From: Parasphingorhabdus sp. | Lineage (GTDB): Bacteria; Pseudomonadota; Alphaproteobacteria; Sphingomonadales; Sphingomonadaceae | Direction of reading: 5' to 3' | Assembly: GCF_036963805.1 (NCBI RefSeq) | Contig: NZ_JBALUN010000009.1 | Span: forward strand, 314-64,313 | DNA length: 64,000 nucleotides | The notes under the pieces: generated by a model | What the model was told of the DNA's origin: nothing | The model's database searches: none | The model's input: only the letters and a program-made list of their open reading frames with translations | Shown: one piece after another, positions 1 to 64,000 of the stretch | Layout of the letters: each line of letters starts with the position of its first letter | Position numbering within the stretch: position 1 is the first letter of the stretch | Made by a program: the position numbers and the translations under genes

Positions 1-150
1 GCTTATACGGAGCGCGGCGGTGTCGGCACGGTTGCCGCTGCCGAGCGCGCGAAATGGATGATGGAAGAGGATGAACCATCCGAGCCGGAGCCGCAGGATG
101 CTGCCGAAACCGCGCCAGCTAAAGACGAGGAAGAGCGGATTGCGGCTTGA
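1..150 (+). CDS. C-terminal end of a ParB-family partition protein of conjugative elements (partial)
   Basis: Frame 1 reads AYTERGGVGTVAAAERAKW...ERIAA*, which resembles the C-terminus of sphingomonad ICE/plasmid ParB-like proteins as I recall it. Confidence 0.55.
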   Translation, partial: AYTERGGVGTVAAAERAKWMMEEDEPSEPEPQDAAETAPAKDEEERIAA

Positions 151-812
151 AACGTAAGCGGGCGGCTGTTGGTCGCCCGCTCCCAGATTACCGCAAAGCC
201 CCGTCCGGCAGAACCGGACGGGGCAGCGGCGCGGGTGCAGCCGCCATGCGGCGGAGCAGCACAGTAATTTTCTGTTGGGATAGCAATCGCCACCAACGAA
301 CAGGCTCGCAAAACCAGTGCGCTGCGAAGCGCCGATTGCCCGAAATTCCTGCGGCGGTCGTGGCGGTTTTTGACCGGTTGCCCGATTGGCTTTGTCCATC
401 ACCGAACTTGGGACAGCGCGCTTCCTGTAATCGTTAGCATCAGCATGGGGGATCATTCCGTTCAGCAAACAGATCGCGCCATCTGGGCCGCAGTCTATAA
501 ACCTGACATTGAACGCTCTCAGATATTCGCCAAATCTCCTTGGAACTATTAGCCAAAAGCACTCATTCACGTCCTCTTAAATGGCTTTGATTGGCAGGGG
601 ACGGCTGCGCCTCTTGCCCCTAGCTGCAACGGTGCAGCCCAAAGTTTCTTCCCCTGCGCTGGCGCGCATTCCTCGCGGAAACAAGAAACCCCGGTCTGCA
701 CCGTCCTCCACTTCGTTTCGGCCCTGCGGGTGCATCGGTTCAAGCCCCTGCCTGAAATCAGCCATCGAGGCCGCGAATGAGCGCGGGTTCGACCAAACCA
801 AGGAGAAGTATC

Positions 813-1136
813 ATGGCTAATATCGGAACATTCAAAAAGACAGGCAACGACTATCGCGGCGAAATCGTCACCGTGATGTTGCAGAAGAAGAACGTCACCA
901 TCGTTCCCGAAGATGCAAGTGAAAATGAAAACGCACCGACCCACCGGGTTTTTGTGGGCCGCGCAGAAATCGGAGCCGCCTGGACCAAGACCTCGAGCGA
1001 AGGCCGAGGCTATCTTTCGGTCAAGCTCGACGATCCCAGCTTCACCGCACCGATTTTCGCAAATCTGTTCGATGACGAAGATGGCAAGACCTATAATCTG
1101 ATCTGGTCACGCGCCCGTAAGGCCAGCGGCGAATAA
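813..1136 (+). CDS. DUF736 family protein (putative ssDNA-binding)
   Basis: MANIGTFKK...EIGAAW...YLSVKLDDPSFTAPIFANL...LIWSR; AGGAG RBS at 801-805. Confidence 0.92.
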   Translation: MANIGTFKKTGNDYRGEIVTVMLQKKNVTIVPEDASENENAPTHRVFVGRAEIGAAWTKTSSEGRGYLSVKLDDPSFTAPIFANLFDDEDGKTYNLIWSRARKASGE

Positions 1137-1149
1137 GCCTGCTGATTTC

Positions 1150-1183
1150 AGCCCCGCCCGAACCGTTCGGGCGGGGCTTTTTT
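1150..1183 (+). terminator. Rho-independent terminator
   Basis: 12-bp stem GCCCCGCCCGAA/TTCGGGCGGGGC followed by T6. Confidence 0.9.
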
Positions 1184-1188
1184 GCTGT

Positions 1189-1410
1189 TCAGTCGTTTGA
1201 CTTTGGTGTCCCAAATAACTCGACAAAAGCAACATCAAGCGCGATCGCGAGTTCCGAAACACGCACTATTGTCATATTCTGCAAACCGCGCTCGATGGCG
1301 CTGACATAGGCGCGATCAGCGCCGATCTTTTCTGCGAGAGCTTCCTGGCTCAATTGCCGTTCGCGGCGAAAGCGGCGGGTGTTAGCTCCCAAAATAATGC
1401 GAATGTCCAT
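1189..1410 (-). CDS. XRE-family HTH regulator (QseC-like by position)
   Basis: LSQEALAEKIGADRAYVSAIERGLQN HTH; divergent from the QseM-like gene. Confidence 0.85.
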   Translation of the reverse strand: MDIRIILGANTRRFRRERQLSQEALAEKIGADRAYVSAIERGLQNMTIVRVSELAIALDVAFVELFGTPKSND

Positions 1411-1446
1411 GGAATAGCTTGAAGACAATCGCGCATTTTCATGCTA

Positions 1447-1460
1447 CGTATTATAATACG
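1447..1460. promoter_or_regulatory. Perfect palindrome CGTATTATAATACG between divergent genes; contains TATAAT on both strands
   Basis: Read directly; a role as operator for the XRE protein is inference. Confidence 0.6.
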
Positions 1461-1576
1461 CGCAATGCGTGATTGCTTGCCGTCACAGCGGATTGCTATA
1501 TTGAACATGGCGGTTATTGATCTCACTGGAGTTGCATCCGAGGGTCAATTTTGGATTGGGGAACCGGATATCTGCG

Positions 1577-1834
1577 ATGGTTGAAAATGCATTTCAAACA
1601 TGCCCGCCAGCATCAGAAACGCTGACCGATTATGACGAGCAGCATCTGGTGACTTATCTAAGATTGCTCGACGCCGACAAGGAAGGTGCGGACTGGAAAG
1701 AGGTTGTTTCGGTCATTTTCGGGATTGACCCATCTGATAGCCCCGAGTTGTCAAAAGAGATGTTTGAGCAGCATCTGGCGCGGGCCATCTGGATTTCCCG
1801 TTCCGGATTTGCGCATTTGCTAAACAATGAGTGA
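1577..1834 (+). CDS. Single-domain DUF2285 protein, QseM-like antiactivator
   Basis: LTDYDEQHLVTYLRLLDA...GADWKE...FGIDP...HLARA.W...GF..L pattern. Confidence 0.8.
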   Translation: MVENAFQTCPPASETLTDYDEQHLVTYLRLLDADKEGADWKEVVSVIFGIDPSDSPELSKEMFEQHLARAIWISRSGFAHLLNNE

Positions 1835-2010
1835 ACATATCGCCTGATTTAGCGCAACGACGGGTGGTTCCCGTTACGGAATCTTAGTCAAACTTGATTT
1901 TTTGCCCGAATAGTGCAAGTAATTGCAGTCTTGTTTGAGAGAAAGTTGACCAAGGGCATTATAGCAAGGTCGCTCCCTTCTTCAGCTTTGGAAGCTATCC
2001 AAGGGGTTTC

Positions 2011-2751
2011 GTGATGGGAACTACCGAAGACTGGAGGTCACCAGATTATGGTGATCAGTTTAGTGGTTATGAGCGCCCCGATTTCGCGCAGGAATTCTTG
2101 CGGCGCAATCCTGCATATATCGCCAACTACATTCGAGCGGGTGATGACGAGCAAATCCTCAAGGAAGTAGCAACCCGTTGGGGGCTCTGTGTGCCCTTTG
2201 ATCCGAGCCTTAAAGCCAGTGAAGCGAAAGCGCTATGGGATGAAAGACTTCATCCACTCAGTCTGGAGGTTCACGGACCCGCGCTGGAACATGACAATGT
2301 CGTAGCCGAGCATCAAGGCAGCATCTTCAGAAATATCCTCCTTTCAGATAAGAATGGCGATCATTATGTGATTTGGAAAAAGACGGGCAGTGATGGCTAT
2401 CAGATCGTGATACCGATGTGCTGCGATACCACAGCCAAACTCAAAGCTGCTTACCGATATTGGCGTCACATAGAGGGCAGAAATGCCGGACCTTACCCAT
2501 CTCCATATCGGCTCACGGAACAGCAACGCAAACGTTTGACCGATGCTTTGCAACTGATCGATGCGCAAAAATCTGATGCGAGCAGGCGTTCGGTTGCCGA
2601 AATCCTCTATGATGAAAAAATATCCTTGCGCGAATGGTCCGATAGCAGCGAACGCGCGCATGTCCGCAGATTGCTCAAACGCGGCAAATATCTGTCCGAT
2701 GAAGGATATCGAAAACTTCTAAATCCGTTTCAACAGTCCGCTACCGCTTAG
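2011..2751 (+). CDS. DUF6499-DUF2285 transcriptional activator, FseA-like
   Basis: N-terminal AQEFLRRNPAY, then RWGL..FDP, C-terminal HTH ending GYRKLL. Confidence 0.8.
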   Translation: MMGTTEDWRSPDYGDQFSGYERPDFAQEFLRRNPAYIANYIRAGDDEQILKEVATRWGLCVPFDPSLKASEAKALWDERLHPLSLEVHGPALEHDNVVAEHQGSIFRNILLSDKNGDHYVIWKKTGSDGYQIVIPMCCDTTAKLKAAYRYWRHIEGRNAGPYPSPYRLTEQQRKRLTDALQLIDAQKSDASRRSVAEILYDEKISLREWSDSSERAHVRRLLKRGKYLSDEGYRKLLNPFQQSATA

Positions 2752-2858
2752 TATCCGCAGGGGGACGATTATCGACCCCGCAATAAACGTCCCTTCCTCG
2801 GACCTCTAACCCTTCGCCATTATCGCCTCTTGTTACCCAAGCTACGCAAGAGGCAATA

Positions 2859-3116
2859 ATGTCAGTCAATAATCCACCGCAGCGATATCTAACAACGCCG
2901 GAAGCAGCGCGCTTCCTCGCCCTTTCCGGCCGCACCCTTGAAAAGCACCGAACCTATGGAACCGGGCCGACTTACCGCAAGGTCGGAGGCCGCGTTATCT
3001 ATGCGCTGGAAGATCTGCAAAGCTGGGCGGATCGCGGAACGCGCAGTTCTACATCAGACCCCGGCATTGGCACTGTTCATCCCGCCAAGCGTCTGGAGGG
3101 CAAGGACGATGGCTGA
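2859..3116 (+). CDS. AlpA/HTH_17 excisionase, RdfS-like
   Basis: RYLTTPEAARFLALSGRTLEKHRTYGTGPTYRKVGGRVIY...STSDPG. Confidence 0.88.
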   Translation: MSVNNPPQRYLTTPEAARFLALSGRTLEKHRTYGTGPTYRKVGGRVIYALEDLQSWADRGTRSSTSDPGIGTVHPAKRLEGKDDG

Positions 3117-3588
3117 CGATCCCCATCCAATATCCGTGCAAGTTCGCCTCATCTGGATTGAAAAGCGCATCCAATATTGGCTTCGCTTTGGCGACCCATC
3201 CAGTGAGACCATCACCGACCGAAGACGCAAGACTGTGCAGTTTAAACAAGGCGATATCTTCGCATTGGTACGCTGGAAATCGAATGATTATGGCACGGTA
3301 TTCTCCGCGTTGGATATTTTGCAATGCGTGAGCGAGGACGGCGAGGCGCTTGATATTCGCTGCGTGAAGGGCAATGTGCGTTCGCTATTGCACCTCACCG
3401 CTTGGCACCGGGTCAAAAGGGTTTTTGAGCATATTGATGCGATAGAAGCGCTTGGCATTGCTGCAAAAGACGTTTGCCCAGATCATTGGAGCCATGTCCA
3501 ATCCCGTATTTCGAGCGGCGATAGCCCGCGTGATTATACCACCGTCAGGCACAAGGTCTGGACCGAGCGCAGGGAATATGAGGCATGA
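3109..3588 (+). CDS. DUF2840 protein
   Basis: LIWIEKRIQYWLRFG...FALVRWKSNDYGT...DVCPDHW; start overlaps the end of the RdfS-like gene. Confidence 0.88.
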   Translation: MADDPHPISVQVRLIWIEKRIQYWLRFGDPSSETITDRRRKTVQFKQGDIFALVRWKSNDYGTVFSALDILQCVSEDGEALDIRCVKGNVRSLLHLTAWHRVKRVFEHIDAIEALGIAAKDVCPDHWSHVQSRISSGDSPRDYTTVRHKVWTERREYEA

Positions 3589-4109
3589 AGATGCCCGCTC
3601 TCTTGCCACTTTCGCGAACTGCCAAATTGACATTTATCGCGCTCGTATTGGTTGGCGTAAGCAGTCTGTCGCTACCTAAAATTATGATCTGGAATGCCAG
3701 CGCAAGCATGGATGAGGGGCTATATATTGTCATCCCATCATCACATGTCAGGCGCGGTCATATTGCAGCCTATCAGCCACCTCCAATGCTTGCGGCGTGG
3801 ATGGAAAAGCGCGGCTATTTGCCCGAAGGCTTGCCGCTTTTGAAGTCAGTGGATTCAAAAAAGGGGAGTCTTTACTGCCGTAGTGGCAGCATAATTTCCT
3901 ACCGTGCCCAGCCAATTGCCATTGCCCAAAATCACGACCGCTTTGGTCGCGAAATGCCCATCTGGCAGGGCTGCCGGGTTGTAGGCGAAGATGAAATATT
4001 CCTGCTGTCACCGTCTGGTTCCAGCCTCGATAGCCGTTATTTCGGCCCACTGCCTGCATCCGGATTGTTGGGCCGTGCTTATCCTATTTGGACTTACCAA
4101 AGTGAGTAG
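3585..4109 (+). CDS. traF: S26-family conjugal peptidase TraF
   Basis: IWNASAS...GLY...PLLK...WQGCR...FLL...SLDSRYFGP. Confidence 0.88.
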   Translation: MKMPALLPLSRTAKLTFIALVLVGVSSLSLPKIMIWNASASMDEGLYIVIPSSHVRRGHIAAYQPPPMLAAWMEKRGYLPEGLPLLKSVDSKKGSLYCRSGSIISYRAQPIAIAQNHDRFGREMPIWQGCRVVGEDEIFLLSPSGSSLDSRYFGPLPASGLLGRAYPIWTYQSE

Positions 4110-4110
4110 G

Positions 4111-4827
4111 ATGAGTGTTCTTTTGTCATCCATCACGATTGGGTCGTTTGTTTTTGGCGTTCTCCAACCCACCTCTTTGCAAGCTCAAACCATTCCGGTT
4201 GCGCCAGCTAAGGCCGTTTCGAAGCAGGCTGGCCTGCAAGAAATCATCCGTGAAGCATCTGTCCGCTTTGCAATTCCAGAACGCTGGATTGTTGAAGTCA
4301 TTCGTGCTGAGAGCAATGGCAAGGTTGGTGCTGTTTCGCACAAAGGTGCACGCGGTTTGATGCAGATCATGCCAGCAACTTGGGGCGTTTTGCGCCGACG
4401 CTACAACCTCAAAAATGCACCCTATGCCCCGCGCGAAAACATCATGGCGGGAACCGCTTATCTGCGCGAAATGTATAATAAATTTGGATATCCCGGATGC
4501 CTTGCTGCCTATAACGCGGGGCCAGGTCGTTATTCCGCGTGGGTCTCCGGCAAGCGCAAACTCCCCCTCGAAACCATCAATTATGTCAACAAAATCACGT
4601 CGCGTATCGGACGCGGGTCATCATTTGCTGCTGCAAATTCTTCCTCCATTGCCAAGCCGAACGCTGTGCGGCCAGCACAGTCTGGCCTGTTTATCAGCAG
4701 GCCGGTAGCAGATGGGAAACAAGAAAATATAAGCGCCCTTGGCGCAAAAGGAGCACATCCGAAGGATGATCTTTTGCAGGGCCAAGGCCTTTTTGTTCCG
4801 GTCTCCGGCGCGTCAGCGCCAGAGTGA
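4111..4827 (+). CDS. Lytic transglycosylase (SLT)
   Basis: VIRAES...AVSHKGARGLMQIMPATW...AAYNAGPGRY. Confidence 0.92.
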   Translation: MSVLLSSITIGSFVFGVLQPTSLQAQTIPVAPAKAVSKQAGLQEIIREASVRFAIPERWIVEVIRAESNGKVGAVSHKGARGLMQIMPATWGVLRRRYNLKNAPYAPRENIMAGTAYLREMYNKFGYPGCLAAYNAGPGRYSAWVSGKRKLPLETINYVNKITSRIGRGSSFAAANSSSIAKPNAVRPAQSGLFISRPVADGKQENISALGAKGAHPKDDLLQGQGLFVPVSGASAPE

Positions 4828-5035
4828 TGGCAAATTTCTCAAAACAGACTCTGGCGAAGAAAAGCGTATGGTTTTCTGTATGCTGCATCAAAAAATTTGG
4901 AGGGCAAGATAAAAGGAGCGCCGTCGGCTGCTCTATGATGGTTGGTTTTCTGCGGGTTTTTGAGCGGCGCTCTCGCAAGGGGTGCGGCGGCTCCCTTGGA
5001 TATGTCAATGATATCAATGCTTTTGGAGACGGCGC
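4828..5035 (-). promoter_or_regulatory. Candidate oriT; nic-like TATCTTG^CCC on the bottom strand at 4911-4902
   Basis: Intergenic, directly upstream of the relaxase; one mismatch to the MOBP/RP4 nic TATCCTG^CCC. Confidence 0.65.
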
Positions 5036-6781
5036 ATGACCCTACGCGAAGATCGCTTCGAACCGCGTATAGGCAAATCACGCCGCGAAGCTCGGCAGCG
5101 ACCTGCCAGTTTTGTGGAACAGATTTTGCGCGCAGCAAATCGATCTGGCCGGAGCGTCGGACGGTCCCGTTTTAGCAAGACAGGCGGTAGCAGCTTTGGA
5201 CGGGGGTCAGCAGCGGCATTGGCTACCAGAAATACGGCCTTCGCCCGGCGCGTTGTCATCAAGACCCATATTGTTCGCCATTCCTCCGCTAGCGGCAATT
5301 CGCTTGGACGTCATATCAGTTATCTTCAACGCGATGGTGTTGGCCGCGACGGCGAAGACGCCAAGATGTTTGATCGCGCCGGAGATGAGGTTCGTTCCAA
5401 AGACTTTGCTGAGCGCTGTGCCGATGATCGCCATCATTTCCGCTTCATGGTATCACCGGAAGATGCAGTGCAACTGGAAGATATGCGCGCGCTCACCCGC
5501 GAGCTGATGAGTGACATGGAACGCGATCTTGGCACCAAACTCGATTGGCAAGCCGTCGATCATTGGAACACCGACAATCCGCATGTTCACATATTGGTGC
5601 GCGGCGTTGATGATACCGGCAAGGATCTTGTGATTTCCCGGGGCTATATCAGCCACGGCATGAGAGCACGGACCGAAGAACGCGTATCGCTGGAACTCGG
5701 GCCGCGAAGCGAGCTGGAAATCGAAGCTGATCTGAAACGACAAATCACAGCCGAGCGATGGACGAAGCTTGATCACGCGTTGACGCGGCGCGCATCGGTG
5801 GGCGAGGGCATTGCCGATTTGAGGCCCGGACAATTTCAACAGGATCAGAATTTCCAGAACGCATTGCGCGGACGCGCCCAGCATCTTGAAAAAATGGACT
5901 TGGCGACGAAGCATGGTCCGGCGCGTTGGTCCTTTGAACACCATATGGAAGACACGCTTCGCGATCTTGGAACACGCGGCGACATCATCAAAACCATGCA
6001 CAAGGCGATGAAGCGATCCGGTCGCCCGCCGGATGTGTCGCGCTTTGCTTTAACAGAGGCGCCGGGAAGGTCCGTCGTCGGAAAGTTTGTGGCGCGGGGA
6101 CTTCATGATGAATTGAAAGGCGAGGCCTTCGCGATTATCGACGGCGTTGACGGACGTAGTCATTATTTGCGTTTTGGCAATTTGGAAGTAACGGGTGACG
6201 CAGCATCTGGAGCCATGGTTGAACTGCGCAATTGGAAAGATGGGCAGGGGCGACGGGCGCGAACGCTTGCTGTTCGATCTGATTTTGATCTTGCATCGCA
6301 GGTCACTGCCGATGGCGCGACATGGATTGATCGGCAGCTTGTTGGAAAATCACAAGACAATCTAGGCGGCGGTTTTGGTCGGGAAGTTGCCGGTGCAATG
6401 GAGCGGCGGGTTGAATTTCTGACCGAGCAGGGGCTTGCGCAGAAACACGGCGGTAGGATCACGCTGGCGCGAAATTTAATTGCGACGCTTCGAGATCGAG
6501 AACTTGGCAAAACGGCTTCCAAGATTGAGCAAGAAACAGGCTCTAAATATCGACCAACCAAGCAGGGTGAATATTTGAGCGGGAAATATTCCAAGCGTCT
6601 GCAACTGGCATCAGGACGGTTCGCGATGATCGAAAGCGTCAGCGAAGGCGGCAAGAGTTTTGAATTGGTGCCCTGGCGGCCAGCGCTTGAGAAGCAATTG
6701 GGCAAGCCGGTTCAGGGGCAGATGATGCCGGGCGGGCGTGTGGATTGGTCAGCGGGGAGGCAGAAAGGACTCGGCCGTTAG
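5036..6781 (+). CDS. rlxS: VirD2-like MOBP relaxase with DUF3363
   Basis: RRVVIKTHIV, HISYLQRDGV, DRHHFRFMVSPED, AVDHWNTDNPHVHILVRG. Confidence 0.95.
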   Translation: MTLREDRFEPRIGKSRREARQRPASFVEQILRAANRSGRSVGRSRFSKTGGSSFGRGSAAALATRNTAFARRVVIKTHIVRHSSASGNSLGRHISYLQRDGVGRDGEDAKMFDRAGDEVRSKDFAERCADDRHHFRFMVSPEDAVQLEDMRALTRELMSDMERDLGTKLDWQAVDHWNTDNPHVHILVRGVDDTGKDLVISRGYISHGMRARTEERVSLELGPRSELEIEADLKRQITAERWTKLDHALTRRASVGEGIADLRPGQFQQDQNFQNALRGRAQHLEKMDLATKHGPARWSFEHHMEDTLRDLGTRGDIIKTMHKAMKRSGRPPDVSRFALTEAPGRSVVGKFVARGLHDELKGEAFAIIDGVDGRSHYLRFGNLEVTGDAASGAMVELRNWKDGQGRRARTLAVRSDFDLASQVTADGATWIDRQLVGKSQDNLGGGFGREVAGAMERRVEFLTEQGLAQKHGGRITLARNLIATLRDRELGKTASKIEQETGSKYRPTKQGEYLSGKYSKRLQLASGRFAMIESVSEGGKSFELVPWRPALEKQLGKPVQGQMMPGGRVDWSAGRQKGLGR

Positions 6782-6796
6782 TTTGACGATATTATG

Positions 6797-8095
6797 TCAT
6801 TCAAATTTGAGCCTGATCGTTCTGAGTACCCACTCCTTCAGATTTTTGGGAATATCAAGTTCATTTGCAACATCGCCCCATGTGGAAAATGCCTCTATGG
6901 TCTTTTCCAGTATCTGGTTTTCACGTCCACGCGGAAGGCCAGCATATTCGGCGAGATGTTTAAAGTCTTGGCGGACGAAATCTGACGTTTTCCCGTTGAT
7001 GCTTAGCTGATGAAATTTAGTGAAATTGCTGCCCTCTGAATGGCATAGATCATAGGCGGGCGACACATCCCATTGGCCTTTCCTGTCCATCATGAAGGCG
7101 AAGTTTTTGACATGATCGTCTTGGTTGCATCCCACCACATTAAAAATGGCGCGGCGGAATTGTTCTTCAATAGACGGTTTCGAAATGTTCAAACGCTTCA
7201 TGGCCATAAATATCTGTTCGTAGGAATAGGCGCCGCTTTCATAATAATCATAATGTGCCAATGCACCGAGCGTTTGAACAAAACTCTTACCGCCCATGTC
7301 ATCGCGGTCAAATCGCCGTGTCATAAAATGATTGCGACCATTTTCAGAGAAGATCTGGCTTTCCATCATGTCGATCCCGCATTTTTTAGCCATGAGATAA
7401 TAGCTATACTCAAGCAGGCCATAGCCCTTGGGATCGGCGACGCCCCAATCTCCGCTAAACTCGACGCCATCAAATTTTATGAGCCAATGTTCAAATCCAG
7501 CGGGTAGATTCAATTGCCCCGAACGCACCTGCTTGGTTTTTGGATTGAAGGCGATGACTGCTTTTGCGCGCGCGCCGCCTGCCGATGTGCCTACGCTCAA
7601 AATGTCGAATAGGGCATTCTCTCCGCCTGCTTCTGTTAGTTTCGTATCAAGTGCCTCCTTGTCGGCAAATGCCATTGATGCGAGTTCGGTAAGGTCTTTT
7701 ATCTCAAGCAGCTTGTCTTGGGTTGCCGACGGCTGTGCCGACGGCTCAAATTCCAATGCGCCCATACCTCTTTTGCCGGTGTAGCAGAGGCGATCGACGG
7801 CGTTGAAATCTTCGGCTTTCCGGCCCGTCTGAGCAAGCCAGATATTGATCAATCTTTGTCCATATTTATCGGGTAAGCTGTCGGCAACCAGACCAGGCAT
7901 TCCATGAAATGCTAGCGGATTGAGGTCTGGAAACTGATAAATATGCCGCGCTCTGACCGGCATCATTAAAGGAGCCGGCTCAACGCCCATTTCTGCAAAC
8001 TCAGGGTCATATTCAAAACGCGCAAATCTTTCATCGGCATCCATTGAAATATAGCCGATATCAGTTCCCCATAGTTTGACGGTGGCTGTAGTCAT
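6797..8095 (-). CDS. hipA: HipA-family Ser/Thr kinase toxin
   Basis: N-terminal coupling domain, SAGGARAK P-loop, NQDDHVKNFAF, SPAYDL. Confidence 0.93.
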   Translation of the reverse strand: MTTATVKLWGTDIGYISMDADERFARFEYDPEFAEMGVEPAPLMMPVRARHIYQFPDLNPLAFHGMPGLVADSLPDKYGQRLINIWLAQTGRKAEDFNAVDRLCYTGKRGMGALEFEPSAQPSATQDKLLEIKDLTELASMAFADKEALDTKLTEAGGENALFDILSVGTSAGGARAKAVIAFNPKTKQVRSGQLNLPAGFEHWLIKFDGVEFSGDWGVADPKGYGLLEYSYYLMAKKCGIDMMESQIFSENGRNHFMTRRFDRDDMGGKSFVQTLGALAHYDYYESGAYSYEQIFMAMKRLNISKPSIEEQFRRAIFNVVGCNQDDHVKNFAFMMDRKGQWDVSPAYDLCHSEGSNFTKFHQLSINGKTSDFVRQDFKHLAEYAGLPRGRENQILEKTIEAFSTWGDVANELDIPKNLKEWVLRTIRLKFE

Positions 8096-8427
8096 GTCTG
8101 CTCATCTCCCCAAATCGGCTTTTTCAGGTCGGATTTTTTCCTGATACGGCGTTTCCCTTTCGACAACGCCTCGGTTTTGGGAGAGTTGAATTTCTCTGGC
8201 AGTAATGAGTCGATATGTGCCGTCATGCGCAGTGACTTCATCAACTTAATCCAGGACTCTATTTGACTGGCTTTCCCGGTCTCTATTCGCCGGATTGTGG
8301 CAACCCCGATTCCGGCTTCTTCGGCTAGCTCGGCTTGCGAATATCCGAATTGCTTACGGATATGTGCGAGTCTGCGGCCCAACTCAGCCAATACCTCTTT
8401 CTCGGGAGTTAAATAGTCGATTTTCAT
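8092..8427 (-). CDS. XRE HTH antitoxin, HipB-like
   Basis: SQAELAEEAGIGVATIRRIETG; C-terminal WGDE; 4-nt overlap with hipA. Confidence 0.85.
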   Translation of the reverse strand: MKIDYLTPEKEVLAELGRRLAHIRKQFGYSQAELAEEAGIGVATIRRIETGKASQIESWIKLMKSLRMTAHIDSLLPEKFNSPKTEALSKGKRRIRKKSDLKKPIWGDEQT

Positions 8428-8428
8428 A

Positions 8429-8589
8429 ATATCACTCCTGATATGAAATTGATGTTTTAGCGCCTTTTAATATCATATGTGATATTAAGTATGTACGTCT
8501 CTAACATGAGATTCGCTAATTTTGCAACAACAATATCATATATGATCGATATTATGCTCTTTAAGGCCTAAAAATATCATAAATGATAT
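8429..8589. promoter_or_regulatory. Four ATATCA-N4-TGATAT operators upstream of hipBA
   Basis: 8429-8444, 8470-8485 and 8574-8589 are exact; 8533-8548 has two mismatches. Confidence 0.8.
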
Positions 8590-8752
8590 CAAAATATCTA
8601 GCTATCTTTGCAGAATATCTCATTCAAACAAAGTCAAATTTCGCTCCTGCCAGTTTTTCTGCGCCATGATGCGCCACCGCCGGATGCTCGACAAACAAAT
8701 CTTGTAAATGGCCAATTCGAGCCAGAAGGATACGGCTTTCTGGAGAATTTGC

Positions 8753-10717
8753 ATGACCAAAATCCTTTGGGGGCAGATACTGGCGGTATTCAGTGTAATG
8801 ATTTTCAGTGTTTGGGCTGCCACGCAATATGCTGCCTCAAGACTGGGGTATCAGCCTGAACTTGGCGAACCGTGGTTCGCTATCATGGGGCATTCGATTT
8901 ACCCTCCACCTGCTTTTTTGTGGTGGTGGTTTGCTTTTGAGGCTTATGCACCCGACATATTCTTGCGGGCCGGGGGCATCGCTATATCAGGGGCCGGCGT
9001 TGCGATTGTTATTGCGATTTCCATGTCTGTTTGGCGCGCGAGGGAAGCCAAACGCGCTGAAACATATGGATCGGCGCGGTGGGCTGACCGGAGAGATTTA
9101 GCGCGCGCAGGATTATTTGAGCAAAGCGGCGTTATGCTGGGGCGCTTTCGCGGCCAATATCTTCGCCATGATGGACCGGAGCATGTGCTTTGTTTTGCGC
9201 CAACACGCTCGGGAAAAGGCGTTGGATTGGTTGTGCCGACATTGCTGACCTGGCCGGGCAGCGCCATCGTTCACGATATCAAAGGTGAGAATTGGGGGCT
9301 GACTGCTGGCTACCGTTCGCGTTTTGGACGGGTTCTACTGTTTGACCCCACCAATGCAGATAGTGCTGCCTATAATCCATTGCTGGAAATCAGAAGCGGT
9401 GAGAGTGAAGTGCGTGATGTCCAGAATGTGGCCGATATCCTGGTTGATCCGGAAGGCTCGCTAGAGCGGCGCAATCATTGGGAGAAAACCAGCCATGCTC
9501 TATTGGTGGGCGCGATATTGCATGTTCTTTATGCCGAACCCGACAAGACGCTTGCCGGTGTTGCGACATTCCTGTCCGATCCCAAACGACCTATTGAAGC
9601 AACGCTCAAGGTAATGATGTGTACCGCGCATCTGGGAGGTGCCGGTCCGCATCCGGTTGTGGCTTCCGCTGCGCGTGAATTGTTCAACAAGTCGGAGAAT
9701 GAACGGTCAGGCGTGTTATCGACCGCCATGTCCTTCCTGGGACTGTACCGCGATCCTGTTGTGGCGCAGGTTACGCGCTGCAGTCAGTGGAACATTTCTG
9801 ATCTTGTCGACGGTGATAATCCGGTGACGCTTTATCTGGTTGTGCCGCCGTCTGACATTAGCCGGACGAAGCCGCTCATCCGGTTGGTGCTTAATCAGAT
9901 CGGGCGGCGGCTGACCGAGGATCTGGACGGGAGCGTGAAGCGGCAGCGCTTACTATTGATGCTCGATGAGTTTCCGGCATTGGGGCGGCTGGATTTCTTT
10001 GAATCCGCTTTGGCCTTTATGGCGGGTTACGGACTAAAAGCCTTCTTGATTGCCCAATCTCTCAACCAGATCGAAAAAGCCTATGGCCCCAACAATGCGA
10101 TATTGGACAATTGCCATGTGCGGGTGAGCTTTGCGACCAATGATGAGCGCACCGCCAAGCGGGTGTCTGATGCGCTCGGCACCGCCACGGAAATGCGCGC
10201 CATGAAAAACTATGCCGGCCACCGGCTCAGTCCTTGGCTGGGTCACTTGATGGTATCGCGCTCCGAGACCGCCCGGCAATTGCTGACGCCAGGCGAGATC
10301 ATGCAACTTCCGCCCGATGATGAAATTGTGATGCTATCGGGGCTGCCCCCGATACGGGCCAAGAAAACCAAATATTACACTGATCCCGCGTTACAGGGGC
10401 GGGTTTCGCCGCCGCCGGAAGCTGAATCACCGAAAAAATGCACCGCGCATGGCGATGATTGGACATCGCTGCCCAAACCGGAACTATGGTTCATGGATGA
10501 TGAGGAACTGAGTGAGGAAGAGGCTGACAGCGATGGCGCTATCCGGCGCAACCCGGAACTCTCCGATCATGATGATATTGTTCCCAAGTCAGAACCGAAA
10601 TCCGAATTTGCCTTTGATGACAGTGAACCGGAGAGTGAAGACAGCTTGGTTCAGAGGCGCGCGTTCACTTTGGCGCGCGCTGCCAGTCTCGATCCCAATG
10701 ATGGCATCGATCTGTAG
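8753..10717 (+). CDS. traG: Type IV coupling protein TraG/VirD4
   Basis: TKILWGQI, CFAPTRSGKGVG, DIKGENW, LMLDEFPALGRL. Confidence 0.96.
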   Translation: MTKILWGQILAVFSVMIFSVWAATQYAASRLGYQPELGEPWFAIMGHSIYPPPAFLWWWFAFEAYAPDIFLRAGGIAISGAGVAIVIAISMSVWRAREAKRAETYGSARWADRRDLARAGLFEQSGVMLGRFRGQYLRHDGPEHVLCFAPTRSGKGVGLVVPTLLTWPGSAIVHDIKGENWGLTAGYRSRFGRVLLFDPTNADSAAYNPLLEIRSGESEVRDVQNVADILVDPEGSLERRNHWEKTSHALLVGAILHVLYAEPDKTLAGVATFLSDPKRPIEATLKVMMCTAHLGGAGPHPVVASAARELFNKSENERSGVLSTAMSFLGLYRDPVVAQVTRCSQWNISDLVDGDNPVTLYLVVPPSDISRTKPLIRLVLNQIGRRLTEDLDGSVKRQRLLLMLDEFPALGRLDFFESALAFMAGYGLKAFLIAQSLNQIEKAYGPNNAILDNCHVRVSFATNDERTAKRVSDALGTATEMRAMKNYAGHRLSPWLGHLMVSRSETARQLLTPGEIMQLPPDDEIVMLSGLPPIRAKKTKYYTDPALQGRVSPPPEAESPKKCTAHGDDWTSLPKPELWFMDDEELSEEEADSDGAIRRNPELSDHDDIVPKSEPKSEFAFDDSEPESEDSLVQRRAFTLARAASLDPNDGIDL

Positions 10718-10727
10718 GAGCGAAGAA

Positions 10728-11144
10728 ATGCGCATTAAACATACCATTCGTCTGCCGCCGAAACTATCATCGCATCTTGTTGACTATGCAGCGCGCAAAC
10801 GGGTTACACAGGCGCTGGTCGTTGAAACTGCGCTTGCGTCCTTCTTGTCGCCGGACAGCAGCGAACGAATGGAAGCCGCATTGACACGGCGGCTGGACCG
10901 GATGTCCCGTCAGCTCGAACGGTTGGAACGCGATGTCGAGATTGCCAATGAGGCGATATCGCTCTTTGTGCAATTCTGGCTTACCACCACGCCGCCTTTG
11001 CCCGAAAGTGAATTGAAGGCGGCGAAGATTTCGGGAAAAGCCCGTCATGCGGATTTCATTGCGGCGCTTGGTGAGCGCGTTGGCGGACATAACCGCGTTG
11101 CAAGAGATATTGAGCGACAAACCGCACCCACAGCGACCGATTGA
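10728..11144 (+). CDS. CopG/ribbon-helix-helix regulator of Tn4371-type ICEs
   Basis: VVETALASFLSPDSSERMEAALTRRLDR...FWLTTTPPLP. Confidence 0.85.
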   Translation: MRIKHTIRLPPKLSSHLVDYAARKRVTQALVVETALASFLSPDSSERMEAALTRRLDRMSRQLERLERDVEIANEAISLFVQFWLTTTPPLPESELKAAKISGKARHADFIAALGERVGGHNRVARDIERQTAPTATD

Positions 11145-11172
11145 TTGCTGCATTTCAGTTCGGCCGTATTCT

Positions 11173-11237
11173 ATGACCGCTTTGCGCCCTAGTTTCGGAC
11201 CTTCCGATGGAGTCCGCTAGATCCCGAAAGCCGACAT
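11173..11237. repeat. Imperfect palindromic intergenic element at the left edge of the cargo block
   Basis: ATGACCGCTTTGCGCCC...CGGACC followed by GTCCGCT-N10-AGCCGACAT. Confidence 0.5.
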
Positions 11238-11256
11238 AAGGCACCGCTCAAAAACC

Positions 11257-12018
11257 TCACTTCAAATGATCAAGCTTACCCAGCGACGAAGCGCGCAGGG
11301 CGGCGGTTACACGGTTGTCCACTTCCAGTTTCCTGAAGGCGCGTTCGAGATAGGTGATAACCGAGCTTTCCGAGAGACCCAGAATGTCGGCTATCACTCC
11401 GTTGCTCTTGCCTTGCGCCACCCATGACAAGATTTCTTTTTCGCGTCGCGATAGTTTGGCCGGGTCAGGAAGCTCCTGCATTAGCAGGTCGCAATATTTC
11501 AAATGGGCGAATTGGCAGCAGCTTTGAATCAAGTGAATTTCGCTATCAGCGATGACCGATCGGCCTATTTTGAAGCCCAAAGACACATAACCGTTTCGCC
11601 CGTTGGGGCCGAAGACCGGCACGTTTATTCCATCATCTACCCTGCTCGCAGCGTAGTCGAGATAAGCTTGCTCTTCATCATTCAGGCGACTGGTATATTC
11701 AATTTCGCGCCATTTTTGTGCCTTTGTGCCCGACATGACCAGTTGAATGGTCGGGTCGATGCCAATCGAACTCGCCGCCTCAAATCGTTCGACAAGCTCC
11801 TTTGGAAGGCCCAGACATACAACATTCACGCCGACATTCTCACCTGCACCTATATGCGGCAGGTGATGGTAAGCCATCGCCTTGATCTCCAGCTTGGCAG
11901 CTGTGCGCAGGCAAAGCGTGTTAAGGCCCGAAAACGTCAGGCAGCGCCCGACGTCGGCCAAAAATTCTGCGGTCAATGATACGACATCTGTATGGGGTTT
12001 TACTGACGGATCGCGCAT
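11257..12018 (-). CDS. LuxR-family regulator (autoinducer-binding domain + HTH), no luxI in window
   Basis: IDP, VPVFGPNG, LSRREKEILSWVAQGKSNGVIADILGLSESSV. Confidence 0.9.
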   Translation of the reverse strand: MRDPSVKPHTDVVSLTAEFLADVGRCLTFSGLNTLCLRTAAKLEIKAMAYHHLPHIGAGENVGVNVVCLGLPKELVERFEAASSIGIDPTIQLVMSGTKAQKWREIEYTSRLNDEEQAYLDYAASRVDDGINVPVFGPNGRNGYVSLGFKIGRSVIADSEIHLIQSCCQFAHLKYCDLLMQELPDPAKLSRREKEILSWVAQGKSNGVIADILGLSESSVITYLERAFRKLEVDNRVTAALRASSLGKLDHLK

Positions 12019-12239
12019 TCAGAAGCTCTAACCGGACTGAGGCAGAATTGAAATAGCGGCGAGTATCGGCAATTGCCTGCGAACAACCAGTAATGGTCAT
12101 CACCTCTTAGAATGTCGGAAGATTGCAGGACATTGGTTATTCCTATCTTGTGGTATGATAAGGTGAAAGAGGCCGCTGTGATCACTTGGCGCAAATTCGG
12201 CAGTTGATTTTGGACGGCGCAAGAAAGGGAGACAGCGAT

Positions 12240-12629
12240 ATGATTGCATCTAGATGGGCAGCCTTTTCAGCTACATTTGCAGCTTTTGGCATTTTTGCGC
12301 AATCCGCATCCGCACAATATGCGCCTGACCGCTATGGCTATTGCCAGCAACGCGCGGCGGCGATTTCCGGTTATCGCGGACCGGTGCCAGATCGGTATCT
12401 TCCCGGCGGAGTCCTGGATGGTGCTGCCAGAGGTGCCGCAGTTTCGGGCATCGGCGGACTGATTTTCGAAAAGGACAAGAAAAAACGGAAACGCAATGTC
12501 CGGCGCGGCGCGGCAATTGGTGCCATTGTCGGTGCCATCAAGCGCGGCAATGCGAAAAAGAAACAGCGCCGGGCGGCGCGCCTTTATAGACTGGAACTGG
12601 ACGCATGTATGCGCGGAGGAAGATATTGA
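12240..12629 (+). CDS. Secreted glycine-zipper protein
   Basis: Signal peptide, GAARGAAVSGIGG and GAAIGAIVGAI, two Cys. Confidence 0.7.
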   Translation: MIASRWAAFSATFAAFGIFAQSASAQYAPDRYGYCQQRAAAISGYRGPVPDRYLPGGVLDGAARGAAVSGIGGLIFEKDKKKRKRNVRRGAAIGAIVGAIKRGNAKKKQRRAARLYRLELDACMRGGRY

Positions 12630-12631
12630 TC

Positions 12632-12985
12632 ATGTTTTATTTCACAAATTTTCACAAATCCATGGCCGCCGCAATCGCCGCATCGGCCCTGTTTATCTCA
12701 CCCTTGCAAGCGCAGGAGGAAACGGAAGAAGCCAACCCATATGGCCTTTCCTCGGCCGAGTCTGTCGATCTGAAAGCTTTAACCTGCTGGGATGTTGTGA
12801 CGCTCGCCGAAGAAGACCGCGCTTTCACTATGACGATGCTTTACGGCTATGTAATGGGCACGCAGGGAAAATCGGAAATAAAACCACGGGACATTCAGGT
12901 GGCGATTGTGACCACCATGACCAAATGCGTTGATACGCCCGACGCAAAAGTGCTGGATGTGCTGAAAGAGCAGATGTCGCATTGA
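12632..12985 (+). CDS. HdeA/HdeB-like periplasmic chaperone
   Basis: Signal peptide; TCWD...KCVDTPDAKVLD two-Cys pattern. Confidence 0.6.
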   Translation: MFYFTNFHKSMAAAIAASALFISPLQAQEETEEANPYGLSSAESVDLKALTCWDVVTLAEEDRAFTMTMLYGYVMGTQGKSEIKPRDIQVAIVTTMTKCVDTPDAKVLDVLKEQMSH

Positions 12986-13498
12986 TCAGGCGGCAGCAAG
13001 CGCCAGATAAATCTGATTGGCAAATAACAACGCAAAGGCAGCAGCCGCGCCCACAAGGCCGCGAACGAAGCGTTTGCGCTTGCTTTCGCGCAGTTCCGAT
13101 ATTTTCAAAAGCTCATAGGCAACCTCGTCAATTGGATCGCATTCTCTGGCAGCTTTGATCAAATTCTCCGCCGAGCCATAGCGTTCGGGATGCAGGAAGA
13201 ATACATGCGTCCGGTACTCCTCTTGCCCATCGGAACCGACCGTCTTGCGCGCAGGATATAGAACATATCCGAACAATGCGATTGGCAATATGACAATCAG
13301 CCATGCGATAACGACATTGGTGAGGCCAATATTGGTGTCTTGCGTCAGGGCATTGCCAATCTGCCCGATGACGTTGAGCGCGAAAATATACCCGACACCC
13401 ACAATCTGAGCCTTGGTATCATAGGCGCGGACGGAATTTTGTGCCTCATCAAGACTGTCTTTCAACAGGCTGAATATCTCGTTGCTCGCTTTGGCCAT
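12986..13498 (-). CDS. Pycsar effector-family (PycTM-like) membrane protein
   Basis: VRAYDTKAQI + TM + TM + YELLKISELRESKRK + TM architecture. Confidence 0.6.
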   Translation of the reverse strand: MAKASNEIFSLLKDSLDEAQNSVRAYDTKAQIVGVGYIFALNVIGQIGNALTQDTNIGLTNVVIAWLIVILPIALFGYVLYPARKTVGSDGQEEYRTHVFFLHPERYGSAENLIKAARECDPIDEVAYELLKISELRESKRKRFVRGLVGAAAAFALLFANQIYLALAAA

Positions 13499-13519
13499 GG
13501 ACGATTGTTATCCTTTTTT

Positions 13520-14101
13520 TCACTGGGGAGGAAATTTTGCCAGAATAACGCGTACATCGGCTGCTGCGGTTTCCTGTTCGCCGGACAATTCTCTGCTGCT
13601 CAATGTCTTCGTTCCTTTCCCGTGCCAGACAGGGCTGCGGCGTGCTACATCATATATGTCCACCGAAAGCGTGCCTTCGGTATAGTCTCTGACGACGGTT
13701 CGTGTCGGTGTGATGTTTCTCTGTATTGTCGGGAAATGGGGGTTACCCCAAGCCCAATCGAGTCGGTTCTGCCAAAAATAGTCCGGAATCTCGGTGGTTT
13801 TCGTTCCGTCTCTTGTGCCGATTGTAAAGGAAACGGCAAAATCGGCCGCTTTGACATCATCGGTAAACTGATAACCTCGCGCTGTGAGTTCGCTCTTTAT
13901 GGACTGCGCCACCCGAGATTGCACAATGGCCGGGATATTGCGGTTACCGAAAGAGACCATGGGTTCCTCCCCGGCCCAGGCGAATGTCCTATAGGCGGCG
14001 AAATTCTGGGATGGGTCGCTATCTGTAGTAATACGACCAGTGGTCGCACACCCCGCCAGAAAAAGGGAGCCTACTACCAGCGCTGCACTAAATTTTCTCA
14101 T
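13520..14101 (-). CDS. DUF4136 lipoprotein
   Basis: LAGC lipobox; FAAYRTFAW; YTEGTLSVDIYDVARRSPVWHG. Confidence 0.85.
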   Translation of the reverse strand: MRKFSAALVVGSLFLAGCATTGRITTDSDPSQNFAAYRTFAWAGEEPMVSFGNRNIPAIVQSRVAQSIKSELTARGYQFTDDVKAADFAVSFTIGTRDGTKTTEIPDYFWQNRLDWAWGNPHFPTIQRNITPTRTVVRDYTEGTLSVDIYDVARRSPVWHGKGTKTLSSRELSGEQETAAADVRVILAKFPPQ

Positions 14102-14126
14102 ATCTTCCTCCTAAAAAAATGCCGGA

Positions 14127-15344
14127 TCACACTGACAGAAAAAACTGTATCAAGAACGAATTGGCGACATCGACAAAGAATGCACCGACCAGCGGTACGA
14201 TAATAAAGGCCGTGGGGGCCGGACCGTGCGATTTGGCAACGGCGGACATATTGGCAATGGCGGTTGGCGTTGCACCAAGGCAGAAACCGGCAAAGCCAGC
14301 GCTCAAAACGGCGGCAAAATAATTGCGGCCCATCACCGGAAAAACCACGAACAGGATAAAGAGCACTGCAACAGCCACCTGCGCAAACAGCAGGATAAAC
14401 AAAGGCCCCGCCAGATCGGCCACAGCCCAGAGCTGCATCCCCATTAGCGACATGGCAATGAAGAGCCCTAGCGAGAAATCCGAAATGACAGCAAGCGCGC
14501 GGCTTTCGGCTGGCCAGGAGATGTTTTTGAAAAGCGCCGGGACGCTATTTGTCATCAATATGGCGACCATCATGCAGGACACGAAAAGCGGTAGCTTCAA
14601 TTGGGCGGCCATCAGAGCCTCATTGAGCATATAGCCAAATATCATGGCGACATGGATGACCAGCATCGAGCTCATGATACCCAGATGGGTAACTGTTGCC
14701 GTATCCTCTTTTGCATATTCGACGCCGACCAGCAGATCGCCGTCTTCCGTCGATTCCAGCTTGTTTCTGGCAAGCAGGAATTTGGCTATCGGTCCGCCAA
14801 TCAGGCTTGCAACCACCAGGCCGATTGTCGCAGCAGCAACCCCGATTTCGAGCGCATTGGCTATGCCTTGCTGTTCGGCAATGGCGGGTGCCCAGGCAAT
14901 CGCCGTTCCATGCCCGCCCGCGAGCGAAGCAGAACCAACAAGCACACCTATGCCGCCAGGCTGACCGATTGCCAATGCACTGGCCACACCAACAATATCC
15001 TGAATAGCGAGGTAGCCTAGCGTTAACGCAAGTAAGAGCAGCAGCGGTTTGCCGCCGGATAGAAGCTGCGCAAACCGGGCATTTATGCCGATGGCCGTGA
15101 AAAAATAGATGAGCAATACATCACGAACATAGAGATCGTAGCTAAGCTCCCAGCCGGTTGTAGCGTAGATCAGCAAGGCGGCGATCGAGGCAAAAATACC
15201 GCCTGTAACCGGCTCGGGGATATTGTATTTTTGCAGGAACGCGCTGCGGGCCGTTACCTTGATACCAGCAAACAAAACAACAAAGCCGAGCGTGAGAGCA
15301 ATGAAGCTGTCAATCTCAATAATATTGCCTTCCAGAAAATTCAT
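14127..15344 (-). CDS. gltS: Sodium/glutamate symporter
   Basis: YNIPEPVTGG, SLAGGHGTAIAW, GATPTAIANM. Confidence 0.92.
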   Translation of the reverse strand: MNFLEGNIIEIDSFIALTLGFVVLFAGIKVTARSAFLQKYNIPEPVTGGIFASIAALLIYATTGWELSYDLYVRDVLLIYFFTAIGINARFAQLLSGGKPLLLLLALTLGYLAIQDIVGVASALAIGQPGGIGVLVGSASLAGGHGTAIAWAPAIAEQQGIANALEIGVAAATIGLVVASLIGGPIAKFLLARNKLESTEDGDLLVGVEYAKEDTATVTHLGIMSSMLVIHVAMIFGYMLNEALMAAQLKLPLFVSCMMVAILMTNSVPALFKNISWPAESRALAVISDFSLGLFIAMSLMGMQLWAVADLAGPLFILLFAQVAVAVLFILFVVFPVMGRNYFAAVLSAGFAGFCLGATPTAIANMSAVAKSHGPAPTAFIIVPLVGAFFVDVANSFLIQFFLSV

Positions 15345-16792
15345 TCGACCGCTTCATCCTTTGGCTCAGGAGGAGCAATCACTCTCCAGTTTCCGCCCAG
15401 CGCGAGGTTGATTTCCAGATACTGGTTCAGCTGCGCGCGCTTGAGAGCCAGTAAGTTGCTTTGCGCGCCAAAGAGCCGCTGCTGCACCGAAAGCAGGTCG
15501 ATCAGGTCGATCTCGCCTTCCTTGTATTGCAGGTTGGAAAGGCGCAGAGCGTTTTCTGTTTCCTTAGTAGCGGTTTCAAGCGCGATCCGGCGGCGACCAA
15601 GGAAAACACCGCGATCAAGAGCCGTTTCGACTTCGGTGAACGCCTTGATTGCGGCATCGGCATAAAGGGCGACCGTTGCCTCAACATCAGCATCGGCAAT
15701 ATCGACCTGTGCATCCCTTCTGCCATTGTCAAAGATCGGCGCGAGAATGTTGCTGGCCAGCGTCCAGACGATATTGGCCGGGTCCAGAATATTGCCCAAA
15801 TCGGTTGACGATGTGCCTAATGTGCTGGTGAGGCTAAAGCTGGGCAAGCGCGCAGCTTCTGATACCTTCCGATTGTTAATCGCGGCAGCGATATTGCGCT
15901 CCGCCGCGATAATATCTGGCCTTCGCTGCAATAGTTCGGAAGGAAGACCCTCGCCGGGTGGCGCTGGAACAGCAGGAAGCGCGTTCGGTGTTTTCAAATC
16001 TGCGCCGGGATAGCGGCCCAACAGCCCCTCCAGTGCGCGTAAGGCTTCCAGCTTGCCATTCTTGGCCGTCTGCAGCGTATCCACCGAGGTCGCAAAATCG
16101 GATTCCGTCAGCGAAACGTCATAAGCTGATGCAAAGCCATAGCGATAGCGCAAGCGAACAATACGGCGGATTTCCGTGAGTGCATCAACAATGCCCTGCG
16201 CGACTTCAACCTGCTGCTCGGCCTCGATCACCAGAAAATAGGATTGTGCAACGGCAGCCGCTATCGAATATTGCGAAAAGAGATAATCCGCCTCTGCAAC
16301 ACGCGCGCTTTCAATTGCCGCTTGCTGTCCTGCTTCGATACGCCCCCAGACATCGATTTCCCAATTGGCCTGAAGCCCGGCCGAGAATGATGTGATGCCA
16401 CTATTTTCGAACGACTGGTTGCGCTGAACACCGCCGGACGCATCGACCGAGGGAAGCTTTGCCGAGCCGGCCTGACGTATGACAGCGCGGGCGCGGCGGA
16501 CGTTTGCTGCAGCCGCTTGCAAATTGCGGTTGTTCGCCATTGCTTCTTCCACAAGTTCCATAAGCTGCGGGTCGTTAAACTCTGCGATCCAGCCGGGGCG
16601 GACGTCGCCGACCTTCTCGCGGATGGAAGTCCAGTCGGCTGGTTGGACCGGCAAGCTTGCTTGCGCCGAAGTGGCCGTTTCCGCGTCTGTCGCCGGTTTG
16701 ATGGTGGCGCATCCACCAACGGCCAGCGCCCCCAATGTCAGCGCGGCGAGGCCAGAGCGCGAGAAAGATTTCGAGAAAGCGGACTGTTTCAT
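15341..16792 (-). CDS. TolC/NodT outer-membrane efflux lipoprotein
   Basis: VGGC lipobox; PSELLQRRPDIIAAE; EINLALGGNW. Confidence 0.92.
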   Translation of the reverse strand: MKQSAFSKSFSRSGLAALTLGALAVGGCATIKPATDAETATSAQASLPVQPADWTSIREKVGDVRPGWIAEFNDPQLMELVEEAMANNRNLQAAAANVRRARAVIRQAGSAKLPSVDASGGVQRNQSFENSGITSFSAGLQANWEIDVWGRIEAGQQAAIESARVAEADYLFSQYSIAAAVAQSYFLVIEAEQQVEVAQGIVDALTEIRRIVRLRYRYGFASAYDVSLTESDFATSVDTLQTAKNGKLEALRALEGLLGRYPGADLKTPNALPAVPAPPGEGLPSELLQRRPDIIAAERNIAAAINNRKVSEAARLPSFSLTSTLGTSSTDLGNILDPANIVWTLASNILAPIFDNGRRDAQVDIADADVEATVALYADAAIKAFTEVETALDRGVFLGRRRIALETATKETENALRLSNLQYKEGEIDLIDLLSVQQRLFGAQSNLLALKRAQLNQYLEINLALGGNWRVIAPPEPKDEAVE

Positions 16793-19700
16793 GATGCTGC
16801 ACTCTCTTCCGCTTTGATGCGGAAAAACATGGAGTAGAAGACCGGAACAACAACAAGCGTCAGCAGCGTCGCGAAGGTAAGACCGAAGACCAGTACGACG
16901 GCCATCGATTTGAAAAAGGCATCAAAGAAAAGCGGGATCACGCCAAGCACCGTGGTAAGCGAACCCATCATCACTGGACGGACACGGCTGGTAGCGGAGT
17001 CAATCACTGCATCAAATCGCGGTTTGCCCTCTCGTATCTCCAAATCCATCTGGTCCACGAGGACGATGGCATTTTTAATCAGCAGCCCGGACAGCGATAG
17101 CAGCCCAAGGATAGCCATGAACTCCATCGCGGTGCCGGTTGCCAATAGTCCGAACACCACGCCGATCAGCGACAGCGGAACAGTCAACCAGATGATCAGC
17201 GGCTGCTTGATCGCGTTGAATAGCACTACAACGACGAGAACCATGGCGAGGAAACCCATTGGCAATGTGCTTGCCAGACTACCGTTTGCTTCCGCGCTAT
17301 CACCAGATTCGCCATTCCATTTGAAGCTATAGCCTTCGGGCAAATCTATGGCTTCTATGTCGGGGCGCAGTCGTTCCTGCAATTCGCCCGCCAATTCGCC
17401 GGGTAGCGGGTCACTCTGCGCATTGATCGTCCAGACACGGTCCACACGGCGCAGGCGCGAATTGGTCCAGACTGTTTCAAACCTGTCGACCACTTCAAGT
17501 ATCGGAACGGATTTGCCAGTCGTGGAGCTGGTAATCTGAATACCGCGCAGCGCATTTGCATCCAGCCGCTCACGCTCTGGCGCACGTGCGATGATACGGA
17601 TCAGCTGATCGCCATCGCGATAGACGCCCACATCGCGGCCAGAGAAATTGGCGCGCAACGCATTGGCAAGGTCTTCGCGTGAAACACCCAGCCGCCTGCC
17701 GCTTTCGCCATTATAAACCGGCTGGATAACGCTCACCGGTTGCCGCCAGTCATCCTTGATGGAAATCGCGCCGCCATCCTTGGCCATGATGGCCTTTGCC
17801 TTGTCTGCAAGCAGGCGAAGGACAGTGGGGTCAGGTCCGGAAAATTCCGCCTCGATTTTCGAGCCGCCGCCGGGGCCAAGCTGGAATTGCCATACCTTCG
17901 CCTGTGCATCGGGATAGTTGGCATCAATATGTTGCTGTATCTTGGGCAGGATACCTGCGATCAGATCATAGTCATCGACCTTGATCAGAAATTGGCCATA
18001 GGCGGAACTTGGTGACTCTGGACTATAGACCAGCATGTAGCGCAGAGTTCCCATGCCCACGAGGGTCTGGACGTCCTTCACGCCATCCAGTTTTGATACG
18101 AACGTCTCCAGCTTCGCCATTTGCGCGTCGGTCTTGGCCAGCGCAGTTCCTTCAGGCTGTGAGAAATCGACAACAATCTGAGGTGAGGTTGAAGGTGGGA
18201 AAAAGCCGGGTTTCACCATGCTGAAGCTCAATACCGAGAGCACGAATAATCCAGCCACAACCATCACAGTTAGCTTGGACTTGCCAAGCACAAAGCGCAT
18301 GAATTTCTTATAGCGCACAAAGAAAGGATGCTCCGGTTTTTCCTCGATCTCGCCATCTTTCGCTTCGGGGAAGAGAATATCGGCGAAGAGCGGCACGGCG
18401 GTAATCGCAAAAATCCAGCTGAACAGCAGCGAGACCATCACGACCCAGAACAGGTCTCCCGTAAATTCAGCCGTCGACCCCGGCGCAAAGCCAATAGGCG
18501 CGAAAGCAATAATACCAACCAGCGTGCCGCCCAGCAGCGGCCATCTGGTGCGCCTGACAATATCCTTGGCAATATCGAGCTTCTTTTGCCCTTGCTGCGT
18601 GCCGACCAATATACCCTCGGTCACCACAATCGCATTGTCCACCAGCATACCCAGCGCGATAATCAGCGCGCCGAGCGAGATGCGGTGCATCGGAATATCG
18701 ATGAAATACATGGTGCCCAGCGTCGCTGCGATGGTGAGCAGCAGGACAGCACCGATCACAATTGCAGAGCGCAATCCCATAAAGAAGAATAACGTCACAA
18801 GAACGATCAGCAGGGCAACCACAACATTGATCGCAAAGTCGGCGACTGCCGTTTCAACTATCTTCCCCTGATGGTAATATTCATGCACTTCGATGCCGAC
18901 AGGGCGCAGCGATTTTGTCTCTTCGAGCTTGGCGTCAATGCCCTTACCCATCTTGGCGACATTCGCGCCAGAAATATTGGAAATGCCAATCGCGATGGCC
19001 GGTTTGCCGTTAAAGCGGATAATCATGCTCGGCGGATCGACATAGTCCCGTGTAACGCTTGCAACATCGCGAAGATAAACAATGCGGCCAGACGTAGCAG
19101 TTGAAACAACCAGATTCTTGATCGCATCAACAGACTGTATCTCGCCGGTTGGCTGAAATTTCAGGCGGCGGTCGCCGAGTTTGATGTCTCCAGCAGGCAC
19201 AACCGAATTTTGCTTGGCAAGGTCGCCGTAAATCTGATCAACCGAGACGCCCAGCGCATTGGCCTGCTCGCGGGAAATTTCGACATAGATTGCCTCTTGC
19301 CGCATGCCCAGCGGCTGGACTTTGGCGACATCTTCAACGGAAAGCAGGTCGGTGCGCAGTGCTCTGACATATTCATATAGCTCGGCTGGCGAAAACCCGT
19401 CGCCAGTGACGAGATAGTAAAGCCCGTAAACATCCCCAAAATCATCATTGACCTGAGATGGTTCAGCGCCCGGCGGGAGCCTGTTCTGGACATCATTCAC
19501 CTTGTTGCGTAGCTTGCTCCAGATCAGCGCCAGGTCCGATTTTTCAGGAGAGAAACGATAGCGAATATCGACGCTTATCTCTGACCGTCCAGCCGAAGAA
19601 ACCGAACGTATCTCTTTCACTTCCTGCATTTGCTGGACTGCGCTTTCCAGCGTCTCGGTCACTTCATTGGCTACTTCTTCGGGTGTTGCGCCGGGATATT

Positions 19701-19848
19701 GCGTTACAATTTGGGCGGTGCGGATGGTAAATTCCGGGTCTTCAAATCGCGCGATATTTTGATAACTATACCAGCCAGCCGCAAGACAAAGCGCAATGAC
19801 AATGAAGCAGATCAAACGGTTCTTTATCGAAAATTCTGCAAGGTCCAT
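16789..19848 (-). CDS. AcrB/AcrD/AcrF-family RND permease
   Basis: ARFEDPEFTIR; ALGMLVDNAIVV; IKNAIVLVD; SRVRPV. Confidence 0.96.
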   Translation of the reverse strand: MDLAEFSIKNRLICFIVIALCLAAGWYSYQNIARFEDPEFTIRTAQIVTQYPGATPEEVANEVTETLESAVQQMQEVKEIRSVSSAGRSEISVDIRYRFSPEKSDLALIWSKLRNKVNDVQNRLPPGAEPSQVNDDFGDVYGLYYLVTGDGFSPAELYEYVRALRTDLLSVEDVAKVQPLGMRQEAIYVEISREQANALGVSVDQIYGDLAKQNSVVPAGDIKLGDRRLKFQPTGEIQSVDAIKNLVVSTATSGRIVYLRDVASVTRDYVDPPSMIIRFNGKPAIAIGISNISGANVAKMGKGIDAKLEETKSLRPVGIEVHEYYHQGKIVETAVADFAINVVVALLIVLVTLFFFMGLRSAIVIGAVLLLTIAATLGTMYFIDIPMHRISLGALIIALGMLVDNAIVVTEGILVGTQQGQKKLDIAKDIVRRTRWPLLGGTLVGIIAFAPIGFAPGSTAEFTGDLFWVVMVSLLFSWIFAITAVPLFADILFPEAKDGEIEEKPEHPFFVRYKKFMRFVLGKSKLTVMVVAGLFVLSVLSFSMVKPGFFPPSTSPQIVVDFSQPEGTALAKTDAQMAKLETFVSKLDGVKDVQTLVGMGTLRYMLVYSPESPSSAYGQFLIKVDDYDLIAGILPKIQQHIDANYPDAQAKVWQFQLGPGGGSKIEAEFSGPDPTVLRLLADKAKAIMAKDGGAISIKDDWRQPVSVIQPVYNGESGRRLGVSREDLANALRANFSGRDVGVYRDGDQLIRIIARAPERERLDANALRGIQITSSTTGKSVPILEVVDRFETVWTNSRLRRVDRVWTINAQSDPLPGELAGELQERLRPDIEAIDLPEGYSFKWNGESGDSAEANGSLASTLPMGFLAMVLVVVVLFNAIKQPLIIWLTVPLSLIGVVFGLLATGTAMEFMAILGLLSLSGLLIKNAIVLVDQMDLEIREGKPRFDAVIDSATSRVRPVMMGSLTTVLGVIPLFFDAFFKSMAVVLVFGLTFATLLTLVVVPVFYSMFFRIKAEESAAS

Positions 19849-19859
19849 CTGCCCGCCCC

Positions 19860-20936
19860 CTACGGCTTGTAGGGACGGATTTTGTCGCCGTCATTTAAGT
19901 AGGCCGCACCAGCCGCCACGATGGTCTCGTCTTGTTTCAGGCCGCTAACAACCGGAACGCTCTCGCCAACACCTGTGCTGACCTCGACAGCGCGTTTCTT
20001 GACGGTCATTTTTTTTGTATCGACGACCCACACAAACCGCTTTTTGCCATCAGACAGAATCGCGCCGAGCGGCACCATGACCTGATTCTCTGCCTTTTCC
20101 CCTTCCAGCAGCGCACGGCTAGTAAAGACTGTGCCAGTCATGCCGGGCAGGACCGACAGGCTTGCAGGAGGTGTGAACGCAAACTTCACCTGAAATGTCT
20201 GGGATTCGGTGTCACCCTGAGTCGTAACCGAACGAAATACGCCTGGGATTTTTCTATCCGGGGCTGCACCCAATATCACATAGGATTCAGATGGCGGTCT
20301 ATTCGCCAGCCGTGGAACCAGACTGGCCGGCACGCTAACGACCGCTTCAACGGTGCCAACCGATTGCAGCGTGACGATGTCCTGATTGGGGCTGACATTT
20401 TCAAACTGTTCCACCAGTTTTTCGGCAACGATCCCGGAGAACGGCGCGCGTAGGATGGTGTCCGACAAATCCTTGCGCGCGCTGTCCAGTTGCGCTTGCG
20501 CAACGTCGCGCTGCGCCCGCCGTTGATCCACGGCAATGCGCGCGATGGCGTCTTCTTCGAGCAATCTTCGGGCACTTTGATACTCGGAGTTCGCAGAAGC
20601 ATATTGTGCGCGGGCTGAGTTAACCGCATTGCGATACCGCCGATCGTCAAGCCGGGCGATAACCGCACCGCGTCTTAGCTGCTGACCTTCCCTGACCGGA
20701 AAGCGGGTCAATAGCCCGCTGACCTGAAAGGTGAGCGTCGATGACTTTCCGGCCTCTATAATCGCGGGGAAACTATTGTCGAATGTCTCACTGGCCGATG
20801 CAACGACATGCAGTTTTGCCGGACGGACGATTTCATCCTTCTTCTCTTCTCCGCCAGAGCAGGAGGCCAAGAGGGTGCAGCTTGCGATTGCAACAAAAAC
20901 GGGCTTCAGCCACGGCTGTTTATTCAATATATTCAA
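19860..20936 (-). CDS. RND periplasmic adaptor (membrane fusion protein)
   Basis: LASC lipobox; LRAPFSG; barrel-sandwich hybrid domain. Confidence 0.93.
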   Translation of the reverse strand: MNILNKQPWLKPVFVAIASCTLLASCSGGEEKKDEIVRPAKLHVVASASETFDNSFPAIIEAGKSSTLTFQVSGLLTRFPVREGQQLRRGAVIARLDDRRYRNAVNSARAQYASANSEYQSARRLLEEDAIARIAVDQRRAQRDVAQAQLDSARKDLSDTILRAPFSGIVAEKLVEQFENVSPNQDIVTLQSVGTVEAVVSVPASLVPRLANRPPSESYVILGAAPDRKIPGVFRSVTTQGDTESQTFQVKFAFTPPASLSVLPGMTGTVFTSRALLEGEKAENQVMVPLGAILSDGKKRFVWVVDTKKMTVKKRAVEVSTGVGESVPVVSGLKQDETIVAAGAAYLNDGDKIRPYKP

Positions 20937-21059
20937 AAGCCTATACCTTCCCAGCTTTGGCGATCACATAATATGAAGGTTGCCTGTTTTTACATGATAT
21001 AGCAATGTATCCTTTAGGGCCATTGGGCTAAGAGTAATGTCGGGGAGATTTACTACAAA

Positions 21060-21497
21060 ATGTTAATGCAATTGCTTGTTGGTTCTGCCCTGATTTCCGC
21101 AACCATCATTGTAGAGGTCGGTTTTATCGGCCTTGCGACAGTCGGCCTTACCAAAGCAGGCGCTTGGCTCGTTGAGGGCAGCAAGATCCTGAAATTGATG
21201 ATTTCACTGCTGGCAATTGTCTTGTGGATGCTTGCAGCGATCAGCATAGCCGTCTGGATTTGGGCTGCCGCGTTTCTGGCCTTAGGTCAATTCGGTGATT
21301 TGGAAACCGCACTTTATTTCTCGGTCGTCTCCATGACCACTTTGGGATATGGCGACATAGTAATCGGCAAGGAATGGCGTCTGCTCTCCGGCCTGATCGC
21401 GGCGAACGGCCTTATCCTGTTCAGCTTGACCACCGCTTTCCTGATTGAGTTTATCAACCAACTGCGAACGGCCCAATCAGATGCATTGAAGAATTGA
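21060..21497 (+). CDS. Two-TM potassium/ion channel family protein
   Basis: ALYFSVVSMTTLGYGD selectivity-filter motif. Confidence 0.88.
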   Translation: MLMQLLVGSALISATIIVEVGFIGLATVGLTKAGAWLVEGSKILKLMISLLAIVLWMLAAISIAVWIWAAAFLALGQFGDLETALYFSVVSMTTLGYGDIVIGKEWRLLSGLIAANGLILFSLTTAFLIEFINQLRTAQSDALKN

Positions 21498-21505
21498 GTT
21501 GTAGC

Positions 21506-21575
21506 AATGTCGGTTTTTTGCGCCCATGGTGGTCGAAACCGGACATTCCGCTCACGGCCCACTTTCAGCCATTCG
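21506..21575. repeat. Palindromic intergenic element at the right edge of the cargo block
   Basis: AATGTCGGTTT (21506-21516) / AAACCGGACATT (21536-21547); shares TTTGCGCCC with the 11173 element. Confidence 0.6.
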
Positions 21576-21811
21576 CGGATAGATTTTGGAAACAGTCATC
21601 ACAAGGTTGCTTAAGCGGAGGCATGCTGATTCGTCGTCGGTTCCGGCTGTCAGTGTGACCTTCGCTAACGCAGCCTTCACCATGACAAGTCTTTATACGA
21701 TGCAGCACTACTACGCCCTTATGATTGTTGAACTACCCTAAAAAGCTGCTTTTTAGCTGAACCCCACCGACGCAGTTGCATTTCCGCAGCTGCAATCAGG
21801 AGACGGGGTTC

Positions 21812-22789
21812 ATGCAAACCAACGCAGTCATCTCTATAACGCCATCGCGATTGGGCAGCATGCTGCGCACCGCCTTGGGCGCAGAAATTGCCGAATGGCT
21901 TGCTGAGCCGCAAGTCGTGGAAATCATGCTCAACCCGGATGGCCGGATATGGCTCGACCGGCTGGATACAGGCCTTGCCGAAACCTCTTCCTTTTTGAGC
22001 GCAGCCGACGGCGAACGTATCATCCGGTTGATAGCTCATCATGTCGGTGCGGAAGCGCATGCTGCATCGCCGCGTATTTCGGCAGAGCTTCCCGAAAGCG
22101 GCGAGCGGTTTGAAGGTTTATTGCCGCCGCTCGCCGCAGCTCCCTGTTTTGCCATCCGCAAACCCGCAGTTTCGGTATTCAGTCTCGATGATTATGTGGT
22201 GGCTGGGATCATGACCGATAGCCAAGCTGATGCGTTGCGTGACAGTGTTTCATCGCGCGCAAACATTCTGGTCGCAGGCGGAACTTCCACCGGGAAGACG
22301 ACATTGGTCAACGCGCTTCTCGCAGAGGTTGCCAAAACCGATGACCGTGTGGTGCTGATTGAAGATACCCGCGAACTACAATGCGCCGCGCCCAATCTGG
22401 TCGCGCTGCGCACCAAAGATGGCGTGACCTCACTATCCGACCTTGTCCGTTCCGCATTGCGTTTGCGGCCCGACCGCATTCCCATTGGCGAGGTGAGGGG
22501 AGCCGAAGCGCTCGACCTGCTCAAAGCCTGGGGCACGGGACATCCGGGCGGCGTTGGAACCATCCATGCCGGTTCGGCTTTGGGCGCGCTTCGCCGGATG
22601 GAGCAACTGATTCAGGAAGCGGTTATTACCGTGCCGCGCCCGCTCATCGCCGAAACCATCGATTTGATCGCCGTGCTTGCCGGGCGTGGATCGCAGCGCC
22701 GTTTGGTCGAGCTTAGCCAAGTAACCGGCCTCAATGACGCCGGCGACTATCAACTCACCCCGATTGGAGAACCATCCCATGACAATTAA
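21812..22789 (+). CDS. trbB: P-type conjugative ATPase TrbB
   Basis: AGGTSTGKTT; ALRLRPDRIPIGEVRG; AWGTGHPGG. Confidence 0.96.
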   Translation: MQTNAVISITPSRLGSMLRTALGAEIAEWLAEPQVVEIMLNPDGRIWLDRLDTGLAETSSFLSAADGERIIRLIAHHVGAEAHAASPRISAELPESGERFEGLLPPLAAAPCFAIRKPAVSVFSLDDYVVAGIMTDSQADALRDSVSSRANILVAGGTSTGKTTLVNALLAEVAKTDDRVVLIEDTRELQCAAPNLVALRTKDGVTSLSDLVRSALRLRPDRIPIGEVRGAEALDLLKAWGTGHPGGVGTIHAGSALGALRRMEQLIQEAVITVPRPLIAETIDLIAVLAGRGSQRRLVELSQVTGLNDAGDYQLTPIGEPSHDN

Positions 22790-23099
22790 AAAATCACGCC
22801 TGGTTTCATACGCGATCGCTGCCACGACATTGATCGCAATATCCACGCCCGCTTATGCATCGGGTTCAGGCATGCCGTGGGAAGCGCCCTTGGAATCTAT
22901 ATTGGAGTCTATTCAAGGTCCGGTTGCCAAGATCATGGCGGTGATCATCATTATCATAACCGGATTAACGCTTGCCTTTGGTGATACGGCGGGCGGCTTT
23001 CGGCGGCTGATCCAGATCGTCTTTGGTCTTTCGATTGCCTTTGCCGCATCCAGCTTCTTTCTCTCCTTCTTCTCCTTTGGTGGAGGGGCCGTAATCTGA
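22779..23099 (+). CDS. trbC: TrbC/VirB2 pilin
   Basis: GSGMPWEAPL...IQGPVAK...FGLSIAFAASSFF. Confidence 0.93.
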   Translation: MTIKKSRLVSYAIAATTLIAISTPAYASGSGMPWEAPLESILESIQGPVAKIMAVIIIIITGLTLAFGDTAGGFRRLIQIVFGLSIAFAASSFFLSFFSFGGGAVI

Positions 23100-23371
23100 T
23101 GGAAAACTCCTCCCCTGATTTTCCCGGATTAACGGTGCCCCTTCACCGTTCGCTCGCCGAGCCCATCCTGCTCGGCGGTGCACCCAGAGCCGTCGCCATC
23201 GCCAATGGTACCATCGCGGCGGCTCTGGGATTGGGGCTTCGCCTCTGGCTGGTGGGCCTTGCATTTGGCCTAATCGGTCATCTCGCCTCTGTCTGGGCCG
23301 CCAAACGCGACGTGCAATTTGTCGATGTTGTCCGCCGTCATCCCCGTTACCCCAGTTATCTAGGAGTTTGA
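23099..23371 (+). CDS. trbD: TrbD/VirB3
   Basis: PLHRSLAEPILLGGAPR. Confidence 0.92.
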   Translation: MENSSPDFPGLTVPLHRSLAEPILLGGAPRAVAIANGTIAAALGLGLRLWLVGLAFGLIGHLASVWAAKRDVQFVDVVRRHPRYPSYLGV

Positions 23372-25809
23372 TGGAGATGCTCAATCTCTCAGAATATGCC
23401 CGCAAACCAAAATTGCTCGCAGATTACCTCCCCTGGGCTGCGATGGTCGACCCCGGTATTGTGCTCAACAAGGATGGCAGCTTGCAGCGTTCGGCTCGGT
23501 TTCGCGGGCCGGATCTGGATAGCGCAACACCGGCAGAATTGGTCGGCGCCAGCGCACGGCTTAATAACGCACTGCGCCGGTTAGGTTCGGGCTGGGCGAT
23601 ATTTGTCGAAGCGCAGCGGCTGCCTGCTGGTGATTATCCGGTAAGCGTCTTTCCCGACGCCGCATCTGCGATTGTCGATGAAGAACGCCGCGCAGGTTTT
23701 GAAGAAGAGGGCGCGCATTTCATATCCGATTATGTGCTGACTTTATTATGGCTGCCACCCGAAGATCAAAAGGCGGCCGGAGAATCCTGGCTCTATGAAG
23801 GCCGCGAGAAAGAAAGCCAGTTTGACTGGCGCGAACATCTCAAAACCTTTGCTGATCGCACGCAGCAACTGCTCGGTCTTATCGAAACCTTCATGCCCGA
23901 GGCGCGCTGGCTGGATGATGAAGAAACATTGTCTTTCCTGCATAGCTGCATATCGACAAAGCATCAGAAAGTGCGTCTTCCAGAAGCACCAATATATCTC
24001 GATGCGCTGATTGCAGATGAACCGCTCACCGGCGGGTTGGAACCCAAGCTCGGCAACAAACATCTGCGCACGCTTTCGGTGGTCGGGTTTCCGGGTTCAA
24101 CGACGCCGGAATTGCTCGATGATCTCAACCGGCTCGCCTTTCCCTACCGATGGTCGACGCGGGCGCTTTGTCTCGACAAGACCGATGCCACAAGGCTGCT
24201 CGGTAAAATCCGGCGTCAATGGTTTGCAAAGCGCAAATCAGTGGCTGCGATCATCAAGGAAGTGATGACCAACGAGGCCTCGATTTTGCTCGATAGCGAT
24301 GCCGCGAACAAGGCAGAAGATGCCGATCAGGCCCTGCAGGAACTCGGCGCTGACTATGTTGGCGCGGCTTATATCACCATTACCATAACGGTATCGGGTG
24401 ATACTGCTACGGGTGCCAATGCGCGGTTGGCGCAGATTGAAAAAATCATCCAGTCGCGCGATTTCACCTGCATCAAGGAAAATATCAACGCGCTCGAAGC
24501 GTGGATGGGGAGCCTGCCCGGCCATGTCTATGCCAATGTGCGCAGTTTTCCGGTCTCGACGCTCAATCTGGCGCATCTTATGCCGCTGTCTGCTGTCTGG
24601 GCCGGGCCAGAGATCAATGAACATTTAAGCGCGCCGCCACTATTTCTGGCAAAGACGCAAGGTTCGACGCCATTTCGCTTTTCCGGTCATGTTGGCGATG
24701 TCGGTCATATGCTGGTCGTTGGTCCCACCGGCGCCGGTAAGAGCGTGTTGCTTAGCTTCATCGCGATGCAATTCCGGCGTTATGAAAGCGCAAAAATATT
24801 CGCATTTGATTTTGGCGGCTCGATCCGAGCTGCGATGCTGGCGATGGGCGGTGAGTGGCAGGATCTTGGCGGAAACATTACCGAGCAGGCTAGTCCGATA
24901 ACTTTGCAGCCGCTGCGCAATATTGACGAGGCTGCAACCTGCGCCTGGGCAGCGGGCTGGATAGCATCGATTTTGGCGCATGAAGGCGTCGTTATCGATC
25001 CCGATGTCAAGGATCATATCTGGACGGCACTGCAATCGCTCGCATCCGCGCCGGTGCAGGAACGCACCCTCACTGGGCTTTCTATTCTCTTGCAGAACCA
25101 GCGGATTAAACAGGCACTCGCGCCCTATTGTTTAGGCGGAAGCTGGGGTGAAATGCTCGATGCTGACGAAGAAAGGTTGGGCCAGTCCGATCTGCAAGCT
25201 TTCGAAACCGAGGGTCTGATGGGCTCTGCTGCTGCCCCCGCTGTATTATCTTACCTATTCCACCGGATTGAATGTTCGCTGACCGGCGATCCAGCACTCA
25301 TCATCATTGATGAAGGCTGGCTAGCGCTGGCTGATACCGGCTTTGGCGCGACATTGCGCGAATGGCTCAAAACCCTGCGCAAGAAGAATGCCAGTGTGGT
25401 GTTTGCAACCCAGTCGCTCAGCGATATCGACGGCTCCAGTCTCGCGCCCGCGTTGATCGAAAGCTGTCCGACGCGGATTTTCTTGCCCAATGACCGGGCG
25501 CTGGAACCGCAAATCACTGCAATTTATCGCCGCTTTGGTCTTAATGATCGCCAGATTGAGATGACGGCGCATAGCGTGCCCAAACGCGATTATTATGCCC
25601 AGAGCCGCGATGGTAACCGGCTGTTTGATCTAGGGCTTGGCCCGGTCGCACTCGCCTTTTGCGCCAGCTCTTCCAAAACAGATCATGCCGCCATGTCCGA
25701 AATCCTGTCGCGTGATGACCCGGCTCCCTTTGCCGCGTCGTGGCTGCGCCACAAGTCGCTCGACTGGGCCGCCGACCTACTACCCACCCTAACCCCCAAG
25801 GAGAATTGA
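23371..25809 (+). CDS. trbE: TrbE/VirB4 ATPase
   Basis: LADYLPWA; VVGPTGAGKS; IIIDEGW; WLKTLRKKN. Confidence 0.96.
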   Translation: MEMLNLSEYARKPKLLADYLPWAAMVDPGIVLNKDGSLQRSARFRGPDLDSATPAELVGASARLNNALRRLGSGWAIFVEAQRLPAGDYPVSVFPDAASAIVDEERRAGFEEEGAHFISDYVLTLLWLPPEDQKAAGESWLYEGREKESQFDWREHLKTFADRTQQLLGLIETFMPEARWLDDEETLSFLHSCISTKHQKVRLPEAPIYLDALIADEPLTGGLEPKLGNKHLRTLSVVGFPGSTTPELLDDLNRLAFPYRWSTRALCLDKTDATRLLGKIRRQWFAKRKSVAAIIKEVMTNEASILLDSDAANKAEDADQALQELGADYVGAAYITITITVSGDTATGANARLAQIEKIIQSRDFTCIKENINALEAWMGSLPGHVYANVRSFPVSTLNLAHLMPLSAVWAGPEINEHLSAPPLFLAKTQGSTPFRFSGHVGDVGHMLVVGPTGAGKSVLLSFIAMQFRRYESAKIFAFDFGGSIRAAMLAMGGEWQDLGGNITEQASPITLQPLRNIDEAATCAWAAGWIASILAHEGVVIDPDVKDHIWTALQSLASAPVQERTLTGLSILLQNQRIKQALAPYCLGGSWGEMLDADEERLGQSDLQAFETEGLMGSAAAPAVLSYLFHRIECSLTGDPALIIIDEGWLALADTGFGATLREWLKTLRKKNASVVFATQSLSDIDGSSLAPALIESCPTRIFLPNDRALEPQITAIYRRFGLNDRQIEMTAHSVPKRDYYAQSRDGNRLFDLGLGPVALAFCASSSKTDHAAMSEILSRDDPAPFAASWLRHKSLDWAADLLPTLTPKEN

Positions 25810-25810
25810 A

Positions 25811-26560
25811 ATGAAAATCTGTAAATTTCGCACCCGTTGCATCGCATTGATGGCAGCCACAGCCTTGACGGTTCCAGTCATGCTACCTGCGCCAGCGCAC
25901 GCAGTGATTGTCTATGATCCCACCAACTATGCGCAAAATCTGCTGCAGGCGACGCGCGCGCTCGAACAGATCAGAAACCAGATCCAGTCGCTGCAAAATG
26001 AAGCACAATCGCTGCTCAACGAAGCGGCCAATCTCAAGAAATTGCCGAAGTCGGTTATGGCCGACGTCGATAAATCGGTACAGGCAACACAGGGCCTCCT
26101 CAAAGACGCGCAGCGCATTGCCTATGATGTCCAGAAGGTCGATGAGGCTTTTTCGAAACGTTACAGCCAGTCCAGTCTGACCGGTTCGAACGCCAAGCTG
26201 GTCGAGCTGGCGCGTGAACGCTGGAGCGATAGCATTGGCGGCTTTCAGGATGCGCTGCGCGTGCAGGCGGGCATTGTACAATCAATCGATCTGACACGCG
26301 CGAAGACGAATGATTTGATAACAAGCAGCCAGGGATCAGCGGGCGCATTGCAGGCCGCCCAAGCCGGCAATCAGTTGCAGGCTTTGCAGTTGAAGCAGCT
26401 TACCGACCTCACGGCGTTGCTAGCCGCCAATGGCCGCGCGCAAATACTGGATGCCGCAGCGAAAGCCAGCGCAAAAGCACAGGCACGCGAGCAATTCAAA
26501 CGCTTTCTCGGTAGCGAAAATAGCTATCAAAACTCAACCGTTCGCCTGTTTCGGAAGTGA
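25811..26560 (+). CDS. trbJ: TrbJ
   Basis: IVYDPTNYAQNLL; GALQAAQAGNQL. Confidence 0.93.
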   Translation: MKICKFRTRCIALMAATALTVPVMLPAPAHAVIVYDPTNYAQNLLQATRALEQIRNQIQSLQNEAQSLLNEAANLKKLPKSVMADVDKSVQATQGLLKDAQRIAYDVQKVDEAFSKRYSQSSLTGSNAKLVELARERWSDSIGGFQDALRVQAGIVQSIDLTRAKTNDLITSSQGSAGALQAAQAGNQLQALQLKQLTDLTALLAANGRAQILDAAAKASAKAQAREQFKRFLGSENSYQNSTVRLFRK

Positions 26561-26862
26561 ACGAAAAACGTCATCCGTTGCTGAAGCGTATGTTGATGGG
26601 AATGGCGGGCCTGGCGCTTGTAGTTGGCGTTGTCGCCGGTTTCTCCCGCACGGCCCAATTTCAGGAAGCAAGCAATACTGATAGCCGCCGGTCGGCCCCG
26701 CCTGATCCAATTTCTGTCGAACTGCGCCGTTGTTCGGCATTGCCGCACATGGAAGCAATGGATGACACCAAATGCCGCCGCGCCTGGACATTAAACCGGC
26801 AGCGCTTCTTTGGAAAATCAGAGGAATTGCTCTCCGATCTTCCCGATCGAAACAAGGAATAG
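26557..26862 (+). CDS. trbK: TrbK-like putative entry-exclusion protein
   Basis: ELRRC...CRRAWTLNRQRFFG, between trbJ and trbL. Confidence 0.8.
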   Translation: MNEKRHPLLKRMLMGMAGLALVVGVVAGFSRTAQFQEASNTDSRRSAPPDPISVELRRCSALPHMEAMDDTKCRRAWTLNRQRFFGKSEELLSDLPDRNKE

Positions 26863-26866
26863 CATT

Positions 26867-28144
26867 ATGCAATCGACCGGTGTCATCGACAGATTTCTGG
26901 ATGTCTTTTCGCGCTATATCGATAGCGGCTTTGGTTTGCTCCAGGGCGAGGTCGCCTTTCTCGCGACCACACTAATCGTCATCGACGTCACGCTGGCCGC
27001 ATTGTTCTGGACCTTCGGTGAGCCCGACAACATCCTTGCGCGTCTGATCAAGAAAACACTGTTCATCGGCGCCTTTTCTTACATCATCGGCAATTGGAAC
27101 GCGCTCGCCAACATCATCTTTGACAGTTTTGCTGGACTGGGCCTCAAGGCCACCGGCGGCGCTCTAAGCGCTGCCGATTTGCTCCAGCCCGGCAAGATCG
27201 CTGCTGTCGGCCTGGATGCTGGCAGGCCGCTGCTCGAATCCATCGGCGAATTGATGGGCTATGTATCCTTCTTCGAGAATTTTGTGCAGATCGTCATATT
27301 GCTGCTGGCCTGGTTTATCGTGCTGATTGCCTTTTTCTTCATCGCCATCCAGCTCTTCATCACGCTGATAGAATTCAAGCTCACAACGCTTGCCGGATTC
27401 ATCCTCATTCCTTTTGGACTGTTTGGCAAAACCGCTTTTCTGGCCGAGCGTGTGCTGGGTAATGTTGTGGCCTCCGGCATCAAAGTTCTAGTGCTCGCCG
27501 TCATCGTTGGCATTGGCACGACCATATTCAGTGAGTTTACAGCGGGATTTGCGGGCGAACAGCCGACTTTGGAAGATGCAGCCGTGCTGATCTTGGCGGC
27601 GCTGTCCATACTCGGCCTCGCGCTCTTTGGCCCCGGCATTGCCAACGGCCTGATATCGGGTGGTCCGCAATTGGGCGCAGGCGCTGCGGTTGGCACCGGC
27701 CTCGCGGTCGCAGGGGCAGGCGTTGCAAGTGCTGCCGGCGCGAGAATGGCTGGCGGCGCAGCGATGAGCGGCGTTAAAAAGGCGGCTGCTGTTTCCGGCG
27801 CGGCATCGGGCGGGTTTTCCGGTGCAAAAGCGGCATCAGGCGGCAAAACCGGCGCAGCCATTGCAGGCGGCGCAAAGGCAGCGGCTTCCGAGGCAGCCAG
27901 CCCGCTGCGCAAAGCTGGCCAAAGCATCAAGAGCAGTTTTGCCGATGGAAAATCCCGCGCCAGCGGACCAGCTAGCGATGGGCAGGGGGCTGCATCATCA
28001 ACGCCAGACCAAAGTCAGCCCCAATGGGCCAAGAAAATGCACCGTGCGCAGGATATGAAAAGCGGCGCGACGCTGGCCGCCCATGCCGTGCGTTCATCCG
28101 ATAGCGGCGGCAGTTCCACCCAAGTCAATGTGAAGGAAGATTGA
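26867..28144 (+). CDS. trbL: TrbL/VirB6
   Basis: GVIDRFLDVFSRYIDSGFGLL; IEFKLTTLAGF; Gly/Ala-rich tail. Confidence 0.95.
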   Translation: MQSTGVIDRFLDVFSRYIDSGFGLLQGEVAFLATTLIVIDVTLAALFWTFGEPDNILARLIKKTLFIGAFSYIIGNWNALANIIFDSFAGLGLKATGGALSAADLLQPGKIAAVGLDAGRPLLESIGELMGYVSFFENFVQIVILLLAWFIVLIAFFFIAIQLFITLIEFKLTTLAGFILIPFGLFGKTAFLAERVLGNVVASGIKVLVLAVIVGIGTTIFSEFTAGFAGEQPTLEDAAVLILAALSILGLALFGPGIANGLISGGPQLGAGAAVGTGLAVAGAGVASAAGARMAGGAAMSGVKKAAAVSGAASGGFSGAKAASGGKTGAAIAGGAKAAASEAASPLRKAGQSIKSSFADGKSRASGPASDGQGAASSTPDQSQPQWAKKMHRAQDMKSGATLAAHAVRSSDSGGSSTQVNVKED

Positions 28145-28827
28145 TGCGCTTTTTCAAACGCTCTGCAATTAGATACGCGACCACGCCCGAAGCCGAAACG
28201 CCCTATCGGCGTGCAGGCCAGATTTGGGATGACCGGATCGGATCGGCCCGCGTGCAGGCTAAAAACTGGCGTCTTATGGCCTTTGGCTGTTTGGCTTTGG
28301 CAGCGGGTGCAAGCACCGCGCTAGTCTATCAATCGCTGCAGGGTACCGTTGTTCCCTGGGTGGTGACGGTCGACAAATTGGGCGAGGCTCGCGCCGCCGG
28401 ACCGGCCTCGGCTGACTATGAACCGACCGATCCGCAGATTGCCTGGCATCTGGCGCAATTTGTCGAGCAGGTTCGCTCTATTTCTGCCGATCCGATCATT
28501 GTGCGCAAAAACTGGCTGCGCGCCTATGACTATGTGACTGATAAGGGCGCCCTGGCGCTTAACGACTATGCCAAGGCCAACGATCCTTTCGCGCAAATTG
28601 GCGAGCATCAAGTTGCTGTCGAGGTCGCCAGTGTTATTCGCGCATCGGATAAATCCTTCCGGATCGCATGGACCGAGCGCCATTATGACAATGGCCAACT
28701 GAGCCGCACAGAACGCTGGAGCGCGATTGCGACCATCCATATCCAGCCGTCGCGCACCCCTGAAGATATCCGCAAAAACCCGCTGGGCATATTTGTCCAC
28801 GCCCTCAACTGGTCAAAGGAGCTTTGA
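28144..28827 (+). CDS. trbF: TrbF/VirB8
   Basis: ETPYRRAGQIWDDRIGSARVQAKNWR; KNPLGIFV. Confidence 0.95.
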   Translation: MRFFKRSAIRYATTPEAETPYRRAGQIWDDRIGSARVQAKNWRLMAFGCLALAAGASTALVYQSLQGTVVPWVVTVDKLGEARAAGPASADYEPTDPQIAWHLAQFVEQVRSISADPIIVRKNWLRAYDYVTDKGALALNDYAKANDPFAQIGEHQVAVEVASVIRASDKSFRIAWTERHYDNGQLSRTERWSAIATIHIQPSRTPEDIRKNPLGIFVHALNWSKEL

Positions 28828-28829
28828 AT

Positions 28830-29816
28830 ATGACGTCCCCACATAAACTGCTTTCCTGTGCAATAATTCTGCCCTTGGCACTTTCTGCTTGCGGTCATGG
28901 CAGCGATAGGACCGGTCCAACGCAGTCAACACAAATGACCGCAGCGCGGCTGCTCATTCCGCCGCCGCCAACACCGCAGGCTGTAGTCCTGCCTAAAATA
29001 TTGCCCGGTCAGTTGAAAAAATTGGCGCGCGAGAAAGCGCGCCGCAAACTGATTTCGCCGGTTGACCGGATCACTCGCGCGAACAAAAAAGCACGCGTCC
29101 AGCCAGCAGGCGAGGGCTTTATCAATGCCGTGCAGGTCTATCCGTGGGCCGAAGGATCGCTTTATCAGGTCTATACCGCGCCCGGACAGATTAGCGATAT
29201 CGCGCTGCAGCCCGGTGAACGGCTTATTGGATCAGGACCGGTGGCGGCAGGCGATACCGTGCGCTGGATTATCGGCGATACGATAAGCGGCAGCGGCGCA
29301 AATGCCCGCGTGCATATATTGGTGAAGCCAGTGGCAAGCCGTCTTTCGACCAATCTCATTATCAATACTGACCGGCGCACCTATCATCTGGAACTCAATT
29401 CCACGCCCAAAGCCTATATGGCATCGGTAAGCTGGACTTATCCGCAAGATGAGCTGCGTGCTTTGACTTATGGCGCGGGCTGGGCGCGATCGATGGAACC
29501 CGTTGCTGCAGGATTGTCGCTCGATAATCTCAATTTTTCTTACAAGATCAGCGGTGACAAACCGGATTGGCGGCCGATCCGTGCCTTTGACGACGGACGG
29601 CAGGTTTTTATCACTTTTCCTGCCGGTGTCGGCAGGGGCGAGCTGCCGCCGCTATTTGTGCTCGGCGCAAGCGGAAATGCTGAACTGGTCAACTACCGCG
29701 TGCGGAACAATCACATGATTGTGGACCGGCTTTTTGATGTTGCCGAGCTGCGTTTGGGCGCAAAGAAACAGCAGATAGTCCGGATCAAGCGCCGCAAGAA
29801 AGCGAACCGGCGATGA
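28830..29816 (+). CDS. trbG: TrbG/VirB9
   Basis: VYTAPGQISDIALQPGE; AAGDTVRWIIG; LVNYRV. Confidence 0.95.
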   Translation: MTSPHKLLSCAIILPLALSACGHGSDRTGPTQSTQMTAARLLIPPPPTPQAVVLPKILPGQLKKLAREKARRKLISPVDRITRANKKARVQPAGEGFINAVQVYPWAEGSLYQVYTAPGQISDIALQPGERLIGSGPVAAGDTVRWIIGDTISGSGANARVHILVKPVASRLSTNLIINTDRRTYHLELNSTPKAYMASVSWTYPQDELRALTYGAGWARSMEPVAAGLSLDNLNFSYKISGDKPDWRPIRAFDDGRQVFITFPAGVGRGELPPLFVLGASGNAELVNYRVRNNHMIVDRLFDVAELRLGAKKQQIVRIKRRKKANRR

Positions 29817-30967
29817 CGGATGCAGCGAATAAAGAGCTTGAATCCCCGCCAGATGGCGGCAGCGATGATGTGAAAGCCGACCTCAGATCAAAACCGTTAT
29901 TGCGGCTTAGGCCCGAGCATATCCCGGTAACGCGGTTGTCGCGCAAGGCGTTGATTGCGCTTGGCGGCGGCTTTTCGATCATCATCGGCGCTGCGGCCAT
30001 ATTTGCCTTGCAGTCTGGTGAAGGCGGTATTGGCCCCGGTGAGCTTTTCGCCACGAACCAGAAGCCGTCTGCAGAAAGCTTGGCGGCACTACCGAAGGAT
30101 TATTCGGCCATTCCCAAATTAGGCCCGCCGCTGCCTGGTGATCTGGGCAAACCGATATTGGATGCAGGCGCGCAATATGAACTGCCGCCGCCTGAGTCAG
30201 CACCGCCGCCGGTTGATTCTGCGATTGCGGAACGCCAGCGGCAAAAAGATGCGGTTTTGGCGAGCCGGTTATTTACAGAAAGCAAGGAGGGTAATCAGCA
30301 GGCGGCGTCTGCGGCATCGCCATCTCTACCCGCTGTTGACACCAGTAGCGGTAATGCACGGGCAAACGAGCAGACTGTAAGCAATCATCGCCTGCAAAAG
30401 CCAGCCAGTCCATTCCTCATTCAATCAGGCTCGATCATCTCTGCAGCGTTGGTGACCGGCATCCGCTCCGACGTTCCGGGCCAGGTGACGGCTCAAATAA
30501 CACAGAATATCTTTGATAGTCTGACCGGAAATCTTTTGTTGATCCCGCAAGGCGCAAAACTGGTGGGCAGCTATAAAAGCAATGTCGGTTTTGGACAAAA
30601 CAGGCTCGCTATTGTCTGGACGCGGCTTTTGCTTCCCAACGGCAAATCGCTTATCCTCGATGAGCTATCTGCGAGCGATGCGCAGGGCTTTGCCGGATTG
30701 CAAGATGGGGTTGATCATCATTTTGACCGGCTTGCGCTGGCTGCTGGATTGTCGACGCTGCTTTCGGTGGGATCGCAAGCCGGGTCTGCCGGTGATAGTG
30801 ATATTGCGCGCGCCATAAGGGACGGCGTGTCTGACACCGCCGGGCGCACCGGCGAAGAAATTGTCGCGCGGCAATTGACGGTGCCGCCGACTATCACCAT
30901 CAAATCAGGCTTTCCTGTCCGCGTGATAGTCAGTCGCGACTTGGTTCTGGAACCCTATAGAGTTTGA
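29813..30967 (+). CDS. trbI: TrbI/VirB10
   Basis: LGPPLPGDLG; GSIISAALVTGIRSDVPG; PTITIKSGFPVRVIV. Confidence 0.95.
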   Translation: MTDAANKELESPPDGGSDDVKADLRSKPLLRLRPEHIPVTRLSRKALIALGGGFSIIIGAAAIFALQSGEGGIGPGELFATNQKPSAESLAALPKDYSAIPKLGPPLPGDLGKPILDAGAQYELPPPESAPPPVDSAIAERQRQKDAVLASRLFTESKEGNQQAASAASPSLPAVDTSSGNARANEQTVSNHRLQKPASPFLIQSGSIISAALVTGIRSDVPGQVTAQITQNIFDSLTGNLLLIPQGAKLVGSYKSNVGFGQNRLAIVWTRLLLPNGKSLILDELSASDAQGFAGLQDGVDHHFDRLALAAGLSTLLSVGSQAGSAGDSDIARAIRDGVSDTAGRTGEEIVARQLTVPPTITIKSGFPVRVIVSRDLVLEPYRV

Positions 30968-30977
30968 AGGAGCGTAT

Positions 30978-31202
30978 ATGGCTGATCTTCGCCTCAAGTC
31001 GCTGATTGATGACAAGCCGGTCAAGATGCAGGTCGAACTGCCCGCATCGGTGCATCGGGATCTTGAAGCTTATGCGGCAATCATGAGCGGCGAGGGCGGT
31101 GATGATATTGCTCCGCAGCGACTGGTTGGTCCGATGCTGGCCAAGTTTATGGCGAGCGACCGCGGGTTTAAGAAGGCTAAGCGGTTGAATAAGCCGGCTT
31201 AA
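30978..31202 (+). CDS. DUF2274 protein
   Basis: MADLRL...DDKPVK...LPASVHRDLEAYA...FMASDRGF. Confidence 0.9.
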   Translation: MADLRLKSLIDDKPVKMQVELPASVHRDLEAYAAIMSGEGGDDIAPQRLVGPMLAKFMASDRGFKKAKRLNKPA

Positions 31203-31293
31203 ATGCGCACACCGTACGCAATTGCATTGCAGTAAGATTTTATAAACCATTGGTTTTGCATCGAAATTGCTCCCCGACAAGGAGTAATTTCCG

Positions 31294-32535
31294 ATGTTCT
31301 CCAATGGCTATTCGCTACCACAAGATAATGCCCAAAACCATCTTCGAATCGTTTCGAAAAAGCGATCTGGTTCGCCACGAAAAACCTCCATCCGCCTCAA
31401 TGGTCATGTAGCGAGGCGAAAACCAAAAGCCCAGGAAACTGAATATTGGGACAAGGACCTGCCGGGCTTTGGATTGCGGGTTTTCCCATCGGGCCGCAAG
31501 ACATGGTTTGTCATGTTGCGCCAGCGCAAGAAGCAGCGAAGAATATCGCTTGGCCAGGTGGGTAAAGTCAGCGCAGATGAGGCACGGCGACATGCCAAAG
31601 CCGAACTCCTCAAGGTTGCGTTGGATGGTTTGTCCGCAAGTGGTTCGTCCAGTGCAGGCAAAAAGAAACAATCGCCCCTGATGCGCGACTATGCGCACCG
31701 CTTTTGGGCAGATTATGCCCGGCACTGGAAACCAAGCACCCAGAGTAGAAACAAGACCGCCATCTTTCGCGATATTTGTGATGCTTTTGGCGGCCATAGA
31801 GTCGATGAGCTTCGCAAGAGCGATATCCTGTTCTGGCGTGACGGATTTGCCGCCAAGCCTGGAGCATTCAACCGGACATTGCCGGTGCTTGCGGTGATGA
31901 TGACCTATGCTGAACAGCTTGGATTGCGCCCGAGAGGTTCAAACCCTTGCAAGGGAACACCGCGCTACAAGAAGACGCGCATGGAGCGCTTTCTGACCAA
32001 ACGCGAGTTTGGAAGACTGGCGTCAACTCTATTGGATTTTGAAAACACACGACCGGATGCAGTTAGCGCAATAAGGCTGCTGATCTTCACTGGCGCAAGG
32101 CGCGGTGAAATTGAAAACCTGCGATGGGAGTGGGTACAATCGCCAAGGCTGATGTTGCCCGACAGCAAGACAGGCGCGAAGATCATTTATCTCAACAAGC
32201 AGGCCCTTGCTGTCATCCACAGCATCCCAAATCCCAAAGCAAAAGGACTGGTCTTTCCAGCGCCCTATGCAGATGCACCAATCAACCTCGGAAACTTCTG
32301 GCCGAAAATAAGAAATCATGCAGCTTTGCCCGATGTGCGGCTGCATGATTTGCGGCATAGTTTTGCCTCGATAGCCATCGCCGATAATATCTCGCTGATG
32401 GTGATCGGCAAGCTGCTTGGTCATGCGCTCGCAGAAACCACAGCCCGCTATGCGCATCTTTCGGATGAAGTTGTTGCCGATGCTGCATCTCGTGTGTCCG
32501 GGTCTATTGCCAAATGTCTGGGGATGGCATCATGA
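31294..32535 (+). CDS. Tyrosine recombinase 1 with N-terminal arm-binding domain
   Basis: WDKDLPGFGLRV; FTGARRGEI, DSKTG, HDLRH, LGH, TARYAH. Confidence 0.95.
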   Translation: MFSNGYSLPQDNAQNHLRIVSKKRSGSPRKTSIRLNGHVARRKPKAQETEYWDKDLPGFGLRVFPSGRKTWFVMLRQRKKQRRISLGQVGKVSADEARRHAKAELLKVALDGLSASGSSSAGKKKQSPLMRDYAHRFWADYARHWKPSTQSRNKTAIFRDICDAFGGHRVDELRKSDILFWRDGFAAKPGAFNRTLPVLAVMMTYAEQLGLRPRGSNPCKGTPRYKKTRMERFLTKREFGRLASTLLDFENTRPDAVSAIRLLIFTGARRGEIENLRWEWVQSPRLMLPDSKTGAKIIYLNKQALAVIHSIPNPKAKGLVFPAPYADAPINLGNFWPKIRNHAALPDVRLHDLRHSFASIAIADNISLMVIGKLLGHALAETTARYAHLSDEVVADAASRVSGSIAKCLGMAS

Positions 32536-33746
32536 ATGCGCTAACACTCAGAGACATTGTCGCAGAAGAACTCGGCCACAGCTATATCAGTCTGACTGGC
32601 AATTGCCGGAAGAAGGGATGCCTTAGAAAAACCCGCTGGTCGCACAAGTTGCCGGGCTTTGGTGTTCGCGTCTATGACAGCGGGCGGAAGGTCTATATCG
32701 TCCAGGCGTTGATGCAGGGCAGAACCCGGACCGTAACCATCGGCAATGCCAAGATCGTCAATCGCCGTCAGGCGATGACCGTTGCACGGCGCGTGTTGAT
32801 CCGGGCGCAAAGCGGACAAAACCCTGCTGATGAACGAATGAAGAAACGCAAGGTGCCCTTGTTTGCAGACTTTCTCAAATCCTACTGGAAAACCATGTCT
32901 CCGAAGTGGAAGCCCTCAACCCGAAAGACCCAGACCAACTATCGAACAGCCTATCTCGACAATGCCTTTACCGGGAAATTTCTGGATGAGATTGTCGAAG
33001 AAGATGTGGTGTCATGGTTTAACTATGTCACCAATCGCGGCGGGCCGGGTGCTGGAAACCGCTGTCTTGATATCCTTCGCGCTATGCTGAACAAAGCCGA
33101 GGAATGGGGGCTGCGGGAAGAAGGCAGCAATCCTTGTACATTTGTCCGCATCAACAAGCGCCGTAAATTTGAAAGATTCCTGTCTGATCAGGAACTGGAG
33201 CGGCTCGGCAATGCGCTTGATGCAGCGCGGAAAACCTATCCGCTTCATTCGGTAATCATCTATCTGTTGATATTAACTGGTTGCCGCAAATCGGAAATTA
33301 CCGGTCTGCGATGGTCGGAAGTGAAGGGGAGGCGGTTGGTATTAACCGACAGCAAGACGGGACCGCGCACGGTCTGGCTCGGGGAAGAGGCGCATATGTT
33401 GCTAACTTGCCTTCCCAGACGAAAGGGTCATCCGGAAGTATTCTGGAATCCGAGAACCCGCAAACCTATCCGTAGCATGGGTTCGTTCTGGGTGAAGATT
33501 AAGGAGGATGCGAACCTTCCTGGCGTGAGGCTTCATGATCTGCGGCACAGTTTTGCAAGCCATGCCGCAGCGCGCTCGGAGACGCTGCCAATGATTGGAA
33601 AGCTCCTTGGTCACGCGCATATCACAACTACATCGCGATATGCGCATCTGGATGATGGGCAGGTCATCGAGGCATCGCAAAGGATCGGGGACTTGTTGGA
33701 AGAGGCGATGTGCGGGAAACGGACCGACATTGGTCATGAAAGATAA
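32532..33746 (+). CDS. Tyrosine recombinase 2, paralog of recombinase 1
   Basis: LPGFGVRV; LTGCRKSEI, DSKTG, HDLRH, LGH, TSRYAH; ATGA overlap with recombinase 1. Confidence 0.95.
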   Translation: MNALTLRDIVAEELGHSYISLTGNCRKKGCLRKTRWSHKLPGFGVRVYDSGRKVYIVQALMQGRTRTVTIGNAKIVNRRQAMTVARRVLIRAQSGQNPADERMKKRKVPLFADFLKSYWKTMSPKWKPSTRKTQTNYRTAYLDNAFTGKFLDEIVEEDVVSWFNYVTNRGGPGAGNRCLDILRAMLNKAEEWGLREEGSNPCTFVRINKRRKFERFLSDQELERLGNALDAARKTYPLHSVIIYLLILTGCRKSEITGLRWSEVKGRRLVLTDSKTGPRTVWLGEEAHMLLTCLPRRKGHPEVFWNPRTRKPIRSMGSFWVKIKEDANLPGVRLHDLRHSFASHAAARSETLPMIGKLLGHAHITTTSRYAHLDDGQVIEASQRIGDLLEEAMCGKRTDIGHER

Positions 33747-34489
33747 AAAATTTTGTAGAGCATCCATAGCCCCATACCGATCATCGTCAGGTTTTCGGTG
33801 AGTGACACAAAGCCAAGCGGAACATTGCTGTCACCGCCGACACAGGCGCATTTCAGTTCACGTTTCTGTACATAAACAGCGTAGATCACCGACACCGCGC
33901 CAATGGTTCCGATGAACAGAGCGACGGGAATGGCCAGCCACATTGCTATTCCCGCGATCATCAATATCCCGGCCAGCCCCTCTCCAAACGGGTAAAGATA
34001 GCCATATCGTACCCAGCGCTGACCAAGCAGGTCATAGTTGAGGAACATGGTCGAAAAACTCTCGATATCGCGCAGCTTCAGATAAGCCAGTCCGCACATC
34101 GAAAAGGCGACAAACCACTCTGCGGTAAGTATTGAAAGCCACTGCCCGGTCGCAACAAAGGCCGCAGCCAGCGCCATCAGGAACATCATTGCGAATAGCG
34201 CAACCACCGGCTGATAGCTGATGTCGTTCTCGGCTTCTTCTGGCCTGTCCTTGCCGAAAAATATCCGCAGATCGTCAAATCCGCCAATTCGTTCGTCGTC
34301 GATAAAGGTTTGTGGAGTCGTCTCGACGTTATGTTTTTCCTTGAATGTGTCGGTTTCTGCGCGTGTCTTGAGATGGTAGTCTTCGATCTCCAAACCTTTG
34401 CGTTCGAGCAGGTCCTTTGATTTCAGGCCATAAGGACAGACATGTTTTTCCATGACCATCCGGTAAAGCTTGGCTTTGTGTTTGGTCAT
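33734..34489 (-). CDS. Glutaredoxin fused to a MauE/DoxX membrane domain
   Basis: CPYG, TTPQTFI, IGGFDDL; LKCACVGG. Confidence 0.88.
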   Translation of the reverse strand: MTKHKAKLYRMVMEKHVCPYGLKSKDLLERKGLEIEDYHLKTRAETDTFKEKHNVETTPQTFIDDERIGGFDDLRIFFGKDRPEEAENDISYQPVVALFAMMFLMALAAAFVATGQWLSILTAEWFVAFSMCGLAYLKLRDIESFSTMFLNYDLLGQRWVRYGYLYPFGEGLAGILMIAGIAMWLAIPVALFIGTIGAVSVIYAVYVQKRELKCACVGGDSNVPLGFVSLTENLTMIGMGLWMLYKIFYLS

Positions 34490-34521
34490 TCATATTCCTC
34501 TACAGCTTTGCATGAAAGACT

Positions 34522-34546
34522 AACGTGTTTAGAAGGTGGAAGTTCC
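34522..34546 (-). promoter_or_regulatory. EcfG-type promoter (glutaredoxin/MauE gene)
   Basis: GGAAC-N16-CGTT exact. Confidence 0.8.
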
Positions 34547-34574
34547 TGATTAAAAAAACCGATGTGGAGCCAAG

Positions 34575-35195
34575 ATGGCACTAAAGCTTCAAGTTTCAGA
34601 ATTGATCGTTCCAAAATCCATTGAAACGACGCTCAAATCGGGCCGGAATATCTGTCTGCGTGCAATCCGAGCTGATGACGAAGAGAATATTGACGAGGGT
34701 ATCCGCGAACTATCCGATCAGTCGCGCTATTTGCGGTTCTTTTCCGGCTTCAAGGAGGCCCCGCCTTCGGTAGTAGAAAGACTTGCCGCCGCCGATGGGA
34801 GTGATCATATTGCATGGGGGATGATTGATATGGATCATCCGGATCAAAAGGCCTTTGCTGCAGCTCACGCGATCAGAGAGAGTAGCGATGATCGTTTCGG
34901 CGAATTTTCCATCGCGGTGCTCGATGAGTATCAAGCACAGGGTTCAGGAAGAATATTGATGACCACGGTCTTTCTGCGTTGTCTCATGGAAGATATAGAC
35001 ATGCTCGACATCCAAACCTTGCACGAAAATAAGAAAGCGAAGGCACTGGTGAAATCGGTCGGAGCGGAACTGGTAAAAACGGAGGGGTCAATCGCGTTCT
35101 ATTGTTTGAATATATCGTCCGCCTTGGCGTTACTATATGACAAGCACAATGCACCTGGAATCCAGTCTGTTTTTCAGGCCTTTGGAACCCGCTAG
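34575..35195 (+). CDS. GNAT-family acetyltransferase
   Basis: LSDQSRYLRFFS; EFSIAVLDEYQAQGSG. Confidence 0.85.
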   Translation: MALKLQVSELIVPKSIETTLKSGRNICLRAIRADDEENIDEGIRELSDQSRYLRFFSGFKEAPPSVVERLAAADGSDHIAWGMIDMDHPDQKAFAAAHAIRESSDDRFGEFSIAVLDEYQAQGSGRILMTTVFLRCLMEDIDMLDIQTLHENKKAKALVKSVGAELVKTEGSIAFYCLNISSALALLYDKHNAPGIQSVFQAFGTR

Positions 35196-35208
35196 CGTTT
35201 TAGGCGTT
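35184..35208 (+). promoter_or_regulatory. EcfG-type promoter (PLD gene)
   Basis: GGAAC-N16-CGTT exact. Confidence 0.8.
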
Positions 35209-35219
35209 GGGATCAGAGA

Positions 35220-36695
35220 GTGGCGAAAAGCGCCCTGAAAGAGGCCAATATCACAAGATTGCAACTAGAGCCGGGCCAGAATTGCTGGCGAGTAGAAGAG
35301 GCTCGGCAGGCCTCCGTCATTGTCGATGGAGAAGCTTATTTCCGGTATTTGCGTCACGCGATGGCGAAGGCAAAGCGGCGGATTATACTAGCGGGATGGG
35401 ATTTTGATACCCGCGTAGAAATGAACGATACCGAAAAGGATTTGCAGGGACCGCTGAAGGTTGGTGATTTTATCGACTGGCTGGTCGCGAGAAACCCCGA
35501 TCTCCAGATATACATATTGCGCTGGGATGTCGGGGCAATCAAATCTTTCGCGCGCGGTTCGATGTTCTTCAAGGTTCTAAAATGGCAGTTCCACCCCCGC
35601 ATCCATCTGAAACTCGATGGCCAGCATCCTACGGGTGCGGCCCAGCATCACAAGATCGTTGCGATTGATGATGACGTCGCTTTTTGCGGCGGCATAGACG
35701 TGACAGCTGGGCGATGGGACACGCGGACGCATGAACCCGGGCACCGCTACCGCAAACAGCCAAACGGCGAAGATCACAGTCCATGGCATGACGCATCGCT
35801 GGCGGTCCAGGGGCCTGTCGCAACGGCGCTCGCATCCTTCGCGCAGTCTCGCTGGCACAAGGCAGGCGGAAAGGATATGATTGAAGCCAACGGTTCGCAG
35901 GATTGCTGGCCGGACGATCTGAAGCCTGACTTTAAAGAGGTCGATATCGGTATTGCGCGCACGCAGCCGGAGATGGATGATCAGGAGGATGTCCGCGAGA
36001 TAGAGCAGCTTTATATCGACCTGATTCGATCCGCAAAGCGCATAATCTATGCTGAAAGCCAGTATTTTGCCTCGCGTCATATTGCGGCTGCCATCGCCGA
36101 GCGGCTGCAGGAACAGGATGGCCCAGAAATTGTTGTCCTCAACCCGATTTCATCGGAAGGGTGGCTGGAAGAACAGGTCATGGACACTGCCAGAGCGCGG
36201 ATTTTCGCAGCCTTGCAGAAGCGGGACAGGTTTAACCGGCTCCGTTTGTATCATCCGGTTAACGAGGCTGGCGAAGAAATATATGTCCATGCCAAAATCG
36301 TGATCATCGACGATCAGGTCATCAGGATCGGCTCTTCGAATATCAACAACCGGTCAATGGGGCTCGATACCGAGTGCGACCTGGTGATTGATGCTGGTGA
36401 CGATGATGAAGGCAGTGCCGCGCGCGAACAAATTTCTCGCATTCGGAACGGTTTGCTGGCCGAACATCTGGGTTCCAGCGAAAAGAACATTGCCGAGAAA
36501 TTTGAACAGACAGGCTCGCTGATGGAAACCATTCAGCTATCCCGGAAACCGGGCCGCACATTGCGTGATTACCAGGTGCCTAACTTAGACGACACCGAGA
36601 AATGGCTCGCCGACAACGAGATACTGGATCCGGAAAGCCCCGATGAGATGTTTGCGGGCATAACCAAGCGCGGCTGGTTCAAACGTTTGGGGTAA
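35220..36695 (+). CDS. Phospholipase D-family protein
   Basis: Two HKD motifs: HHKIVAIDD and HAKIVIIDD...GSSN. Confidence 0.93.
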   Translation: MAKSALKEANITRLQLEPGQNCWRVEEARQASVIVDGEAYFRYLRHAMAKAKRRIILAGWDFDTRVEMNDTEKDLQGPLKVGDFIDWLVARNPDLQIYILRWDVGAIKSFARGSMFFKVLKWQFHPRIHLKLDGQHPTGAAQHHKIVAIDDDVAFCGGIDVTAGRWDTRTHEPGHRYRKQPNGEDHSPWHDASLAVQGPVATALASFAQSRWHKAGGKDMIEANGSQDCWPDDLKPDFKEVDIGIARTQPEMDDQEDVREIEQLYIDLIRSAKRIIYAESQYFASRHIAAAIAERLQEQDGPEIVVLNPISSEGWLEEQVMDTARARIFAALQKRDRFNRLRLYHPVNEAGEEIYVHAKIVIIDDQVIRIGSSNINNRSMGLDTECDLVIDAGDDDEGSAAREQISRIRNGLLAEHLGSSEKNIAEKFEQTGSLMETIQLSRKPGRTLRDYQVPNLDDTEKWLADNEILDPESPDEMFAGITKRGWFKRLG

Positions 36696-36740
36696 TACGA
36701 CCTTTCCGATCACCGTATCAAACCGTCCGAATATTTTGAG

Positions 36741-36765
36741 GGAACCAGTTGTTGGGCTCTGCGTT
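36741..36765 (+). promoter_or_regulatory. EcfG-type promoter (microprotein-DUF421-DUF202 unit)
   Basis: GGAAC-N16-CGTT exact. Confidence 0.8.
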
Positions 36766-36791
36766 GGATCATCATGAAAAGGAAATCCGTC

Positions 36792-36881
36792 ATGCGCTAT
36801 TTTTGGAGGACTGCTGCGGCCGCAATCGTGTCCGTTGCCGTTCGAACCATCATCAAAAAACTATCAAGAAAAGAACGCTGA
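36792..36881 (+). CDS. 29-aa microprotein MRYFWRTAAAAIVSVAVRTIIKKLSRKER (not in ORF track)
   Basis: AAGGA RBS, EcfG-type promoter, similarity to 48003-48158. Confidence 0.7.
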   Translation: MRYFWRTAAAAIVSVAVRTIIKKLSRKER

Positions 36882-36968
36882 AGGCACTGACAGTGATAAG
36901 GCCAAGAGTGCCTGATTTCTTCAATTTTCCTCGCCTTTCGATATGTGTTGATGTGAAGGATATCGATA

Positions 36969-37520
36969 ATGCCATGGCTTAGCGCGCCGGTTACGAATGT
37001 CCTATGGATCGCCTTGTCGGCGATCCTTGTCTATGTAGTTCTAGTTGCTTTGACCCGATTGGCCGGGATCAGAAGTTTTTCCAAAATGAGTGGCTTTGAC
37101 TTTGCGATCACAGTTGCGATCGGCTCCGTCATTGCATCAGTGGTTATTGCAAAAGACCCGCCAGTCGCAAATGGTGCAGCGGCCCTCGTGATGTTGTTCG
37201 CTATCCAGATCGGATTTGCAGCATTGCGCAGCCGGTTTTCCGGCATAGAGGCTCTGGCTGACAACAAGCCGCGCCTCATCATGATCGGCAATGAAATTCA
37301 GTTTGATCAGCTCAAAAAATCGCAGATGACCGAAAGCGATCTGATGGCTAAGTTACGAGAAGCAAACGTTTTCAGCTTTTCTCAGGTTACAGCGGTCATC
37401 GCGGAAACGACTGGCGATGTTTCAGTTTTACATTCGTCGCAGGAAGATGCCAGGCTGCACCGGAAAATCACAACAGACGTGATTGGCGCCGACAGGCTTG
37501 GCAATGATCGCTTCGAATAG
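36969..37520 (+). CDS. DUF421/YetF membrane protein
   Basis: GIRSFSKMSGFDFAITVAIGS; AETTGDVSVL. Confidence 0.9.
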   Translation: MPWLSAPVTNVLWIALSAILVYVVLVALTRLAGIRSFSKMSGFDFAITVAIGSVIASVVIAKDPPVANGAAALVMLFAIQIGFAALRSRFSGIEALADNKPRLIMIGNEIQFDQLKKSQMTESDLMAKLREANVFSFSQVTAVIAETTGDVSVLHSSQEDARLHRKITTDVIGADRLGNDRFE

Positions 37521-37541
37521 TCTCGATTTTGGAATTTTTCG

Positions 37542-37976
37542 ATGAGTGACGGATCAAAGAACAATGAAGATCTTGCCGAAGACCGGACGGATCTTGCTGA
37601 TGATCGAACCGATTTGGCGGAGAAACGGACAGATTTCGCAGAAGACCGGACGGTTATGGCAAATGAACGAACCTTTGCCGGATGGATGCGAACAGGCTTG
37701 GCCGCTGTCGGAATCGGACTTGGTTTCAATGCCCTGTTTGGCGAGTTACAGCCCTTCTGGCTTCCACGCGGGATCGCTACTGCATTCATCCTGATCGGTG
37801 TTTTCATATTTTATGCGGCACAGAAAAACGGATGCGCGGTTCATGAAAGACTGGAATCGCATAGCTCCGAACCATTGCCCGGCGCAAATCTGCGTGCGAC
37901 CGCTATGGCAATGAGCACAGCCAGCCTTTTGCTTGTCTTCGGATTATGGTTGATGGAAGTGGAAAGCGGAGGATAG
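37542..37976 (+). CDS. DUF202/YidH membrane protein
   Basis: RTVMANERTFAGWMRTGLA. Confidence 0.9.
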   Translation: MSDGSKNNEDLAEDRTDLADDRTDLAEKRTDFAEDRTVMANERTFAGWMRTGLAAVGIGLGFNALFGELQPFWLPRGIATAFILIGVFIFYAAQKNGCAVHERLESHSSEPLPGANLRATAMAMSTASLLLVFGLWLMEVESGG

Positions 37977-38063
37977 GGCCTCGGTCAACCTCTTACGATA
38001 GCATAGCCCGCTGTTTCGCTGGCAAAACTACGGTCTTTCTTTTGATGGTCGTTGTGTTTGCGA

Positions 38064-38477
38064 TCAGGACAGTCTGAAGAGCACATCCACTTCTTCATGG
38101 TATTCTCCACCCGGCGCATCCGTGTTGCGCAGTATCTTCGCCTTTGGTCGAAAGCATGATCGGTTCTCCGCGATCCATCAAAGCAAGTCGTCGAGAGGAA
38201 TTCCAACCTCATCGCGCTGTACGCTAGAATAGCAATAAAAATGCAGGCCATCGATATCGATCAGTGCATAAGTTCCGGCGTGATCGCCTTCCTCTACCCG
38301 GATACTATTCTCGATTTCACCAACAGTATCACCGTTCAGATTGACCACTTCCTTGCCTTCAAAATGATTGTCAATTTCCTTAAGGGGAGGCGATTTTGAT
38401 GCCCACATCATCCAGCGCGCTGATGATGCGAATTCCGATATCCCGATGAAAGCGATGCCTTCTAATGTGTTTTTCAC
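38064..38477 (-). pseudogene. Hypothetical gene with a possible in-frame TGA at 38178-38180
   Basis: Reading frame stays open for 37 more codons past the stop (LLxWIAENRSCF...). Confidence 0.35.
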
Positions 38478-38607
38478 TTATAGCAGATTTTGTTGAAGTA
38501 CCCTAGTTCGCGGACTGAATCTCTCGATACGGAGGAGAAAAATCCAAAAAATATTTAGTTTGTATTGATAAATCTGGAACGAATGGGACGTTGCCGAGTA
38601 GTTTGTT

Positions 38608-38712
38608 TAGATGAGGTAGTACCCCCGAATAAATGCCCCATCTGAACTAGAAAGACCGGAAAATTTGCCGCACTCCTGACCTCCCGTCGTGCCTGCAAAT
38701 TTTCCGGTCTAA
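38608..38712 (+). ncRNA. Candidate EcfG-dependent sRNA with C-rich loops
   Basis: GGAAC-N17-GT upstream at 38576-38599; hairpin with ACCCCC loop; perfect 16-bp stem 38653-38668/38695-38710 enclosing GAC-CTCCC-GTC. Confidence 0.6.
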
Positions 38713-38730
38713 ATTTATGAAATTTGCAAT

Positions 38731-38760
38731 AAAAAAGGCCGGGTGCATTGCCCGGCCTTC
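38731..38760. terminator. Intrinsic terminator of the 38781-39008 gene
   Basis: AAGGCCGGG/CCCGGCCTT stem with an A6 tract. Confidence 0.8.
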
Positions 38761-38780
38761 CTGGATGCGGATCTGGAAAA

Positions 38781-39008
38781 CTATTCTTCGGACGGCATCT
38801 CTACGTCAACGTCCGGCACATCAACGGTCACTTCTTTTGTGCCAACTTCAACATCTGCAGTTTCAACATCAACTTCTGGCATCTCGCCAGCATCTGCAGA
38901 AACATCAACATCCATGGACGGCAATTCGCCTTCATCTGTCACTTCGGCTTCACATGCGGTCAGTGCCAGTCCGGCAATCACAGTTGCTGCAATAGAAATC
39001 TTTTTCAT
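38781..39008 (-). CDS. Small acidic lipoprotein
   Basis: LTAC lipobox; D/E/V-rich mature part. Confidence 0.8.
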   Translation of the reverse strand: MKKISIAATVIAGLALTACEAEVTDEGELPSMDVDVSADAGEMPEVDVETADVEVGTKEVTVDVPDVDVEMPSEE

Positions 39009-39039
39009 CTCGAACTCCCTTTCATTGGTTCAAGCGACC

Positions 39040-39064
39040 AACGATAGAAAAGGAGACCGGTTCC
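39040..39064 (-). promoter_or_regulatory. EcfG-type promoter (acidic lipoprotein)
   Basis: GGAAC-N16-CGTT exact. Confidence 0.8.
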
Positions 39065-39076
39065 AATATTTTTCGA

Positions 39077-39814
39077 TTATTCTCTACCCAGTCGCATGCG
39101 GAAAGCGTCGAGGTGAAAATAGCTGGGATCAAATTGGCAGATTTCTGCCAAACGGCTGGCATCACGAAAGACGATCCAGCCTTTTTCTCGATCGAGCAAA
39201 TCATCCTTTTCCAGTTGCCGTAGAACGCGATTGGTGTGGATTGGAGTCAGGCCCAGCGCGTCGGCAATGACAGTCTGTGTCAGCGGCATGCGAAAGCCAT
39301 CGCGCGTGCCTTCGTCGATGATCTGTATCCGCCGGTGGAGTTCGAGAAGGAAATGACCAATCCGCTCGCGCGCGGTTTGCTGTCCATTGCGCACGATCTG
39401 TTCGCGCAGAAATGCCTCTTCCTGAACCTGCATCCACCAGAAAGCCAAAGTCAATTTACCGGATTCGGTCAGTAATCGCCGGAATTCGGAAGGTTCCACC
39501 GACAGGGTCTCCAGTTCGGTTATCGAGAGAACCGAGTGATCAGCTTCGGCTGCAACCAGCACCTGCAAATCGAAAATATCGCCTGGCAGAAGCACGTTCA
39601 ATATCTGCCGGCGTCCGTCTTCCAGGGTTTTATACCGCACGGCCCAGCCTTGTTTGATGACCAGAACGCTATCCATCTGTTGGCCGGCGTCAACGATATC
39701 CAGATTGCGGTCGAAGCGTTTTTCTTTCCCTTCTAAGCCCATAACCCCATCCTGCACCACCTCATCAAGGTCCGCGTAAAATGAGATGCGGCGGAGCAGC
39801 GCCCTTTTGGCCAT
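39077..39814 (-). CDS. Crp/Fnr-family regulator
   Basis: DGRRQILNVLLPGD; ARERIGHFLLEL; PLTQTVIADALGLTPIHTNRVL. Confidence 0.92.
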   Translation of the reverse strand: MAKRALLRRISFYADLDEVVQDGVMGLEGKEKRFDRNLDIVDAGQQMDSVLVIKQGWAVRYKTLEDGRRQILNVLLPGDIFDLQVLVAAEADHSVLSITELETLSVEPSEFRRLLTESGKLTLAFWWMQVQEEAFLREQIVRNGQQTARERIGHFLLELHRRIQIIDEGTRDGFRMPLTQTVIADALGLTPIHTNRVLRQLEKDDLLDREKGWIVFRDASRLAEICQFDPSYFHLDAFRMRLGRE

Positions 39815-41313
39815 TATGTGGTTCCGTTCGGTTTGGGAAATGTCACCGTGCAGACCAAACCGTCCGGCGTCCAGTCCCGTTCAATGCTGCCATGCAAATT
39901 GCGGGTAATGCTGTGGTCGATGAGCGAAGATCCAAAGCCGCTATTAGAAGGAGATTCGGTAATCAATGGACCGCCCTTTTCCAGCCATATCAACTTAACC
40001 ATTTCGGTTTCTTTTCCTGCTTCGACATCCCATTTAATGTCTACCTCACCATCACGCTCTGCCAACGCTCCATATTTCGCCGCATTGGTCGCAAGTTCAT
40101 TTAGCACAAGCGACAGTGACACCATCGCATTCTCGGGAATTGTGAGGTCCGGGCCTGACACACTAACGCGAGGATAAGTCTGTGACAGATCATTGACCAA
40201 CGCCTTGAACGAACCCGTTACGAAATTGGTGTCGAGCAATATCTGCTGCGCCCGGTTCAAGGCGCGCAATCGGCTGGAAATACGTTCCATATAGTCATCA
40301 ATCGAGGTTGCTGATTTCTTGGTCAGCGTCATGATTGACTGCAGCGTAGAAAACAGATTCCGCAGCCGGTGATGCAATTCTCGGGTGTGAAGGCGTAGCT
40401 GGTCTTCCGTCTGAACCGAGTTTGTAACATCCTTGTTCAGACCCGTTAAGGTAGGCCTGCCGTTAACCAGCAAATGATCTCCAAATCCTTCAATCCAGCG
40501 AATTTCCTCCGATGGGAGCACAATACGAAATGTTGCTTCATATTTCTCTCCGAGGTTAGCCGCTGCGCTCATTGCAGTCACTACCGCATCTCGATCATCT
40601 TCGTGAATGCGGGCCATGGCGCTATCCAAATCAGCCAATTTTTCTCCGGCATCTTCACCCCATATCTTCATATATGCCCCGCCCCATTCTATGTGGCCAC
40701 TTTCAAGATCAATTCGAAAACTGCTGGTGTTGCTGAGTGCAAGCGTCAATTCGAGATCGGTTCGATTCTGTGCCGCTTGTCTTTGGGCTTTCTCCCGAAG
40801 CGCCATTTCCCGGCGCAATTCCATCTCGCTGATGACCAGGTCAGAAAAGTCGCGCAAATGTTGGATTTCAGAATCGGTGGGTCTGGCTCGCGGTTCAGTG
40901 TCTCCAATCCAGAATGAGCCCAGCACCATCCCATCGGGAGCAATGAGCGGTGCACCCGCATAGAAGCGGATATAGGGCTCACCAATCACCAACGGGTTGT
41001 CGCGAAAACCGGATTTGGCTGTGTCTTCAACGACCAACGGTTCCTGACCATCCACTACATGTGAACAAAAGGAAATGTCTCTTGCGGTGGATTCGGATTT
41101 GATGCCCACTGCCGACTTGAACCATTGCCGGTCGGCATCAACGAATGAGATGGATGCCATTGGTGCTTTGAAAATATCGGCGCAAAGCCTCGTGATTCGG
41201 TCAAATGCGACTTCTGGGGCGCTGTCCATAATGTTGTAATGCCGAAGTGTTTTCAGTCGCTCTTCTTCGATAACTGAAGATCGCTTTGGTTTAGCTTGCT
41301 GACCAGAATGCAT
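39814..41313 (-). CDS. GAF-PAS HWE/HisKA_2 sensor histidine kinase
   Basis: GAF IRFYAGAPL; ELHHRLRNLF; NELATNAAKYGAL; WLEKGGP. Confidence 0.92.
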   Translation of the reverse strand: MHSGQQAKPKRSSVIEEERLKTLRHYNIMDSAPEVAFDRITRLCADIFKAPMASISFVDADRQWFKSAVGIKSESTARDISFCSHVVDGQEPLVVEDTAKSGFRDNPLVIGEPYIRFYAGAPLIAPDGMVLGSFWIGDTEPRARPTDSEIQHLRDFSDLVISEMELRREMALREKAQRQAAQNRTDLELTLALSNTSSFRIDLESGHIEWGGAYMKIWGEDAGEKLADLDSAMARIHEDDRDAVVTAMSAAANLGEKYEATFRIVLPSEEIRWIEGFGDHLLVNGRPTLTGLNKDVTNSVQTEDQLRLHTRELHHRLRNLFSTLQSIMTLTKKSATSIDDYMERISSRLRALNRAQQILLDTNFVTGSFKALVNDLSQTYPRVSVSGPDLTIPENAMVSLSLVLNELATNAAKYGALAERDGEVDIKWDVEAGKETEMVKLIWLEKGGPLITESPSNSGFGSSLIDHSITRNLHGSIERDWTPDGLVCTVTFPKPNGTT

Positions 41314-41410
41314 AATTTACCTTTTAATCGCCAATTGTCCGCTACGCCAAGCCTAATTTCTCTGGCGTCCTTATCCTAACTGCGAACCAGCAGATTTGTT
41401 GCAATTTTTC

Positions 41411-41435
41411 GGAACAAACAAGGCTTCGGTGCGTT
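41411..41435 (+). promoter_or_regulatory. EcfG-type promoter (general stress protein)
   Basis: GGAAC-N16-CGTT exact. Confidence 0.8.
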
Positions 41436-41480
41436 CTTTTGAATGAACCCCGAGTGAAAATGAACAACAAGGAGTCCGCA

Positions 41481-41966
41481 ATGACCCAAGAGAATCTCGA
41501 AGAACTTTATGACATGATTGACGATGTCGGAACCGCCATGCTGGTGACGGAGAATAACGCTGAATTGCGAAGCCGTCCGATGACCGGCAAATTGCATCGT
41601 GATACTGGCGAAATCTGGTTCCTGACCGAAACCGCATCTGAAAAGATACGGGAAATTTCAAAAGATGGCACGGCCAACCTGACCTATGCTTGTCCGGAAA
41701 AGGAGACATATATCTCGATTTCCGGCAGCGCGAAAACGATCCGCAATCAAGATAAGATTGATGACCTATGGGGACCATGGGCCGAAGCATGGCTGCAATG
41801 CGAGAAGGATGACCAAAAAGTTTCTGCTATTTGCTTTAAACCGGAAATAGCGGAATATTGGTCATCGCCATCTTCTACAATAGTCCAAAGCTGGGAACTG
41901 GCCAAAGCCAAGATCACCGACGAAAAGCCCGATCTGGGTGAAAACAAAACTGTGAAAATAGCTTAA
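41481..41966 (+). CDS. General stress protein, pyridoxamine-oxidase-like FMN-binding fold
   Basis: AMLVT...LRSRPM...IWFLT...SEK...AEYWSSP. Confidence 0.85.
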   Translation: MTQENLEELYDMIDDVGTAMLVTENNAELRSRPMTGKLHRDTGEIWFLTETASEKIREISKDGTANLTYACPEKETYISISGSAKTIRNQDKIDDLWGPWAEAWLQCEKDDQKVSAICFKPEIAEYWSSPSSTIVQSWELAKAKITDEKPDLGENKTVKIA

Positions 41967-41984
41967 AATCATTTCACAAGCATA

Positions 41985-42015
41985 CAAAAAAGCGGGGTTT
42001 CAGCCCCGCTTTTTA
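41985..42015. terminator. Bidirectional intrinsic terminator
   Basis: AAAAAAGCGGGG-loop-CCCCGCTTTTT. Confidence 0.85.
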
Positions 42016-42041
42016 ATTGCCTATATAATTTAAATTGCGAT

Positions 42042-42332
42042 CTATCTGCGAGCGAGCAGGGCGCCGACGATCAAGCCTACACCTGCCGTCACCAGCAATG
42101 TGCTCATTGGATTTTCTCGAACCGCCTCGCGCGCTTTTGCCTTTCCTTTGGAGCCAGCATCGAAAGCATTAGATCTCGCTTCTCCAGCTTTCTGTTTTGC
42201 TGTTGCACGGAGCTCTGCAGCGTTTTCCTTGGCGTCAGCAGTGACAGATTTCACCAGATTGGAAAAATCCTGCTTCAACGAGTTCATATCTTTCTTTACG
42301 GCTCCTAATTCTTCGGAATAATTGCCGGACAT
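42042..42332 (-). CDS. DUF883/ElaB-YqjD family protein
   Basis: VRENPMSTLLVTAGVGLIVGALLARR. Confidence 0.88.
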   Translation of the reverse strand: MSGNYSEELGAVKKDMNSLKQDFSNLVKSVTADAKENAAELRATAKQKAGEARSNAFDAGSKGKAKAREAVRENPMSTLLVTAGVGLIVGALLARR

Positions 42333-42364
42333 TGTTTTCTCCTTTTTTGATTGCATATAGCTTC

Positions 42365-42389
42365 AACGAGCAATGGGTTTAATCGTTCC
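42365..42389 (-). promoter_or_regulatory. EcfG-type promoter (DUF883 gene)
   Basis: GGAAC-N16-CGTT exact. Confidence 0.8.
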
Positions 42390-42482
42390 CAAAAGACGCG
42401 AATTTGGTGAAAAATAATCGACTCTTCCCTTGCAACCCTTTTTGTTTTGATGCGTATGCTTCCCATCACGGAGTAAATTTGA

Positions 42483-43259
42483 ATGTCCCTAGCCGAAACC
42501 CTTCGCCCGCAATTGCCTTATCTGCGCCGCTATGCGCGCGCGCTAACCGGAAATCAAAAAAGCGGGGATTCCTATGTGAAAGCAACATTGGAAGCCATTA
42601 TCGCCGAACCGGATTCAATCGATACCAGTGGCGATATTCGCGTGCAGATTTACAAAATTTTCGGACGTATCTGGGAAAGCTCAAATGCGTATTCTGAAGT
42701 TGATGACGCCGGTAGTGGCGACGATCAGCTGACGACCATCCCTCCGATCAGCCGCCAAATCCTCTTGCTCACCGCGCTGGAAGGATTCTCTCTTTTCGAT
42801 GTCGCCGACATCGCCAATATTGGGGAAAATTCAATTAATGGATTGATGGAAGAAGCGATTGCCGAGATTGATCGCGAAATGCGCACCGATGTCCTTATCA
42901 TCGAGGATGAAGCGCTCATTACTATGGAGTTGGAGCAGATCGTTACTGAGCTTGGACATAATGTCTGCGGCACAGCAACTACGCACAAAGCTGCGCTAGC
43001 GGCGGTGGATAAAGCAAAACCCGGATTGGTGCTCGCCGATATTCAACTTGCCGACGGAAGCTCGGGCATTGATGCCGTTAAAGATATATTGGATCAGTTT
43101 TCAGTTCCGGTCATTTTCGTAACCGCTTTCCCGGAGCGATTGCTAACGGGCGAGAGGCCGGAACCAACTTTCCTAATCACCAAGCCTTTTCAATCAAATG
43201 CAATTCGCGCAGCCATCAGCCAAGCGCTATTCTTCTCCCAACAGACGGAAGCCGCATAA
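42483..43259 (+). CDS. phyR: Anti-anti-sigma response regulator PhyR
   Basis: Sigma-like N-terminus LPYLRRYARALTG; receiver LIIEDE, LADIQLADGSSG, LITKPF. Confidence 0.95.
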   Translation: MSLAETLRPQLPYLRRYARALTGNQKSGDSYVKATLEAIIAEPDSIDTSGDIRVQIYKIFGRIWESSNAYSEVDDAGSGDDQLTTIPPISRQILLLTALEGFSLFDVADIANIGENSINGLMEEAIAEIDREMRTDVLIIEDEALITMELEQIVTELGHNVCGTATTHKAALAAVDKAKPGLVLADIQLADGSSGIDAVKDILDQFSVPVIFVTAFPERLLTGERPEPTFLITKPFQSNAIRAAISQALFFSQQTEAA

Positions 43260-43267
43260 TCGAGATT

Positions 43268-43867
43268 TCAGGGCACTTCCGAGACGATTTCATCAACTGC
43301 GCCGATGATATTTTCCAAAGCGGTTTCCGTGGGATTTATTTCACCTTCGGACGCTGCAGTGAAACGGCCATTTTTCAAAATGCCTGCAAGCGTTTTTCGG
43401 GCACGTGAAACACGGCTTTTCATCGTTCCGATAGCGCAGCCAGCAATCTCTGCGGCCTCTTCGTAAGCATATCCGCCAGCGCCGACCAAAATAATTGCTT
43501 CGCGCTGATCATCAGAAAGTTCCATCAACCCACGCTGCAAATCGGCAAGGTGGAGCGGGTCCTGCTGCGGAGCAGGCGCAGATAATATCCGTTCGGCCAC
43601 AATCTCATCATAGTTGGCGGTAAACTTCTTCCGCCGCATATTGGAAAAATAGGTATTGCGCAGGATGACAAAGGTCCAGGCCCGCATCGAAGTACCTGCC
43701 TTGAACCGCTCGCGCGCCGCCCATGCTTTGAGCAAAGTGTCTTGCACGAGATCATCTGCCAGATCGGCGTTGCCGGACAGGCTGCGGCCAAATGCACGCA
43801 GGTGCGGGATGGTCTCTGCCAGTTCCTTCTTGAAATCTGCAGCGCTGAGTTGCTTGTGATCACTCAT
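43268..43867 (-). CDS. ecfG: ECF sigma factor EcfG/SigT
   Basis: LRAFGRSL, DLVQDTLLKAW, AWTFVILRN, GTMKSRVSRAR. Confidence 0.92.
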   Translation of the reverse strand: MSDHKQLSAADFKKELAETIPHLRAFGRSLSGNADLADDLVQDTLLKAWAARERFKAGTSMRAWTFVILRNTYFSNMRRKKFTANYDEIVAERILSAPAPQQDPLHLADLQRGLMELSDDQREAIILVGAGGYAYEEAAEIAGCAIGTMKSRVSRARKTLAGILKNGRFTAASEGEINPTETALENIIGAVDEIVSEVP

Positions 43868-44081
43868 TCGATGGGGATCCGGAACCTGATGAACTGTCGC
43901 TGTCGTCCAGCTTGTCCAGCAAGGCGAGCATGTCCTCAGGCAATGGTTCCTGAAGCACGTTGTGATACATGGTCTTCAGACCTGCTCCCAATCTTTCCTG
44001 TGCTTCAACGTGAATCATATCTTGCTCTTCGTCCTGCTTCGCTTGCCCAGGTTGTTCATCTTTGTTGGTTGGATCCGACAA
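43860..44081 (-). CDS. nepR: Anti-sigma factor NepR
   Basis: LGAGLKTMYHNVLQEPLPEDMLALLDKL; overlaps the ecfG start; GGAAC-N16-TGTT at 44139-44115. Confidence 0.88.
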   Translation of the reverse strand: MSDPTNKDEQPGQAKQDEEQDMIHVEAQERLGAGLKTMYHNVLQEPLPEDMLALLDKLDDSDSSSGSGSPSNE

Positions 44082-44199
44082 TTTTGCCTCGTTTTACTAA
44101 ACTCATGTGAAGTCAACACATGTCCTAGAAGAAAGTTCCATAGAGGCAAAGCAGAAAAATTTCCACTCAATGAATGTCAGTCACAACCGATAAATGCCA

Positions 44200-44640
44200 T
44201 CATTCCGGTTTCATCACGTTATTCGTGGGCAAACCCAGGCTGCAAAAATTTCTGAAAATCTCGCTCGTTTCGTTGCTCACATCTTTGCGACCAAGTATCT
44301 TATCCAACGGATTATCCGATGAAATTTTGCCAGATTGAAATAATATGTTGGCCATATGCCAATCCGGAAATTCGCGTTCTGGTTTGCCGTCTTTGGAGAG
44401 AATGACGATACCATTATGACGCGGATCATTGGCAATGATCGCCATGCAATTGTTCACGCTTTCCGGCGCACCTTCGAGCAGCTGCATGAAATTGGTGCCA
44501 TTGAAAACGAGTAGACCTGTAATTTCGTTTAGTTCGTTATTGCGCTGGGCGGATTCAACAATTTTCAAGAAGTCAGCCTCTTGCAGGCCCGCCTTGGCGG
44601 TGCTGATGTAGACCAGCGATCTGATGGAATTTTGCGACAA
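44200..44640 (-). CDS. Single-domain BLUF blue-light sensor
   Basis: LVYIS, RNN...ITGLL, FMQLLEG, DPRH, FPDWHM; likely TTG start. Confidence 0.9.
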   Translation of the reverse strand: MSQNSIRSLVYISTAKAGLQEADFLKIVESAQRNNELNEITGLLVFNGTNFMQLLEGAPESVNNCMAIIANDPRHNGIVILSKDGKPEREFPDWHMANILFQSGKISSDNPLDKILGRKDVSNETSEIFRNFCSLGLPTNNVMKPE

Positions 44641-44745
44641 CCGATACTTCCTTACACCCAGCGCACGGTATGCCATGCTAAACCGTAACGCCTGCTAGCA
44701 CAGGATTTTACATTTTACACTAACATAGGTTAGGGGGCGATACCG

Positions 44746-46092
44746 TCACTCAACCGGGCGGTTATTGTCCAGCAAATCTGGTTCGGACTGCCCGGATCGT
44801 TCGGAATCCACCAGATGTTCGACGTGATCTTCTGGTGAAACGTCGAAATCGGTTTCGGACGCGGTTGGTTTCGTTTGTTTGGGGGCAGAGGCACCCTTTT
44901 TGGAGCCAGATCTTTGTACTACCTGATCAGGTAACCCGCCGTCAAAACGCAGCCGGTAAATCGGCTCCGGCAGAGCAAAACCTTCATCTTCCAGCGCATT
45001 TTTCGTTACGCGGATTGCCGCGCCCCGTGCTTTCTTGAAATCGCTTTCGCGCTGATCCACCCAGCCGTGAAAAGCGATGATAATGTTGGAATCGCCCACT
45101 TCCCTGATTTCCGCCGTGGCTTCGGGATCATCGAGCACATAGTCCTGACCGTTAATCGCGCGCAGGCCCGTATCGACCGCCGCGGCCGGGTCATCATCAG
45201 CGTCCACGCCCAGCTCAAAGGTAAAACGCCTTTGCGGGTTGCGGGTATAGTTTAGTATTTCGGCTTTGAAGACGGTTGCATTGGGTATGCGCAAATGATT
45301 GCCCTCAAGCGTCATCAATATCGTCGCGCGGGACGTCAGACGAACTACGCGACCTTCCTGCTGACCGACCAGGACATGATCGTTTGCGCGAAATGGCTGC
45401 CGGATGCTCAGCATGATACTGGAGATATAGTTATCTACGGTATCGCGCAGCGCGAAGCCAACCGCGAGGCCGATAACGCCGGCACCGCCAAGTACTGCGC
45501 CAATCGCGGCAGTCGCCCCGAGTATGTCTAGTGCGATGAATATCCCCAGGCCAATGAAAATCACCCGCACCGAACTGGCAACGAGTTCGGCCAGAAAGAC
45601 ATTGGGCGTGATCTTTTGCCAGAACGATTTCAGCGAGGCGATGAAATGGCCAAATAATCCAACCAGTATTGCCACCAGCAGTGCAACACCTATCAACGGC
45701 AGCGCAGCAAGAAATTGGTCGAAACTGCTGCTGAGATCATCAACAACCGGCTCGACATTGGAGCCGACAGACAAATCGCGTTCGAAATCAGTTTCGACAG
45801 TGACAACACCGGACACGCGCTGCGCAATAGCGCTGGCCCGGTCTATCGCAGCCTGATCTTCGAGCGTTCCGGAAAGGCGCACCACACCGGAATCGACCGC
45901 GACCCTGATATTGTCAAAACCGTCAATCTCGCCAAAAATTCCCCGGAGGCGCTCGGCTATAACCTCATCATCTTCCCCAACAGTTTCCGCGTCTATCGCT
46001 GGCTGCGTGGGTGCTGCTGCCTCTTCCGCGTCAACTTGAGCGGCAAGCTTTTGAGTAGGAGCGCCAAGTATCGCAACTGCCGCGGCGAACAT
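44746..46092 (-). CDS. BON-domain MscS mechanosensitive channel
   Basis: VRVAVDSGVVRLSG; GFALRDTVDNYISS; IRQPFRANDHV. Confidence 0.9.
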   Translation of the reverse strand: MFAAAVAILGAPTQKLAAQVDAEEAAAPTQPAIDAETVGEDDEVIAERLRGIFGEIDGFDNIRVAVDSGVVRLSGTLEDQAAIDRASAIAQRVSGVVTVETDFERDLSVGSNVEPVVDDLSSSFDQFLAALPLIGVALLVAILVGLFGHFIASLKSFWQKITPNVFLAELVASSVRVIFIGLGIFIALDILGATAAIGAVLGGAGVIGLAVGFALRDTVDNYISSIMLSIRQPFRANDHVLVGQQEGRVVRLTSRATILMTLEGNHLRIPNATVFKAEILNYTRNPQRRFTFELGVDADDDPAAAVDTGLRAINGQDYVLDDPEATAEIREVGDSNIIIAFHGWVDQRESDFKKARGAAIRVTKNALEDEGFALPEPIYRLRFDGGLPDQVVQRSGSKKGASAPKQTKPTASETDFDVSPEDHVEHLVDSERSGQSEPDLLDNNRPVE

Positions 46093-46142
46093 GAAAAAAT
46101 CTGGAAATTTGTTGAATATACGCGCCTCCCGAATTTGTTCCT

Positions 46143-46167
46143 AACGCTCTTCCAAAAGAAAAGTTCC
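46143..46167 (-). promoter_or_regulatory. EcfG-type promoter (BON-MscS gene)
   Basis: GGAAC-N16-CGTT exact. Confidence 0.8.
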
Positions 46168-46247
46168 GGGTCAAAAATAAAATATATTTGGGAACGCTCA
46201 TAGGGGCTGGCGGTTGATTGGGTAGACTTCCAAAAAAAGAGGACATT

Positions 46248-46688
46248 ATGACAAACGAACAAACCAACACCATCCTGAACGACGTTCTGGAAACGCTGAT
46301 CGATTCAACCGACGGCTATGAAAAAGCCGCCGAAGTAGCTGATCGCCCGGCTTTTAAGCAACTTTTTGGGCGCCGTGCTGCCTCACGTCGTGCGATGGCT
46401 GCTGATGTACGCAACCACATTGTCGAACTTGGCGGAACGCCTGATGACGATGGTTCGATCCTGGCGAACATGCACAGGACATTTCTGTCAATCCGTGCTG
46501 CGGTGCAGGACAATGACAATGCCGCGATCGAAGCGGTCGACAATGGCGAAAAACATCTGCGCGAACAATTTGAAGACGCACTGGAAAACGATGACCTGAG
46601 CCCGTCCGCGCGCGCTTTGCTGAAGAAATATCAGGGCGAACTCCGCGCTGATGGCCGGCTGATCGATCAACTGGAAGACGCTGCGTAA
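46248..46688 (+). CDS. PA2169/DUF2383 four-helix-bundle protein
   Basis: LNDVLETLIDSTDGYEKAAE; GGTPDDDGS; GEKHL. Confidence 0.88.
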   Translation: MTNEQTNTILNDVLETLIDSTDGYEKAAEVADRPAFKQLFGRRAASRRAMAADVRNHIVELGGTPDDDGSILANMHRTFLSIRAAVQDNDNAAIEAVDNGEKHLREQFEDALENDDLSPSARALLKKYQGELRADGRLIDQLEDAA

Positions 46689-46727
46689 TCCAACCGCGCA
46701 AAACCCCACGAATGAAAGGAATTTAAC

Positions 46728-46913
46728 ATCGAATATGGTATTATTGGTTTAGTCATCCTTGCTTTGGATATCTGGGCGCTGCTGAGCGTTTGGGGTAGCG
46801 GGTCATCTGTCGGAAGCAAGATTATCTGGAGCGCGATCATCCTGATCCTTCCGCTAGTCGGACTAATTTTATGGTACTTTATTGGACCAAAAGGTAGTGC
46901 TGCTGCTGTATAG
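46728..46913 (+). CDS. PLDc_N-domain small membrane protein; ATC at the expected start
   Basis: EYGIIGLVILALDIWALLSVW...KIIW..IILILPLVGLILWYFIGP; AAAGGA RBS upstream of ATC; no in-frame ATG. Confidence 0.65.
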   Translation: MEYGIIGLVILALDIWALLSVWGSGSSVGSKIIWSAIILILPLVGLILWYFIGPKGSAAAV

Positions 46914-47044
46914 CAAACTATAACCACATTGTGGGTGATCTACCTGGATCACAAACTTAGCCCCGGCAGCCTCGCTGTCGGGGTTTTTTATGATGATATC
47001 AGATACGGAACGGAACCAATATCTGGTTCCAGCGTATGTCGAGA

Positions 47045-47926
47045 ATGGAAAACTCGGTAGACACATCACTAAACACGCTCGAAATCCTGATTGAGCAGCT
47101 CAAATCCATGTGGGAGGGGCTGGTCCAGCTAATGCCCAGCCTTGTCATTGCGATCCTGTTCCTGATTGTGACCTGGATCATCGCCCGATTTGCGAGCAAA
47201 ATCGCAGATCGCATCACTGCCAAGACCAATATGCGGCCCTCTCTCCAGGAATTGATCGACACTCTCGTCCGGATCAGTATCTGGACGGTTGGCTTGTTGG
47301 TCTCATTGACGATATTGCTTCCGGGATTGACGCCGGGCAGTCTTGTTGCCGGGCTTGGTATCGGTACCGTCGCTATCGGTTTCGCGTTCCAGGATATTTT
47401 CGAGAATTTCCTCGCCGGAATTCTGATTATGTTGCGCGAAAAGATGCGCATCGGTGATTATATTAAATGTGACGATATTGAAGGTAGGGTTGAAAAGATA
47501 CTGCTGCGCGAAACGCATGTTCGCAAGCTATCCAATGAATTGAACATCGTGCCGAATTCCATCCTTTTTAAAAATCCGGTTGAGATACTCACTGATAAGG
47601 ACCAGCGTCGCCACGATGTCGTTGTCGGCGTGTCCTATGATACCGATCTGGAAAACGCGCAGGCAGTCATCAGAAAAGCCGTTGAGGAAACCGAAGTCGT
47701 GGACACGAACAGAACGATTGATGTTTTCGCCTGCGAGTTCAATTCAAGTTCGGTGGACTACAAGGTCAGGTGGTGGTCCGGATCCGGGCAGCGCGAGATG
47801 CATGACAGCCGCGATCAGGTGGTCCGCAACATCAAGCGAGCGCTTGACGATGCAGGCATTGAAATTCCGTTCCCGTACATCACGCATACTTTCAAGGAGA
47901 AGATCCCACTCGCTTCCAATGATTGA
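47045..47926 (+). CDS. MscS-family mechanosensitive channel
   Basis: GFAFQDIFENFLAGILI; GIEIPFP; GGAAC-N16-CGTA at 47012-47036. Confidence 0.92.
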   Translation: MENSVDTSLNTLEILIEQLKSMWEGLVQLMPSLVIAILFLIVTWIIARFASKIADRITAKTNMRPSLQELIDTLVRISIWTVGLLVSLTILLPGLTPGSLVAGLGIGTVAIGFAFQDIFENFLAGILIMLREKMRIGDYIKCDDIEGRVEKILLRETHVRKLSNELNIVPNSILFKNPVEILTDKDQRRHDVVVGVSYDTDLENAQAVIRKAVEETEVVDTNRTIDVFACEFNSSSVDYKVRWWSGSGQREMHDSRDQVVRNIKRALDDAGIEIPFPYITHTFKEKIPLASND

Positions 47927-48002
47927 GGGCGATGCGTACCAATTGACATAAAAAAACTCCCGGCCTTTAACGGGCCGGGAGCCTTTATTCGTTTGGCTTT
48001 AA

Positions 48003-48158
48003 TCAGGCAGTCTGCGGTGGATAAGCCGTCGTGTAACTGTCTTCGTCGACACGCTCGTCACCGTCTTTCCGATTTTCCTGTATCTTCTTGATGATCATTT
48101 TCGCAGCGGCTGATACGGCAGCGGCTGCGAGGGTTCTGATAATATAGCGTTTTGCCAT
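48003..48158 (-). CDS. 51-aa small protein MAKRYIIRTLAAAAVSAAAKMIIKK...
   Basis: GGAG RBS; GCAAC-N16-CGTT at 48211-48187; paralog of 36792-36881. Confidence 0.7.
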   Translation of the reverse strand: MAKRYIIRTLAAAAVSAAAKMIIKKIQENRKDGDERVDEDSYTTAYPPQTA

Positions 48159-48241
48159 GATAGCATCTCCTTGGTTATGCCTGATCAACGCCGCACGTTT
48201 GATTTCGTTGCATCAAGCGTGCGGCGGTGTTGTTTAAGGTA

Positions 48242-48691
48242 CTACGCGACCTTGTCCATTTCCGCCGGTTTGCGCTCGTCAAACTTCCGGAGAAGTTCGC
48301 TGGCCTTTTCCTCGCTCAAACCTTTTTTCGCCACCGGGAAGATATCATTCTCTTCTTCTTCCATATGGTGTTCCAGCCGATGTTTCAGCGTCTTGAACCG
48401 CGTCAGCCAGCCGGTATCGTCGAAATCCTTGTCGGACAATTCTTCGAAATAATCGTCGATTTCCTTGTGCTCGGCAACCGAATGGCGGCCTTCATCCTGC
48501 ATTTCCGGACGGCCCAGCATTTCGGCATATAGAGACTGCCCCTCCGCATTGGCATGCGCGGACACGTCTATGCGAAGTGTTTCGAATGCCTCTCGCCGTT
48601 CCTTGGCGTCGCCGCTCGTATCGGCAACACGCTCGAGCATCTCGCGATGCTTGTCATGGTCTTCTTTCAGACGAATAAAAATATCAGTCAT
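48242..48691 (-). CDS. Hemerythrin-domain protein
   Basis: EDH, HANAE, EHKEID, LEHHMEEEE. Confidence 0.88.
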   Translation of the reverse strand: MTDIFIRLKEDHDKHREMLERVADTSGDAKERREAFETLRIDVSAHANAEGQSLYAEMLGRPEMQDEGRHSVAEHKEIDDYFEELSDKDFDDTGWLTRFKTLKHRLEHHMEEEENDIFPVAKKGLSEEKASELLRKFDERKPAEMDKVA

Positions 48692-48733
48692 TTAGTTTTC
48701 CTTTTGTTGGGGGTTTGGGGTGCGCTAGCTTCG

Positions 48734-49141
48734 TCACGCCGCGCGGAGGGATTTCTCAATCTGATCGATCGGCGAGTTGGTCAGGGTTTTGTCGAGTTCA
48801 AGAATGATCTTGTCTTTCACTTCCTGATGTAAAACCGGACGTACTTCGCCGAGCGTATCGGGGTCTGCGACGAAAACAAGATGATCATAATCTCCGTCAT
48901 GCGCGCGATTGTAAAGATGGTGCGCCAACTGCTTCGAGAAGGTCGCTTCATCAGTCTCCTGCTGAGAGGATTCCGGAACATAGGAACCAGAGGGTCCCTC
49001 TAACGCCAAATCCTTCGGCTCCAGTTCACCCTCTGATTTGAGACTTACATCGCCGGTCTTGTCGGTGTTCCGGAACATCTTCGCGCCCGCGCCGGTGGCG
49101 ACCACCACGAGGCTGTCTTTCGGAAATCTGGTATTTCCCAT
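48734..49141 (-). CDS. Host-attachment / baeRF12-family protein
   Basis: LVVVATGAGAK; EATFSKQLA; LVFVADPDTLGEVR; LDKTLTN. Confidence 0.85.
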   Translation of the reverse strand: MGNTRFPKDSLVVVATGAGAKMFRNTDKTGDVSLKSEGELEPKDLALEGPSGSYVPESSQQETDEATFSKQLAHHLYNRAHDGDYDHLVFVADPDTLGEVRPVLHQEVKDKIILELDKTLTNSPIDQIEKSLRAA

Positions 49142-49173
49142 TGGTAGTTCCTTTCATTGATAGCTTGTGCATC

Positions 49174-49198
49174 AACGAATGGGGATGGAAAAGGTTCC
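49174..49198 (-). promoter_or_regulatory. EcfG-type promoter (host-attachment-hemerythrin unit)
   Basis: GGAAC-N16-CGTT exact. Confidence 0.8.
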
Positions 49199-49248
49199 AG
49201 GAAAACGGCGTCAGGGCGCAATATTCGCGAACATTATGACCAGCAGAC

Positions 49249-49464
49249 TCAAGTTAGGGGGTTTGCTCTTGCCAGCGCCAGATCACGGACAAATTTTTCA
49301 TATTCGATTTTCCGTCCCGCCGCGTCCGGAATACGGAGCAAATAGGAGGGATGGACGGTGATCAGCAATCTCTGATTGTCCTCCAGATCGAAAAACTGCC
49401 CGCGATATCGCGACAGCGTGATCTTTTTCCCGATCAAGCAATGTGCCGCCGTGCTGCCCAGAAC
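49249..49464 (-). pseudogene. 3' remnant of a UdgX-family uracil-DNA binding protein gene
   Basis: VLGSTAA...RG...ITVHPSYLLR...FVRDL; N-terminal part absent. Confidence 0.8.
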
Positions 49465-49880
49465 CGGTTCTCGACCCGCAATTTGCGTGCGACCTCGACC
49501 AGTTGCTCCATCGTGTGGTCCGGACTGCGGATAATCCCCGACGACAGGAAAAGCCCCTCGATATAATTTCGCTTGTAAAAATCCAGCGTGAGATCGACAA
49601 TCTCCTGCACGGTGAACGCCGCGCGGCGGACATTGCTCGACGTCCGGTTGATGCAATAGAGGCAATCGAACATGCAGTAATTGGTCATCAGGATTTTGAG
49701 CAGCGAGATACAGCGACCATCCGGCGCATAGCTGTGGCAGATGCCCATGCCTGTCGTCGATCCGATACCGCCGGATTTCAGACTATTGCGCTTCACCGAC
49801 CCGCTGGAAGCACAGGAAGCATCATATTTTGCGGCGTCCGCGAGGATCGCCAGCTTTTCGGCGCGATTCATTTTGGGCAT
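49461..49880 (-). pseudogene. 5' remnant of a DNA modification/repair radical SAM gene
   Basis: ADAAKYDASCASSG, GICHSYAPDGRCISLLK, CMFDCLYC; truncated after RVENRF. Confidence 0.85.
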
Positions 49881-49898
49881 CCGCTAGCATTATCACAT

Positions 49899-49913
49899 GT
49901 TCATGATATGTTC
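49899..49913. promoter_or_regulatory. Alphaproteobacterial LexA box
   Basis: GTTC-N7-GTTC, 19 bp upstream of the radical SAM start codon. Confidence 0.8.
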
Positions 49914-49987
49914 CAACAAAACGTCATGCGGTGGCAACTATTCCGCCTGTCGTCGGTTGTTGCGGGAGATCGGGGAGAAAAAGCCAA

Positions 49988-50497
49988 ATGTTTTCAGATG
50001 ACACAACAATCAACCTGATCCTCAAGATCGCAATCCTTGGACCGGTCGCGCTGGTCTGGGTAGTGATCAACGTGCGTGTTGTCGGATTGCGCTCATTCTC
50101 CAAAATGACCGCCTTCGATTTTGTAACGACGGTGGCAATCGGATCACTGCTGGCGACCGCGATGACGGCTAGTTCCTGGCCGGGCTATTTGCAGGCAGTG
50201 GGCGGAATCAGTGCCTTGCTGCTTGCCCAATTTGTCATCAGCAAATTTCGCAGGGCATCGGATAGCGCCAAAGACGCTATATCCAATGATCCCGTTTGGC
50301 TGTTCAGGGAGGGGGAATTTCTGGAAGACAACATGGACTGTGCAAGGATTACCAGAGACGATCTTTTCGGGAAAATGCGCGAGGCAAACGCGCTCAAGAT
50401 TTCCGATGTTCACGGTATCATCCTCGAACCCACTGGTGATATTTCGGTGCTCCATGGCGGGGAACCGGATAATGAAATTCTGCCGGGCAGGGATTGA
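49988..50497 (+). CDS. DUF421/YetF membrane protein (second copy)
   Basis: GLRSFSKMTAFDFVTTVAIGS; LEPTGDISVL; GCAAC-N16-GGTT at 49934-49958. Confidence 0.9.
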   Translation: MFSDDTTINLILKIAILGPVALVWVVINVRVVGLRSFSKMTAFDFVTTVAIGSLLATAMTASSWPGYLQAVGGISALLLAQFVISKFRRASDSAKDAISNDPVWLFREGEFLEDNMDCARITRDDLFGKMREANALKISDVHGIILEPTGDISVLHGGEPDNEILPGRD

Positions 50498-50624
50498 CCC
50501 GTCGGTTTCGGTGCAGTGGTAAATTGCATCCCTAGACTATTTTGGAACCATGCCGGACGTCGCTTGTTGGTGATTGCAGAGGGGCAATTTGTTGTCTCTT
50601 CATCTAGGAATGAAGGAATACAAA

Positions 50625-50891
50625 ATGAGTAAACTAACCATTTTCACCGCGACGGCAGCAGCTCTGGCTTTGACCGCATGTGCGCAAGAAGACACAAGCG
50701 GCGCAGAAACAGCAACGGAAGTAGAAGCGCAGGAAGCTGAAGTAGCAGCCGATGAGGCGGAAGCCGCCGCGGATGCAGCTCCGACCGAAGCTGGCGAAGA
50801 AGCCATGGAAGAAAAAGCCGAAGCGCTGGAAGACAAGGCCGATGTTCTTGAAGAGAAAGCCGACGAAGAAGAAGGCGTTCTCGCACAATAA
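50625..50891 (+). CDS. Small acidic Ala/Glu-rich lipoprotein
   Basis: LTAC lipobox; GGAAC-N16-TGTT at 50544-50568; terminator hairpin 50922-50950. Confidence 0.8.
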   Translation: MSKLTIFTATAAALALTACAQEDTSGAETATEVEAQEAEVAADEAEAAADAAPTEAGEEAMEEKAEALEDKADVLEEKADEEEGVLAQ

Positions 50892-50954
50892 TTCAGAATT
50901 TCCCTTTTGGGGAACTAGAGGAGGGCCAATCGAGCAATTCGGTTGGCCCTTTTG

Positions 50955-52217
50955 CTATTTATTGGCACCGACAACCTTCCTTGATCGCGCTTTCAGGTCA
51001 TTGATGTCCTTTTCGTGCGTGATCGAACTCTCGGCTCTCACCAGTGCATCGCGGCTGGTATCGTCTGCAGTGTCAGAAAATATTTCCGGCCACGAACTTT
51101 TAAGCGCGAGCAATACCAGCTGGATTCGCTGTTGCACCTCAATATTGCCGCGTCCGTCCCTTGCAATCTTCGTGAAAAAATCATCAAACAAGCTGGTGAG
51201 CTCGATTTCAGCACAATGCAGCCTGGAATAGCGAACATCAGGATCTGATAGTTCCGCGCGCGTTTCGGCGAAAGCCTCAAAACAGCGCAGGCCACTGTTG
51301 ATGACGGCGATCGCAGTACCCGGATCATTCACTGCGGGTGACAGCGCGCGGGATGCGATTTCGGAAAGCACAACCAGACCAAATCTGGGGTCCTGTTCAA
51401 AACTCCGGTCGCGTTCGATCAGGATTGTGTCCCGGAATGGCTGTGGATCAATCTCGAGCGGTTCGCCCCCTTCCAGATAGAGCAGCTCCCGGGCGGGATA
51501 AATCAGTTGGCCGGGATACACTGCCAGATGAACCGTCACGTCATGCTTGTCTGCTGCTTCCTGCAACGCGGCCATATCAATTGTGGTCACCAGCCCGCTT
51601 GCCGTCTCGCAGCTCACAGCCACCGCATCTTCCGGTACAGCCACCGCTGGTTCCGCGCCCAGGTAAGGGTTTTCACCATGCCATTTCAGCGCTTTTGATG
51701 CCGCCTTTTCCACCCGTTCAATCAGGTCGCGCATTCGTCCAAAGGTCGACAGCTGCTGGATCCAGCTGATCAGCGTGCCCGTAATGATGATGATCACCGC
51801 AATAGTCGCGAAAAACAGCAGAACACGGCCTTTGTCACCATAGAAATTCGCAGACAATCCGATGATGCCCACGATACTGAACAGAAAGGTTCCCAGAAAA
51901 GTCGACAGAGCATTCTGTGATCGGTCGTCGGCCAGCATCAGCGTAATGGTCCGCGGCGTGGCCGTATTGGTTGCGGAGCTATAGGCGGCAATCATGATCG
52001 AAACGGAAAAGGCGATCACCGCCAGCATGCTCGACGCCAATATCGTCAGCAAATCACCGACCGATCCGCTCGCGAGCTCCAGATCATAATTATAGGGAAT
52101 GAGCGGACCGATCCACCTGGCCGCGACCACCGCGACAATTGCGGCCAGGCAGAACAACAATGCCCGAAACCATATTCTTTCGGGCAGTCGAAAAATGAAT
52201 TTTTTGAACGCCAGCAT
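50955..52217 (-). CDS. DUF2254 membrane protein
   Basis: ILASSMLAV..FS.SIM; ATPR; LSTFLGTF; IASRALSPAVNDPGTA. Confidence 0.9.
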   Translation of the reverse strand: MLAFKKFIFRLPERIWFRALLFCLAAIVAVVAARWIGPLIPYNYDLELASGSVGDLLTILASSMLAVIAFSVSIMIAAYSSATNTATPRTITLMLADDRSQNALSTFLGTFLFSIVGIIGLSANFYGDKGRVLLFFATIAVIIIITGTLISWIQQLSTFGRMRDLIERVEKAASKALKWHGENPYLGAEPAVAVPEDAVAVSCETASGLVTTIDMAALQEAADKHDVTVHLAVYPGQLIYPARELLYLEGGEPLEIDPQPFRDTILIERDRSFEQDPRFGLVVLSEIASRALSPAVNDPGTAIAVINSGLRCFEAFAETRAELSDPDVRYSRLHCAEIELTSLFDDFFTKIARDGRGNIEVQQRIQLVLLALKSSWPEIFSDTADDTSRDALVRAESSITHEKDINDLKARSRKVVGANK

Positions 52218-52828
52218 TGTACAGGACTTTCTGAGTTTGACCGCGGTTTCGGAGCGGGTTCATGAAACTAGATCGTAGATGATAGGGGTTAAACCAAGCT
52301 ATTCAATGTTCGTTTCATCAAGAGGGTTTTTTCCTGGCACGAATTTTGCGAAATCCGCCTGCGCCGTTCCGACATAGAATCTCATTTCGATAGCGAATGT
52401 CGGACTTGGAGTGAAAAAGTTCCGATGTGCTTACAGAAAGACTTGATGCGAGACAGAAAGAACGTCTGGTTGTGCACCCGAAGTGGTCGACCAAACTGTC
52501 CGAAAACGGTCCACATTTTGCTGTTTGTCTTGATCACTTTAGGTTTACGCTTAGCCAATTCGTTCCTACTCTCGGCATTGATTTCAGAACTCCAAATGGC
52601 CATCCAAAAACCACAATTGCAAGGTGTTTCAGGAACCCAATCGATAGCTGGTGACCGTCCAAAGCCACACCCCCTTTCATGACTAAAAAGCGCCCCTGTC
52701 AGGTTAGTGTCTGGACAGCAACCCGCGCATCTTCAGGGCCGTGTTGTCATCCTGCGGATGAGAGTCTTGGATTTTTTCGCATCGACTAGAAATGGAAAGT
52801 TGGCCATAGAACCGAAATCAAAAAGCTG

Positions 52829-52905
52829 TGGCGCACCCGACAGGATTCGAACCTGTGACCTTCGCCTTCGGAGGGCGACACTCTATCCAGCTGAGCTACG
52901 GGTGC
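52829..52905 (-). tRNA. tRNA-Arg(CCG), 77 nt, CCA encoded, variant anticodon stem
   Basis: Full cloverleaf: GCACCCG/CGGGTGC, GCTC/GAGT, TCGCC-CTCCGAA-GGCGA, ACAGG-TTCGAAT-CCTGT. Confidence 0.95.
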
Positions 52906-53028
52906 ATACTGCTTACGCAGTGCTTACGCGGAAATTTTGGCGGTGTGAAGACAATATGGCCAAAACCTGTAAGTTACGTAAAACAAACGAAAAAAATTCC
53001 TTTCTATTTTCAGCTCTCAGCTTGACAC

Positions 53029-53072
<44 letters not shown>

Positions 53073-53155
53073 TGAGGCATATCTGCCAAGTAAAAGCGCT
53101 TAGCAGCGGGGATGCCGCTTTGCCAATCACTAATTTGGAAGATAGTGGGTCTATT

Positions 53156-53563
53156 TTACTTGCTGGTCTTTTCCAACTTGGTCTTTGTTATCTTTTGGAA
53201 TTTCCCAAGACCGCATGCCGCGCGCGTATCAAGCCGACCTGCGGAGCTACTGAGCACATGTATAATATCAACACTGCAGAGTTGGTTGTTCGACGGGCTA
53301 TAGGAAAATGCTTTTTCAAAGCCCAAGCCGCTGCACTTATTGGGCAATTCATTTCGGTATATGTCGCCATTATTCATTTCAAAATCAATTGTTTGGTCAT
53401 CGATGACATTGGTCGAGCGAATCTGGGAGCGGTTGATACAGCTTTTAGCATCGCCAACTGTCTCGATAACATAATTATCGTCATTCGAGCGTTTTTCGCC
53501 TGCATAGGCGACGCCAGCTAAGGCGAGAATCGAGCCGATGAGGATCGGAGCGAATAGCTTCAT
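53156..53563 (-). CDS. Secreted hypothetical protein (DUF6491-like)
   Basis: Signal peptide; SCIN..QIR...IDDQTIDF...C.GL......YS....QLCSVD. Confidence 0.65.
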   Translation of the reverse strand: MKLFAPILIGSILALAGVAYAGEKRSNDDNYVIETVGDAKSCINRSQIRSTNVIDDQTIDFEMNNGDIYRNELPNKCSGLGFEKAFSYSPSNNQLCSVDIIHVLSSSAGRLDTRAACGLGKFQKITKTKLEKTSK

Positions 53564-53656
53564 ACTGTCTCTCCCTAGACTAAATGGAAACCTAAACGCA
53601 AAAATACACCTGTCAGGATTTCTAGAAGCTGAACAACCAAGGCGGATATAAGTGAT

Positions 53657-54295
53657 TCAGGGCGCATGCGTTTTCTTTTTGAACCGGCACAGGTCGGATA
53701 CCGGACAGCGCCAGCATTCCGGCTTTCGTGCCTTGCAGATATAGCGGCCATGCAGGATTAACCAGTGATGGGCATGCACGCGAAAGGGGCCGGGTGTTTG
53801 TTTTTCCAGCTTTTTTTCAACTGCTAATACTGTTTTCCCTGGTGCGAGCCCGGTGCGGTTTCCAACCCGGAAAATATGCGTATCAACGGCAAAAGTTTCG
53901 GCCCCAAAAGCGCAATTCATGACGACATTGGCAGTTTTACGACCAACACCGGGGAGCTTGGTCAGTTCGTCACGGTCGGCGGGCACTTCCCCGCCAAAAT
54001 CGGCGATCAGCATTTCGGATAAAGCGATAACATTTTTGGCTTTGGTATTGAACAGGCCAATTGTCTTGATGTGTTCTTTCAGGTCATCAATGCCTAGTTC
54101 AACCATTTGCTCCGGCGTTTTAACCCGTTCAAAAAGCGCCCGGGTGGCTTTGTTGACTCCGATATCGGTGGATTGCGCAGATAAAGCGACGGCCACGACA
54201 AGTTGATAGACATTGCCGTAGTTTAGTTCTGTTTCGGGTGAGGGATTATCCGCTGCGAGTCGTGAATAAAACTCAAAAATATCGTCTTTTTTCAT
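53657..54295 (-). CDS. nth: Endonuclease III
   Basis: LPGVGRKTANVV; AVDTH; C-X6-C-X2-C-X5-C. Confidence 0.96.
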   Translation of the reverse strand: MKKDDIFEFYSRLAADNPSPETELNYGNVYQLVVAVALSAQSTDIGVNKATRALFERVKTPEQMVELGIDDLKEHIKTIGLFNTKAKNVIALSEMLIADFGGEVPADRDELTKLPGVGRKTANVVMNCAFGAETFAVDTHIFRVGNRTGLAPGKTVLAVEKKLEKQTPGPFRVHAHHWLILHGRYICKARKPECWRCPVSDLCRFKKKTHAP

Positions 54296-54302
54296 ATGTG
54301 AG

Positions 54303-55040
54303 CTATGATTTCAGACCGAGCATATCCGTCATGTCATAGCGCCCCGGTTTCTGCTGTGTCAGCCATAATGCCGCTTTCACGGCTCCCCGCGCGAAGATCA
54401 TCCGGTTTTCGGCACGGTGTATAAGTTCGATTCGTTCTTCATCGGTCGCCAATATGACCTGATGGTCCCCTGCGACCGATCCGCCACGCAGTGATGCAAA
54501 GCCGATAGCGCCTTTGGCCCGTGCGCCTGTATGTCCGTCGCGGCCGCGCTCACTATGATCGTCCAGCTTGATCCCACGGCCTTTTGCGGCCGCCTCGCCG
54601 AGCAGCAGCGCTGTACCAGACGGCGCATCAACTTTGTGCCGGTGATGCATCTCGACAATTTCAATATCCCAGTCGTCGCCAAGCCGCGCAGCCGCTTCTT
54701 TGACAAGGGCGGCCAACATGGTCACGCCAAGCGATGTGTTGCCGGTCTGTAGAACCGGAATCGATTTTCCTGCGGCATCAATCGACAGGTGATGAGCTGG
54801 TTCCAGTCCAGTGGTTCCCACTACGATTGGCTTTCCGGCCTTGGCACAGAGGTCGAGTCGTTCGGCTAACCCTACCGGAGTGGAGAAATCGACGAGGACG
54901 TCGCAATTGCTAAGCAGGGCTGCAAAATCATCATCCTGATCTACACCGCCAGCGTGACTAAGTTCGTCCCGCTCACCAATCGCGTTGACGAGGGCGTGGC
55001 CCATCCGGCCTTTGCTGCCGATAATCCCGATAGATGTCAT
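54303..55040 (-). CDS. dapB: 4-hydroxy-tetrahydrodipicolinate reductase
   Basis: GSKGRMG; VGTTG; EMHHRHKVDAPSGTA. Confidence 0.96.
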   Translation of the reverse strand: MTSIGIIGSKGRMGHALVNAIGERDELSHAGGVDQDDDFAALLSNCDVLVDFSTPVGLAERLDLCAKAGKPIVVGTTGLEPAHHLSIDAAGKSIPVLQTGNTSLGVTMLAALVKEAAARLGDDWDIEIVEMHHRHKVDAPSGTALLLGEAAAKGRGIKLDDHSERGRDGHTGARAKGAIGFASLRGGSVAGDHQVILATDEERIELIHRAENRMIFARGAVKAALWLTQQKPGRYDMTDMLGLKS

Positions 55041-55093
55041 ATTTCCATTTCCATAGGCTTGCATTATGTAGCTGAAGCTGCTGGCATAGCGTT

Positions 55094-55828
55094 ATGCGCG
55101 AAATAAACAATATTGTCATACTGACCGGTGCGGGAATCAGTGCGGAAAGCGGTGTTGCAACCTTTCGCGGGCCGGATGGCCTGTGGAAAGGGCATCGGGT
55201 GGAAGATGTTGCTACGCCAGAGGCATTTCAGCGGCATCCGATTCTGGTTCAGAAATTTTATGACGAACGGCGCGCCAAGCTACAGGGTGTGCAGCCCAAT
55301 CCCGCGCATCTAGCGCTGGCGCAGCTTGATGCTGCTTGGGGAGGAGATTTGCTGCTGGTCACGCAAAATGTGGATGATCTACATAACCGCGCCGGATCAA
55401 AACGACTACTGCACATGCATGGAGAATTGCTTAGCGGCCTGTGTCTTGCTTGCGGAGAACGTTCCCCGGTGGCCGGCAATTTGTCAGATGGACCTGTATG
55501 TCCTCATTGCCGCCAATCTGCTATGCGTCCCGATATCGTTTGGTTTGGTGAAATGCCCTATCAGATGGATCGGATAGAGTCGGCTTTATCGCAATGCGAT
55601 CTGTTTGTGTCGATTGGCACATCGGGCGCAGTCTATCCCGCAGCGGGCTTTGTTCGGTCTGCCCGGCATTATGGGGCGCTAACGTTAGAGATGAATTTGG
55701 ACCCGTCTGATGGCAGTCTATATTTTAATGAGAGCAGGATGGGAAAAGCAGGGGAGCTTGTCCCGGCCTGGGTCGATGATATTCTCTCATCAGGAACGCG
55801 ATTTTGTGACGTAATGCTTAAGCGATAA
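55094..55828 (+). CDS. cobB: NAD-dependent deacylase (sirtuin)
   Basis: GAGISAESG; TQNVDDLH; HMHG; RPDIVWFGE. Confidence 0.93.
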   Translation: MREINNIVILTGAGISAESGVATFRGPDGLWKGHRVEDVATPEAFQRHPILVQKFYDERRAKLQGVQPNPAHLALAQLDAAWGGDLLLVTQNVDDLHNRAGSKRLLHMHGELLSGLCLACGERSPVAGNLSDGPVCPHCRQSAMRPDIVWFGEMPYQMDRIESALSQCDLFVSIGTSGAVYPAAGFVRSARHYGALTLEMNLDPSDGSLYFNESRMGKAGELVPAWVDDILSSGTRFCDVMLKR

Positions 55829-55843
55829 CGGAAAAAAGGCAAA

Positions 55844-56626
55844 TCAGCCCTCGGTCAGCGACCCGCAGCTTTTGCATTCGGGATCTTTGGGTAAGTTGAT
55901 GCCACGCATGGAGGGGCGAAGCCCATCGAATAATTGCAGCTTTCCCGCCGGATCATCGCCGAAGCCAGTGACAACCCGGATCGCTTCCATCGCTGCAAAG
56001 CTCCCCATCAGGCCAACCATCGCACCGAGAACACCGACTTCGGAGCAATTATCGCAATCATCAGGGTCCAGCGCGTCTCCGACGAAACAGCGATAGCAAG
56101 GTTTATCATTTTCCCATCCGCGGAATATACCAAGCTGCCCCTGAAATTGACCGATGGCGGCGGACACCAAGGGTATATGATGGGTTAGCGAATAGTCCGA
56201 CACCAAAAGCCGGGTCTGATAATTGTCGGATCCGTCCAATATAACGTCAAACTGTTCAAAAAATGCTGCAGCATCATCTGTGAAATGCTGCGCAGTAAGT
56301 CTTTGATTAACTGTATTTATTGATACATCCGGGTTGATTTTCTGTGCCGCCTTTTTGGCGACCGCAACTTTAGGCTGTCCGACATCATCTGTGGTGAAGA
56401 GAACCTGTCGCTGCAGATTAGACAAAGATACGACATCATCATCGATGATCGTTAACGCGCCAATTCCGGCTGCGGCGAGATATTGGATCGCCGGACAACC
56501 AATGCCGCCCGCTCCGATGATTAATATATGGGCGTCGATAATCTTTTTCTGGCCGATACCGCCAATGTCTTTCAGGACGATATGACGGGCATATCTATCA
56601 AGCTGTTCATCGGTTAATTCGGTCAT
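55844..56626 (-). CDS. moeB: MoeB/ThiF/HesA adenylyltransferase
   Basis: RYARHI; GAGGIG; SNLQRQ; CYRC...C. Confidence 0.85.
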   Translation of the reverse strand: MTELTDEQLDRYARHIVLKDIGGIGQKKIIDAHILIIGAGGIGCPAIQYLAAAGIGALTIIDDDVVSLSNLQRQVLFTTDDVGQPKVAVAKKAAQKINPDVSINTVNQRLTAQHFTDDAAAFFEQFDVILDGSDNYQTRLLVSDYSLTHHIPLVSAAIGQFQGQLGIFRGWENDKPCYRCFVGDALDPDDCDNCSEVGVLGAMVGLMGSFAAMEAIRVVTGFGDDPAGKLQLFDGLRPSMRGINLPKDPECKSCGSLTEG

Positions 56627-56653
56627 TTGTTACAAAACCTGCCGCTCTCCGAT

Positions 56654-57100
56654 TTATACACCGGTAGAACCAAAGCCACCAGAACCGCGTGTCGTCTCAT
56701 CCAAGTCAGCGACTTCAACCAGATTTCCGCGCTGCACTGGTGCCACCACGATCTGGGCGATCCGGTCGCCGCGTTCGACGATAAAATCTTCATCGCCAAG
56801 ATTGACAAGTATCACTTTAATTTCGCCGCGATAATCACTGTCGATTGTTCCGGGAGAGTTGAGGACCGATATGCCTTTTTTGAGCGCCAGACCGGAACGA
56901 GGGCGCACTTGTACTTCATAGCCTTCTGGAATTGCAAAGGCGAAGCCAGTTCCGACCAAGCCGCGTTTACCCGTAGCGATAGTGGCTGCTTCTGCAGCGC
57001 GAATGTCCATACCGGCTGATCCGGCCGTTTCATAAGAAGGTAGCGGTAAGTCGTCGGCGGCATCCAGCCGCTTTACGGCTATTTCAATCGGTTCAAACAT
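56654..57100 (-). CDS. dut: dUTPase
   Basis: AGMDI; RPRSGLA; [11 protein letters not shown]; [10 protein letters not shown]. Confidence 0.96.
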
Positions 57101-57107
57101 ATAGTCC

Positions 57108-58352
57108 TCAAATCTCTTCGACAATTTTTGCAACCAGCCGCCGTGCGACTTCTGGTTTGGGAAGGCGTGCCCAGATTTCAGTGCCATCAGCGGTGACGAT
57201 ATGGACGCTATTTTCTGCGCCGCCCATGACATCTCCTGATACGTCATTAGCGATTATCCAATCACAGCCTTTTTTGGTGAGCTTGGCACGGGCGTGTTCG
57301 TCAATTTTTTGAGTTTCAGCCGCGAATCCGATCAGCAGGCCGGGCCGCTGGGAATGTTTGGCAAGGCCAGCCAATATATCAGGGTTTTCCGTGAGCTTGA
57401 GCGGTGCAGGCGCATCACCCTTTTGTTTCTTTATCTTTTGATCCGCACGCGTGTCTGCACGCCAGTCTGCTACAGCTGCGACCATAATCGCAACGTCCGC
57501 AGGCAAAGCATCATGCACAGCGGCTTCCATCTCCAGCGCCGTCTCCACATCGACGCGCATTACCCCGGTCGGTGTCGGTAAATGGACTGGTCCGGCGACT
57601 AGTGTGACTTGTGCACCAGCGTCCGCTGCTGCTGCGGCAATAGCAAATCCCTGACGTCCGGAGGATCGATTCGCGATATAGCGTACCGGATCAATCGGTT
57701 CGCGGGTCGGGCCCGCTGTTACGAGCACATGCTTGCCATGAAGCGGACGATGCTGGTCCGGCGCGAAGGCTGGCTGGCCTTCCAGTGGGTTAGGCCCAAC
57801 TATATTTTCGCCGATAACGTGATTCATTATTTCTGCTAAAACCGCAGGTGGTTCGGGCAGACGGCCGGGGCCAAATTCACCGCAGGCCATGTCGCCTTCA
57901 TCTGGTTGCATGACGATAATGCCATCACGGCGCAACTGCTCGATATTGCGCTGGGTTGCCGGATGGTTCCACATCCTTAAATTCATAGCTGGAACGGCGA
58001 GGACCTGTGTATCGGTGGCGAGCAATAATGTCGTCGCCAGATCGTCAGCAATCCCGCCCGCCATTTTTGCGAGCAGATTGGCGGTTGCCGGACAGACCAC
58101 TACTAAATCGGCTTCACGGGACAATTGTATATGCCCCATCTCGGTTTCGTCTTTCAGCGACCAAAGTGTGGTGTGGACCTCATTCTCGGACAATGCCGCC
58201 AGAGTCATCGGAGTTACAAATTGCGCTCCTGATTCGGTGAGTACGCAGCGCACTGTCATTCCGGACTTCTTGATCAGACGGATGAGTTCAGAGGATTTAT
58301 AAGCGGCTATTCCACCACCGATGATCAGCAGGATATGTTTCGGACTGTTCAT
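57108..58352 (-). CDS. coaBC: Bifunctional CoaBC
   Basis: GGIAAYK; PATAN; PAMN; [21 protein letters not shown]. Confidence 0.96.
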
Positions 58353-58353
58353 A

Positions 58354-59910
58354 TCAGTTTACTATCATCCAAACGGCCCCAGCACTAGCTGCCCCGGCAA
58401 TCAGAGCCGTCAGCGCATAGCGTAAAAATCCGCCACCCTGTCCAGTTTTTCGTTTCTCCCACAGCAATTCAATATCAGCCACTGGCGGTTGGGGCGGTGC
58501 GCCGCCCTGACGGGGTAATTGTGCGTCCAGTCGGCGAACAATATCGGGCAACATTAATAGCGTATCCATGTCCGAATTAATCCGGTCGGCAATGGCGGCT
58601 TCTGGCCCCAGTTCCCCACGGATCCAGTTTTTCACATAGGGTCCGCTTGCATCCCACATGTTAATTTCCGGATTGAGATCGGTTGCAATCCCCTCAACCA
58701 TCACCATTGTTTTTTGAAGCAACAAAAGATGCGGTTGGGTTTCCATGTCAAAATCGCGGGTAATCGCAAATAGTCCGTCGAGCATATCGCCCACAGAAAG
58801 TTCGCTCACTGGCTTGCCGCGCATTGGCTCACCGACAGCGCGCAAGGCTGTAGCAAATTCTTCCATGATATGGTGATCGGGCACATATTGGGCCTCGAAA
58901 TGGATTTCCGCGACCCGTTTATAATTGCCGGTGGTCAGGCCGTATAATATTTCTGCCAGCCAGAAACGTGCTTTTTTATTGATTCGGCCCATGATGCCAA
59001 AGTCGATCGCGACGATGGTTCCATCTGCTTTTACGAATAAATTGCCCTGATGCATGTCAGCATGGAAATAGCCGGCTTCTATCGCCTGTTTGAGGAAGGT
59101 GTGCACCAACCGGTTCGCGATATCGCTGAGATCATGGCCTGCAGCTATTAGTTCATCACGTCGCGATATTTTAATCCCGTCGACCCAATCCAGCGTCAGG
59201 ACGCGGCCGGATGTCCGATCCCAATCTATTGCTGGAATTTCAAACTGCTCGACATTTTCCATATGCTCCGCTAGCTCAGAGGCTGATGCAGCTTCACGGC
59301 GCAGGTCAAGCTCGCGCATGGTCCAGCGCCGAAAATTGGCGACAACCAATTGTGGCCGCAGCCGTTTGGCTTCGCCGCCCATCGCTTCGAGATGCGCTGC
59401 TGCCCACTCATAGGTTTCTATGTCAGCGGTGAATTTCTTGATGATGCCGGGGCGCAGCACTTTGACAGCGACATCCTTGCCCTCAAGTGTGGTAGCACGG
59501 TGGACCTGCGCGATGGAGGCTGCCCCAACCGGCTCGGGATCAATATGGCTGTAGAGAGCGCTTATCGGCTTACCGAGGCTCGCTTCAATCTCGTCCGTGA
59601 TTTTTTCAAAGGCCACCGGCGGCAGGTTGTCCTGCAATTGTAGCAGGTCGCGCGCTGCTTCTGTACCGATGATATCCGGCCGTGTCGCTAATGTCTGGCC
59701 AAGTTTAATGGCTGCGGGACCAATGGCTTGTAGCGCTGCCGAGTAATTGGGCGTTTTGGGCTGGATCGTACCCAGCCGCGCAATGCGGAACAGCCGCCGG
59801 ACTTGCGGCGGCGTGGTTTTATGCTTCTCTATGTCCCGCAACGCGCCATGTTTGGCAAGAGTACGGCCCCATTTGAGCAGGCGTAAGATATGGGTTATGG
59901 ATGATGTCAT
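58354..59910 (-). CDS. ubiB: UbiB kinase-like protein
   Basis: IKLGQ; ASIAQVH; FHADMHQGN; DFGIMG. Confidence 0.96.
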   Translation of the reverse strand: MTSSITHILRLLKWGRTLAKHGALRDIEKHKTTPPQVRRLFRIARLGTIQPKTPNYSAALQAIGPAAIKLGQTLATRPDIIGTEAARDLLQLQDNLPPVAFEKITDEIEASLGKPISALYSHIDPEPVGAASIAQVHRATTLEGKDVAVKVLRPGIIKKFTADIETYEWAAAHLEAMGGEAKRLRPQLVVANFRRWTMRELDLRREAASASELAEHMENVEQFEIPAIDWDRTSGRVLTLDWVDGIKISRRDELIAAGHDLSDIANRLVHTFLKQAIEAGYFHADMHQGNLFVKADGTIVAIDFGIMGRINKKARFWLAEILYGLTTGNYKRVAEIHFEAQYVPDHHIMEEFATALRAVGEPMRGKPVSELSVGDMLDGLFAITRDFDMETQPHLLLLQKTMVMVEGIATDLNPEINMWDASGPYVKNWIRGELGPEAAIADRINSDMDTLLMLPDIVRRLDAQLPRQGGAPPQPPVADIELLWEKRKTGQGGGFLRYALTALIAGAASAGAVWMIVN

Positions 59911-59923
59911 GTCAGTTGGATGC

Positions 59924-60661
59924 TCAGGCCTTCCAGCCGCTATGGATAGCGACCAAGCCGCCCATCATGGGTTCGACCTTTGTCTGGGAAAATCCAGCAT
60001 CCTCTATCATGCCGCGAAATTTCTCCATATGCGGAAACCGGTCAATGGATTCTGCAAGATAGCGATAGCTGTCTTCATCACCCGCAACAGCTTTGCCAAT
60101 TTTGGGCATAATCCGGTGTGAATAAAAATCATAAACCTTGTCAAATCCGGGCCACAAGGTCTTTGAAAATTCCATGCAGTAAAACCGCCCGCCAAATCGC
60201 AAAACGCGATAGGCCTCTTCCAGTGCTTTTTCGATATGGGTGACATTGCGAATGCCAAATACGATTGTATAGGCATCGAAATGGGCATCCGGAAAGCTAA
60301 GCTCTTCAGCATTTTGCTCGCTCCAGACCAGCCGACCTTCGCCTTTTTTGATCGCACGGTCCAGCCCTTCGGACAGCATATCGGCATTGATGTCTGCAAC
60401 TGTTATATCTGCACCGCTATCAACCATCCGAAAAGCAATGTCTCCGGTGCCGCCCGCCATATCGAGTATATCTTCGCCTTCGCGCGGTTTGACCCGGCGT
60501 ACGAAACGGTCCTTCCACAGCCGGTGGGTGCCCGCGCTCATAGCATCGTTCATCACATCATATTTGCTAGCGACGCTGGAGAAGACTTTGCCAACCCGGC
60601 CTACTTTTTCATCCTCGGCCACTTCTTCGTGGCCAAAAGAGACTGTCTTTGTATCAATCAT
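59924..60661 (-). CDS. ubiE: Ubiquinone/menaquinone methyltransferase
   Basis: YDVMNDAMS; LDMAGGTGD; FGIRNV; YLAESI. Confidence 0.95.
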   Translation of the reverse strand: MIDTKTVSFGHEEVAEDEKVGRVGKVFSSVASKYDVMNDAMSAGTHRLWKDRFVRRVKPREGEDILDMAGGTGDIAFRMVDSGADITVADINADMLSEGLDRAIKKGEGRLVWSEQNAEELSFPDAHFDAYTIVFGIRNVTHIEKALEEAYRVLRFGGRFYCMEFSKTLWPGFDKVYDFYSHRIMPKIGKAVAGDEDSYRYLAESIDRFPHMEKFRGMIEDAGFSQTKVEPMMGGLVAIHSGWKA

Positions 60662-60808
60662 ATATTGGTTGCTCAGCCTTTGGAATTGGCCCCATAGAAT
60701 CTGATGTGGAGCGGTTTTCAATGACAAGCATTAGACGAGCCTTGGCAGCACTGCAATCACCCTGTAGCTGCTGGAAAAAGCGAAATTGTGATTATCTGAG
60801 GGGCTTAA

Positions 60809-61621
60809 ATGCCGGAACTACCAGAAGTTGAGACAACGGTGGCGGGTTTACGCCCGGTGCTGGAAGGTAAGAGGCTAACGCTCGTCGAGCCGCGCCGCGC
60901 CGATTTGCGGCGACCGATTCCCGTCGATTTGCGTCAACGTATGACGGGCGCGCGGGTCGTGCAATTGTCCCGACGGGCAAAATATGGACTGATCGAGACA
61001 GATCGCGGGGATGTCATGATCTTTCATCTAGGCATGTCGGGGCGCTGGCGAATTGATCCGGCAGAGCTGGAAAAGCATGACCATTTGGTGCTCGAGACTG
61101 AAGAGAATCGGCGGCTTGTGCTTAACGATCCTCGCCGTTTTGGGTCGCTCGATCTGGTTCGTGTGGAAGAGCTGGATGAATTTGGGCCGTTTGCGGTGAT
61201 GGGCCCTGAACCCTTGGGTGAGGAATTTAACGGGACCTATCTGAAAGCGGTAACAAAGGACCGCAAGGCACCCATTAAACAATTGTTGCTCGACCAGCGA
61301 AATGTTGCGGGGCTCGGTAATATCTATGTTTGCGAGGCTTTGCATATGGCAGGTATAGCGCCAAGCCGTATGGGCGGCGGTATATCAAGGTCGCGCTATG
61401 ATAAGCTCGTTACGGCGATTAAAGCGGTGCTGGAATCGGCCATAGCTGCCGGAGGATCGTCCCTGAAGGATTTTGTGCAGCCGGACGGTGAACTGGGCTA
61501 TTTCTCTAAGCAATGGCTGGTCTATGGCCGGGAAGGCGAGCTTTGCCATTGTGGTGCACCGGTCCTGCGCAAAGTGGATAGTGGCCGATCAACCTTTTAC
61601 TGCGGAAAATGTCAGAACTAG
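60809..61621 (+). CDS. mutM: Fpg glycosylase
   Basis: MPELPEVE; HLGMSG; GLGNIY; C-terminal zinc finger. Confidence 0.97.
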   Translation: MPELPEVETTVAGLRPVLEGKRLTLVEPRRADLRRPIPVDLRQRMTGARVVQLSRRAKYGLIETDRGDVMIFHLGMSGRWRIDPAELEKHDHLVLETEENRRLVLNDPRRFGSLDLVRVEELDEFGPFAVMGPEPLGEEFNGTYLKAVTKDRKAPIKQLLLDQRNVAGLGNIYVCEALHMAGIAPSRMGGGISRSRYDKLVTAIKAVLESAIAAGGSSLKDFVQPDGELGYFSKQWLVYGREGELCHCGAPVLRKVDSGRSTFYCGKCQN

Positions 61622-61749
61622 AATTAGGATCGGGCTTGTTTGACTAAGCTATTGACGGGAATCACATGGGAAGCTAATGACCGCCGACTTGAGCCAAGGT
61701 TACTTTAGTGATTTGAGGCTATCCAGCATTTCAGTTTTGAGGAAATTTC

Positions 61750-62013
61750 ATGGCTAATACGCCGCAAGCAAAGAAACGTATCCGTCGCAACGAACGCCGC
61801 ACGGTCATTAACAAGAACCGCGTGAGCCAGATTCGTACGAAGATTAAGTCCGTTGAAGCGGCCGTTGTCGCAGGCGATAAAACGGCTGCAACCACTGCTC
61901 TTGCAGCAGTTCAGCCAGAATTGGCACGTGGCGTTGCTCGCGGTGTGTTCCACAAAAATACCGCTTCGCGCAAATTCAGCCGCCTGACAAAACGGGTTGC
62001 TGCCCTAGCATAA
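61750..62013 (+). CDS. rpsT: 30S ribosomal protein S20
   Basis: [14 protein letters not shown]...[12 protein letters not shown]. Confidence 0.97.
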
Positions 62014-62136
62014 ATATTACGGAGTGATGCTTCCGGTGGAAATCGGACTTGCATTATTTTAACAGAGCCATATCGGTTCTCTGGTAATTATAAAGAATCA
62101 CCCGCTCGGTTTTCGGCGGGTTTTCTTTGGTCCGAA

Positions 62137-63213
62137 TCAGATCAACATTAATCCACTGCGGCGAATCATCGCAAAAAACCCGACCATAGCGGAGGCCGTG
62201 TCATCGCTTAGTTCGATAAATATTCGCCGACCATCTTTTGCATCCGCCTTGCGCAGGAATATCTGTTCTTCGGTCATGGTTTTGATCCAGCGTAGCGCAG
62301 TTGTTGGGGGCACACTGGCTGCGATACATAGACTCGACACGGCAACCTTCTTACCTTCCAGGCGGGCCGCCATTAGATCGAGCAACATATCCCAAGCAGG
62401 ATCAGAAAAAAGTTCAGCATCAAAATATTGATCACGCATCCGCCGGGCCTTGATCAGTCCGCGAACCTCGTCGGCGGATATCGGCCTAGAAAGGCTAATG
62501 CTTTGCTGATCGGAGGCGGTATCCCCTGATATTGCAGCGTGGACCGGGGGGTGTTGATGCTTGAAATTGATCGAGGGATTGGCAAGTTTTATTTCCCCGG
62601 TTGTTTCGCGAAACGGGTTATTGATTAGGGATCTGTCGCCGCCCGATCGTTCTGTCCCAGATAATTTTACCAGCGCTCTTGCTATGCGTTCCACATCGGC
62701 AGAGATTTTTTTGAGATCTACCAGATCAATTTCATCTCGGTCCGCAAACAAACTGCTAATCGATTGTTTGGTCCGATATTCTAGGGAAACAAATAGCTCT
62801 GCGACGCTGTCGCTTAACAGATGCTCGACATGGGGGTAATTGACGGCCCCTAATGTAAAATCGAGCAGGTCCAAATTCGTGCGGATGAGTAAGGGAAGGT
62901 GAAAAGCCTCACAATGATGTTCGATCTTTGCGAGAGCGTCCTCTTGGGCGCTATTCCAATCGGTAATTTGGATCACGATTGCCGCGACATTTGGTCGCCC
63001 GGCAAGATCGTCAGCGGTGAAAGCGATGGGTAAGGATGCACTTCGTCCGCCAAGCAGGTCTATGGCGTGCGTATATAGAGCGCTTAGTTGAGGATCATCA
63101 GTAACCAATAATATCGGCCCTCCCCAAATATCATCGATTGCCATATCGTCCATTCTGGTAAAACACTCTTCTATACTATCCGAAAAATATATATTTCGCG
63201 CTTCTCTTAACAC
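62137..63213 (-). CDS. Winged-helix (MarR-like) regulator with extended N-terminus
   Basis: RRMRDQYFDAELFSDPAWDMLLDL; VSSLCIAASVPPTTALRWI; start uncertain. Confidence 0.8.
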   Translation of the reverse strand: MLREARNIYFSDSIEECFTRMDDMAIDDIWGGPILLVTDDPQLSALYTHAIDLLGGRSASLPIAFTADDLAGRPNVAAIVIQITDWNSAQEDALAKIEHHCEAFHLPLLIRTNLDLLDFTLGAVNYPHVEHLLSDSVAELFVSLEYRTKQSISSLFADRDEIDLVDLKKISADVERIARALVKLSGTERSGGDRSLINNPFRETTGEIKLANPSINFKHQHPPVHAAISGDTASDQQSISLSRPISADEVRGLIKARRMRDQYFDAELFSDPAWDMLLDLMAARLEGKKVAVSSLCIAASVPPTTALRWIKTMTEEQIFLRKADAKDGRRIFIELSDDTASAMVGFFAMIRRSGLMLI

Positions 63214-63557
63214 TCTACTTGTTCTCTTCCAAATGATATCGATTGATCTTTATCATCGCTAAAAACGCGCAATGGCCACGCTAGATTGGGGATGGGAAGG
63301 AAGTCGAACCGCTCATGGTCTTATTTGGATATGGCAGAGCTTGGATGATGCTATTTCAAGAGGTAATTTGCGCCATAGGTCATTGTTTTGCCCCTTTGTT
63401 TCTTGAGATATTTTATCGCGACATAAATTGATTGGGGCATCGATAGTTCGATATCCAAAACGGAGATAATATCGGTGAACTGTATTATAATGTCGTTCAA
63501 TGGTGGTTCAGTATGATATTGCTACTATATCGGTCAGATGGCGGATAATTTGAAGGA

Positions 63558-64000
63558 ATGATGATGACGGGGTCCAAAGATAAAAGTTCGAAACGCTTCA
63601 AACTGACAATATTCACGCCGCTGGCCTTTTTGGCGCTCGGGGCTTGCGCGTCTCCCTTTCGGGCAGACGTGCAACGTTTTGAAGCCCTACCTCCGGCACA
63701 GGGGCAAAGCTTTGCGGTTGTCGCAGCCGACCCAGAGCTTGCTGGCGGATTGGAATTCGCCCAATATGCCGCTCTTGTTGAGCAGCGCTTGGCTGATCTG
63801 GGCTATCAGCGCAGCGAAGATCCTGCCGCGGCACAGTTGATTGTTAGCATGGACTATGATGTCGACAAAGGCCGCGAAAAAGTGGTGGCCGATTATGATC
63901 CATTTTATTCCCCAGGCTTTTATGGGTCGCGTAGCTTTTATGGACGTCACCACTATCGCTATGGTTTCTACGACCCGTTCCTGTTCGGCGGCGCTGGCTT
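63558..64000 (+). CDS. DUF4136-like lipoprotein (partial, runs off window)
   Basis: LGAC lipobox; FRADVQRF; GLEFAQYA; SMDYDVD. Confidence 0.75.
   Translation, partial: MMMTGSKDKSSKRFKLTIFTPLAFLALGACASPFRADVQRFEALPPAQGQSFAVVAADPELAGGLEFAQYAALVEQRLADLGYQRSEDPAAAQLIVSMDYDVDKGREKVVADYDPFYSPGFYGSRSFYGRHHYRYGFYDPFLFGGAG

Follow-up and report, generated by a model that had tools for sequence, protein, structure and literature searches.

The acquisition of cargo 1 by the ICE

The 64,000-nt stretch of DNA analyzed here (the window) is an ICE from an alphaproteobacterium of the Sphingomonadaceae, and the question that it raises is how a large block of accessory genes came to lie between two of its conserved backbone genes. 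An initial annotation of the window had described related palindromes at every cargo boundary and had read them as recombination sites of an integron-like capture system, possibly served by a tandem pair of recombinases.

When the window was compared with its own genome by blastn, a sister ICE was found at C1:838–40000, with 79–84% identity to the window ICE. In the sister ICE, 106 bp (C1:27617–27722) stand in place of positions 11134–21665. This 10.5-kb insert, referred to as cargo 1, lies between copG and trbB, with breakpoints placed by the comparison at about 11134–11155 on the left and 21640–21666 on the right. It has about ten genes on both strands and includes its own regulator. Pfam matches identified a LuxR-type regulator, an HdeA-like protein, a DUF4136 protein, a Na/glutamate symporter, an RND efflux pump with its OMP and MFP, and a K-channel. 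The last backbone gene ahead of this hotspot is a copG-like ribbon-helix-helix gene (10728–11144, plus strand) that adjoins traG, an arrangement kept in related ICEs, and the first one downstream is trbB (21776–22789, plus strand; Pfam T2SSE), next to which intergenic alignments revealed a conserved CTACTACGCC...TTGTTG box at ≈21700–21740. In related ICEs, the copG–trbB gap is either empty (49–193 bp) or filled with 0.5 to >8 kb.

Two of the five palindromes are copies of a conserved repeat

All five palindromic sequences were present where the initial annotation had placed them. They did not form one related family, however: two are copies of a repeat, which we call E, and the other three do not match it. 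The 7-mer ATGTCSG by itself is weak evidence. It occurs 34 times in the window, compared to 18.3 ± 4.4 in dinucleotide shuffles, and against the genome-wide rate of 24.7 per 64 kb the excess corresponds to a Poisson p of 0.04. Exact inverted pairs of the 7-mer no more than 100 nt apart number two in the window (21507/21540 and 52369/52397), where 0.48 are expected (p = 0.08), and 29 in the genome. Folded as single strands, the five palindromes were in no case clearly more stable than shuffled sequences (z-scores of −0.75 to −1.93).

The site at 11173–11237 (plus strand), 29 nt past the copG stop codon at the left-hand boundary of cargo 1, is a full 65-nt copy of E (ATGACCGCTTTGCGCCC...CCCGAAAGCCGACAT). 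R1, a sequence-only covariance model that drew on 21 further copies, matched it over 11165–11241 with 54.3 bits and an E-value of 3.8e-16. A copy next to a tRNA-Ser in another genus, with unrelated flanks, shares 83% identity with it over 64 nt. The site at 21506–21547, also on the plus strand, lies ≈10 nt past the stop codon of the K-channel gene, near the right edge of cargo 1. Of E, 28 nt on the left and 13 nt on the right remain, the GCGCCC core among them, and ≈25 central nt have been lost; R1 aligned with the right arm only, giving an E-value of 0.35, which is weak by this unbiased model. A composite pattern, ATGWC..T3-6 GCGCCY..GAAASCNGACAT, which was drawn up after both sites had been seen, has two matches in the 3.9-Mb genome, at 11173 and 21506, with ≈3e-5 expected. 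The TTTGCGCCC motif that the initial annotation had found in common between these two sites is real, and forms the core, the best-conserved part of the repeat family. By sequence comparison, the two sites are thus full and internally deleted copies of E. Given the breakpoints of cargo 1, the full copy begins ≈20–40 nt inside its left edge; the deleted copy ends ≈95–120 nt inside its right edge, before backbone homology restarts.

The remaining sites, at 33708–33731, 52351–52426 and 12111–12134, gave no R1 match even at an E-value of 10 with filters off, and are no better than chance. The first, in the 3' end of int2 (fold z-score −0.98), is best read as chance, and the second is a TCCGACAT-N21-ATGTCGGA inverted repeat with a fold z-score of −0.75. 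Palindromes at cargo boundaries are thus confirmed for the two edges of cargo 1; the palindromes near the integrases and at the right edge of the stress island are there by chance.

Anatomy and distribution of E

The consensus of 90 copies of E consists of an 11-bp arm, ATGTCCGCTTT, an 8-bp center, GCGCCCCA, and an inverted, slightly differing arm, ATTTCGGTCAT, followed ≈35 bp further along by a third arm, GAAAGCGGACAT, which is the first arm again, inverted. The length is constant at 64–65 nt, conservation drops abruptly at ATGTC and GACAT, and the ends form an 11-nt imperfect terminal inverted repeat. Two inverted arms of ≈11–13 bp around a spacer of 6–8 bp are what the core site of a tyrosine recombinase looks like, and E has this layout, a likeness that concerns sequence architecture only. 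RNAalifold found no consensus structure for E; the terminal stem was paired in 63.6% of cells, compared to a shuffled mean of 63.8%, with no hairpin covariation, and the two window copies had fold z-scores of −0.84 and −1.93.

Repeat E was present in 243 of 300 sampled genomes of the family (81%; 244 in the tally of 301 genomes) and in 103 of 112 genera, but in only 11 of 250 genomes elsewhere in the Alphaproteobacteria; these counts of positive and negative genomes were taken by eye from long tables. There are about 6–25 copies per genome, clustered in islands, and the genome studied here has ≈26 intergenic copies. In ICEs, islands and plasmids, E occupies the DNA between genes, often straight after the last backbone gene. 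Nearly all copies follow the 3' end of a gene or separate two convergent ones, and those within one genome are old and diverged.

E at module edges and homology breaks

The two ICEs, 3.3% of the genome, contain seven of the 26 copies (p = 1.6e-5), and for four of these seven the last backbone gene is no more than 140 nt away: past the relaxase gene, past copG, before trbB and past int2. In both ICEs, E marks backbone/cargo junctions. The same was seen in four Acetobacteraceae ICE loci (L079, L082, L084 and L085), where E sits upstream of trbB exactly where backbone homology restarts; as these backbones are 86–93% identical, the four may represent one inherited event. Across 55 related ICE loci (0.98 Mb) there were eight E matches, and most filled copG–trbB hotspots had none. 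Solo copies of E are found where gene blocks with no other relation meet. Many pairs of loci share one flank only, with homology stopping at the edge of E or in the GCGCCCC core. The alignments pass through the conserved core wherever the exchange took place, so they place the crossover only approximately. In genome G266, two recombinase units are 94% identical over 867 bp, with limits inside both E cores. Arrays of one to four genes between E copies occur in G266 and at C1:606–615 kb, and integrases, serine recombinases, AlpA and Abi are among the genes that flank E in 29 other genomes. In these comparisons, E behaves like a recombination joint.

A small tyrosine recombinase is linked to E

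The enzyme that the data point to is not encoded intact in this genome. YR212 is a 212-aa tyrosine recombinase whose only match is the Phage_integrase catalytic domain. The residue set R..K..HxxR..H..Y, as read from its sequence, is intact in other genomes, where YR212 forms a consistent site-adjacent recombinase gene. At 18 of 30 YR212 loci, E lies within 160 nt (p about 1e-37) at fixed positions, 17–155 nt upstream on the same strand and 24–33 nt past the stop codon on the opposite strand, and many of these genes have such a second, inverted copy after them; the other 12 loci have no E at an E-value below 0.01, and most E copies do not adjoin YR212. Of 99 YR212-positive genomes, 95 also carry E (Fisher p = 6.5e-7). 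All that the genome studied here keeps of YR212 is a 36-codon remnant (residues 2–37, 64% identity) in the sister ICE, directly after the E copy at C1:7167–7246. Comparison between genomes thus shows the membership and distribution of the E family, its positions at junctions and its linkage to YR212, and with this linkage and placement the idea of recombination sites is plausible. YR212 is the likely enzyme for E by prediction, and we infer that it would cut E.

Our preferred explanation, held with moderate confidence, is that E is a repeat of mobile DNA that serves as a YR212-type site, and that cargo 1 entered by YR212-type recombination at E. The 10.5-kb acid-resistance/efflux block would have entered the copG–trbB hotspot in this way, the two same-strand copies being the joints left by capture; the recombinase gene would later have disappeared here, and decay would have set in at one joint. 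The two edge sites thus probably record the capture of the 10-kb cargo by the ICE. Two observations bear on this scheme. The empty copG–trbB site of the sister ICE has no E, so that the presence of a landing-pad E in the hotspot is an assumption, not an observation. Furthermore, the E copies around YR212 are inverted, and recombination between them would yield inversion, not excision or capture.

Alternative explanations

That E is instead a selfish IS- or MITE-like repeat is a weaker, though still serious, candidate. E–YR212–E would then form a small mobile unit whose terminal inverted repeats are 65 bp long, leaving the solo copies as relics or non-autonomous derivatives that gather in permissive 3' intergenic mobile DNA and had no role in cargo 1. 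The inverted copies around a recombinase gene fit such a unit, and a recombinase-bearing E–gene–E unit does exist in G266. Across genomes, YR212 is present in multiple copies and is often a pseudogene or a fragment, and gene-less inverted E–E pairs occur at C15:32560–32719 and at locus L044; the age and divergence of the copies within a genome and the mostly E-free filled hotspots point the same way. Against it, no target-site duplication was found at 20 well-delimited copies and no DDE transposase was seen among the E-flanking genes. The constancy of length and motifs across genera suggests selection rather than decay, and E recurs straight after backbone genes and at homology breaks.

It is improbable that E is a cis-acting site with no part in recombination, such as an insulator, a non-canonical terminator or the target of a nucleoid or element-encoded protein, which would be kept where modules end and would hold cargo transcription apart from the backbone operons. 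Such a site would account for the location after genes or between convergent ones, and for a repeat of fixed length that is conserved in sequence and not in pairing. However, E lacks the stable GC-rich hairpin and T-run of an intrinsic terminator: no terminator-like site or T-run overlaps either window copy, fold stability is not in excess, and Rfam gave no match at an E-value of 10 or below in 11130–11270. With 6–25 copies per genome, E is restricted to mobile DNA, and the fixed linkage to a recombinase gene and the one-sided homology breaks would be left unexplained.

We consider it very doubtful that E is an orphan MOBQ-type oriT/nic site, at two copies of which a relaxase would start and stop, mobilizing the DNA between them. 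The core of E, TTGCGCCC, resembles the MOBQ nick-region consensus, NWACCNNTAAGTGCGCCCTYNN (PMC3832669), and copies of E are found a short way downstream of MOBQ relaxase operons at C1:606754 and C4:124881, as well as in the order relaxase–DUF6118–E in G266. But the resemblance comes down to 7 nt (TGCGCCC), and a MOBQ oriT precedes the relaxase operon and has an inverted repeat followed by the nick region TAAGTGCGCCCT, an arrangement that E does not show: it lies downstream of the relaxase genes, and the intergenic DNA upstream of the three MOBQ relaxase genes of this genome has no E-like motif. Moreover, the relaxase of the window ICE is of another type (PF03432 + DUF3363).

The least credible reading is the integron-like one, in which E would be an attC/attI-like site served by int1 and int2, and it is largely refuted by the phyletic independence of Int2 and E. 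These tandem P4-like integrase genes (31294–33746, plus strand; Pfam Arm-DNA-bind_3 + Phage_integrase) occur as a pair three times in this genome, and E lies 14–45 nt past a P4-like integrase stop codon in two other genomes as well as the sister ICE. No E copy was found by R1 after int2 in the window, however. Int2-type recombinases were present in 26 of 300 family genomes (9%), against 81% for E; three genomes of the same genus have E and lack Int2, and at least one genome (G027) has Int2 without E. Since the two distributions disagree, E is independent of the tandem integrases, the very outcome that the initial annotation had named as fatal to its model. Nor is the system an integron in the strict sense. 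With the integron-integrase model (TIGR02249), whose cut-off is 265 bits, Int1 reaches 19 bits and Int2 33, and YR212 does not match it at all; E does not have the structure-conserved hairpin of attC, and cargo 1 is a 10.5-kb block, not a series of mostly single, promoterless, co-oriented ORFs with one attC each. What stands of the earlier proposal is that the two edge sites are related and belong to a joint-like repeat; its assignment of the enzyme is not supported. The tandem integrases serve integration of the ICE at tRNA-Arg, the sole Rfam match above gathering score in the window.

Comparison with known systems

With integrons, the predicted E/YR212 system shares a tyrosine recombinase tied to repeated imperfect palindromes that divide accessory gene blocks, in some genomes as arrays with one to four genes between repeats. 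It differs in that YR212, at 212 aa, is without the core-binding half and the IntI insertion and scores far below the IntI model, and in that E is conserved by sequence and length rather than by hairpin structure. The E-bounded blocks reach 10 kb with genes on both strands, E orientation is mixed, and E lies on both sides of the recombinase gene in place of an upstream attI. The pdif (dif) modules of Acinetobacter plasmids, served by XerC/XerD, are likewise bracketed by short recombinase-type sites at which mosaic homology ends. A dif site consists of a XerC arm, 6 bp and a XerD arm, and the best candidate in this host, TAGGTTGATAATATATATTATGTTAAAT at C1:826355, has a classical XerD arm. E bears no likeness to it; it is 65 bp long with three arm copies and is linked to an element-borne enzyme, not to the chromosomal Xer pair.

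TnpI of Tn4430 is a small tyrosine recombinase (284 aa) with no arm-binding domain that resolves cointegrates of a Tn3-family transposon. Its site (IRS), just upstream of the gene, has an inverted-repeat core with further copies of the same motif alongside. YR212 resembles TnpI and similar transposon- or plasmid-borne resolvases in its small size, in the E copy upstream and in the core plus extra arm. It is smaller still, no transposase accompanies E and YR212, a second, inverted E lies past the gene, and many solo copies are scattered in cargo DNA. REP/BIME–RAYT systems also have intergenic imperfect palindromes 3' of genes, sometimes as inverted pairs, and a dedicated enzyme gene between its own repeats. 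They reach hundreds of copies, compared to 6–25 for E, which has no conserved hairpin and does not have the make-up of a REP element; the three Y1_Tnp genes of this genome have no flanking E, and the enzyme linked to E is a tyrosine recombinase. Invertases of the FimB/FimE type are of similar size (≈200 aa) with inverted sites around the gene, and YR212 has a weak full-length match to invertase subfamilies (21 bits against a cut-off of about 220). Fim sites, in contrast, are 9-bp repeats around a promoter segment, and we found no sign of inversion at E/YR212.

A candidate LuxR-type operator in cargo 1

One of the three palindromes outside the E family may have a separate role. The AATGTC-N12-GACATT sequence at 12111–12134 is found 93 nt ahead of the luxR start, within the divergent promoter region, and may be an operator of the LuxR type.

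Organization of the element and its cargo

Pfam scans showed an alphaproteobacterial Trb-type conjugative element (ICE) in the window. In order, it comprises genes for DUF2840, an S26 peptidase and an SLT transglycosylase, a relaxase (5036–6781), hipBA (6797–8427), traG (8708–10717), a copG-like gene (10728–11144), an accessory gene block between the copG-like gene and trbB, trbB to trbI (21776–30967) and two tandem P4-like integrases, int1 and int2 (31294–33746). These are followed by an 18-kb general-stress island encoding PhyR, an EcfG-type sigma factor and an HWE kinase. A complete tRNA-Arg(CCG) gene is located on the minus strand at 52829–52905, and a 42-nt 5′ tRNA fragment 125 nt beyond it, at 53031–53072, is 93% identical to its 5′ half; this arrangement (52829–53072) looks like a host tRNA gene that was cut by the ICE and received a replacement copy from the element. 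The closest relative of the copG-like gene among named genomes, at 75% identity, was found in a Sphingorhabdus MAG, which places the host in the family Sphingomonadaceae. The DUF202 membrane-protein gene contains four tandem 21-nt units at 37568–37673, 65–79% identical to the reference unit and forming a 7-residue repeat in the protein.

A sister ICE in the same genome, located on C1 between 838 and about 40000 (loci L027 and L028), has a backbone 79–84% identical to that in the window. Window positions 8752–11133 matched C1:25231–27616 and positions 21666–31231 matched C1:27723–37287, so the segment between them, 11134–21665 (cargo 1), is an insertion relative to the sister, whose corresponding interval measures 106 bp. 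With looser alignment, the breaks shifted to about 11155 on the left and about 21640 on the right. The copG–trbB gap is a regular cargo hotspot in related ICEs, measuring 49–193 bp when empty and 0.5 to >8 kb when filled. In the sister ICE this hotspot is empty, and an 18-kb cargo lies between the relaxase gene and traG, where the window holds just hipBA (6797–8427). Other than the repeat described below, a search of 300 family genomes with positions 11150–13500 for the source of cargo 1 found no nucleotide relatives; a plasmid search using the trb region gave nothing informative. Upstream of trbB, at ~21700–21740 and in many related ICEs (loci L002–L020), there is a conserved box, CTACTACGCCCT...TTGTTG, which probably serves the trb operon as promoter or operator.

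Two of five palindromes are copies of a conserved repeat

The initial annotation had described four ATGTC(C/G)G palindromes (at 11173, 21506, 33708 and 52351), and a weaker one of the form AATGTC-N12-GACATT at 12111, and had read them as recombination sites of an integron-like system. The 7-mer ATGTC(C/G)G was mildly enriched in the window, with 34 occurrences compared to a genome-wide rate of 24.7 per 64 kb (p = 0.04), and there were two exact inverted pairs where 0.48 were expected. None of the five palindromes clearly exceeded shuffled sequences in fold stability. A genome search seeded with 11173–11237 (site 1) and 21506–21547 (site 2), however, uncovered a genuine repeat family, referred to in the following as E.

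The first two nhmmer profiles had been trained with the 21506 site, and their E-values for it, being circular, were set aside. A sequence-only covariance model, R1, was trained on 21 copies excluding site 2. R1 matched site 1 at 11165–11241 with 54 bits and an E-value of 4e-16, and matched the right arm alone of site 2, with an E-value of 0.35. Site 2 retains the left and far-right arms together with the GCGCCC core, but about 25 bases from the middle are missing. A composite pattern of the retained parts, drawn up after the sites were known, matched nowhere in 3.9 Mb except at sites 1 and 2 (3e-5 matches expected), and because of this uniqueness we take site 2 to be a putative deleted copy of E. 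The possibility that the 21506 site is diverged backbone homologous to the empty site of the sister ICE was rejected, since 167 of 500 shuffles gave local alignments that were as good. Site 1 and an E copy beside a tRNA-Ser gene in another genus are 83% identical, even when the variable centre is counted, but share no flanking sequence.

At 33708, 52351 and 12111, R1 gave no match even at an E-value of 10 with filters off. Thus, the proposed palindrome family holds for the sites at 11173 and 21506 and breaks down for the other three, and the suggestion that the stress island belongs to the same system, which involved the 52351 palindrome at its edge, was not borne out. The palindrome at 12111–12134 (AATGTC-N12-GACATT) is unrelated to E. 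It lies in a divergent promoter region between an ORF at 12186 and the gene of a LuxR-type regulator, which starts at 12018 on the minus strand, and could be an operator of that regulator.

Anatomy and distribution of E

Measured from ATGTC to GACAT, almost all copies of E are 64–65 nt long, whichever genus they come from, and conservation ended sharply on both sides. No target-site duplications were found at the copies. The consensus of 90 copies reads ATGTCnGCTTTGCGCCCCAATnTCGGTCATT, about 18 variable nt, and CCyGAAAGCnGACAT. It can be parsed as an 8-bp centre (GCGCCCCA) with one arm before it (ATGTCCGCTTT) and an inverted variant of the arm after it (ATTTCGGTCAT); the first arm recurs inverted about 35 bp further along. 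The outer arms showed no covariation, being paired in 63.6% of cells compared to 63.8% in shuffles, and RNAalifold predicted no structure, indicating that the conserved feature of E is its sequence and not a hairpin. A hairpin or structured RNA was rejected on these grounds, and a terminator was rejected for lack of a terminator signature. Rfam returned no family apart from tRNA, and a literature search by sequence words and topic found no description of E.

E was present in 244 of 301 sampled family genomes, representing 103 of 112 genera, and in 11 of 250 genomes from the rest of the class, with 1–3 copies each; presence and absence, for E as for the recombinase described below, were read by eye from tables, and copy numbers from the large multi-genome runs are lower bounds, as the best 14–17 candidates per genome were scored. 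Complete counts in four genomes were 6, 10, 15 and 25, and the copies were visibly clustered. Every copy in the genome under study is intergenic, and most lie 3′ of a gene or between two genes that converge. Seven of these 26 copies fall inside the two ICEs (p = 1.6e-5), and further ones in a MobA/MobL island (C1:604–617 kb) and on small contigs. At 29 loci of other genomes, the neighbours of E included integrases, serine recombinases with DUF2924, AlpA, Abi genes and ordinary accessory genes. A MOBQ relaxase gene (MobA_MobL plus helicase) followed by a small gene, DUF6118, and by E 60–70 nt downstream was seen at least four times in genome G266 (L160:14100–17934); a similar arrangement of relaxase and E occurs once in the genome under study (C4:124881–128063).

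E copies at backbone junctions

In the sister ICE, E follows the relaxase gene and int2, while in the window it follows copG and precedes trbB, each time within 140 nt of the backbone gene. A rough hypergeometric estimate for this proximity in the two ICEs gave p = 0.001. In four Acetobacteraceae ICEs with differing cargo, E coincides exactly with the point, about 500 nt upstream of trbB, at which homology to the backbone picks up again, and one of the four has a further copy 270 nt after copG. Because their backbones are close relatives, these four junctions may all be inherited from one event. Of the related ICEs with a filled copG–trbB hotspot, most have no E at all, and none was found at the empty site of the sister ICE. 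When about 90 copies were compared, many pairs of loci had just one flank in common, with homology stopping at an edge of E or in its GCGCCCC core.

A minimal tyrosine recombinase is linked to E

Through shared flanks, we found a 212-aa ORF in G266, referred to as YR212, that matches the catalytic Phage_integrase domain only. The R, K, HxxR, H and Y residues are present, and matches to Xer and FimB/E-type models were weak. The G266 gene has one E copy upstream on the same strand and an inverted copy just past the stop codon. E lay within 160 nt of YR212 at 18 of 30 loci (30 genomes), where about 0.003 per locus would be expected by chance (p about 1e-37). The positions were stereotyped: copies on the same strand lay 17–155 nt upstream, and those on the opposite strand 24–33 nt past the stop codon. 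The downstream copies, which have an arm in common with the terminal hairpin of the gene, are individually weak (E-value about 1e-3) and convincing only through their constant position. YR212 was present in 99 of 300 family genomes, 95 of which also contained E (Fisher p = 6.5e-7). It is common on alphaproteobacterial plasmids, including those of Rhizobiaceae and Acetobacteraceae, annotated merely as "tyrosine-type recombinase/integrase"; WP_054590652.1, encoded on a Sphingopyxis macrogoltabida plasmid, is an intact example. Two E–YR212 units in G266 share 94% identity across 867 bp, a stretch that begins and ends within E cores. No intact YR212 was found in the genome under study; in the sister ICE, codons 2–37 of the gene lie directly behind the E copy that follows the relaxase gene.

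On balance, these sequence patterns fit a site-specific recombination system with E as the probable site and YR212 as the probable enzyme. On this view, the joints of a capture event, since orphaned, would be seen in the two copies that flank cargo 1 on the same strand: YR212 would have been lost from this genome, leaving sites 1 and 2 as relics around one cargo block. More tentatively, E and YR212 might constitute a module-exchange system, so far undescribed, that operates in ICEs, islands and plasmids of Alphaproteobacteria, with the sites at 11173 and 21506 as the joints of a captured 10.5-kb "cassette". Such a system would work like an integron or like pdif modules, but would shift multi-gene blocks, and an incoming plasmid with the recombinase could excise or swap the cassette. 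A limit on capture is that the E copies around YR212 are inverted, which would predict inversion, not excision. Much of the same evidence would be accounted for if E were a selfish, IS-like repeat present here as relics, which we consider less likely. Cargo acquisition at ICE hotspots is largely unexplained beyond a few model elements; recombination by a minimal tyrosine recombinase at a short conserved site would offer a concrete mechanism for module shuffling, and both E and YR212 are widespread in sphingomonad mobile DNA.

Other recombinases and processing enzymes

Int2-type recombinases were found in 26 of 300 family genomes, and the three genomes of the same genus have E and lack Int2. 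E thus occurs independently of the tandem recombinases, which the initial annotation had suggested as possibly serving the sites; by its own criterion, this largely refutes that suggestion. The tandem integrases and the stress island are outside the E system. A site for the tandem integrases, an insulator and an oriT are each improbable as explanations of E. For oriT, the likeness was limited to 7 nt, and E lies on the wrong side of the relaxase genes. A RAYT/REP link was rejected because the three Y1_Tnp genes of the genome had no flanking E, and a Xer/dif link because the host dif candidate is classical. The best dif-like site of the assembly, TAGGTTGATAATATATATTATGTTAAAT (C1:826355–826382), has a perfect XerD-type arm.

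On the Sphingopyxis macrogoltabida plasmid NZ_CP012701.1 (L195:1–1871), tandem tyrosine recombinase genes, annotated "site-specific integrase" and "tyrosine-type recombinase/integrase", lie 3 kb from YR212, showing that both recombinase types can co-reside. A third tandem pair of the int1/int2 type in the genome under study (C7:113202–115509; L026) is 48–50% identical to that in the window and has no adjoining trb genes. A strong E copy (C7:118402–118485) is located 2.9 kb from this pair.

Follow-up and report, generated by a model that had tools for sequence, protein, structure and literature searches.

The window, a 64,000-nucleotide stretch of the Parasphingorhabdus sp. genome, carries two overlapping genes for arm-type tyrosine recombinases, int1 (positions 31294 to 32535, forward strand, 413 aa) and int2 (32532 to 33746, forward strand, 404 aa), the A-type and B-type members of a pair. 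Open reading frame and domain analysis showed that both are intact and directly follow the gene for a DUF2274 protein (30978 to 31202, forward strand; PF10038, E = 1.5e-29), the last backbone gene of a Trb-type ICE, which is itself preceded by the gene for TrbI (29813 to 30967). An AAGGAG motif lies 9 nt upstream of the int1 ATG. At the junction of the two genes, an ATGA, the in-frame int2 start codon at 32532 overlaps the int1 stop codon TGA (32533 to 32535); a second in-frame ATG at 32514 would give a protein of 410 aa instead of 404 aa, so that the exact int2 start is only putative. The 4-nt overlap was also found in a copy of the pair on contig C1 of the same genome and in at least nine related loci. 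Translational coupling of this kind suggests that Int1 and Int2 may be produced in near-equal amounts.

Int1 and Int2 align over 378 residues with 39% identity (E = 1e-80) and have in common the Pfam domains Arm-DNA-bind_3 (PF13356; E = 8e-12 and 3e-7 in the pair), Phage_int_SAM_3 (PF14659) and Phage_integrase, the catalytic domain (PF00589; E = 5e-14 for Int1 and 4.6e-18 for Int2). Residues R269, K292, H351, R354, H377 and Y386 (Int1 numbering) are invariant in both, and, among solved structures, the nearest chains belong to phage-type integrases and a DUF4102 arm domain. Downstream, a convergent MauE-glutaredoxin gene (33734 to 34489, reverse strand) overlaps int2 by 13 nt. A sequence-only reading of this DNA had described two paralogous recombinases of about 410 aa with arm domains, an ATGA overlap and a complete R-K-H-R-H-Y set, placed directly after DUF2274, overlapping a convergent cargo gene by 13 nt and lying about 19 kb from a tRNA junction; the reading frames, domain matches and protein identity agree with this description, and the positions were confirmed. 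Exact-protein look-ups in public records gave no match for this locus, and E. coli genomes and plasmids contained no near-identical DNA; the MauE gene alone was matched, to roseobacter plasmids.

The left border of the element to which the pair belongs lies in the short interval between DUF2274 and int1. Here we identified a 13-nt attL core, GCACACCGTACGC (31207 to 31219, forward strand), which marks the start of the element 4 nt after the DUF2274 stop codon, leaving DUF2274 outside. The last two bases of the core begin a palindrome, GCAAT-TGC-ATTGC (31218 to 31230, forward strand), that could form a hairpin. The exact 13-mer occurs only three times in the 3.9-Mb genome, once in the window and twice on C1, where one copy lies upstream of the pair and the other closes the element at its far side. 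About 20 related loci also keep the core, at a distance of 60 to 250 nt before int1. Similarity of the ICE backbone to a second ICE on C1 reaches position 31231. Nucleotide identity of 84% to a locus in an Opitutaceae metagenome-assembled genome (L017) begins precisely at the core and spans only 31207 to 33707, stopping 39 nt short of the int2 stop. A perfect stem of at least 4 bp was found at the identical register in 18 of 20 attL sites, with covarying arms of 12 different sequences; when the tails were shuffled in 2000 trials, the number of such sites averaged 0.65 and never exceeded 4. An Rfam search at the core and hairpin returned no match, and over the whole window it returned tRNA only. 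Further downstream, AAATTGCTCCCC (31264 to 31275, forward strand) repeats, in inverted orientation, the terminal motif GGGGAACAACTT that related elements have at their right end: the right ends of L017, L019 and an Aurantiacibacter plasmid read GGGGAACAACTTCG(T/C) and then the core, and AA(G/T)TTGTTCC(C/T) is also found immediately upstream of int1 in L053, L018 and L036. The motif at 31264 to 31275 is probably a recombinase binding site.

Comparison with related loci defined both ends of the element. The genome contains three pairs, those in the window, at C1:37415-39759 and at C7:115509-113202. On C1, GTGCACACCGTACGC is present at 37261 and 76714, enclosing the pair and 39 kb of catabolic cargo; on C7, TGCACACCCTACGCA is present at 115630 and 102456, enclosing the pair and 13 kb. 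In L017, TGCACACGGTTCGC at 9913 and 16629 encloses the pair and two methylase genes, with a drop in G+C content, and joining the flanks in silico restored a 231-aa DeoC reading frame. The Aurantiacibacter plasmid, likewise with direct repeats, carries two pair elements in tandem. Intact relatives end in a GGGGAACAACTT-like motif and a second core, so that direct repeats of 13 to 15 nt delimit the element, as expected if an element site recombines site specifically with a look-alike target. In the sister copies on C1 and C7 and in copies elsewhere, the repeats of the core measure 14 to 15 nt. The cargo downstream of the pair is variable: the copy in the window has stress genes, that on C1 catabolic and that on C7 defence-like ones, and further copies carry methylases or other defence genes. 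One distant lineage (L040 to L042) does not fit a simple left-end arrangement: the similarity between its three copies, all in one genome, includes sequence upstream of the pair but extends only about 450 nt past it on the downstream side.

In the window, the cargo is an 18-kb general-stress-response island (33734 to 52217) between int2 and the right end. Pfam searches identified MauE-glutaredoxin, PLD, two DUF421, DUF202, Crp regulator, HWE kinase, PhyR, EcfG-type sigma factor, BLUF, two MscS, hemerythrin and DUF2254 genes. Beyond it lies a conserved patch (52654 to 52746, forward strand) that shares 86% identity with C1:75656-75749 and 78% with C7:103079-103015; the two sister copies are 91% identical to each other. 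The patch of both sister elements precedes an SSB gene, after which comes the right core repeat. In the window, just 82 nt separate the patch from a complete tRNA-Arg(CCG) gene (52829 to 52905, reverse strand; ARAGORN and Rfam) at the right end of the ICE. This gene, the sole tRNA gene in the window, lies 19.1 kb downstream of the pair and sets the position at which the nested element must have stopped. Neither an ssb gene nor a right-end motif nor a second core was found in the window when core and motif were searched with up to 4 to 6 mismatches, the second core being absent at up to 4. A look-alike of the junction on contig C14 was attributed to chance, having no wider similarity.

Since the window has no second repeat, the extent of its element is taken from the analogy with C1 and C7 and from the conserved patch. 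Loss of the ssb gene and the right repeat makes excision unlikely, and with the right attachment site absent the stress island is probably no longer mobilizable by the pair. The window's copy retains attL and both genes intact, has lost the terminal ssb gene and attR, and is most likely fixed in the ICE, moving only with it. The pair is thus real and conserved, yet this copy is probably immobilized. The earlier proposal that the pair mobilizes the stress island separately from the ICE holds in that the pair delimits an element of its own within the ICE, but probably not for this copy, whose right att site is missing. Capture of cargo by the recombinases, also proposed in that reading, is speculative. 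In principle, the stress island could instead be older cargo of the ICE, beside which the pair element landed before losing its right part.

The two genes have a long common history. Among 80 related loci, 23 have a first gene at least 46% identical to int1, and in 16 of these an int2-type gene lies directly behind it; the other seven mostly have a truncated match or lie on a short contig. Phylogenetic analysis placed 31 pairs in one clade (support, 100/100) that splits into a first-gene (A) clade, including int1, and a second-gene (B) clade, including int2, with mirrored topology. The A-to-A and B-to-B identities are correlated with r = 0.96, and the first and second genes of one element are 27 to 40% identical. 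In a larger set of 39 first-gene and 39 second-gene proteins, made up of the 31 pairs and 8 of a second pair lineage, the residues R, E, K, H, R, H and Y are kept in all 78. The hosts are mainly Sphingomonadales. Loci related to the pair number more than 546. These patterns indicate that the pair is an old, conserved and coevolving module of two paralogues and not a decayed duplicate. The suggestion in the sequence-only reading that the two recombinases are genuine partners is supported by the constant pairing and the mirrored clades. In the neighborhood survey, variable downstream cargo always accompanied the pair.

Taken with the direct repeats, these observations make it likely that int1 and int2 constitute the two-enzyme recombination module of a separate integrative element that is nested in the ICE and is now truncated. 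The element would consist, in order, of the attL core GCACACCGTACGC, the hairpin, the inverted terminal motif, the coupled int1-int2 operon and cargo, here the stress island. Annotation of ICEs and islands usually assumes one integrase per element, beside the att site; a second, self-contained recombination system with its own ends inside an ICE would account for the origin of the 18-kb island.

We considered four other explanations. The first is a division of labor in time, in which one protein is the integrase proper and the other is chiefly an excision, directionality or regulatory factor. Across 33 loci, no conserved third gene, Xis-like or otherwise, adjoins the pair, and a division in time would account for the absence of a conserved excisionase gene. 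The A and B proteins also differ consistently around the active site, with TGAR versus TGCR and LPDSKTG versus LTDSKTG as lineage signatures. However, a full catalytic set in all 78 proteins is unexpected for a purely architectural factor, and translational coupling suggests similar amounts of both. We regard this division as rather unlikely.

A second possibility, that the pair serves the ICE or plasmid in multimer resolution or maintenance, with the core and hairpin as a res site comparable to those of XerCD/dif and Cre/loxP, appears very improbable. Such a system would fit the single site in the window, which lies where the transfer operon ends, immediately before the genes, and the presence of pairs on plasmids. 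In C1, C7, L017 and the Aurantiacibacter plasmid, however, core direct repeats enclose pair and cargo together, and removal of the segment from L017 repairs an interrupted deoC gene. Moreover, 29 related Trb/DUF2274 ICE ends from the same bacterial family have neither pair nor core within 1.5 kb, and the NCBIfam Xer models score only 33 to 65 bits against cutoffs of about 330.

We give very little credence to a third explanation, that the pair is a heteromeric integrase of the ICE itself and that the cargo merely lies between it and the att site. In its favor, two related ICEs in this genome each have the pair after the last transfer gene, about 19 to 37 kb from a tRNA gene in the same orientation. 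The ICE, however, has another candidate integrase. The 5' half of the host tRNA-Arg lies at 53031 to 53072 and its 3' half at C20:5838-5882, where it adjoins a single arm-type integrase (C20:4336-5676). By its position, the C20 integrase fits the role of joining the ICE to its tRNA target, which indicates that the pair is not the ICE integrase. The core repeats also enclose only pair and cargo, with the transfer genes outside. Backbone proteins of the two related ICEs are 84 to 97% identical, whereas their pair modules are only 52 to 55% identical, and the 29 ICE ends mentioned above lack the pair. The other pairs have no Trb genes within 10 kb upstream. An empty ICE site, with DUF2274 followed by the core but no pair, was not found in 150 genomes of the family; their DUF2274 genes are only up to 60% identical, and these backbones are therefore too distant to inform on such a site. 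Tandem accretion at the tRNA gene was rejected because no tRNA-Arg 3' repeat is present between DUF2274 and int1. Lastly, it is scarcely credible that the pair is a functionless relic of two tandem islands at one site with the intervening DNA deleted: tandem arrays of pair elements do exist, but the A and B clades are ancient and mirrored, the 4-nt overlap is conserved in many loci, the two genes of an element are far diverged yet have diverged in step, and no att remnant lies between int1 and int2 because the genes overlap.

For the nested element with its two-enzyme module, we propose that the A- and B-type integrases would act jointly, as a mixed complex on an asymmetric site. Each enzyme would read one side of the site and perform one pair of strand exchanges, as in XerC/XerD, and the arm-type N-terminal domains would assist in assembly of the complex. 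We infer such heteromeric, XerCD-like action from strict pairing, codivergence and intact catalytic sites in both genes. A more far-reaching version is tentative and, in our estimation, possible rather than probable: the A and B integrases would form an obligate mixed tetramer in which the two strand exchanges are divided as in XerC/XerD and arm sites guide assembly as in lambda/P4, a combination so far undescribed, and the hairpin abutting the core would be recognized in its folded, single-stranded form, as in integron attC and CTX-phi attP, tying integration to single-stranded entry of the carrier ICEs and plasmids. If the obligate mixed complex is real, it would be a new tyrosine recombinase design and might yield site-specific tools for asymmetric sites. 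The cargo of the two-gene module includes catabolic, defence and restriction-modification genes, in many Alphaproteobacteria and also in other groups, and because core, hairpin and terminal motifs are recognizable, such islands can be delimited from sequence alone.

None of the papers searched described paired arm-type integrases. The known systems closest to the pair differ from it as follows. DUF4102 (Arm-DNA-bind_3) integrases of islands and ICEs correspond to the IntSXT subgroup of Smyshlyaev et al. 2021 (PMC8138268). P4/SXT-type integrases are made up of the same three domains as the pair (arm-binding, SAM-like core-binding and catalytic; about 400 aa), have the same catalytic set and likewise integrate site specifically, leaving short direct repeats. 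They are, however, encoded by one gene, usually accompanied by a small excisionase, and mostly target tRNA genes; the pair consists of coupled paralogues with a mirrored A/B phylogeny and no conserved excisionase, and its targets are look-alikes of the 13-nt core, with a hairpin abutting the core. The C20 integrase and the Tn4371-type integrase are ordinary members of the P4/SXT type, 28 to 29% identical to the pair. XerC and XerD are also two paralogous, catalytically competent tyrosine recombinases that act on an asymmetric site, as the pair putatively does, but they lack an arm domain, are not encoded by the element on which they act and work at dif; the likeness is one of proposed mechanism only. 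Membership of the pair among Xer proteins was rejected on the TIGR02224 and TIGR02225 scores (33 to 65 bits versus cutoffs of 330 to 335) and the presence of an arm domain.

Several multirecombinase elements resemble the pair in layout. Tn554 (TnpA, TnpB and TnpC) and IME8 of Lysinibacillus (Int1, Int2 and Hp3), in which both recombinases are experimentally required (PMC13239906), are likewise site-specific elements whose left end carries an attL-int1-int2 operon. In these systems, a third small protein (TnpC or Hp3) is essential, one recombinase is of ordinary size and one is large, and neither has a DUF4102 arm domain; the pair has proteins of equal size (413 and 404 aa) and no third gene conserved across the 33 loci. 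The analogy with TnpA/TnpB drawn in the sequence-only reading survives only as a functional one, and membership fails on the defining features. Like the pair element, strand-biased circularizing integrative elements (SE) and GInts are nonconjugative, vary in cargo and encode two or more tyrosine recombinases at their left end. SE elements have the order intA-tfp-intB-srap, with tfp between the integrases and imperfect inverted-repeat termini of 13 to 19 bp, and GInts have ginABCD, with three recombinase-like genes; in both, the four core genes include one for a recombinase-fold protein that lacks the catalytic motif, and the footprint is 6 bp, and they are reported only from Gamma- (and Beta-) proteobacteria and as absent from Alphaproteobacteria (PMC10214605). 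The short inverted terminal motif makes the ends of the pair element partly alike those of SE elements, but int1 and int2 overlap by 4 nt with nothing between them, and there is no tfp or srap counterpart. Assignment to GInts was rejected because there are only two recombinase genes and because of the reported absence of GInts from Alphaproteobacteria. RIT (recombinase in trio) elements share overlapping tandem tyrosine recombinase genes in a compact mobile unit, but have three arm-less recombinases between long inverted repeats; the pair has two genes, both arm-type, with core direct repeats and cargo. The int1-int2 module linked to tmexCD-toprJ belongs to the SE class (PMC10214605) and is set apart from the pair here by published gene order, not by alignment. 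Integrases about 29% identical to the pair on Klebsiella and Pseudomonas plasmids were also considered as tmexCD-linked pairs, and the one inspected was a single Tn4371-type ICE integrase.

The window contains two overlapping open reading frames for arm-type tyrosine recombinases, int1 (31294-32535, + strand; 413 aa) and int2 (32514-33746, + strand), and a second in-frame ATG of int2, at 32532, overlaps the int1 stop in the sequence ATGA. The two proteins are 39% identical (E = 1e-80) and have the same arm-binding, SAM-like and catalytic domains, the build of phage/P4-type integrases. Both keep the catalytic residues R, K, H, R, H and Y, while NCBIfam Xer models match only far below their cut-offs; RefSeq labels the genes merely "site-specific integrase." The immediate upstream neighbors are TrbI and then DUF2274, int2 shares 13 nt with a convergent MauE-glutaredoxin gene, and the sole tRNA gene of the window, tRNA-Arg(CCG) (52829-52905, − strand), lies 19 kb downstream. 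The ORFs, domain matches and coordinates agree with the sequence-only reading, which had described two paralogous arm-domain recombinases with an ATGA overlap and intact catalytic residues, directly after DUF2274, about 19 kb from the tRNA and overlapping a convergent gene.

A short core motif, GCACACCGTACGC, exact or altered at one or two positions, occurs approximately 60 to 250 nt upstream of int1 in nearly every Sphingomonadales locus, and in the window it occupies 31207-31219, 4 nt downstream of the stop codon of DUF2274. The exact 13-mer has three copies in the 3.9-Mb genome: upstream of the window int1, upstream of the int1 of a second pair on contig C1, and at C1:76716, at the end of the C1 ICE and 150 nt before a tRNA-Lys. 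For a third pair, on contig C7, the variant GCACACCCTACGC is present at 115630 and again, in the same orientation, at 102456. With core copies at both ends on C1 and C7, 15-nt direct repeats therefore bound pair and cargo, the cargo being catabolic genes spanning 39 kb on C1 and, on C7, 13 kb that includes a reverse-transcriptase-protease fusion and a NERD-ATPase. In this C7 element (102456-115642; loci L012 and L013) the protease part is trypsin-like and the NERD-AAA protein has 1102 aa. The element lies directly behind another island (SSB, IrrE-like HTH-peptidase, QueC-like protein, DUF3800 and SLOG-domain protein), and the region looks like a tandem array of defense islands. A further site, on contig C14 (19887-19899, − strand; GCTTAAATGGCCACACCGTCCGCA), resembles the DUF2274-stop/core junction at approximately 21 of 24 bases; it has neither DUF2274 nor wider similarity, and the likeness is probably due to chance.

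Locus L017, in an Opitutaceae MAG (OX638348.1, 9913-16642), is the nearest relative of the pair in the window, with 84% nucleotide identity only over window 31207-33707. L017 carries TGCACACGGTTCGC at 9913 and 16629, and the 6.7 kb between these repeats, of lower G+C content, contains, besides the pair, two genes for DNA methylases and two unknown ones. The element splits a deoC-like gene, and once its flanks are joined at the repeat, a DeoC-type reading frame of 231 aa runs through without interruption; as reconstructed, L017 is a clean insertion whose empty site can be recovered. Its int2 appears to be frameshifted, and its occurrence in a Verrucomicrobia MAG points either to a recent transfer between phyla or to a fault in binning or assembly. 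On the closed plasmid NZ_CP015441 of Aurantiacibacter atlanticus, two pair elements stand in tandem, with the core at every junction. Judged by the 13-15-nt identity at both junctions, insertion of these elements is site-specific.

At the left end is a short perfect palindrome with a 4-6-bp stem and a 3-4-nt loop, whose first two bases are also the final two of the core. Of 20 sites, 18 have it in exactly this register, and their arms comprise 12 different sequences; shuffled controls gave a mean of 0.65 such sites and at most 4. In the window it is the hairpin GCAAT-TGC-ATTGC (31218-31230). The right ends of L017, of the related locus L019 and of the Aurantiacibacter element read ...GGGGAACAACTTCG(T/C) with the core directly after, and an inverted copy of this motif sits between hairpin and int1 (AAATTGCTCCCC, window 31264-31275). 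The C1 and C7 elements have in common a right-end module consisting of a patch of approximately 65-95 nt, an ssb gene and the right repeat. Copies of the patch (window 52654-52746; C1:75656-75749; C7:103079-103015, − strand) are 78-91% identical and contain a conserved hairpin, CTGTCCGG...CTGGACAG; the patch may act as a promoter or single-strand promoter, or encode a small RNA. The small ssb gene follows it in two of the three elements (C1 and C7). Between the two target flanks, the overall layout thus runs core, hairpin, inverted motif, int1 and int2, then cargo (followed by patch and ssb in C1 and C7), and finally the terminal motif and a second core. Five elements, L097 (16506-17202), L018, L019, L034 and L053, have a RelE/ParE toxin gene with antitoxin directly after int2, likely an addiction module of that sub-lineage; this module is absent from the window.

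We propose that the two recombinases work jointly at an asymmetric site, dividing its two sides and the two pairs of strand exchanges between them in the manner of XerC and XerD. The arm domains would bind the inverted motifs, and the hairpin may serve as a binding or folding element. Such a mechanism would be heteromeric; the alternative is a temporal division of labor between the two proteins, integration versus excision. That the pair is a resolution system is contradicted by the core repeats, which enclose pair and cargo, and by the restored deoC frame of L017.

The window belongs to a Trb-type (Tn4371-like) ICE, with genes for a RovC/DUF2285-type regulator, DUF2840, a lytic transglycosylase, a relaxase, HipAB and TraG, a cargo block (LuxR regulator and RND pump), then TrbB to TrbI and DUF2274. 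The HipA-HipB toxin-antitoxin pair (6797-8427, − strand) has the relaxase on one side and TraG on the other, and contig C7 also encodes a HipA, 46% identical to that of the window. The 18 kb from int2 to the tRNA hold a general stress response set of the alphaproteobacterial kind, with PhyR, an EcfG-type sigma factor, an HWE kinase, MscS channels and PLD among its members. The host tRNA-Arg is split, with its 5' half at window 53031-53072 and the 3' 45 nt on contig C20, where a lone arm-type integrase gene adjoins them and ordinary chromosomal genes come next; we infer the C20-C9 linkage in a fragmented genome (67 contigs, 3.9 Mb; window at C9:314-64313). This integrase shares 28-29% identity with int1 and int2 and is the obvious candidate for the enzyme that serves the ICE itself. 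Its presence beside the split tRNA-Arg, and the absence of both pair and core from 29 more distant ICE ends of the same bacterial family, contradict a reading of the pair itself as the ICE integrase.

In the second ICE of the genome, on C1, the pair likewise follows DUF2274. Transfer proteins of the two ICEs are 84-97% identical, whereas their pairs are only 52-55% identical, and nucleotide similarity ends at window position 31231. Different pair elements in the identical position after DUF2274 point to independent site-specific insertions, or element exchange, at a core-like ICE backbone sequence. At the other loci, the 10 kb fetched contained no Trb genes upstream of the pair. At the end of the second ICE is a tRNA-Lys(UUU) gene (C1:76877-76952), the 3' 46-48 nt of which recur at C28:248-295 and C3:2706-2751; repeats of tRNA-Lys thus seem to delimit either the second ICE or a tandem partner, in the manner of the tRNA-Arg ICE.

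Each of the three pairs in the genome (window, C1:37415-39759 and C7:115509-113202) has an int1-type gene and then an int2-type gene, with identities of approximately 50% between like members and 37% between unlike ones. A scan of 185,579 species genomes yielded more than 546 related stretches. Among the best 80 loci, 23 had int1 identity of at least 46%, and an int2-type gene followed immediately in 16 of these; in most of the other 7 the match was truncated or the contig short. Pairs were also present at many more distant loci. Hosts are mainly Sphingomonadales, with other Alphaproteobacteria, Gammaproteobacteria, Binatia, Acidobacteriota and an Opitutaceae MAG. A maximum-likelihood tree covering 39 pairs together with 14 single relatives and two ICE integrases places 31 of the pairs in one clade (support 100/100) that divides into first-gene and second-gene clades with mirrored branching, one long-branched exception aside. 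Eight further pairs form a separate paired lineage, and the single integrases fall outside the pair clades. Pairwise identities of first genes correlate with those of second genes (r = 0.96), members of one element are only 27-40% identical to each other, and R, E, K, H, R, H and Y are kept in 78 of 78 pair proteins. The mirrored clades, co-divergence, low within-element identity and catalytic residues rule out a recent duplication or tandem-insertion accident, and such ancient clades contradict a relic of accretion. By these comparisons, both proteins are under selection as enzymes, and the left-end module is strictly paired, co-diverging and catalytically intact, with variable cargo. Phylogeny and neighborhood survey thus bear out the earlier suggestion of a partner pair.

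The left end, int1 and int2 are intact in the window copy. Its patch is followed by only 82 nt and then the ICE-borne tRNA-Arg, and ssb, terminal motif and second core were found nowhere in the window or contig C9. The simplest reading would be that the element once spanned 31207 to slightly past 52746, with the stress island as cargo, and that a later deletion took out ssb and the right attachment site, attR. The pair is probably no longer able to excise the island, which would now move only with the ICE; part of the island may be ICE cargo that predates the element's arrival. The proposal that the pair moves cargo separately from the ICE was largely right in kind, given the repeat-bounded sister elements with variable cargo, but with ssb and attR absent this mobility has probably been lost in the window.

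We considered known multi-recombinase systems. Tn554 and IME8 combine two recombinases with a small third protein, whereas the present pair has no conserved third gene; RIT elements have three arm-less recombinases, in contrast to two arm-type ones here; and the four core genes of SE and GInt include one for a recombinase-fold protein that is not catalytic, where the pair has no third or fourth conserved gene. SE and GInt are reported only from Gamma- and Betaproteobacteria (PMC10214605). The tmexCD-toprJ-carrying int1-int2 module belongs to the SE class. Because the pair consists of two equal-sized, overlapping arm-type integrases with no third or fourth conserved gene, it lacks the defining features of every one of these classes. 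No description of tandem or paired integrases, tandem DUF4102 or a DUF2274-linked integrase was found in the literature searched, which excluded most subscription journals, so that absence is not proof. The module appears to be a variant of site-specific integrative elements undescribed in print.

A distant lineage, L040-L042, does not match the simple left-end layout. These are three near-identical copies of a distant pair in one genome (OZ241969.1, Candidatus Poriferihabitaceae), with sequence upstream of the pair common to all and a shared boundary approximately 450 nt after int2. Beyond this boundary, approximately 100 nt are similar, not identical, between the sites, a layout unlike that of the Sphingomonadales elements. 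In L084 and L085 (CBDBGH010000003.1), two divergently oriented integrase pairs stand back to back, giving four integrases, and this block occurs twice in one genome, in part as inverted copies.

Follow-up and report, generated by a model that had tools for sequence, protein, structure and literature searches.

A general stress response cluster in a marine Parasphingorhabdus

The window, i.e. the whole stretch of 64,000 nt that was analysed, stems from a marine Parasphingorhabdus (contig C9) and contains, at positions 33734-52217, a block of genes for the general stress response (GSR). The question was whether this block is a resident part of the chromosome or cargo of mobile DNA. The analyses make it probable that the block is an intact, complete GSR cluster, that it is carried as cargo of mobile DNA, and that it is the second such set of this host. 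Three levels are nested in each other, i.e. an ICE, a tandem-recombinase module within the ICE, and the GSR cargo within the module (Table 1).

The cargo accounts for 18.5 kb of the 21.5-kb module. Its regulators are a GAF-PAS-HWE kinase with a Crp regulator, PhyR, NepR-EcfG, and a BLUF protein, and about 17 further genes are of the stress type, encoding channels, membrane proteins, a phospholipase D, a hemerythrin, DUF883 and PNPOx-like proteins, lipoproteins, and others. Domains were called with Pfam, and every regulatory and stress-type domain that an earlier note had assigned to the block was recovered in its place. The island genes align over their full lengths with orthologues of congeners. 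The Crp/Fnr gene is co-directional with the kinase gene and located 3′ of it, and congeners have homologues with 75-79% identity at the equivalent position. The true start of NepR is probably the Met codon at about 44018, and the host-attachment and hemerythrin genes (48242..49141) are likely to form one operon. Four genes were missing from the earlier list, i.e. those for the PNPOx-like protein, the weakly matching GNAT-like protein, which has homologues (48-52%) in the GSR cluster that congeners have on the chromosome, and the two small acidic lipoproteins. Opposite the first of these lipoprotein genes lies an ORF of 175 aa, which is disfavoured; the 75-aa lipoprotein on the minus strand is the likely real gene. 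The second lipoprotein has a paralogue (72%) at C1:383458, which has a strict EcfG motif of its own.

Table 1. Features of the ICE, the recombinase module, and the GSR cargo, with predicted EcfG-type promoters (window positions)
Feature	Position	Strand	Evidence or target
Trb-type type IV secretion operon (TrbB, E, J, L, F, G, I)	21776..30967	+	Pfam T2SSE, CagE_TrbE_VirB, TrbL, VirB8, CagX, TrbI
DUF2274, last backbone gene ahead of module	30978..31202	+	PF10038, E 1.5e-29
Conserved left-end motif	31206..31236	+	CGCACACCGTACGCAATTGCATTGCAGTAAG
Tyrosine recombinase 1, arm-binding and catalytic domains	31294..32535	+	PF00589, PF13356
Tyrosine recombinase 2, overlaps recombinase 1	32514..33746	+	PF00589, PF13356
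Glutaredoxin-MauE fusion, first cargo gene	33734..34489	-	PF00462, PF07291
GNAT-like protein, weak match	34575..35195	+	PF00583, E 9e-4, below cut-off
Phospholipase D-family protein	35220..36695	+	PLDc_2, PLDc
DUF421/YetF membrane protein, copy a	36969..37520	+	PF04239
DUF202 membrane protein	37542..37976	+	PF02656
75-aa acidic lipoprotein	38781..39008	-	signal peptide with LTAC lipobox in translation
Crp/Fnr-family regulator	39077..39814	-	cNMP_binding, HTH_Crp_2
GAF-PAS-HWE sensor histidine kinase, candidate PhyR kinase	39814..41313	-	PF01590, PF08447, PF07536
Pyridoxamine-5′-phosphate-oxidase-like (PNPOx-like) stress protein	41439..41966	+	PF16242, E 1e-41
DUF883 (ElaB/YqjD-like) protein	42042..42356	-	PF19029
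PhyR anti-anti-sigma response regulator	42483..43259	+	PF22029, PF22233, PF00072
EcfG-type ECF sigma factor	43268..43867	-	Sigma70_r2, Sigma70_r4_2, PhyR_sigma2
NepR anti-sigma factor	43860..44081	-	PF18557, 41.7 bits (cut-off 25.7)
BLUF blue-light sensor protein	44200..44676	-	PF04940, E 7e-28
BON-domain MscS-family channel	44746..46092	-	PF04972, PF00924
DUF2383 ferritin-like protein	46218..46688	+	PF09537
MscS mechanosensitive channel	47036..47926	+	four MscS Pfam domains
Hemerythrin	48242..48691	-	PF01814
baeRF12/host-attachment protein	48734..49141	-	PF18856/PF10116
DUF421/YetF membrane protein, copy b	49931..50497	+	PF04239, PF20730
Second small acidic lipoprotein	50574..50891	+	LTAC lipobox in translation
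DUF2254 membrane protein, last cargo gene	50955..52217	-	PF10011, E 6e-90
Conserved right-end segment of module	52602..52746	+	86% identical to C1:75656-75749
ICE-borne complete tRNA-Arg(CCG)	52829..52905	-	ARAGORN; Rfam 69.4 bits
Broken host tRNA-Arg(CCG), positions 1-44, right junction	53029..53072	-	equals 5′ 44 nt of the tRNA in 11 congeners
Strict promoter	34522-34546		Glutaredoxin-MauE
Strict promoter	35184-35208		Phospholipase D
Strict promoter	36741-36765		upstream of DUF421 copy a
Strict promoter	39040-39064		75-aa lipoprotein, 56 nt upstream
Strict promoter	41411-41435		PNPOx-like
Strict promoter	42365-42389		DUF883
Strict promoter	46143-46167		BON-MscS
Strict promoter	49174-49198		baeRF12/host-attachment and hemerythrin
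Relaxed promoter	44115-44139		NepR (GGAAC-N17-GTT)
Relaxed promoter	46191-46215		DUF2383
Relaxed promoter	47012		MscS (47036..47926)
Relaxed promoter	50544		second lipoprotein

The partner switch and its predicted regulon

The island PhyR is intact. It passes the NCBIfam model NF006623 (352.7 bits, cut-off 240), aligns with Caulobacter PhyR from end to end (3N0R, E 6.5e-81), and has kept the receiver motif LADIQLADGSSG. The earlier note had spoken of a sigma cascade of its own, which overstates the case, as the block has a single sigma factor and a single partner switch.

We searched for the strict EcfG-type promoter motif GGAAC-N16/17-CGTT. The block contains eight matches compared with about 0.36 expected (Poisson p 5e-9; the genome of 3.9 Mb has 75), and eight composition-matched, permuted control motifs yielded 0-1 matches each in the block. 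All eight strict sites are 24-75 nt away from downstream ORF starts, and four relaxed sites are likewise placed upstream of ORF starts. At least 12 island transcription units are thus predicted, from the motif, to be preceded by EcfG-type promoters. No such motif was found upstream of phyR, the kinase-crp unit, or the BLUF gene. Sensors, switch, and targets, which the earlier note had envisaged as one portable regulon, are therefore all contained in the block, and its interpretation is supported, with the cascade corrected as above and with portability as a prediction.

By analogy with the known pathway, stress or light signals would lead to phosphorylation of PhyR via the HWE kinase and possibly also via the BLUF protein, phospho-PhyR would bind NepR away from EcfG, and the released EcfG would transcribe from the motif-bearing promoters. 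PhyT-like phosphotransferases or single-domain receivers are required for PhyR signalling in some sphingomonads. Neither is encoded on the island, so that it may not be fully self-sufficient.

The ICE and its insertion into tRNA-Arg(CCG)

The carrier is a Trb-type ICE with an RlxS-like relaxase, the coupling protein TraG, trbB-I, and DUF2274. The relaxase, TraG, seven Trb genes, and both recombinases are full-length ORFs in the window. A sister ICE is present on contig C1 of the same genome, with Trb proteins that are 83-96% identical at the amino acid level and a backbone that is 80-84% identical at the nucleotide level. Its cargo differs in the same three slots, and the backbone homology stops at 31231.

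The block had been described as lying between ICE recombinases and a tRNA, and indeed two tyrosine recombinase genes (31294-33746) are on its left and tRNA-Arg(CCG) is on its right. This tRNA is the only complete tRNA-Arg(CCG) in the assembly, and its anticodon stem is unlike that of the host type. Further to the right, the broken host tRNA and then housekeeping genes follow. In 11 congeners, tRNA-Arg(CCG) is intact and directly adjoins nth, and homology to the window begins only at 53023-53029, inside the broken tRNA; synteny with the housekeeping flank thus does not extend to the block. The corresponding 3′ half of the host tRNA (positions 33-77) was found at C20:5838-5882, next to a P4-like integrase, and a 12-nt core, CTGCCTTCGGAG, is common to both halves. 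These results show that the ICE inserted at the anticodon loop of the host tRNA and brought its own replacement. As the contig ends 313 bp to the left of the window, we infer the left end of the ICE and attL from C20 only. Congener G029 (Nth 95%, UbiB 93% amino acid identity), which lacks a GSR system, has a related Trb ICE at the same tRNA and with the same split-tRNA design. In that ICE, TrbI is followed by 5.5 kb of other cargo, with neither a recombinase pair nor a GSR gene.

If the ICE had merely inserted beside a GSR locus resident in this lineage, the block would not be cargo at all. The GC content of the block (0.49-0.53), which matches that of the genome (0.52), and the chromosomal location of the same gene set in seven congeners are compatible with this. 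However, relative to the broken host tRNA, the block is on the side of the element, and the tRNA of the ICE and the module's conserved right-end segment separate it from this junction. G029 carries its ICE at the tRNA-Arg site without the block, and the chromosomal cluster of congeners is at least 100 kb away from tRNA-Arg(CCG), between other conserved flanks. An ICE-free relative with the block beside tRNA-Arg(CCG) was sought, and none was found. A resident locus is therefore very improbable.

The tandem-recombinase module

The module occupies the distal cargo slot of the ICE, between DUF2274 and the ICE tRNA, with the recombinase pair downstream of the Trb type IV secretion system. The two recombinases are 39% identical to one another. 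For recombinase 1, paired homologues are present on C1 and C7, and a copy with 84% nucleotide identity in another genome. The left-end motif is common to the copies on C9, C1, and C7 and to locus L051, a recombinase pair from another genome, and the sequence upstream of it varies with the context. The right-end segment is 72% identical to C7:103015-103135, at the equivalent position relative to the C7 pair; elsewhere, it was matched in one of 300 genomes of the order, and weakly. The unit of recombinase pair, cargo, and right-end segment thus exists in three copies in this genome, each with different cargo. The immediate carrier of the block is this module, nested in the ICE; alternatively, the pair may be the ICE's own integrase.

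The block could also be part of a separate, self-moving integrative element (Tn554-like or integrative and mobilisable) that landed in or beside the ICE and would spread independently of it. The module ends are conserved in three genomic contexts, the C7 copy adjoins a TrwB/TrwC-type element, the pair in the other genome adjoins housekeeping genes, and the ICE of G029 has no module. Furthermore, the recombinases of the sister ICEs share just 52-55% of their amino acids, in contrast to the far more similar Trb proteins. On the other hand, the module is at exactly the same backbone position in both sister ICEs, the C1 ICE lacks a further integrase in the vicinity of its att repeat, which fits with the pair being the integration module of the ICE, and neither a target duplication nor terminal repeats were established. 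We regard the separate element as a serious possibility, albeit one with less than even chances; being located between the conjugation genes and attR, the block would move with the ICE either way.

A second GSR locus and the origin of the island genes

Nor is the block the sole GSR locus of the host, so that the refuting test named in the earlier note, applied here, did not overturn its interpretation. A second phyR/nepR/ecfG set is present on contig C11, and its identities to the island are 73% for PhyR, 78% for EcfG, 65% for NepR, 59% for the HWE kinase, 45% for BLUF, and 60% for DUF2383. Cross-talk between the two loci is likely, because of the similarity of the EcfG copies and because host paralogues bear the same EcfG-type motif. 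In a tree of PhyR and EcfG, the island copy is a lone deep branch, and its identity to C11 and to each of the 20 congener copies is 71-78%, while the C11 copy clusters with G019 and G036 (94-95%). The best match of the island copy among 5.8 billion proteins is 81%.

Island and C11 share the core order kinase, phyR, ecfG-nepR, BLUF, DUF2383, as would be the case if the ICE had recently captured a duplicate of the C11 locus in this strain. The identities of just 45-78% and the separate branches in the tree speak against this, as does the lack of Crp, PNPOx-like, DUF883, and BON-MscS genes at C11, which other congeners have in the island order. Such a recent duplication is the least probable of all explanations considered. 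Seven congeners have a syntenic chromosomal stress cluster of 15.5 kb with the same gene set as the island and with conserved flanks, and its core is collinear from the lipoprotein gene through to the ORF that follows DUF2383; no ICE genes were found near it. The island gene set is not a new assembly; it copies a chromosomal cluster that is characteristic of one Parasphingorhabdus clade, and it is a deep-branching relative of that cluster.

Prospects of transfer

PhyR genes on plasmids are known; an ICE-borne PhyR system was not found in the published literature, and a search of 36-40 congeners and of the protein database yielded this ICE-borne GSR block nowhere else. This singularity would fit with the ICE and the module being immobile relics and the block a fixed second chromosomal paralogue set, similar to the duplicates PhyR1/2, NepR1/2, and EcfG1/2 of Sphingopyxis granuli TFA. 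In addition, the second recombinase of L051 is broken, so such modules decay, and the tandem or composite structure at tRNA-Arg, with further tRNA remnants on C11 and C20, points to an old, rearranged hotspot. However, all backbone ORFs in the window have their full length, the close similarity of the C1 sister ICE indicates recent activity of the ICE family, and dependence of the host on the ICE-borne tRNA accounts for retention and is no argument for decay. Loss of mobility is thus unlikely. If the cargo is portable, conjugation of the ICE would carry sensors, switch, and regulon jointly and could affect the stress response of recipients. Possible recipients include GSR-less congeners, as PhyR/EcfG are absent from 16 of 36 congeneric species. 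A metagenome contig contains a copy of 49461-52486 (86.5% nucleotide identity) in a different context.

A complete PhyR-NepR-EcfG switch inside a conjugative element

In free-living Alphaproteobacteria, the PhyR-NepR-EcfG switch is generally regarded as part of the conserved chromosomal core. The genome of the marine sphingomonad studied here (3.9 Mb, 67 contigs, 52% GC) departs from this view, i.e. a complete copy that comprises sensors, switch, and no fewer than 12 units with EcfG-type promoters lies inside a conjugative element. The window corresponds to C9:314-64313 of this assembly, and its UbiB belongs to a protein cluster at 90% identity named Parasphingorhabdus (P. cellanae and others), which places the host among marine sphingomonads. 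An earlier note had described the general-stress-response (GSR) block at window positions 33734-52217 as a self-contained, portable island with its own sigma cascade. Each domain named there was confirmed by Pfam at the corresponding position, and the overall interpretation is supported, with caveats that concern the number of sigma factors and the left end of the ICE. Sensors, switch, and ~17 target-type genes are all found inside the ICE, and a PNPOx-like protein, a weak GNAT, and two small acidic lipoproteins extend the earlier gene list. The term "sigma cascade" is not apt, and "partner switch" is the better term because the island encodes only one sigma factor. Features with defined positions are compiled in the table.

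Positions of the main features of the ICE, the GSR block, and the right junction
Feature	Window positions	Annotation
RlxS-like relaxase	5036-6781	562 bits to NF041267, below the RlxS cut-off of 850
TraG coupling protein	8708-10717	
TrbB, E, J, L, F, G, I	21776-30967	
Left motif	31206-31236	just upstream of recombinase 1
Two overlapping tyrosine recombinases	31294-33746	after DUF2274; P4-type arm-binding domains
PhyR	42483-43259	N-terminal sigma-like domain (sigma2-, sigma4-like), C-terminal receiver; PF22029 (E 1e-24), PF22233, PF00072
NepR	43860-44081 (ORF)	PF18557, 41.7 bits (cut-off 25.7); directly upstream of ecfG, 8-nt overlap with its start
Complete tRNA-Arg(CCG)	52829-52905	downstream of right-end segment
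tRNA-Arg(CCG) 5′ fragment, 44 nt	53029-53072	123 nt past the complete tRNA

The island PhyR scored 352.7 bits against NCBIfam NF006623 (cut-off 240) and its alignment with Caulobacter PhyR 3N0R (E 6.5e-81) spans the whole protein; in this alignment, the LVLADIQLADGSSGIDAVKDI stretch in the region of the receiver phospho-acceptor Asp is the same in both proteins. EcfG, the gene of which adjoins nepR and is convergent with phyR, has Pfam matches to Sigma70_r2, Sigma70_r4_2, and PhyR_sigma2, with its best NCBIfam sigma models under their cut-offs, and NepR has no NCBIfam match. The island kinase belongs to the HWE family (PF07536) and contains GAF and PAS domains. It reached 27 bits against the PhyK equivalog model NF051872 (cut-off 750) and is a candidate PhyR kinase by family and position only.

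The island shares several features with the PhyR-NepR-EcfG (ECF15) switch of Methylobacterium extorquens, Sphingomonas melonis Fr1, and Caulobacter, i.e. the PhyR architecture of a sigma-like and a receiver domain, the overlap of nepR with ecfG just downstream, an adjacent HWE-family kinase, and GGAAC-N16/17-CGTT before neighbouring stress genes. In contrast to the known switch, the entire set lies inside an ICE and is the second in its genome, and the kinase is not a PhyK equivalog. Structures of the known switch include 3N0R, 3T0Y, and 4G97.

Five ORFs lacking Pfam matches and with odd composition, at 36749-36982 (77 aa), 37985-38251 (88 aa), 38743-39270 (175 aa), 46667-46927 (86 aa), and 49443-50018 (191 aa), probably originate from mechanical (greedy) calling and are not genes. 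The 175-aa ORF overlaps a lipoprotein gene on the opposite strand, which has a promoter in front. Despite the doubtful ORFs, the conservation seen by tblastn at 38.7-39.0 kb and at 46.7-46.9 kb is genuine. An Rfam search over 31.0-53.5 kb returned the tRNA as the sole match, and an anti-hemB match (E 0.097, 23.9 bits versus 49.5) was dismissed as a chance result. A ~140-nt intergenic stretch (38576-38712) has a long hairpin with no Rfam match, and the 5′ part of the DUF202 gene contains four tandem 21-nt (7-codon) repeats (37568-37673).

EcfG-type promoters are concentrated in the block

The frequency of the strict motif GGAAC-N16/17-CGTT was compared with that of eight composition-matched control motifs. 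Genome-wide, the strict motif occurs 75 times, which is inside the range of the controls (17-134). The 18.8-kb block contains eight instances versus 0.36 expected (Poisson p 5e-9), with 0-1 for the controls, and any other 19-kb stretch of the genome has at most four. Each of the eight sites is correctly oriented and precedes an ORF start by 24-75 nt. Four further, relaxed sites precede nepR (GGAAC-N17-GTT, 58 nt upstream of the ORF), DUF2383, MscS, and the second lipoprotein gene. No EcfG-type motif was found in front of phyR, the kinase-crp unit, or BLUF. The strict motif is also present at host paralogues of island genes, i.e. MscS on contig C2 and a lipoprotein on contig C1. We infer that the sites are recognised by the island EcfG; cross-talk of the island set with a second GSR set, on contig C11, is also presumed.

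Domain anatomy, promoter motifs, and the mobile context of the block were directly observed. If the island follows the pathway characterised elsewhere (PMC4814048, PMC5898713, PMC4551977), the kinase would phosphorylate PhyR, PhyR~P would titrate NepR, and EcfG would then drive the GGAAC-N16/17-CGTT promoters. The strain offers a natural test case for the question of whether an entire global sigma regulon can be transplanted in one piece, and for studying insulation versus cross-talk between two co-resident partner switches with 78% identical sigma factors.

The ICE backbone and a recurrent recombinase module

Upstream of the block lie an RlxS-like relaxase, an SLT gene, TraG, trbB-I, and, at the distal end, DUF2274, so that a relaxase, a coupling protein, and mating-pair-formation genes were identified, as is characteristic of an MPF-T/Trb ICE. 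This gene set and integration at a tRNA are shared with ICEMlSymR7A/Tn4371-type Trb ICEs. In contrast to these, the relaxase scores under the RlxS cut-off, tandem recombinases and cargo are nested after DUF2274, and the ICE, instead of rebuilding the 3′ end of its target tRNA, interrupts this tRNA in the anticodon loop and brings along a complete replacement. Other slots of the ICE (6797-8095, 11257-12018, and 14127-20936) contain a HipA-family kinase toxin, a LuxR-type autoinducer-binding regulator, a glutamate symporter, and RND efflux genes (OEP, AcrB, HlyD).

Contig C1 begins with a sister ICE that has a backbone with 80-84% nucleotide identity and Trb proteins with 83-96% amino acid identity to the window ICE. 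The DNA of the two differs in three slots (relaxase-traG, traG-trbB, and after the recombinases), and a 94-nt segment beyond the third slot (window 52654-52746) is common to both. The sister ICE (C1:1-76952) has 36 kb of other cargo downstream of its recombinase pair and an ssb gene after the right-end segment. Its integration site is tRNA-Lys(UUU), of which 46 nt of the 3′ part are repeated exactly at C28:250-295; no second integrase was found at this att repeat.

A third module, at C7:103015-115509 (loci L106 and L107), consists of a recombinase pair, ~10 kb of defence-like cargo (AAA_13/SMC-like ATPase, NERD nuclease), and a right-end segment that matches window 52602-52721 at 72%. It adjoins TrwB/TrwC-type conjugation genes, not the Trb backbone. 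The right-end segment is thus present in three module copies of this genome, and the left motif, ~30 nt upstream of recombinase 1, is common to these three and to one foreign copy, i.e. an 84%-identical recombinase pair beside housekeeping genes of another genome. This shared left motif, including that of the foreign pair, identifies the immediate carrier of the block as a recurrent module of tandem recombinases, cargo, and right end. Among 300 genomes of the order, the right-end segment had one weak match (G302, 73%), in a neighbourhood with no related ICE and no recombinase pair.

Tn554-family and other tandem tyrosine-recombinase elements share with the module two adjacent recombinases at one end, cargo on one side, and conserved ends in the copies; the P4-type arm-binding domains of the module recombinases are a difference from the Tn554 family. 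We take this likeness to be an analogy only.

Integration at tRNA-Arg(CCG) and comparison with relatives

The complete tRNA-Arg(CCG) downstream of the block has an anticodon stem unlike the host type. The 5′ fragment that follows matches the tRNA of 11 congeners without any difference; in these genomes, an unbroken tRNA is the immediate neighbour of nth, and their homology to the window starts at 53023-53029. The host 3′ half (positions 33-77, 45 nt) is located at C20:5838-5882 beside a P4-like integrase, and the 12-nt core CTGCCTTCGGAG is common to both pieces, the host tRNA-Arg(CCG) being split at its anticodon loop. The complete copy is the sole tRNA-Arg(CCG) of the assembly and is ICE-borne; therefore, the host relies on the element to supply this tRNA. 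The right junction is at 53029 and the candidate left junction, on C20, is on a separate contig, with contigs breaking at repeats. No direct repeats of the tRNA 3′ end were found within the window, and thus there is no att site between ICE backbone and block.

A comparison of synteny with relatives, proposed in the earlier note, agreed with a mobile origin: the block is absent beside nth in the 11 congeners, and a congener lacking the GSR, G029 (Nth 95%, UbiB 93% identical), has at this tRNA a related Trb ICE (TrbE 68%) that contains no GSR genes. The design of that ICE is alike, with a full ICE-borne tRNA and broken host 5′ fragments beginning at the same core. Only 5.5 kb separate its TrbI from the tRNA, containing LysR, AraC, EamA, SDR, and CGNR genes and neither a recombinase pair nor a GSR gene. 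The slot is therefore a cargo slot, and the block is something added to the ICE, not a piece of resident chromosome.

The tRNA site also shows signs of other events. At ~368.0-368.4 kb of contig C1 of G029 (L108/L109), the ICE-borne tRNA-Arg(CCG) precedes two incomplete 5′ tRNA copies, the closer of which starts at CTGCCTTCGGAG, suggesting repeated integration. The end of host contig C11 (C11:50521-50860) has a 14-nt tRNA-Arg 3′ remnant and a 135-nt flank with 96% identity to the flank of the C20 tRNA half; together, the remnants and flanks on C11 and C20 suggest a composite, repeatedly used insertion hotspot. In the ICE-free congener G005, a region within 0.4 kb 3′ of tRNA-Arg(CCG) (L045) matches the PRC-barrel-like ORF region of the island (window 38067-38365) at 67% nucleotide identity, so that a homologue of one island gene is found at the same tRNA.

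A second GSR locus in the same genome

The genome was searched for a second phyR/nepR/ecfG set, which was found on contig C11. Its identities to the island are 59% for the HWE kinase, 73% for PhyR, 78% for EcfG, 65% for NepR, 45% for BLUF, and 60% for DUF2383. The gene order is the same (lipoprotein region, kinase, PhyR, EcfG, NepR, BLUF, DUF2383, PLD remnant), and the locus is flanked by katE and dps. A 61-aa remnant of a PLD gene (C11:12010-12192) closes this non-ICE locus.

No mobility genes were seen on C11. The view that C11 represents the native locus is weakened by flanks that are missing from most or all congeners compared: the katE side was found only in G012, G019, and G036, and 13 congeners had no match to the other flank or to C11:25-32 kb. 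The similarity to G019 (77-80% at the nucleotide level) extends across the GSR genes only. A third, EcfG-like sigma factor (162 aa) is encoded on C2, unlinked, and is common to GSR-positive species, which speaks in favour of an ancestral GSR.

Origin of the island copy and distribution of the GSR in the genus

In a combined PhyR+EcfG tree, of the kind that the earlier note had suggested for both sets, the island and C11 copies are on separate branches. The C11 copy groups with G019 and G036 (94-95% amino acid identity), most congeners form another group, and the island copy branches deeply and by itself, with 71-78% identity to all others. Its best match among 5.8 billion proteins has 81% identity and is encoded on a 1.4-kb contig, and a search of genome contigs with the island PhyR yielded only five distant matches (54-57%, Hyphomonadaceae and similar). 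A metagenome contig matches window 49461-52486 at 86.5% nucleotide identity in a different context.

Seven congeners (G001, G003, G005, G016, G022, G028, and G033) have a ~15.5-kb chromosomal cluster with conserved flanks and without ICE genes. It comprises DUF421, hemerythrin, lipoprotein, Crp, kinase, DUF883, PhyR, EcfG-NepR, BLUF, BON-MscS, DUF2383, DUF202, PLD, GNAT, and DUF2254; MscS is present in five of the seven clusters and the PNPOx-like gene in two (absent or a remnant in the others). This is the gene set of the island, with a collinear core from the lipoprotein to the ORF after DUF2383 and shuffled flanking genes. Glutaredoxin-MauE, baeRF12/host-attachment, the PRC-like ORF, a second DUF421, and a second lipoprotein are extra in the island. 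Because the identities between island and cluster are uniform along the length (48-81%), the sequences suggest that the whole cluster was captured from one unsampled lineage.

The distribution within the genus departs from the view of a core trait as well. PhyR and EcfG are both absent in 16 of 36 congeneric species, scored by a protein search and by a Pfam PhyR_sigma2 search, and completeness is 99% or higher for 14 of these genomes. Such an absence would not be expected in a sphingomonad genus, and one of the close relatives without GSR has the related ICE at the same tRNA. In a ubiB-ubiE tree, the host is nearest to a clade in which nine of nine scored species are GSR-less (79-82% nucleotide identity), and the main GSR-positive clade is farther away (77-78%), in agreement with the nth-flank identities. 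In the same tree, G019 and G036 are sister to G012, and their PhyR and EcfG are only ~74% identical to those of G012, grouping with the host C11 copy (loci L002, L013, L027, and L028), a hint that within the genus the GSR locus was replaced or transferred.

A bolder and rather unlikely reading is that the whole GSR is a plug-and-play accessory trait of Parasphingorhabdus, i.e. a 15-19-kb cluster that is repeatedly lost and regained, with the ICE-borne copy as a vector caught in mid-transfer. The absence of PhyR and EcfG from the nearest clade (nine sampled species), the position of the C11 locus in accessory DNA that GSR-less relatives do not have, and the sharing of the C11 type with G019 and G036 against the housekeeping tree fit this reading, and on these observations both GSR sets of the strain could be acquisitions. 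On this reading, a cargo module with tandem recombinases, nested in ICEs, could be the device of capture.

Comparison with other systems

The GSR regulon and the Trb ICE are known parts; their combination was not found described. No description of PhyR, NepR, or EcfG on an ICE was found in our literature search, the nearest being a 2025 preprint on ICE3 of Sphingopyxis granuli TFA, a stress-response ICE, the cargo of which includes stress genes and a sigma-70-family factor that is induced by several stresses (bioRxiv 10.64898/2025.12.11.693706). ICE3 is, like the window ICE, a Sphingomonadales ICE with stress-related cargo. In contrast, its cargo is described as lipid metabolism, resistance, uspA etc., not as a PhyR-NepR-EcfG regulon; PhyR is missing from the text, and EcfG appears in the reference list only.

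According to titles and abstracts, S. granuli TFA has the paralogous regulators PhyR1/2, NepR1/2, and EcfG1/2 (PMC7083833, PMC9303464), and M. extorquens has multiple EcfG/NepR (PMC4814048). TFA thus appears to resemble the host in having two PhyR/NepR/EcfG sets in one sphingomonad, with similar questions of hierarchy and cross-talk. As far as these abstracts describe the paralogues, the host differs from both species in that its island set is in a mobile element and brings its own regulon. Two PhyR/EcfG loci in one genome are not necessarily a case of simple paralogy.

Plasmid-borne PhyR homologues, compared by the PhyR gene alone, are like the island in that PhyR is on a replicon or element outside the core chromosome. 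PLSDB contains 34 plasmid records with such homologues, all with <60% identity and none on an ICE. Of these, 27 are on replicons typed as non-mobilisable, many of them megaplasmids or chromids; examples among the 34 are a 153-kb plasmid of Dinoroseobacter shibae (NC_009956.1), Roseobacter litoralis NC_015741.1, and plasmids of Ketogulonicigenium and Gemmobacter.
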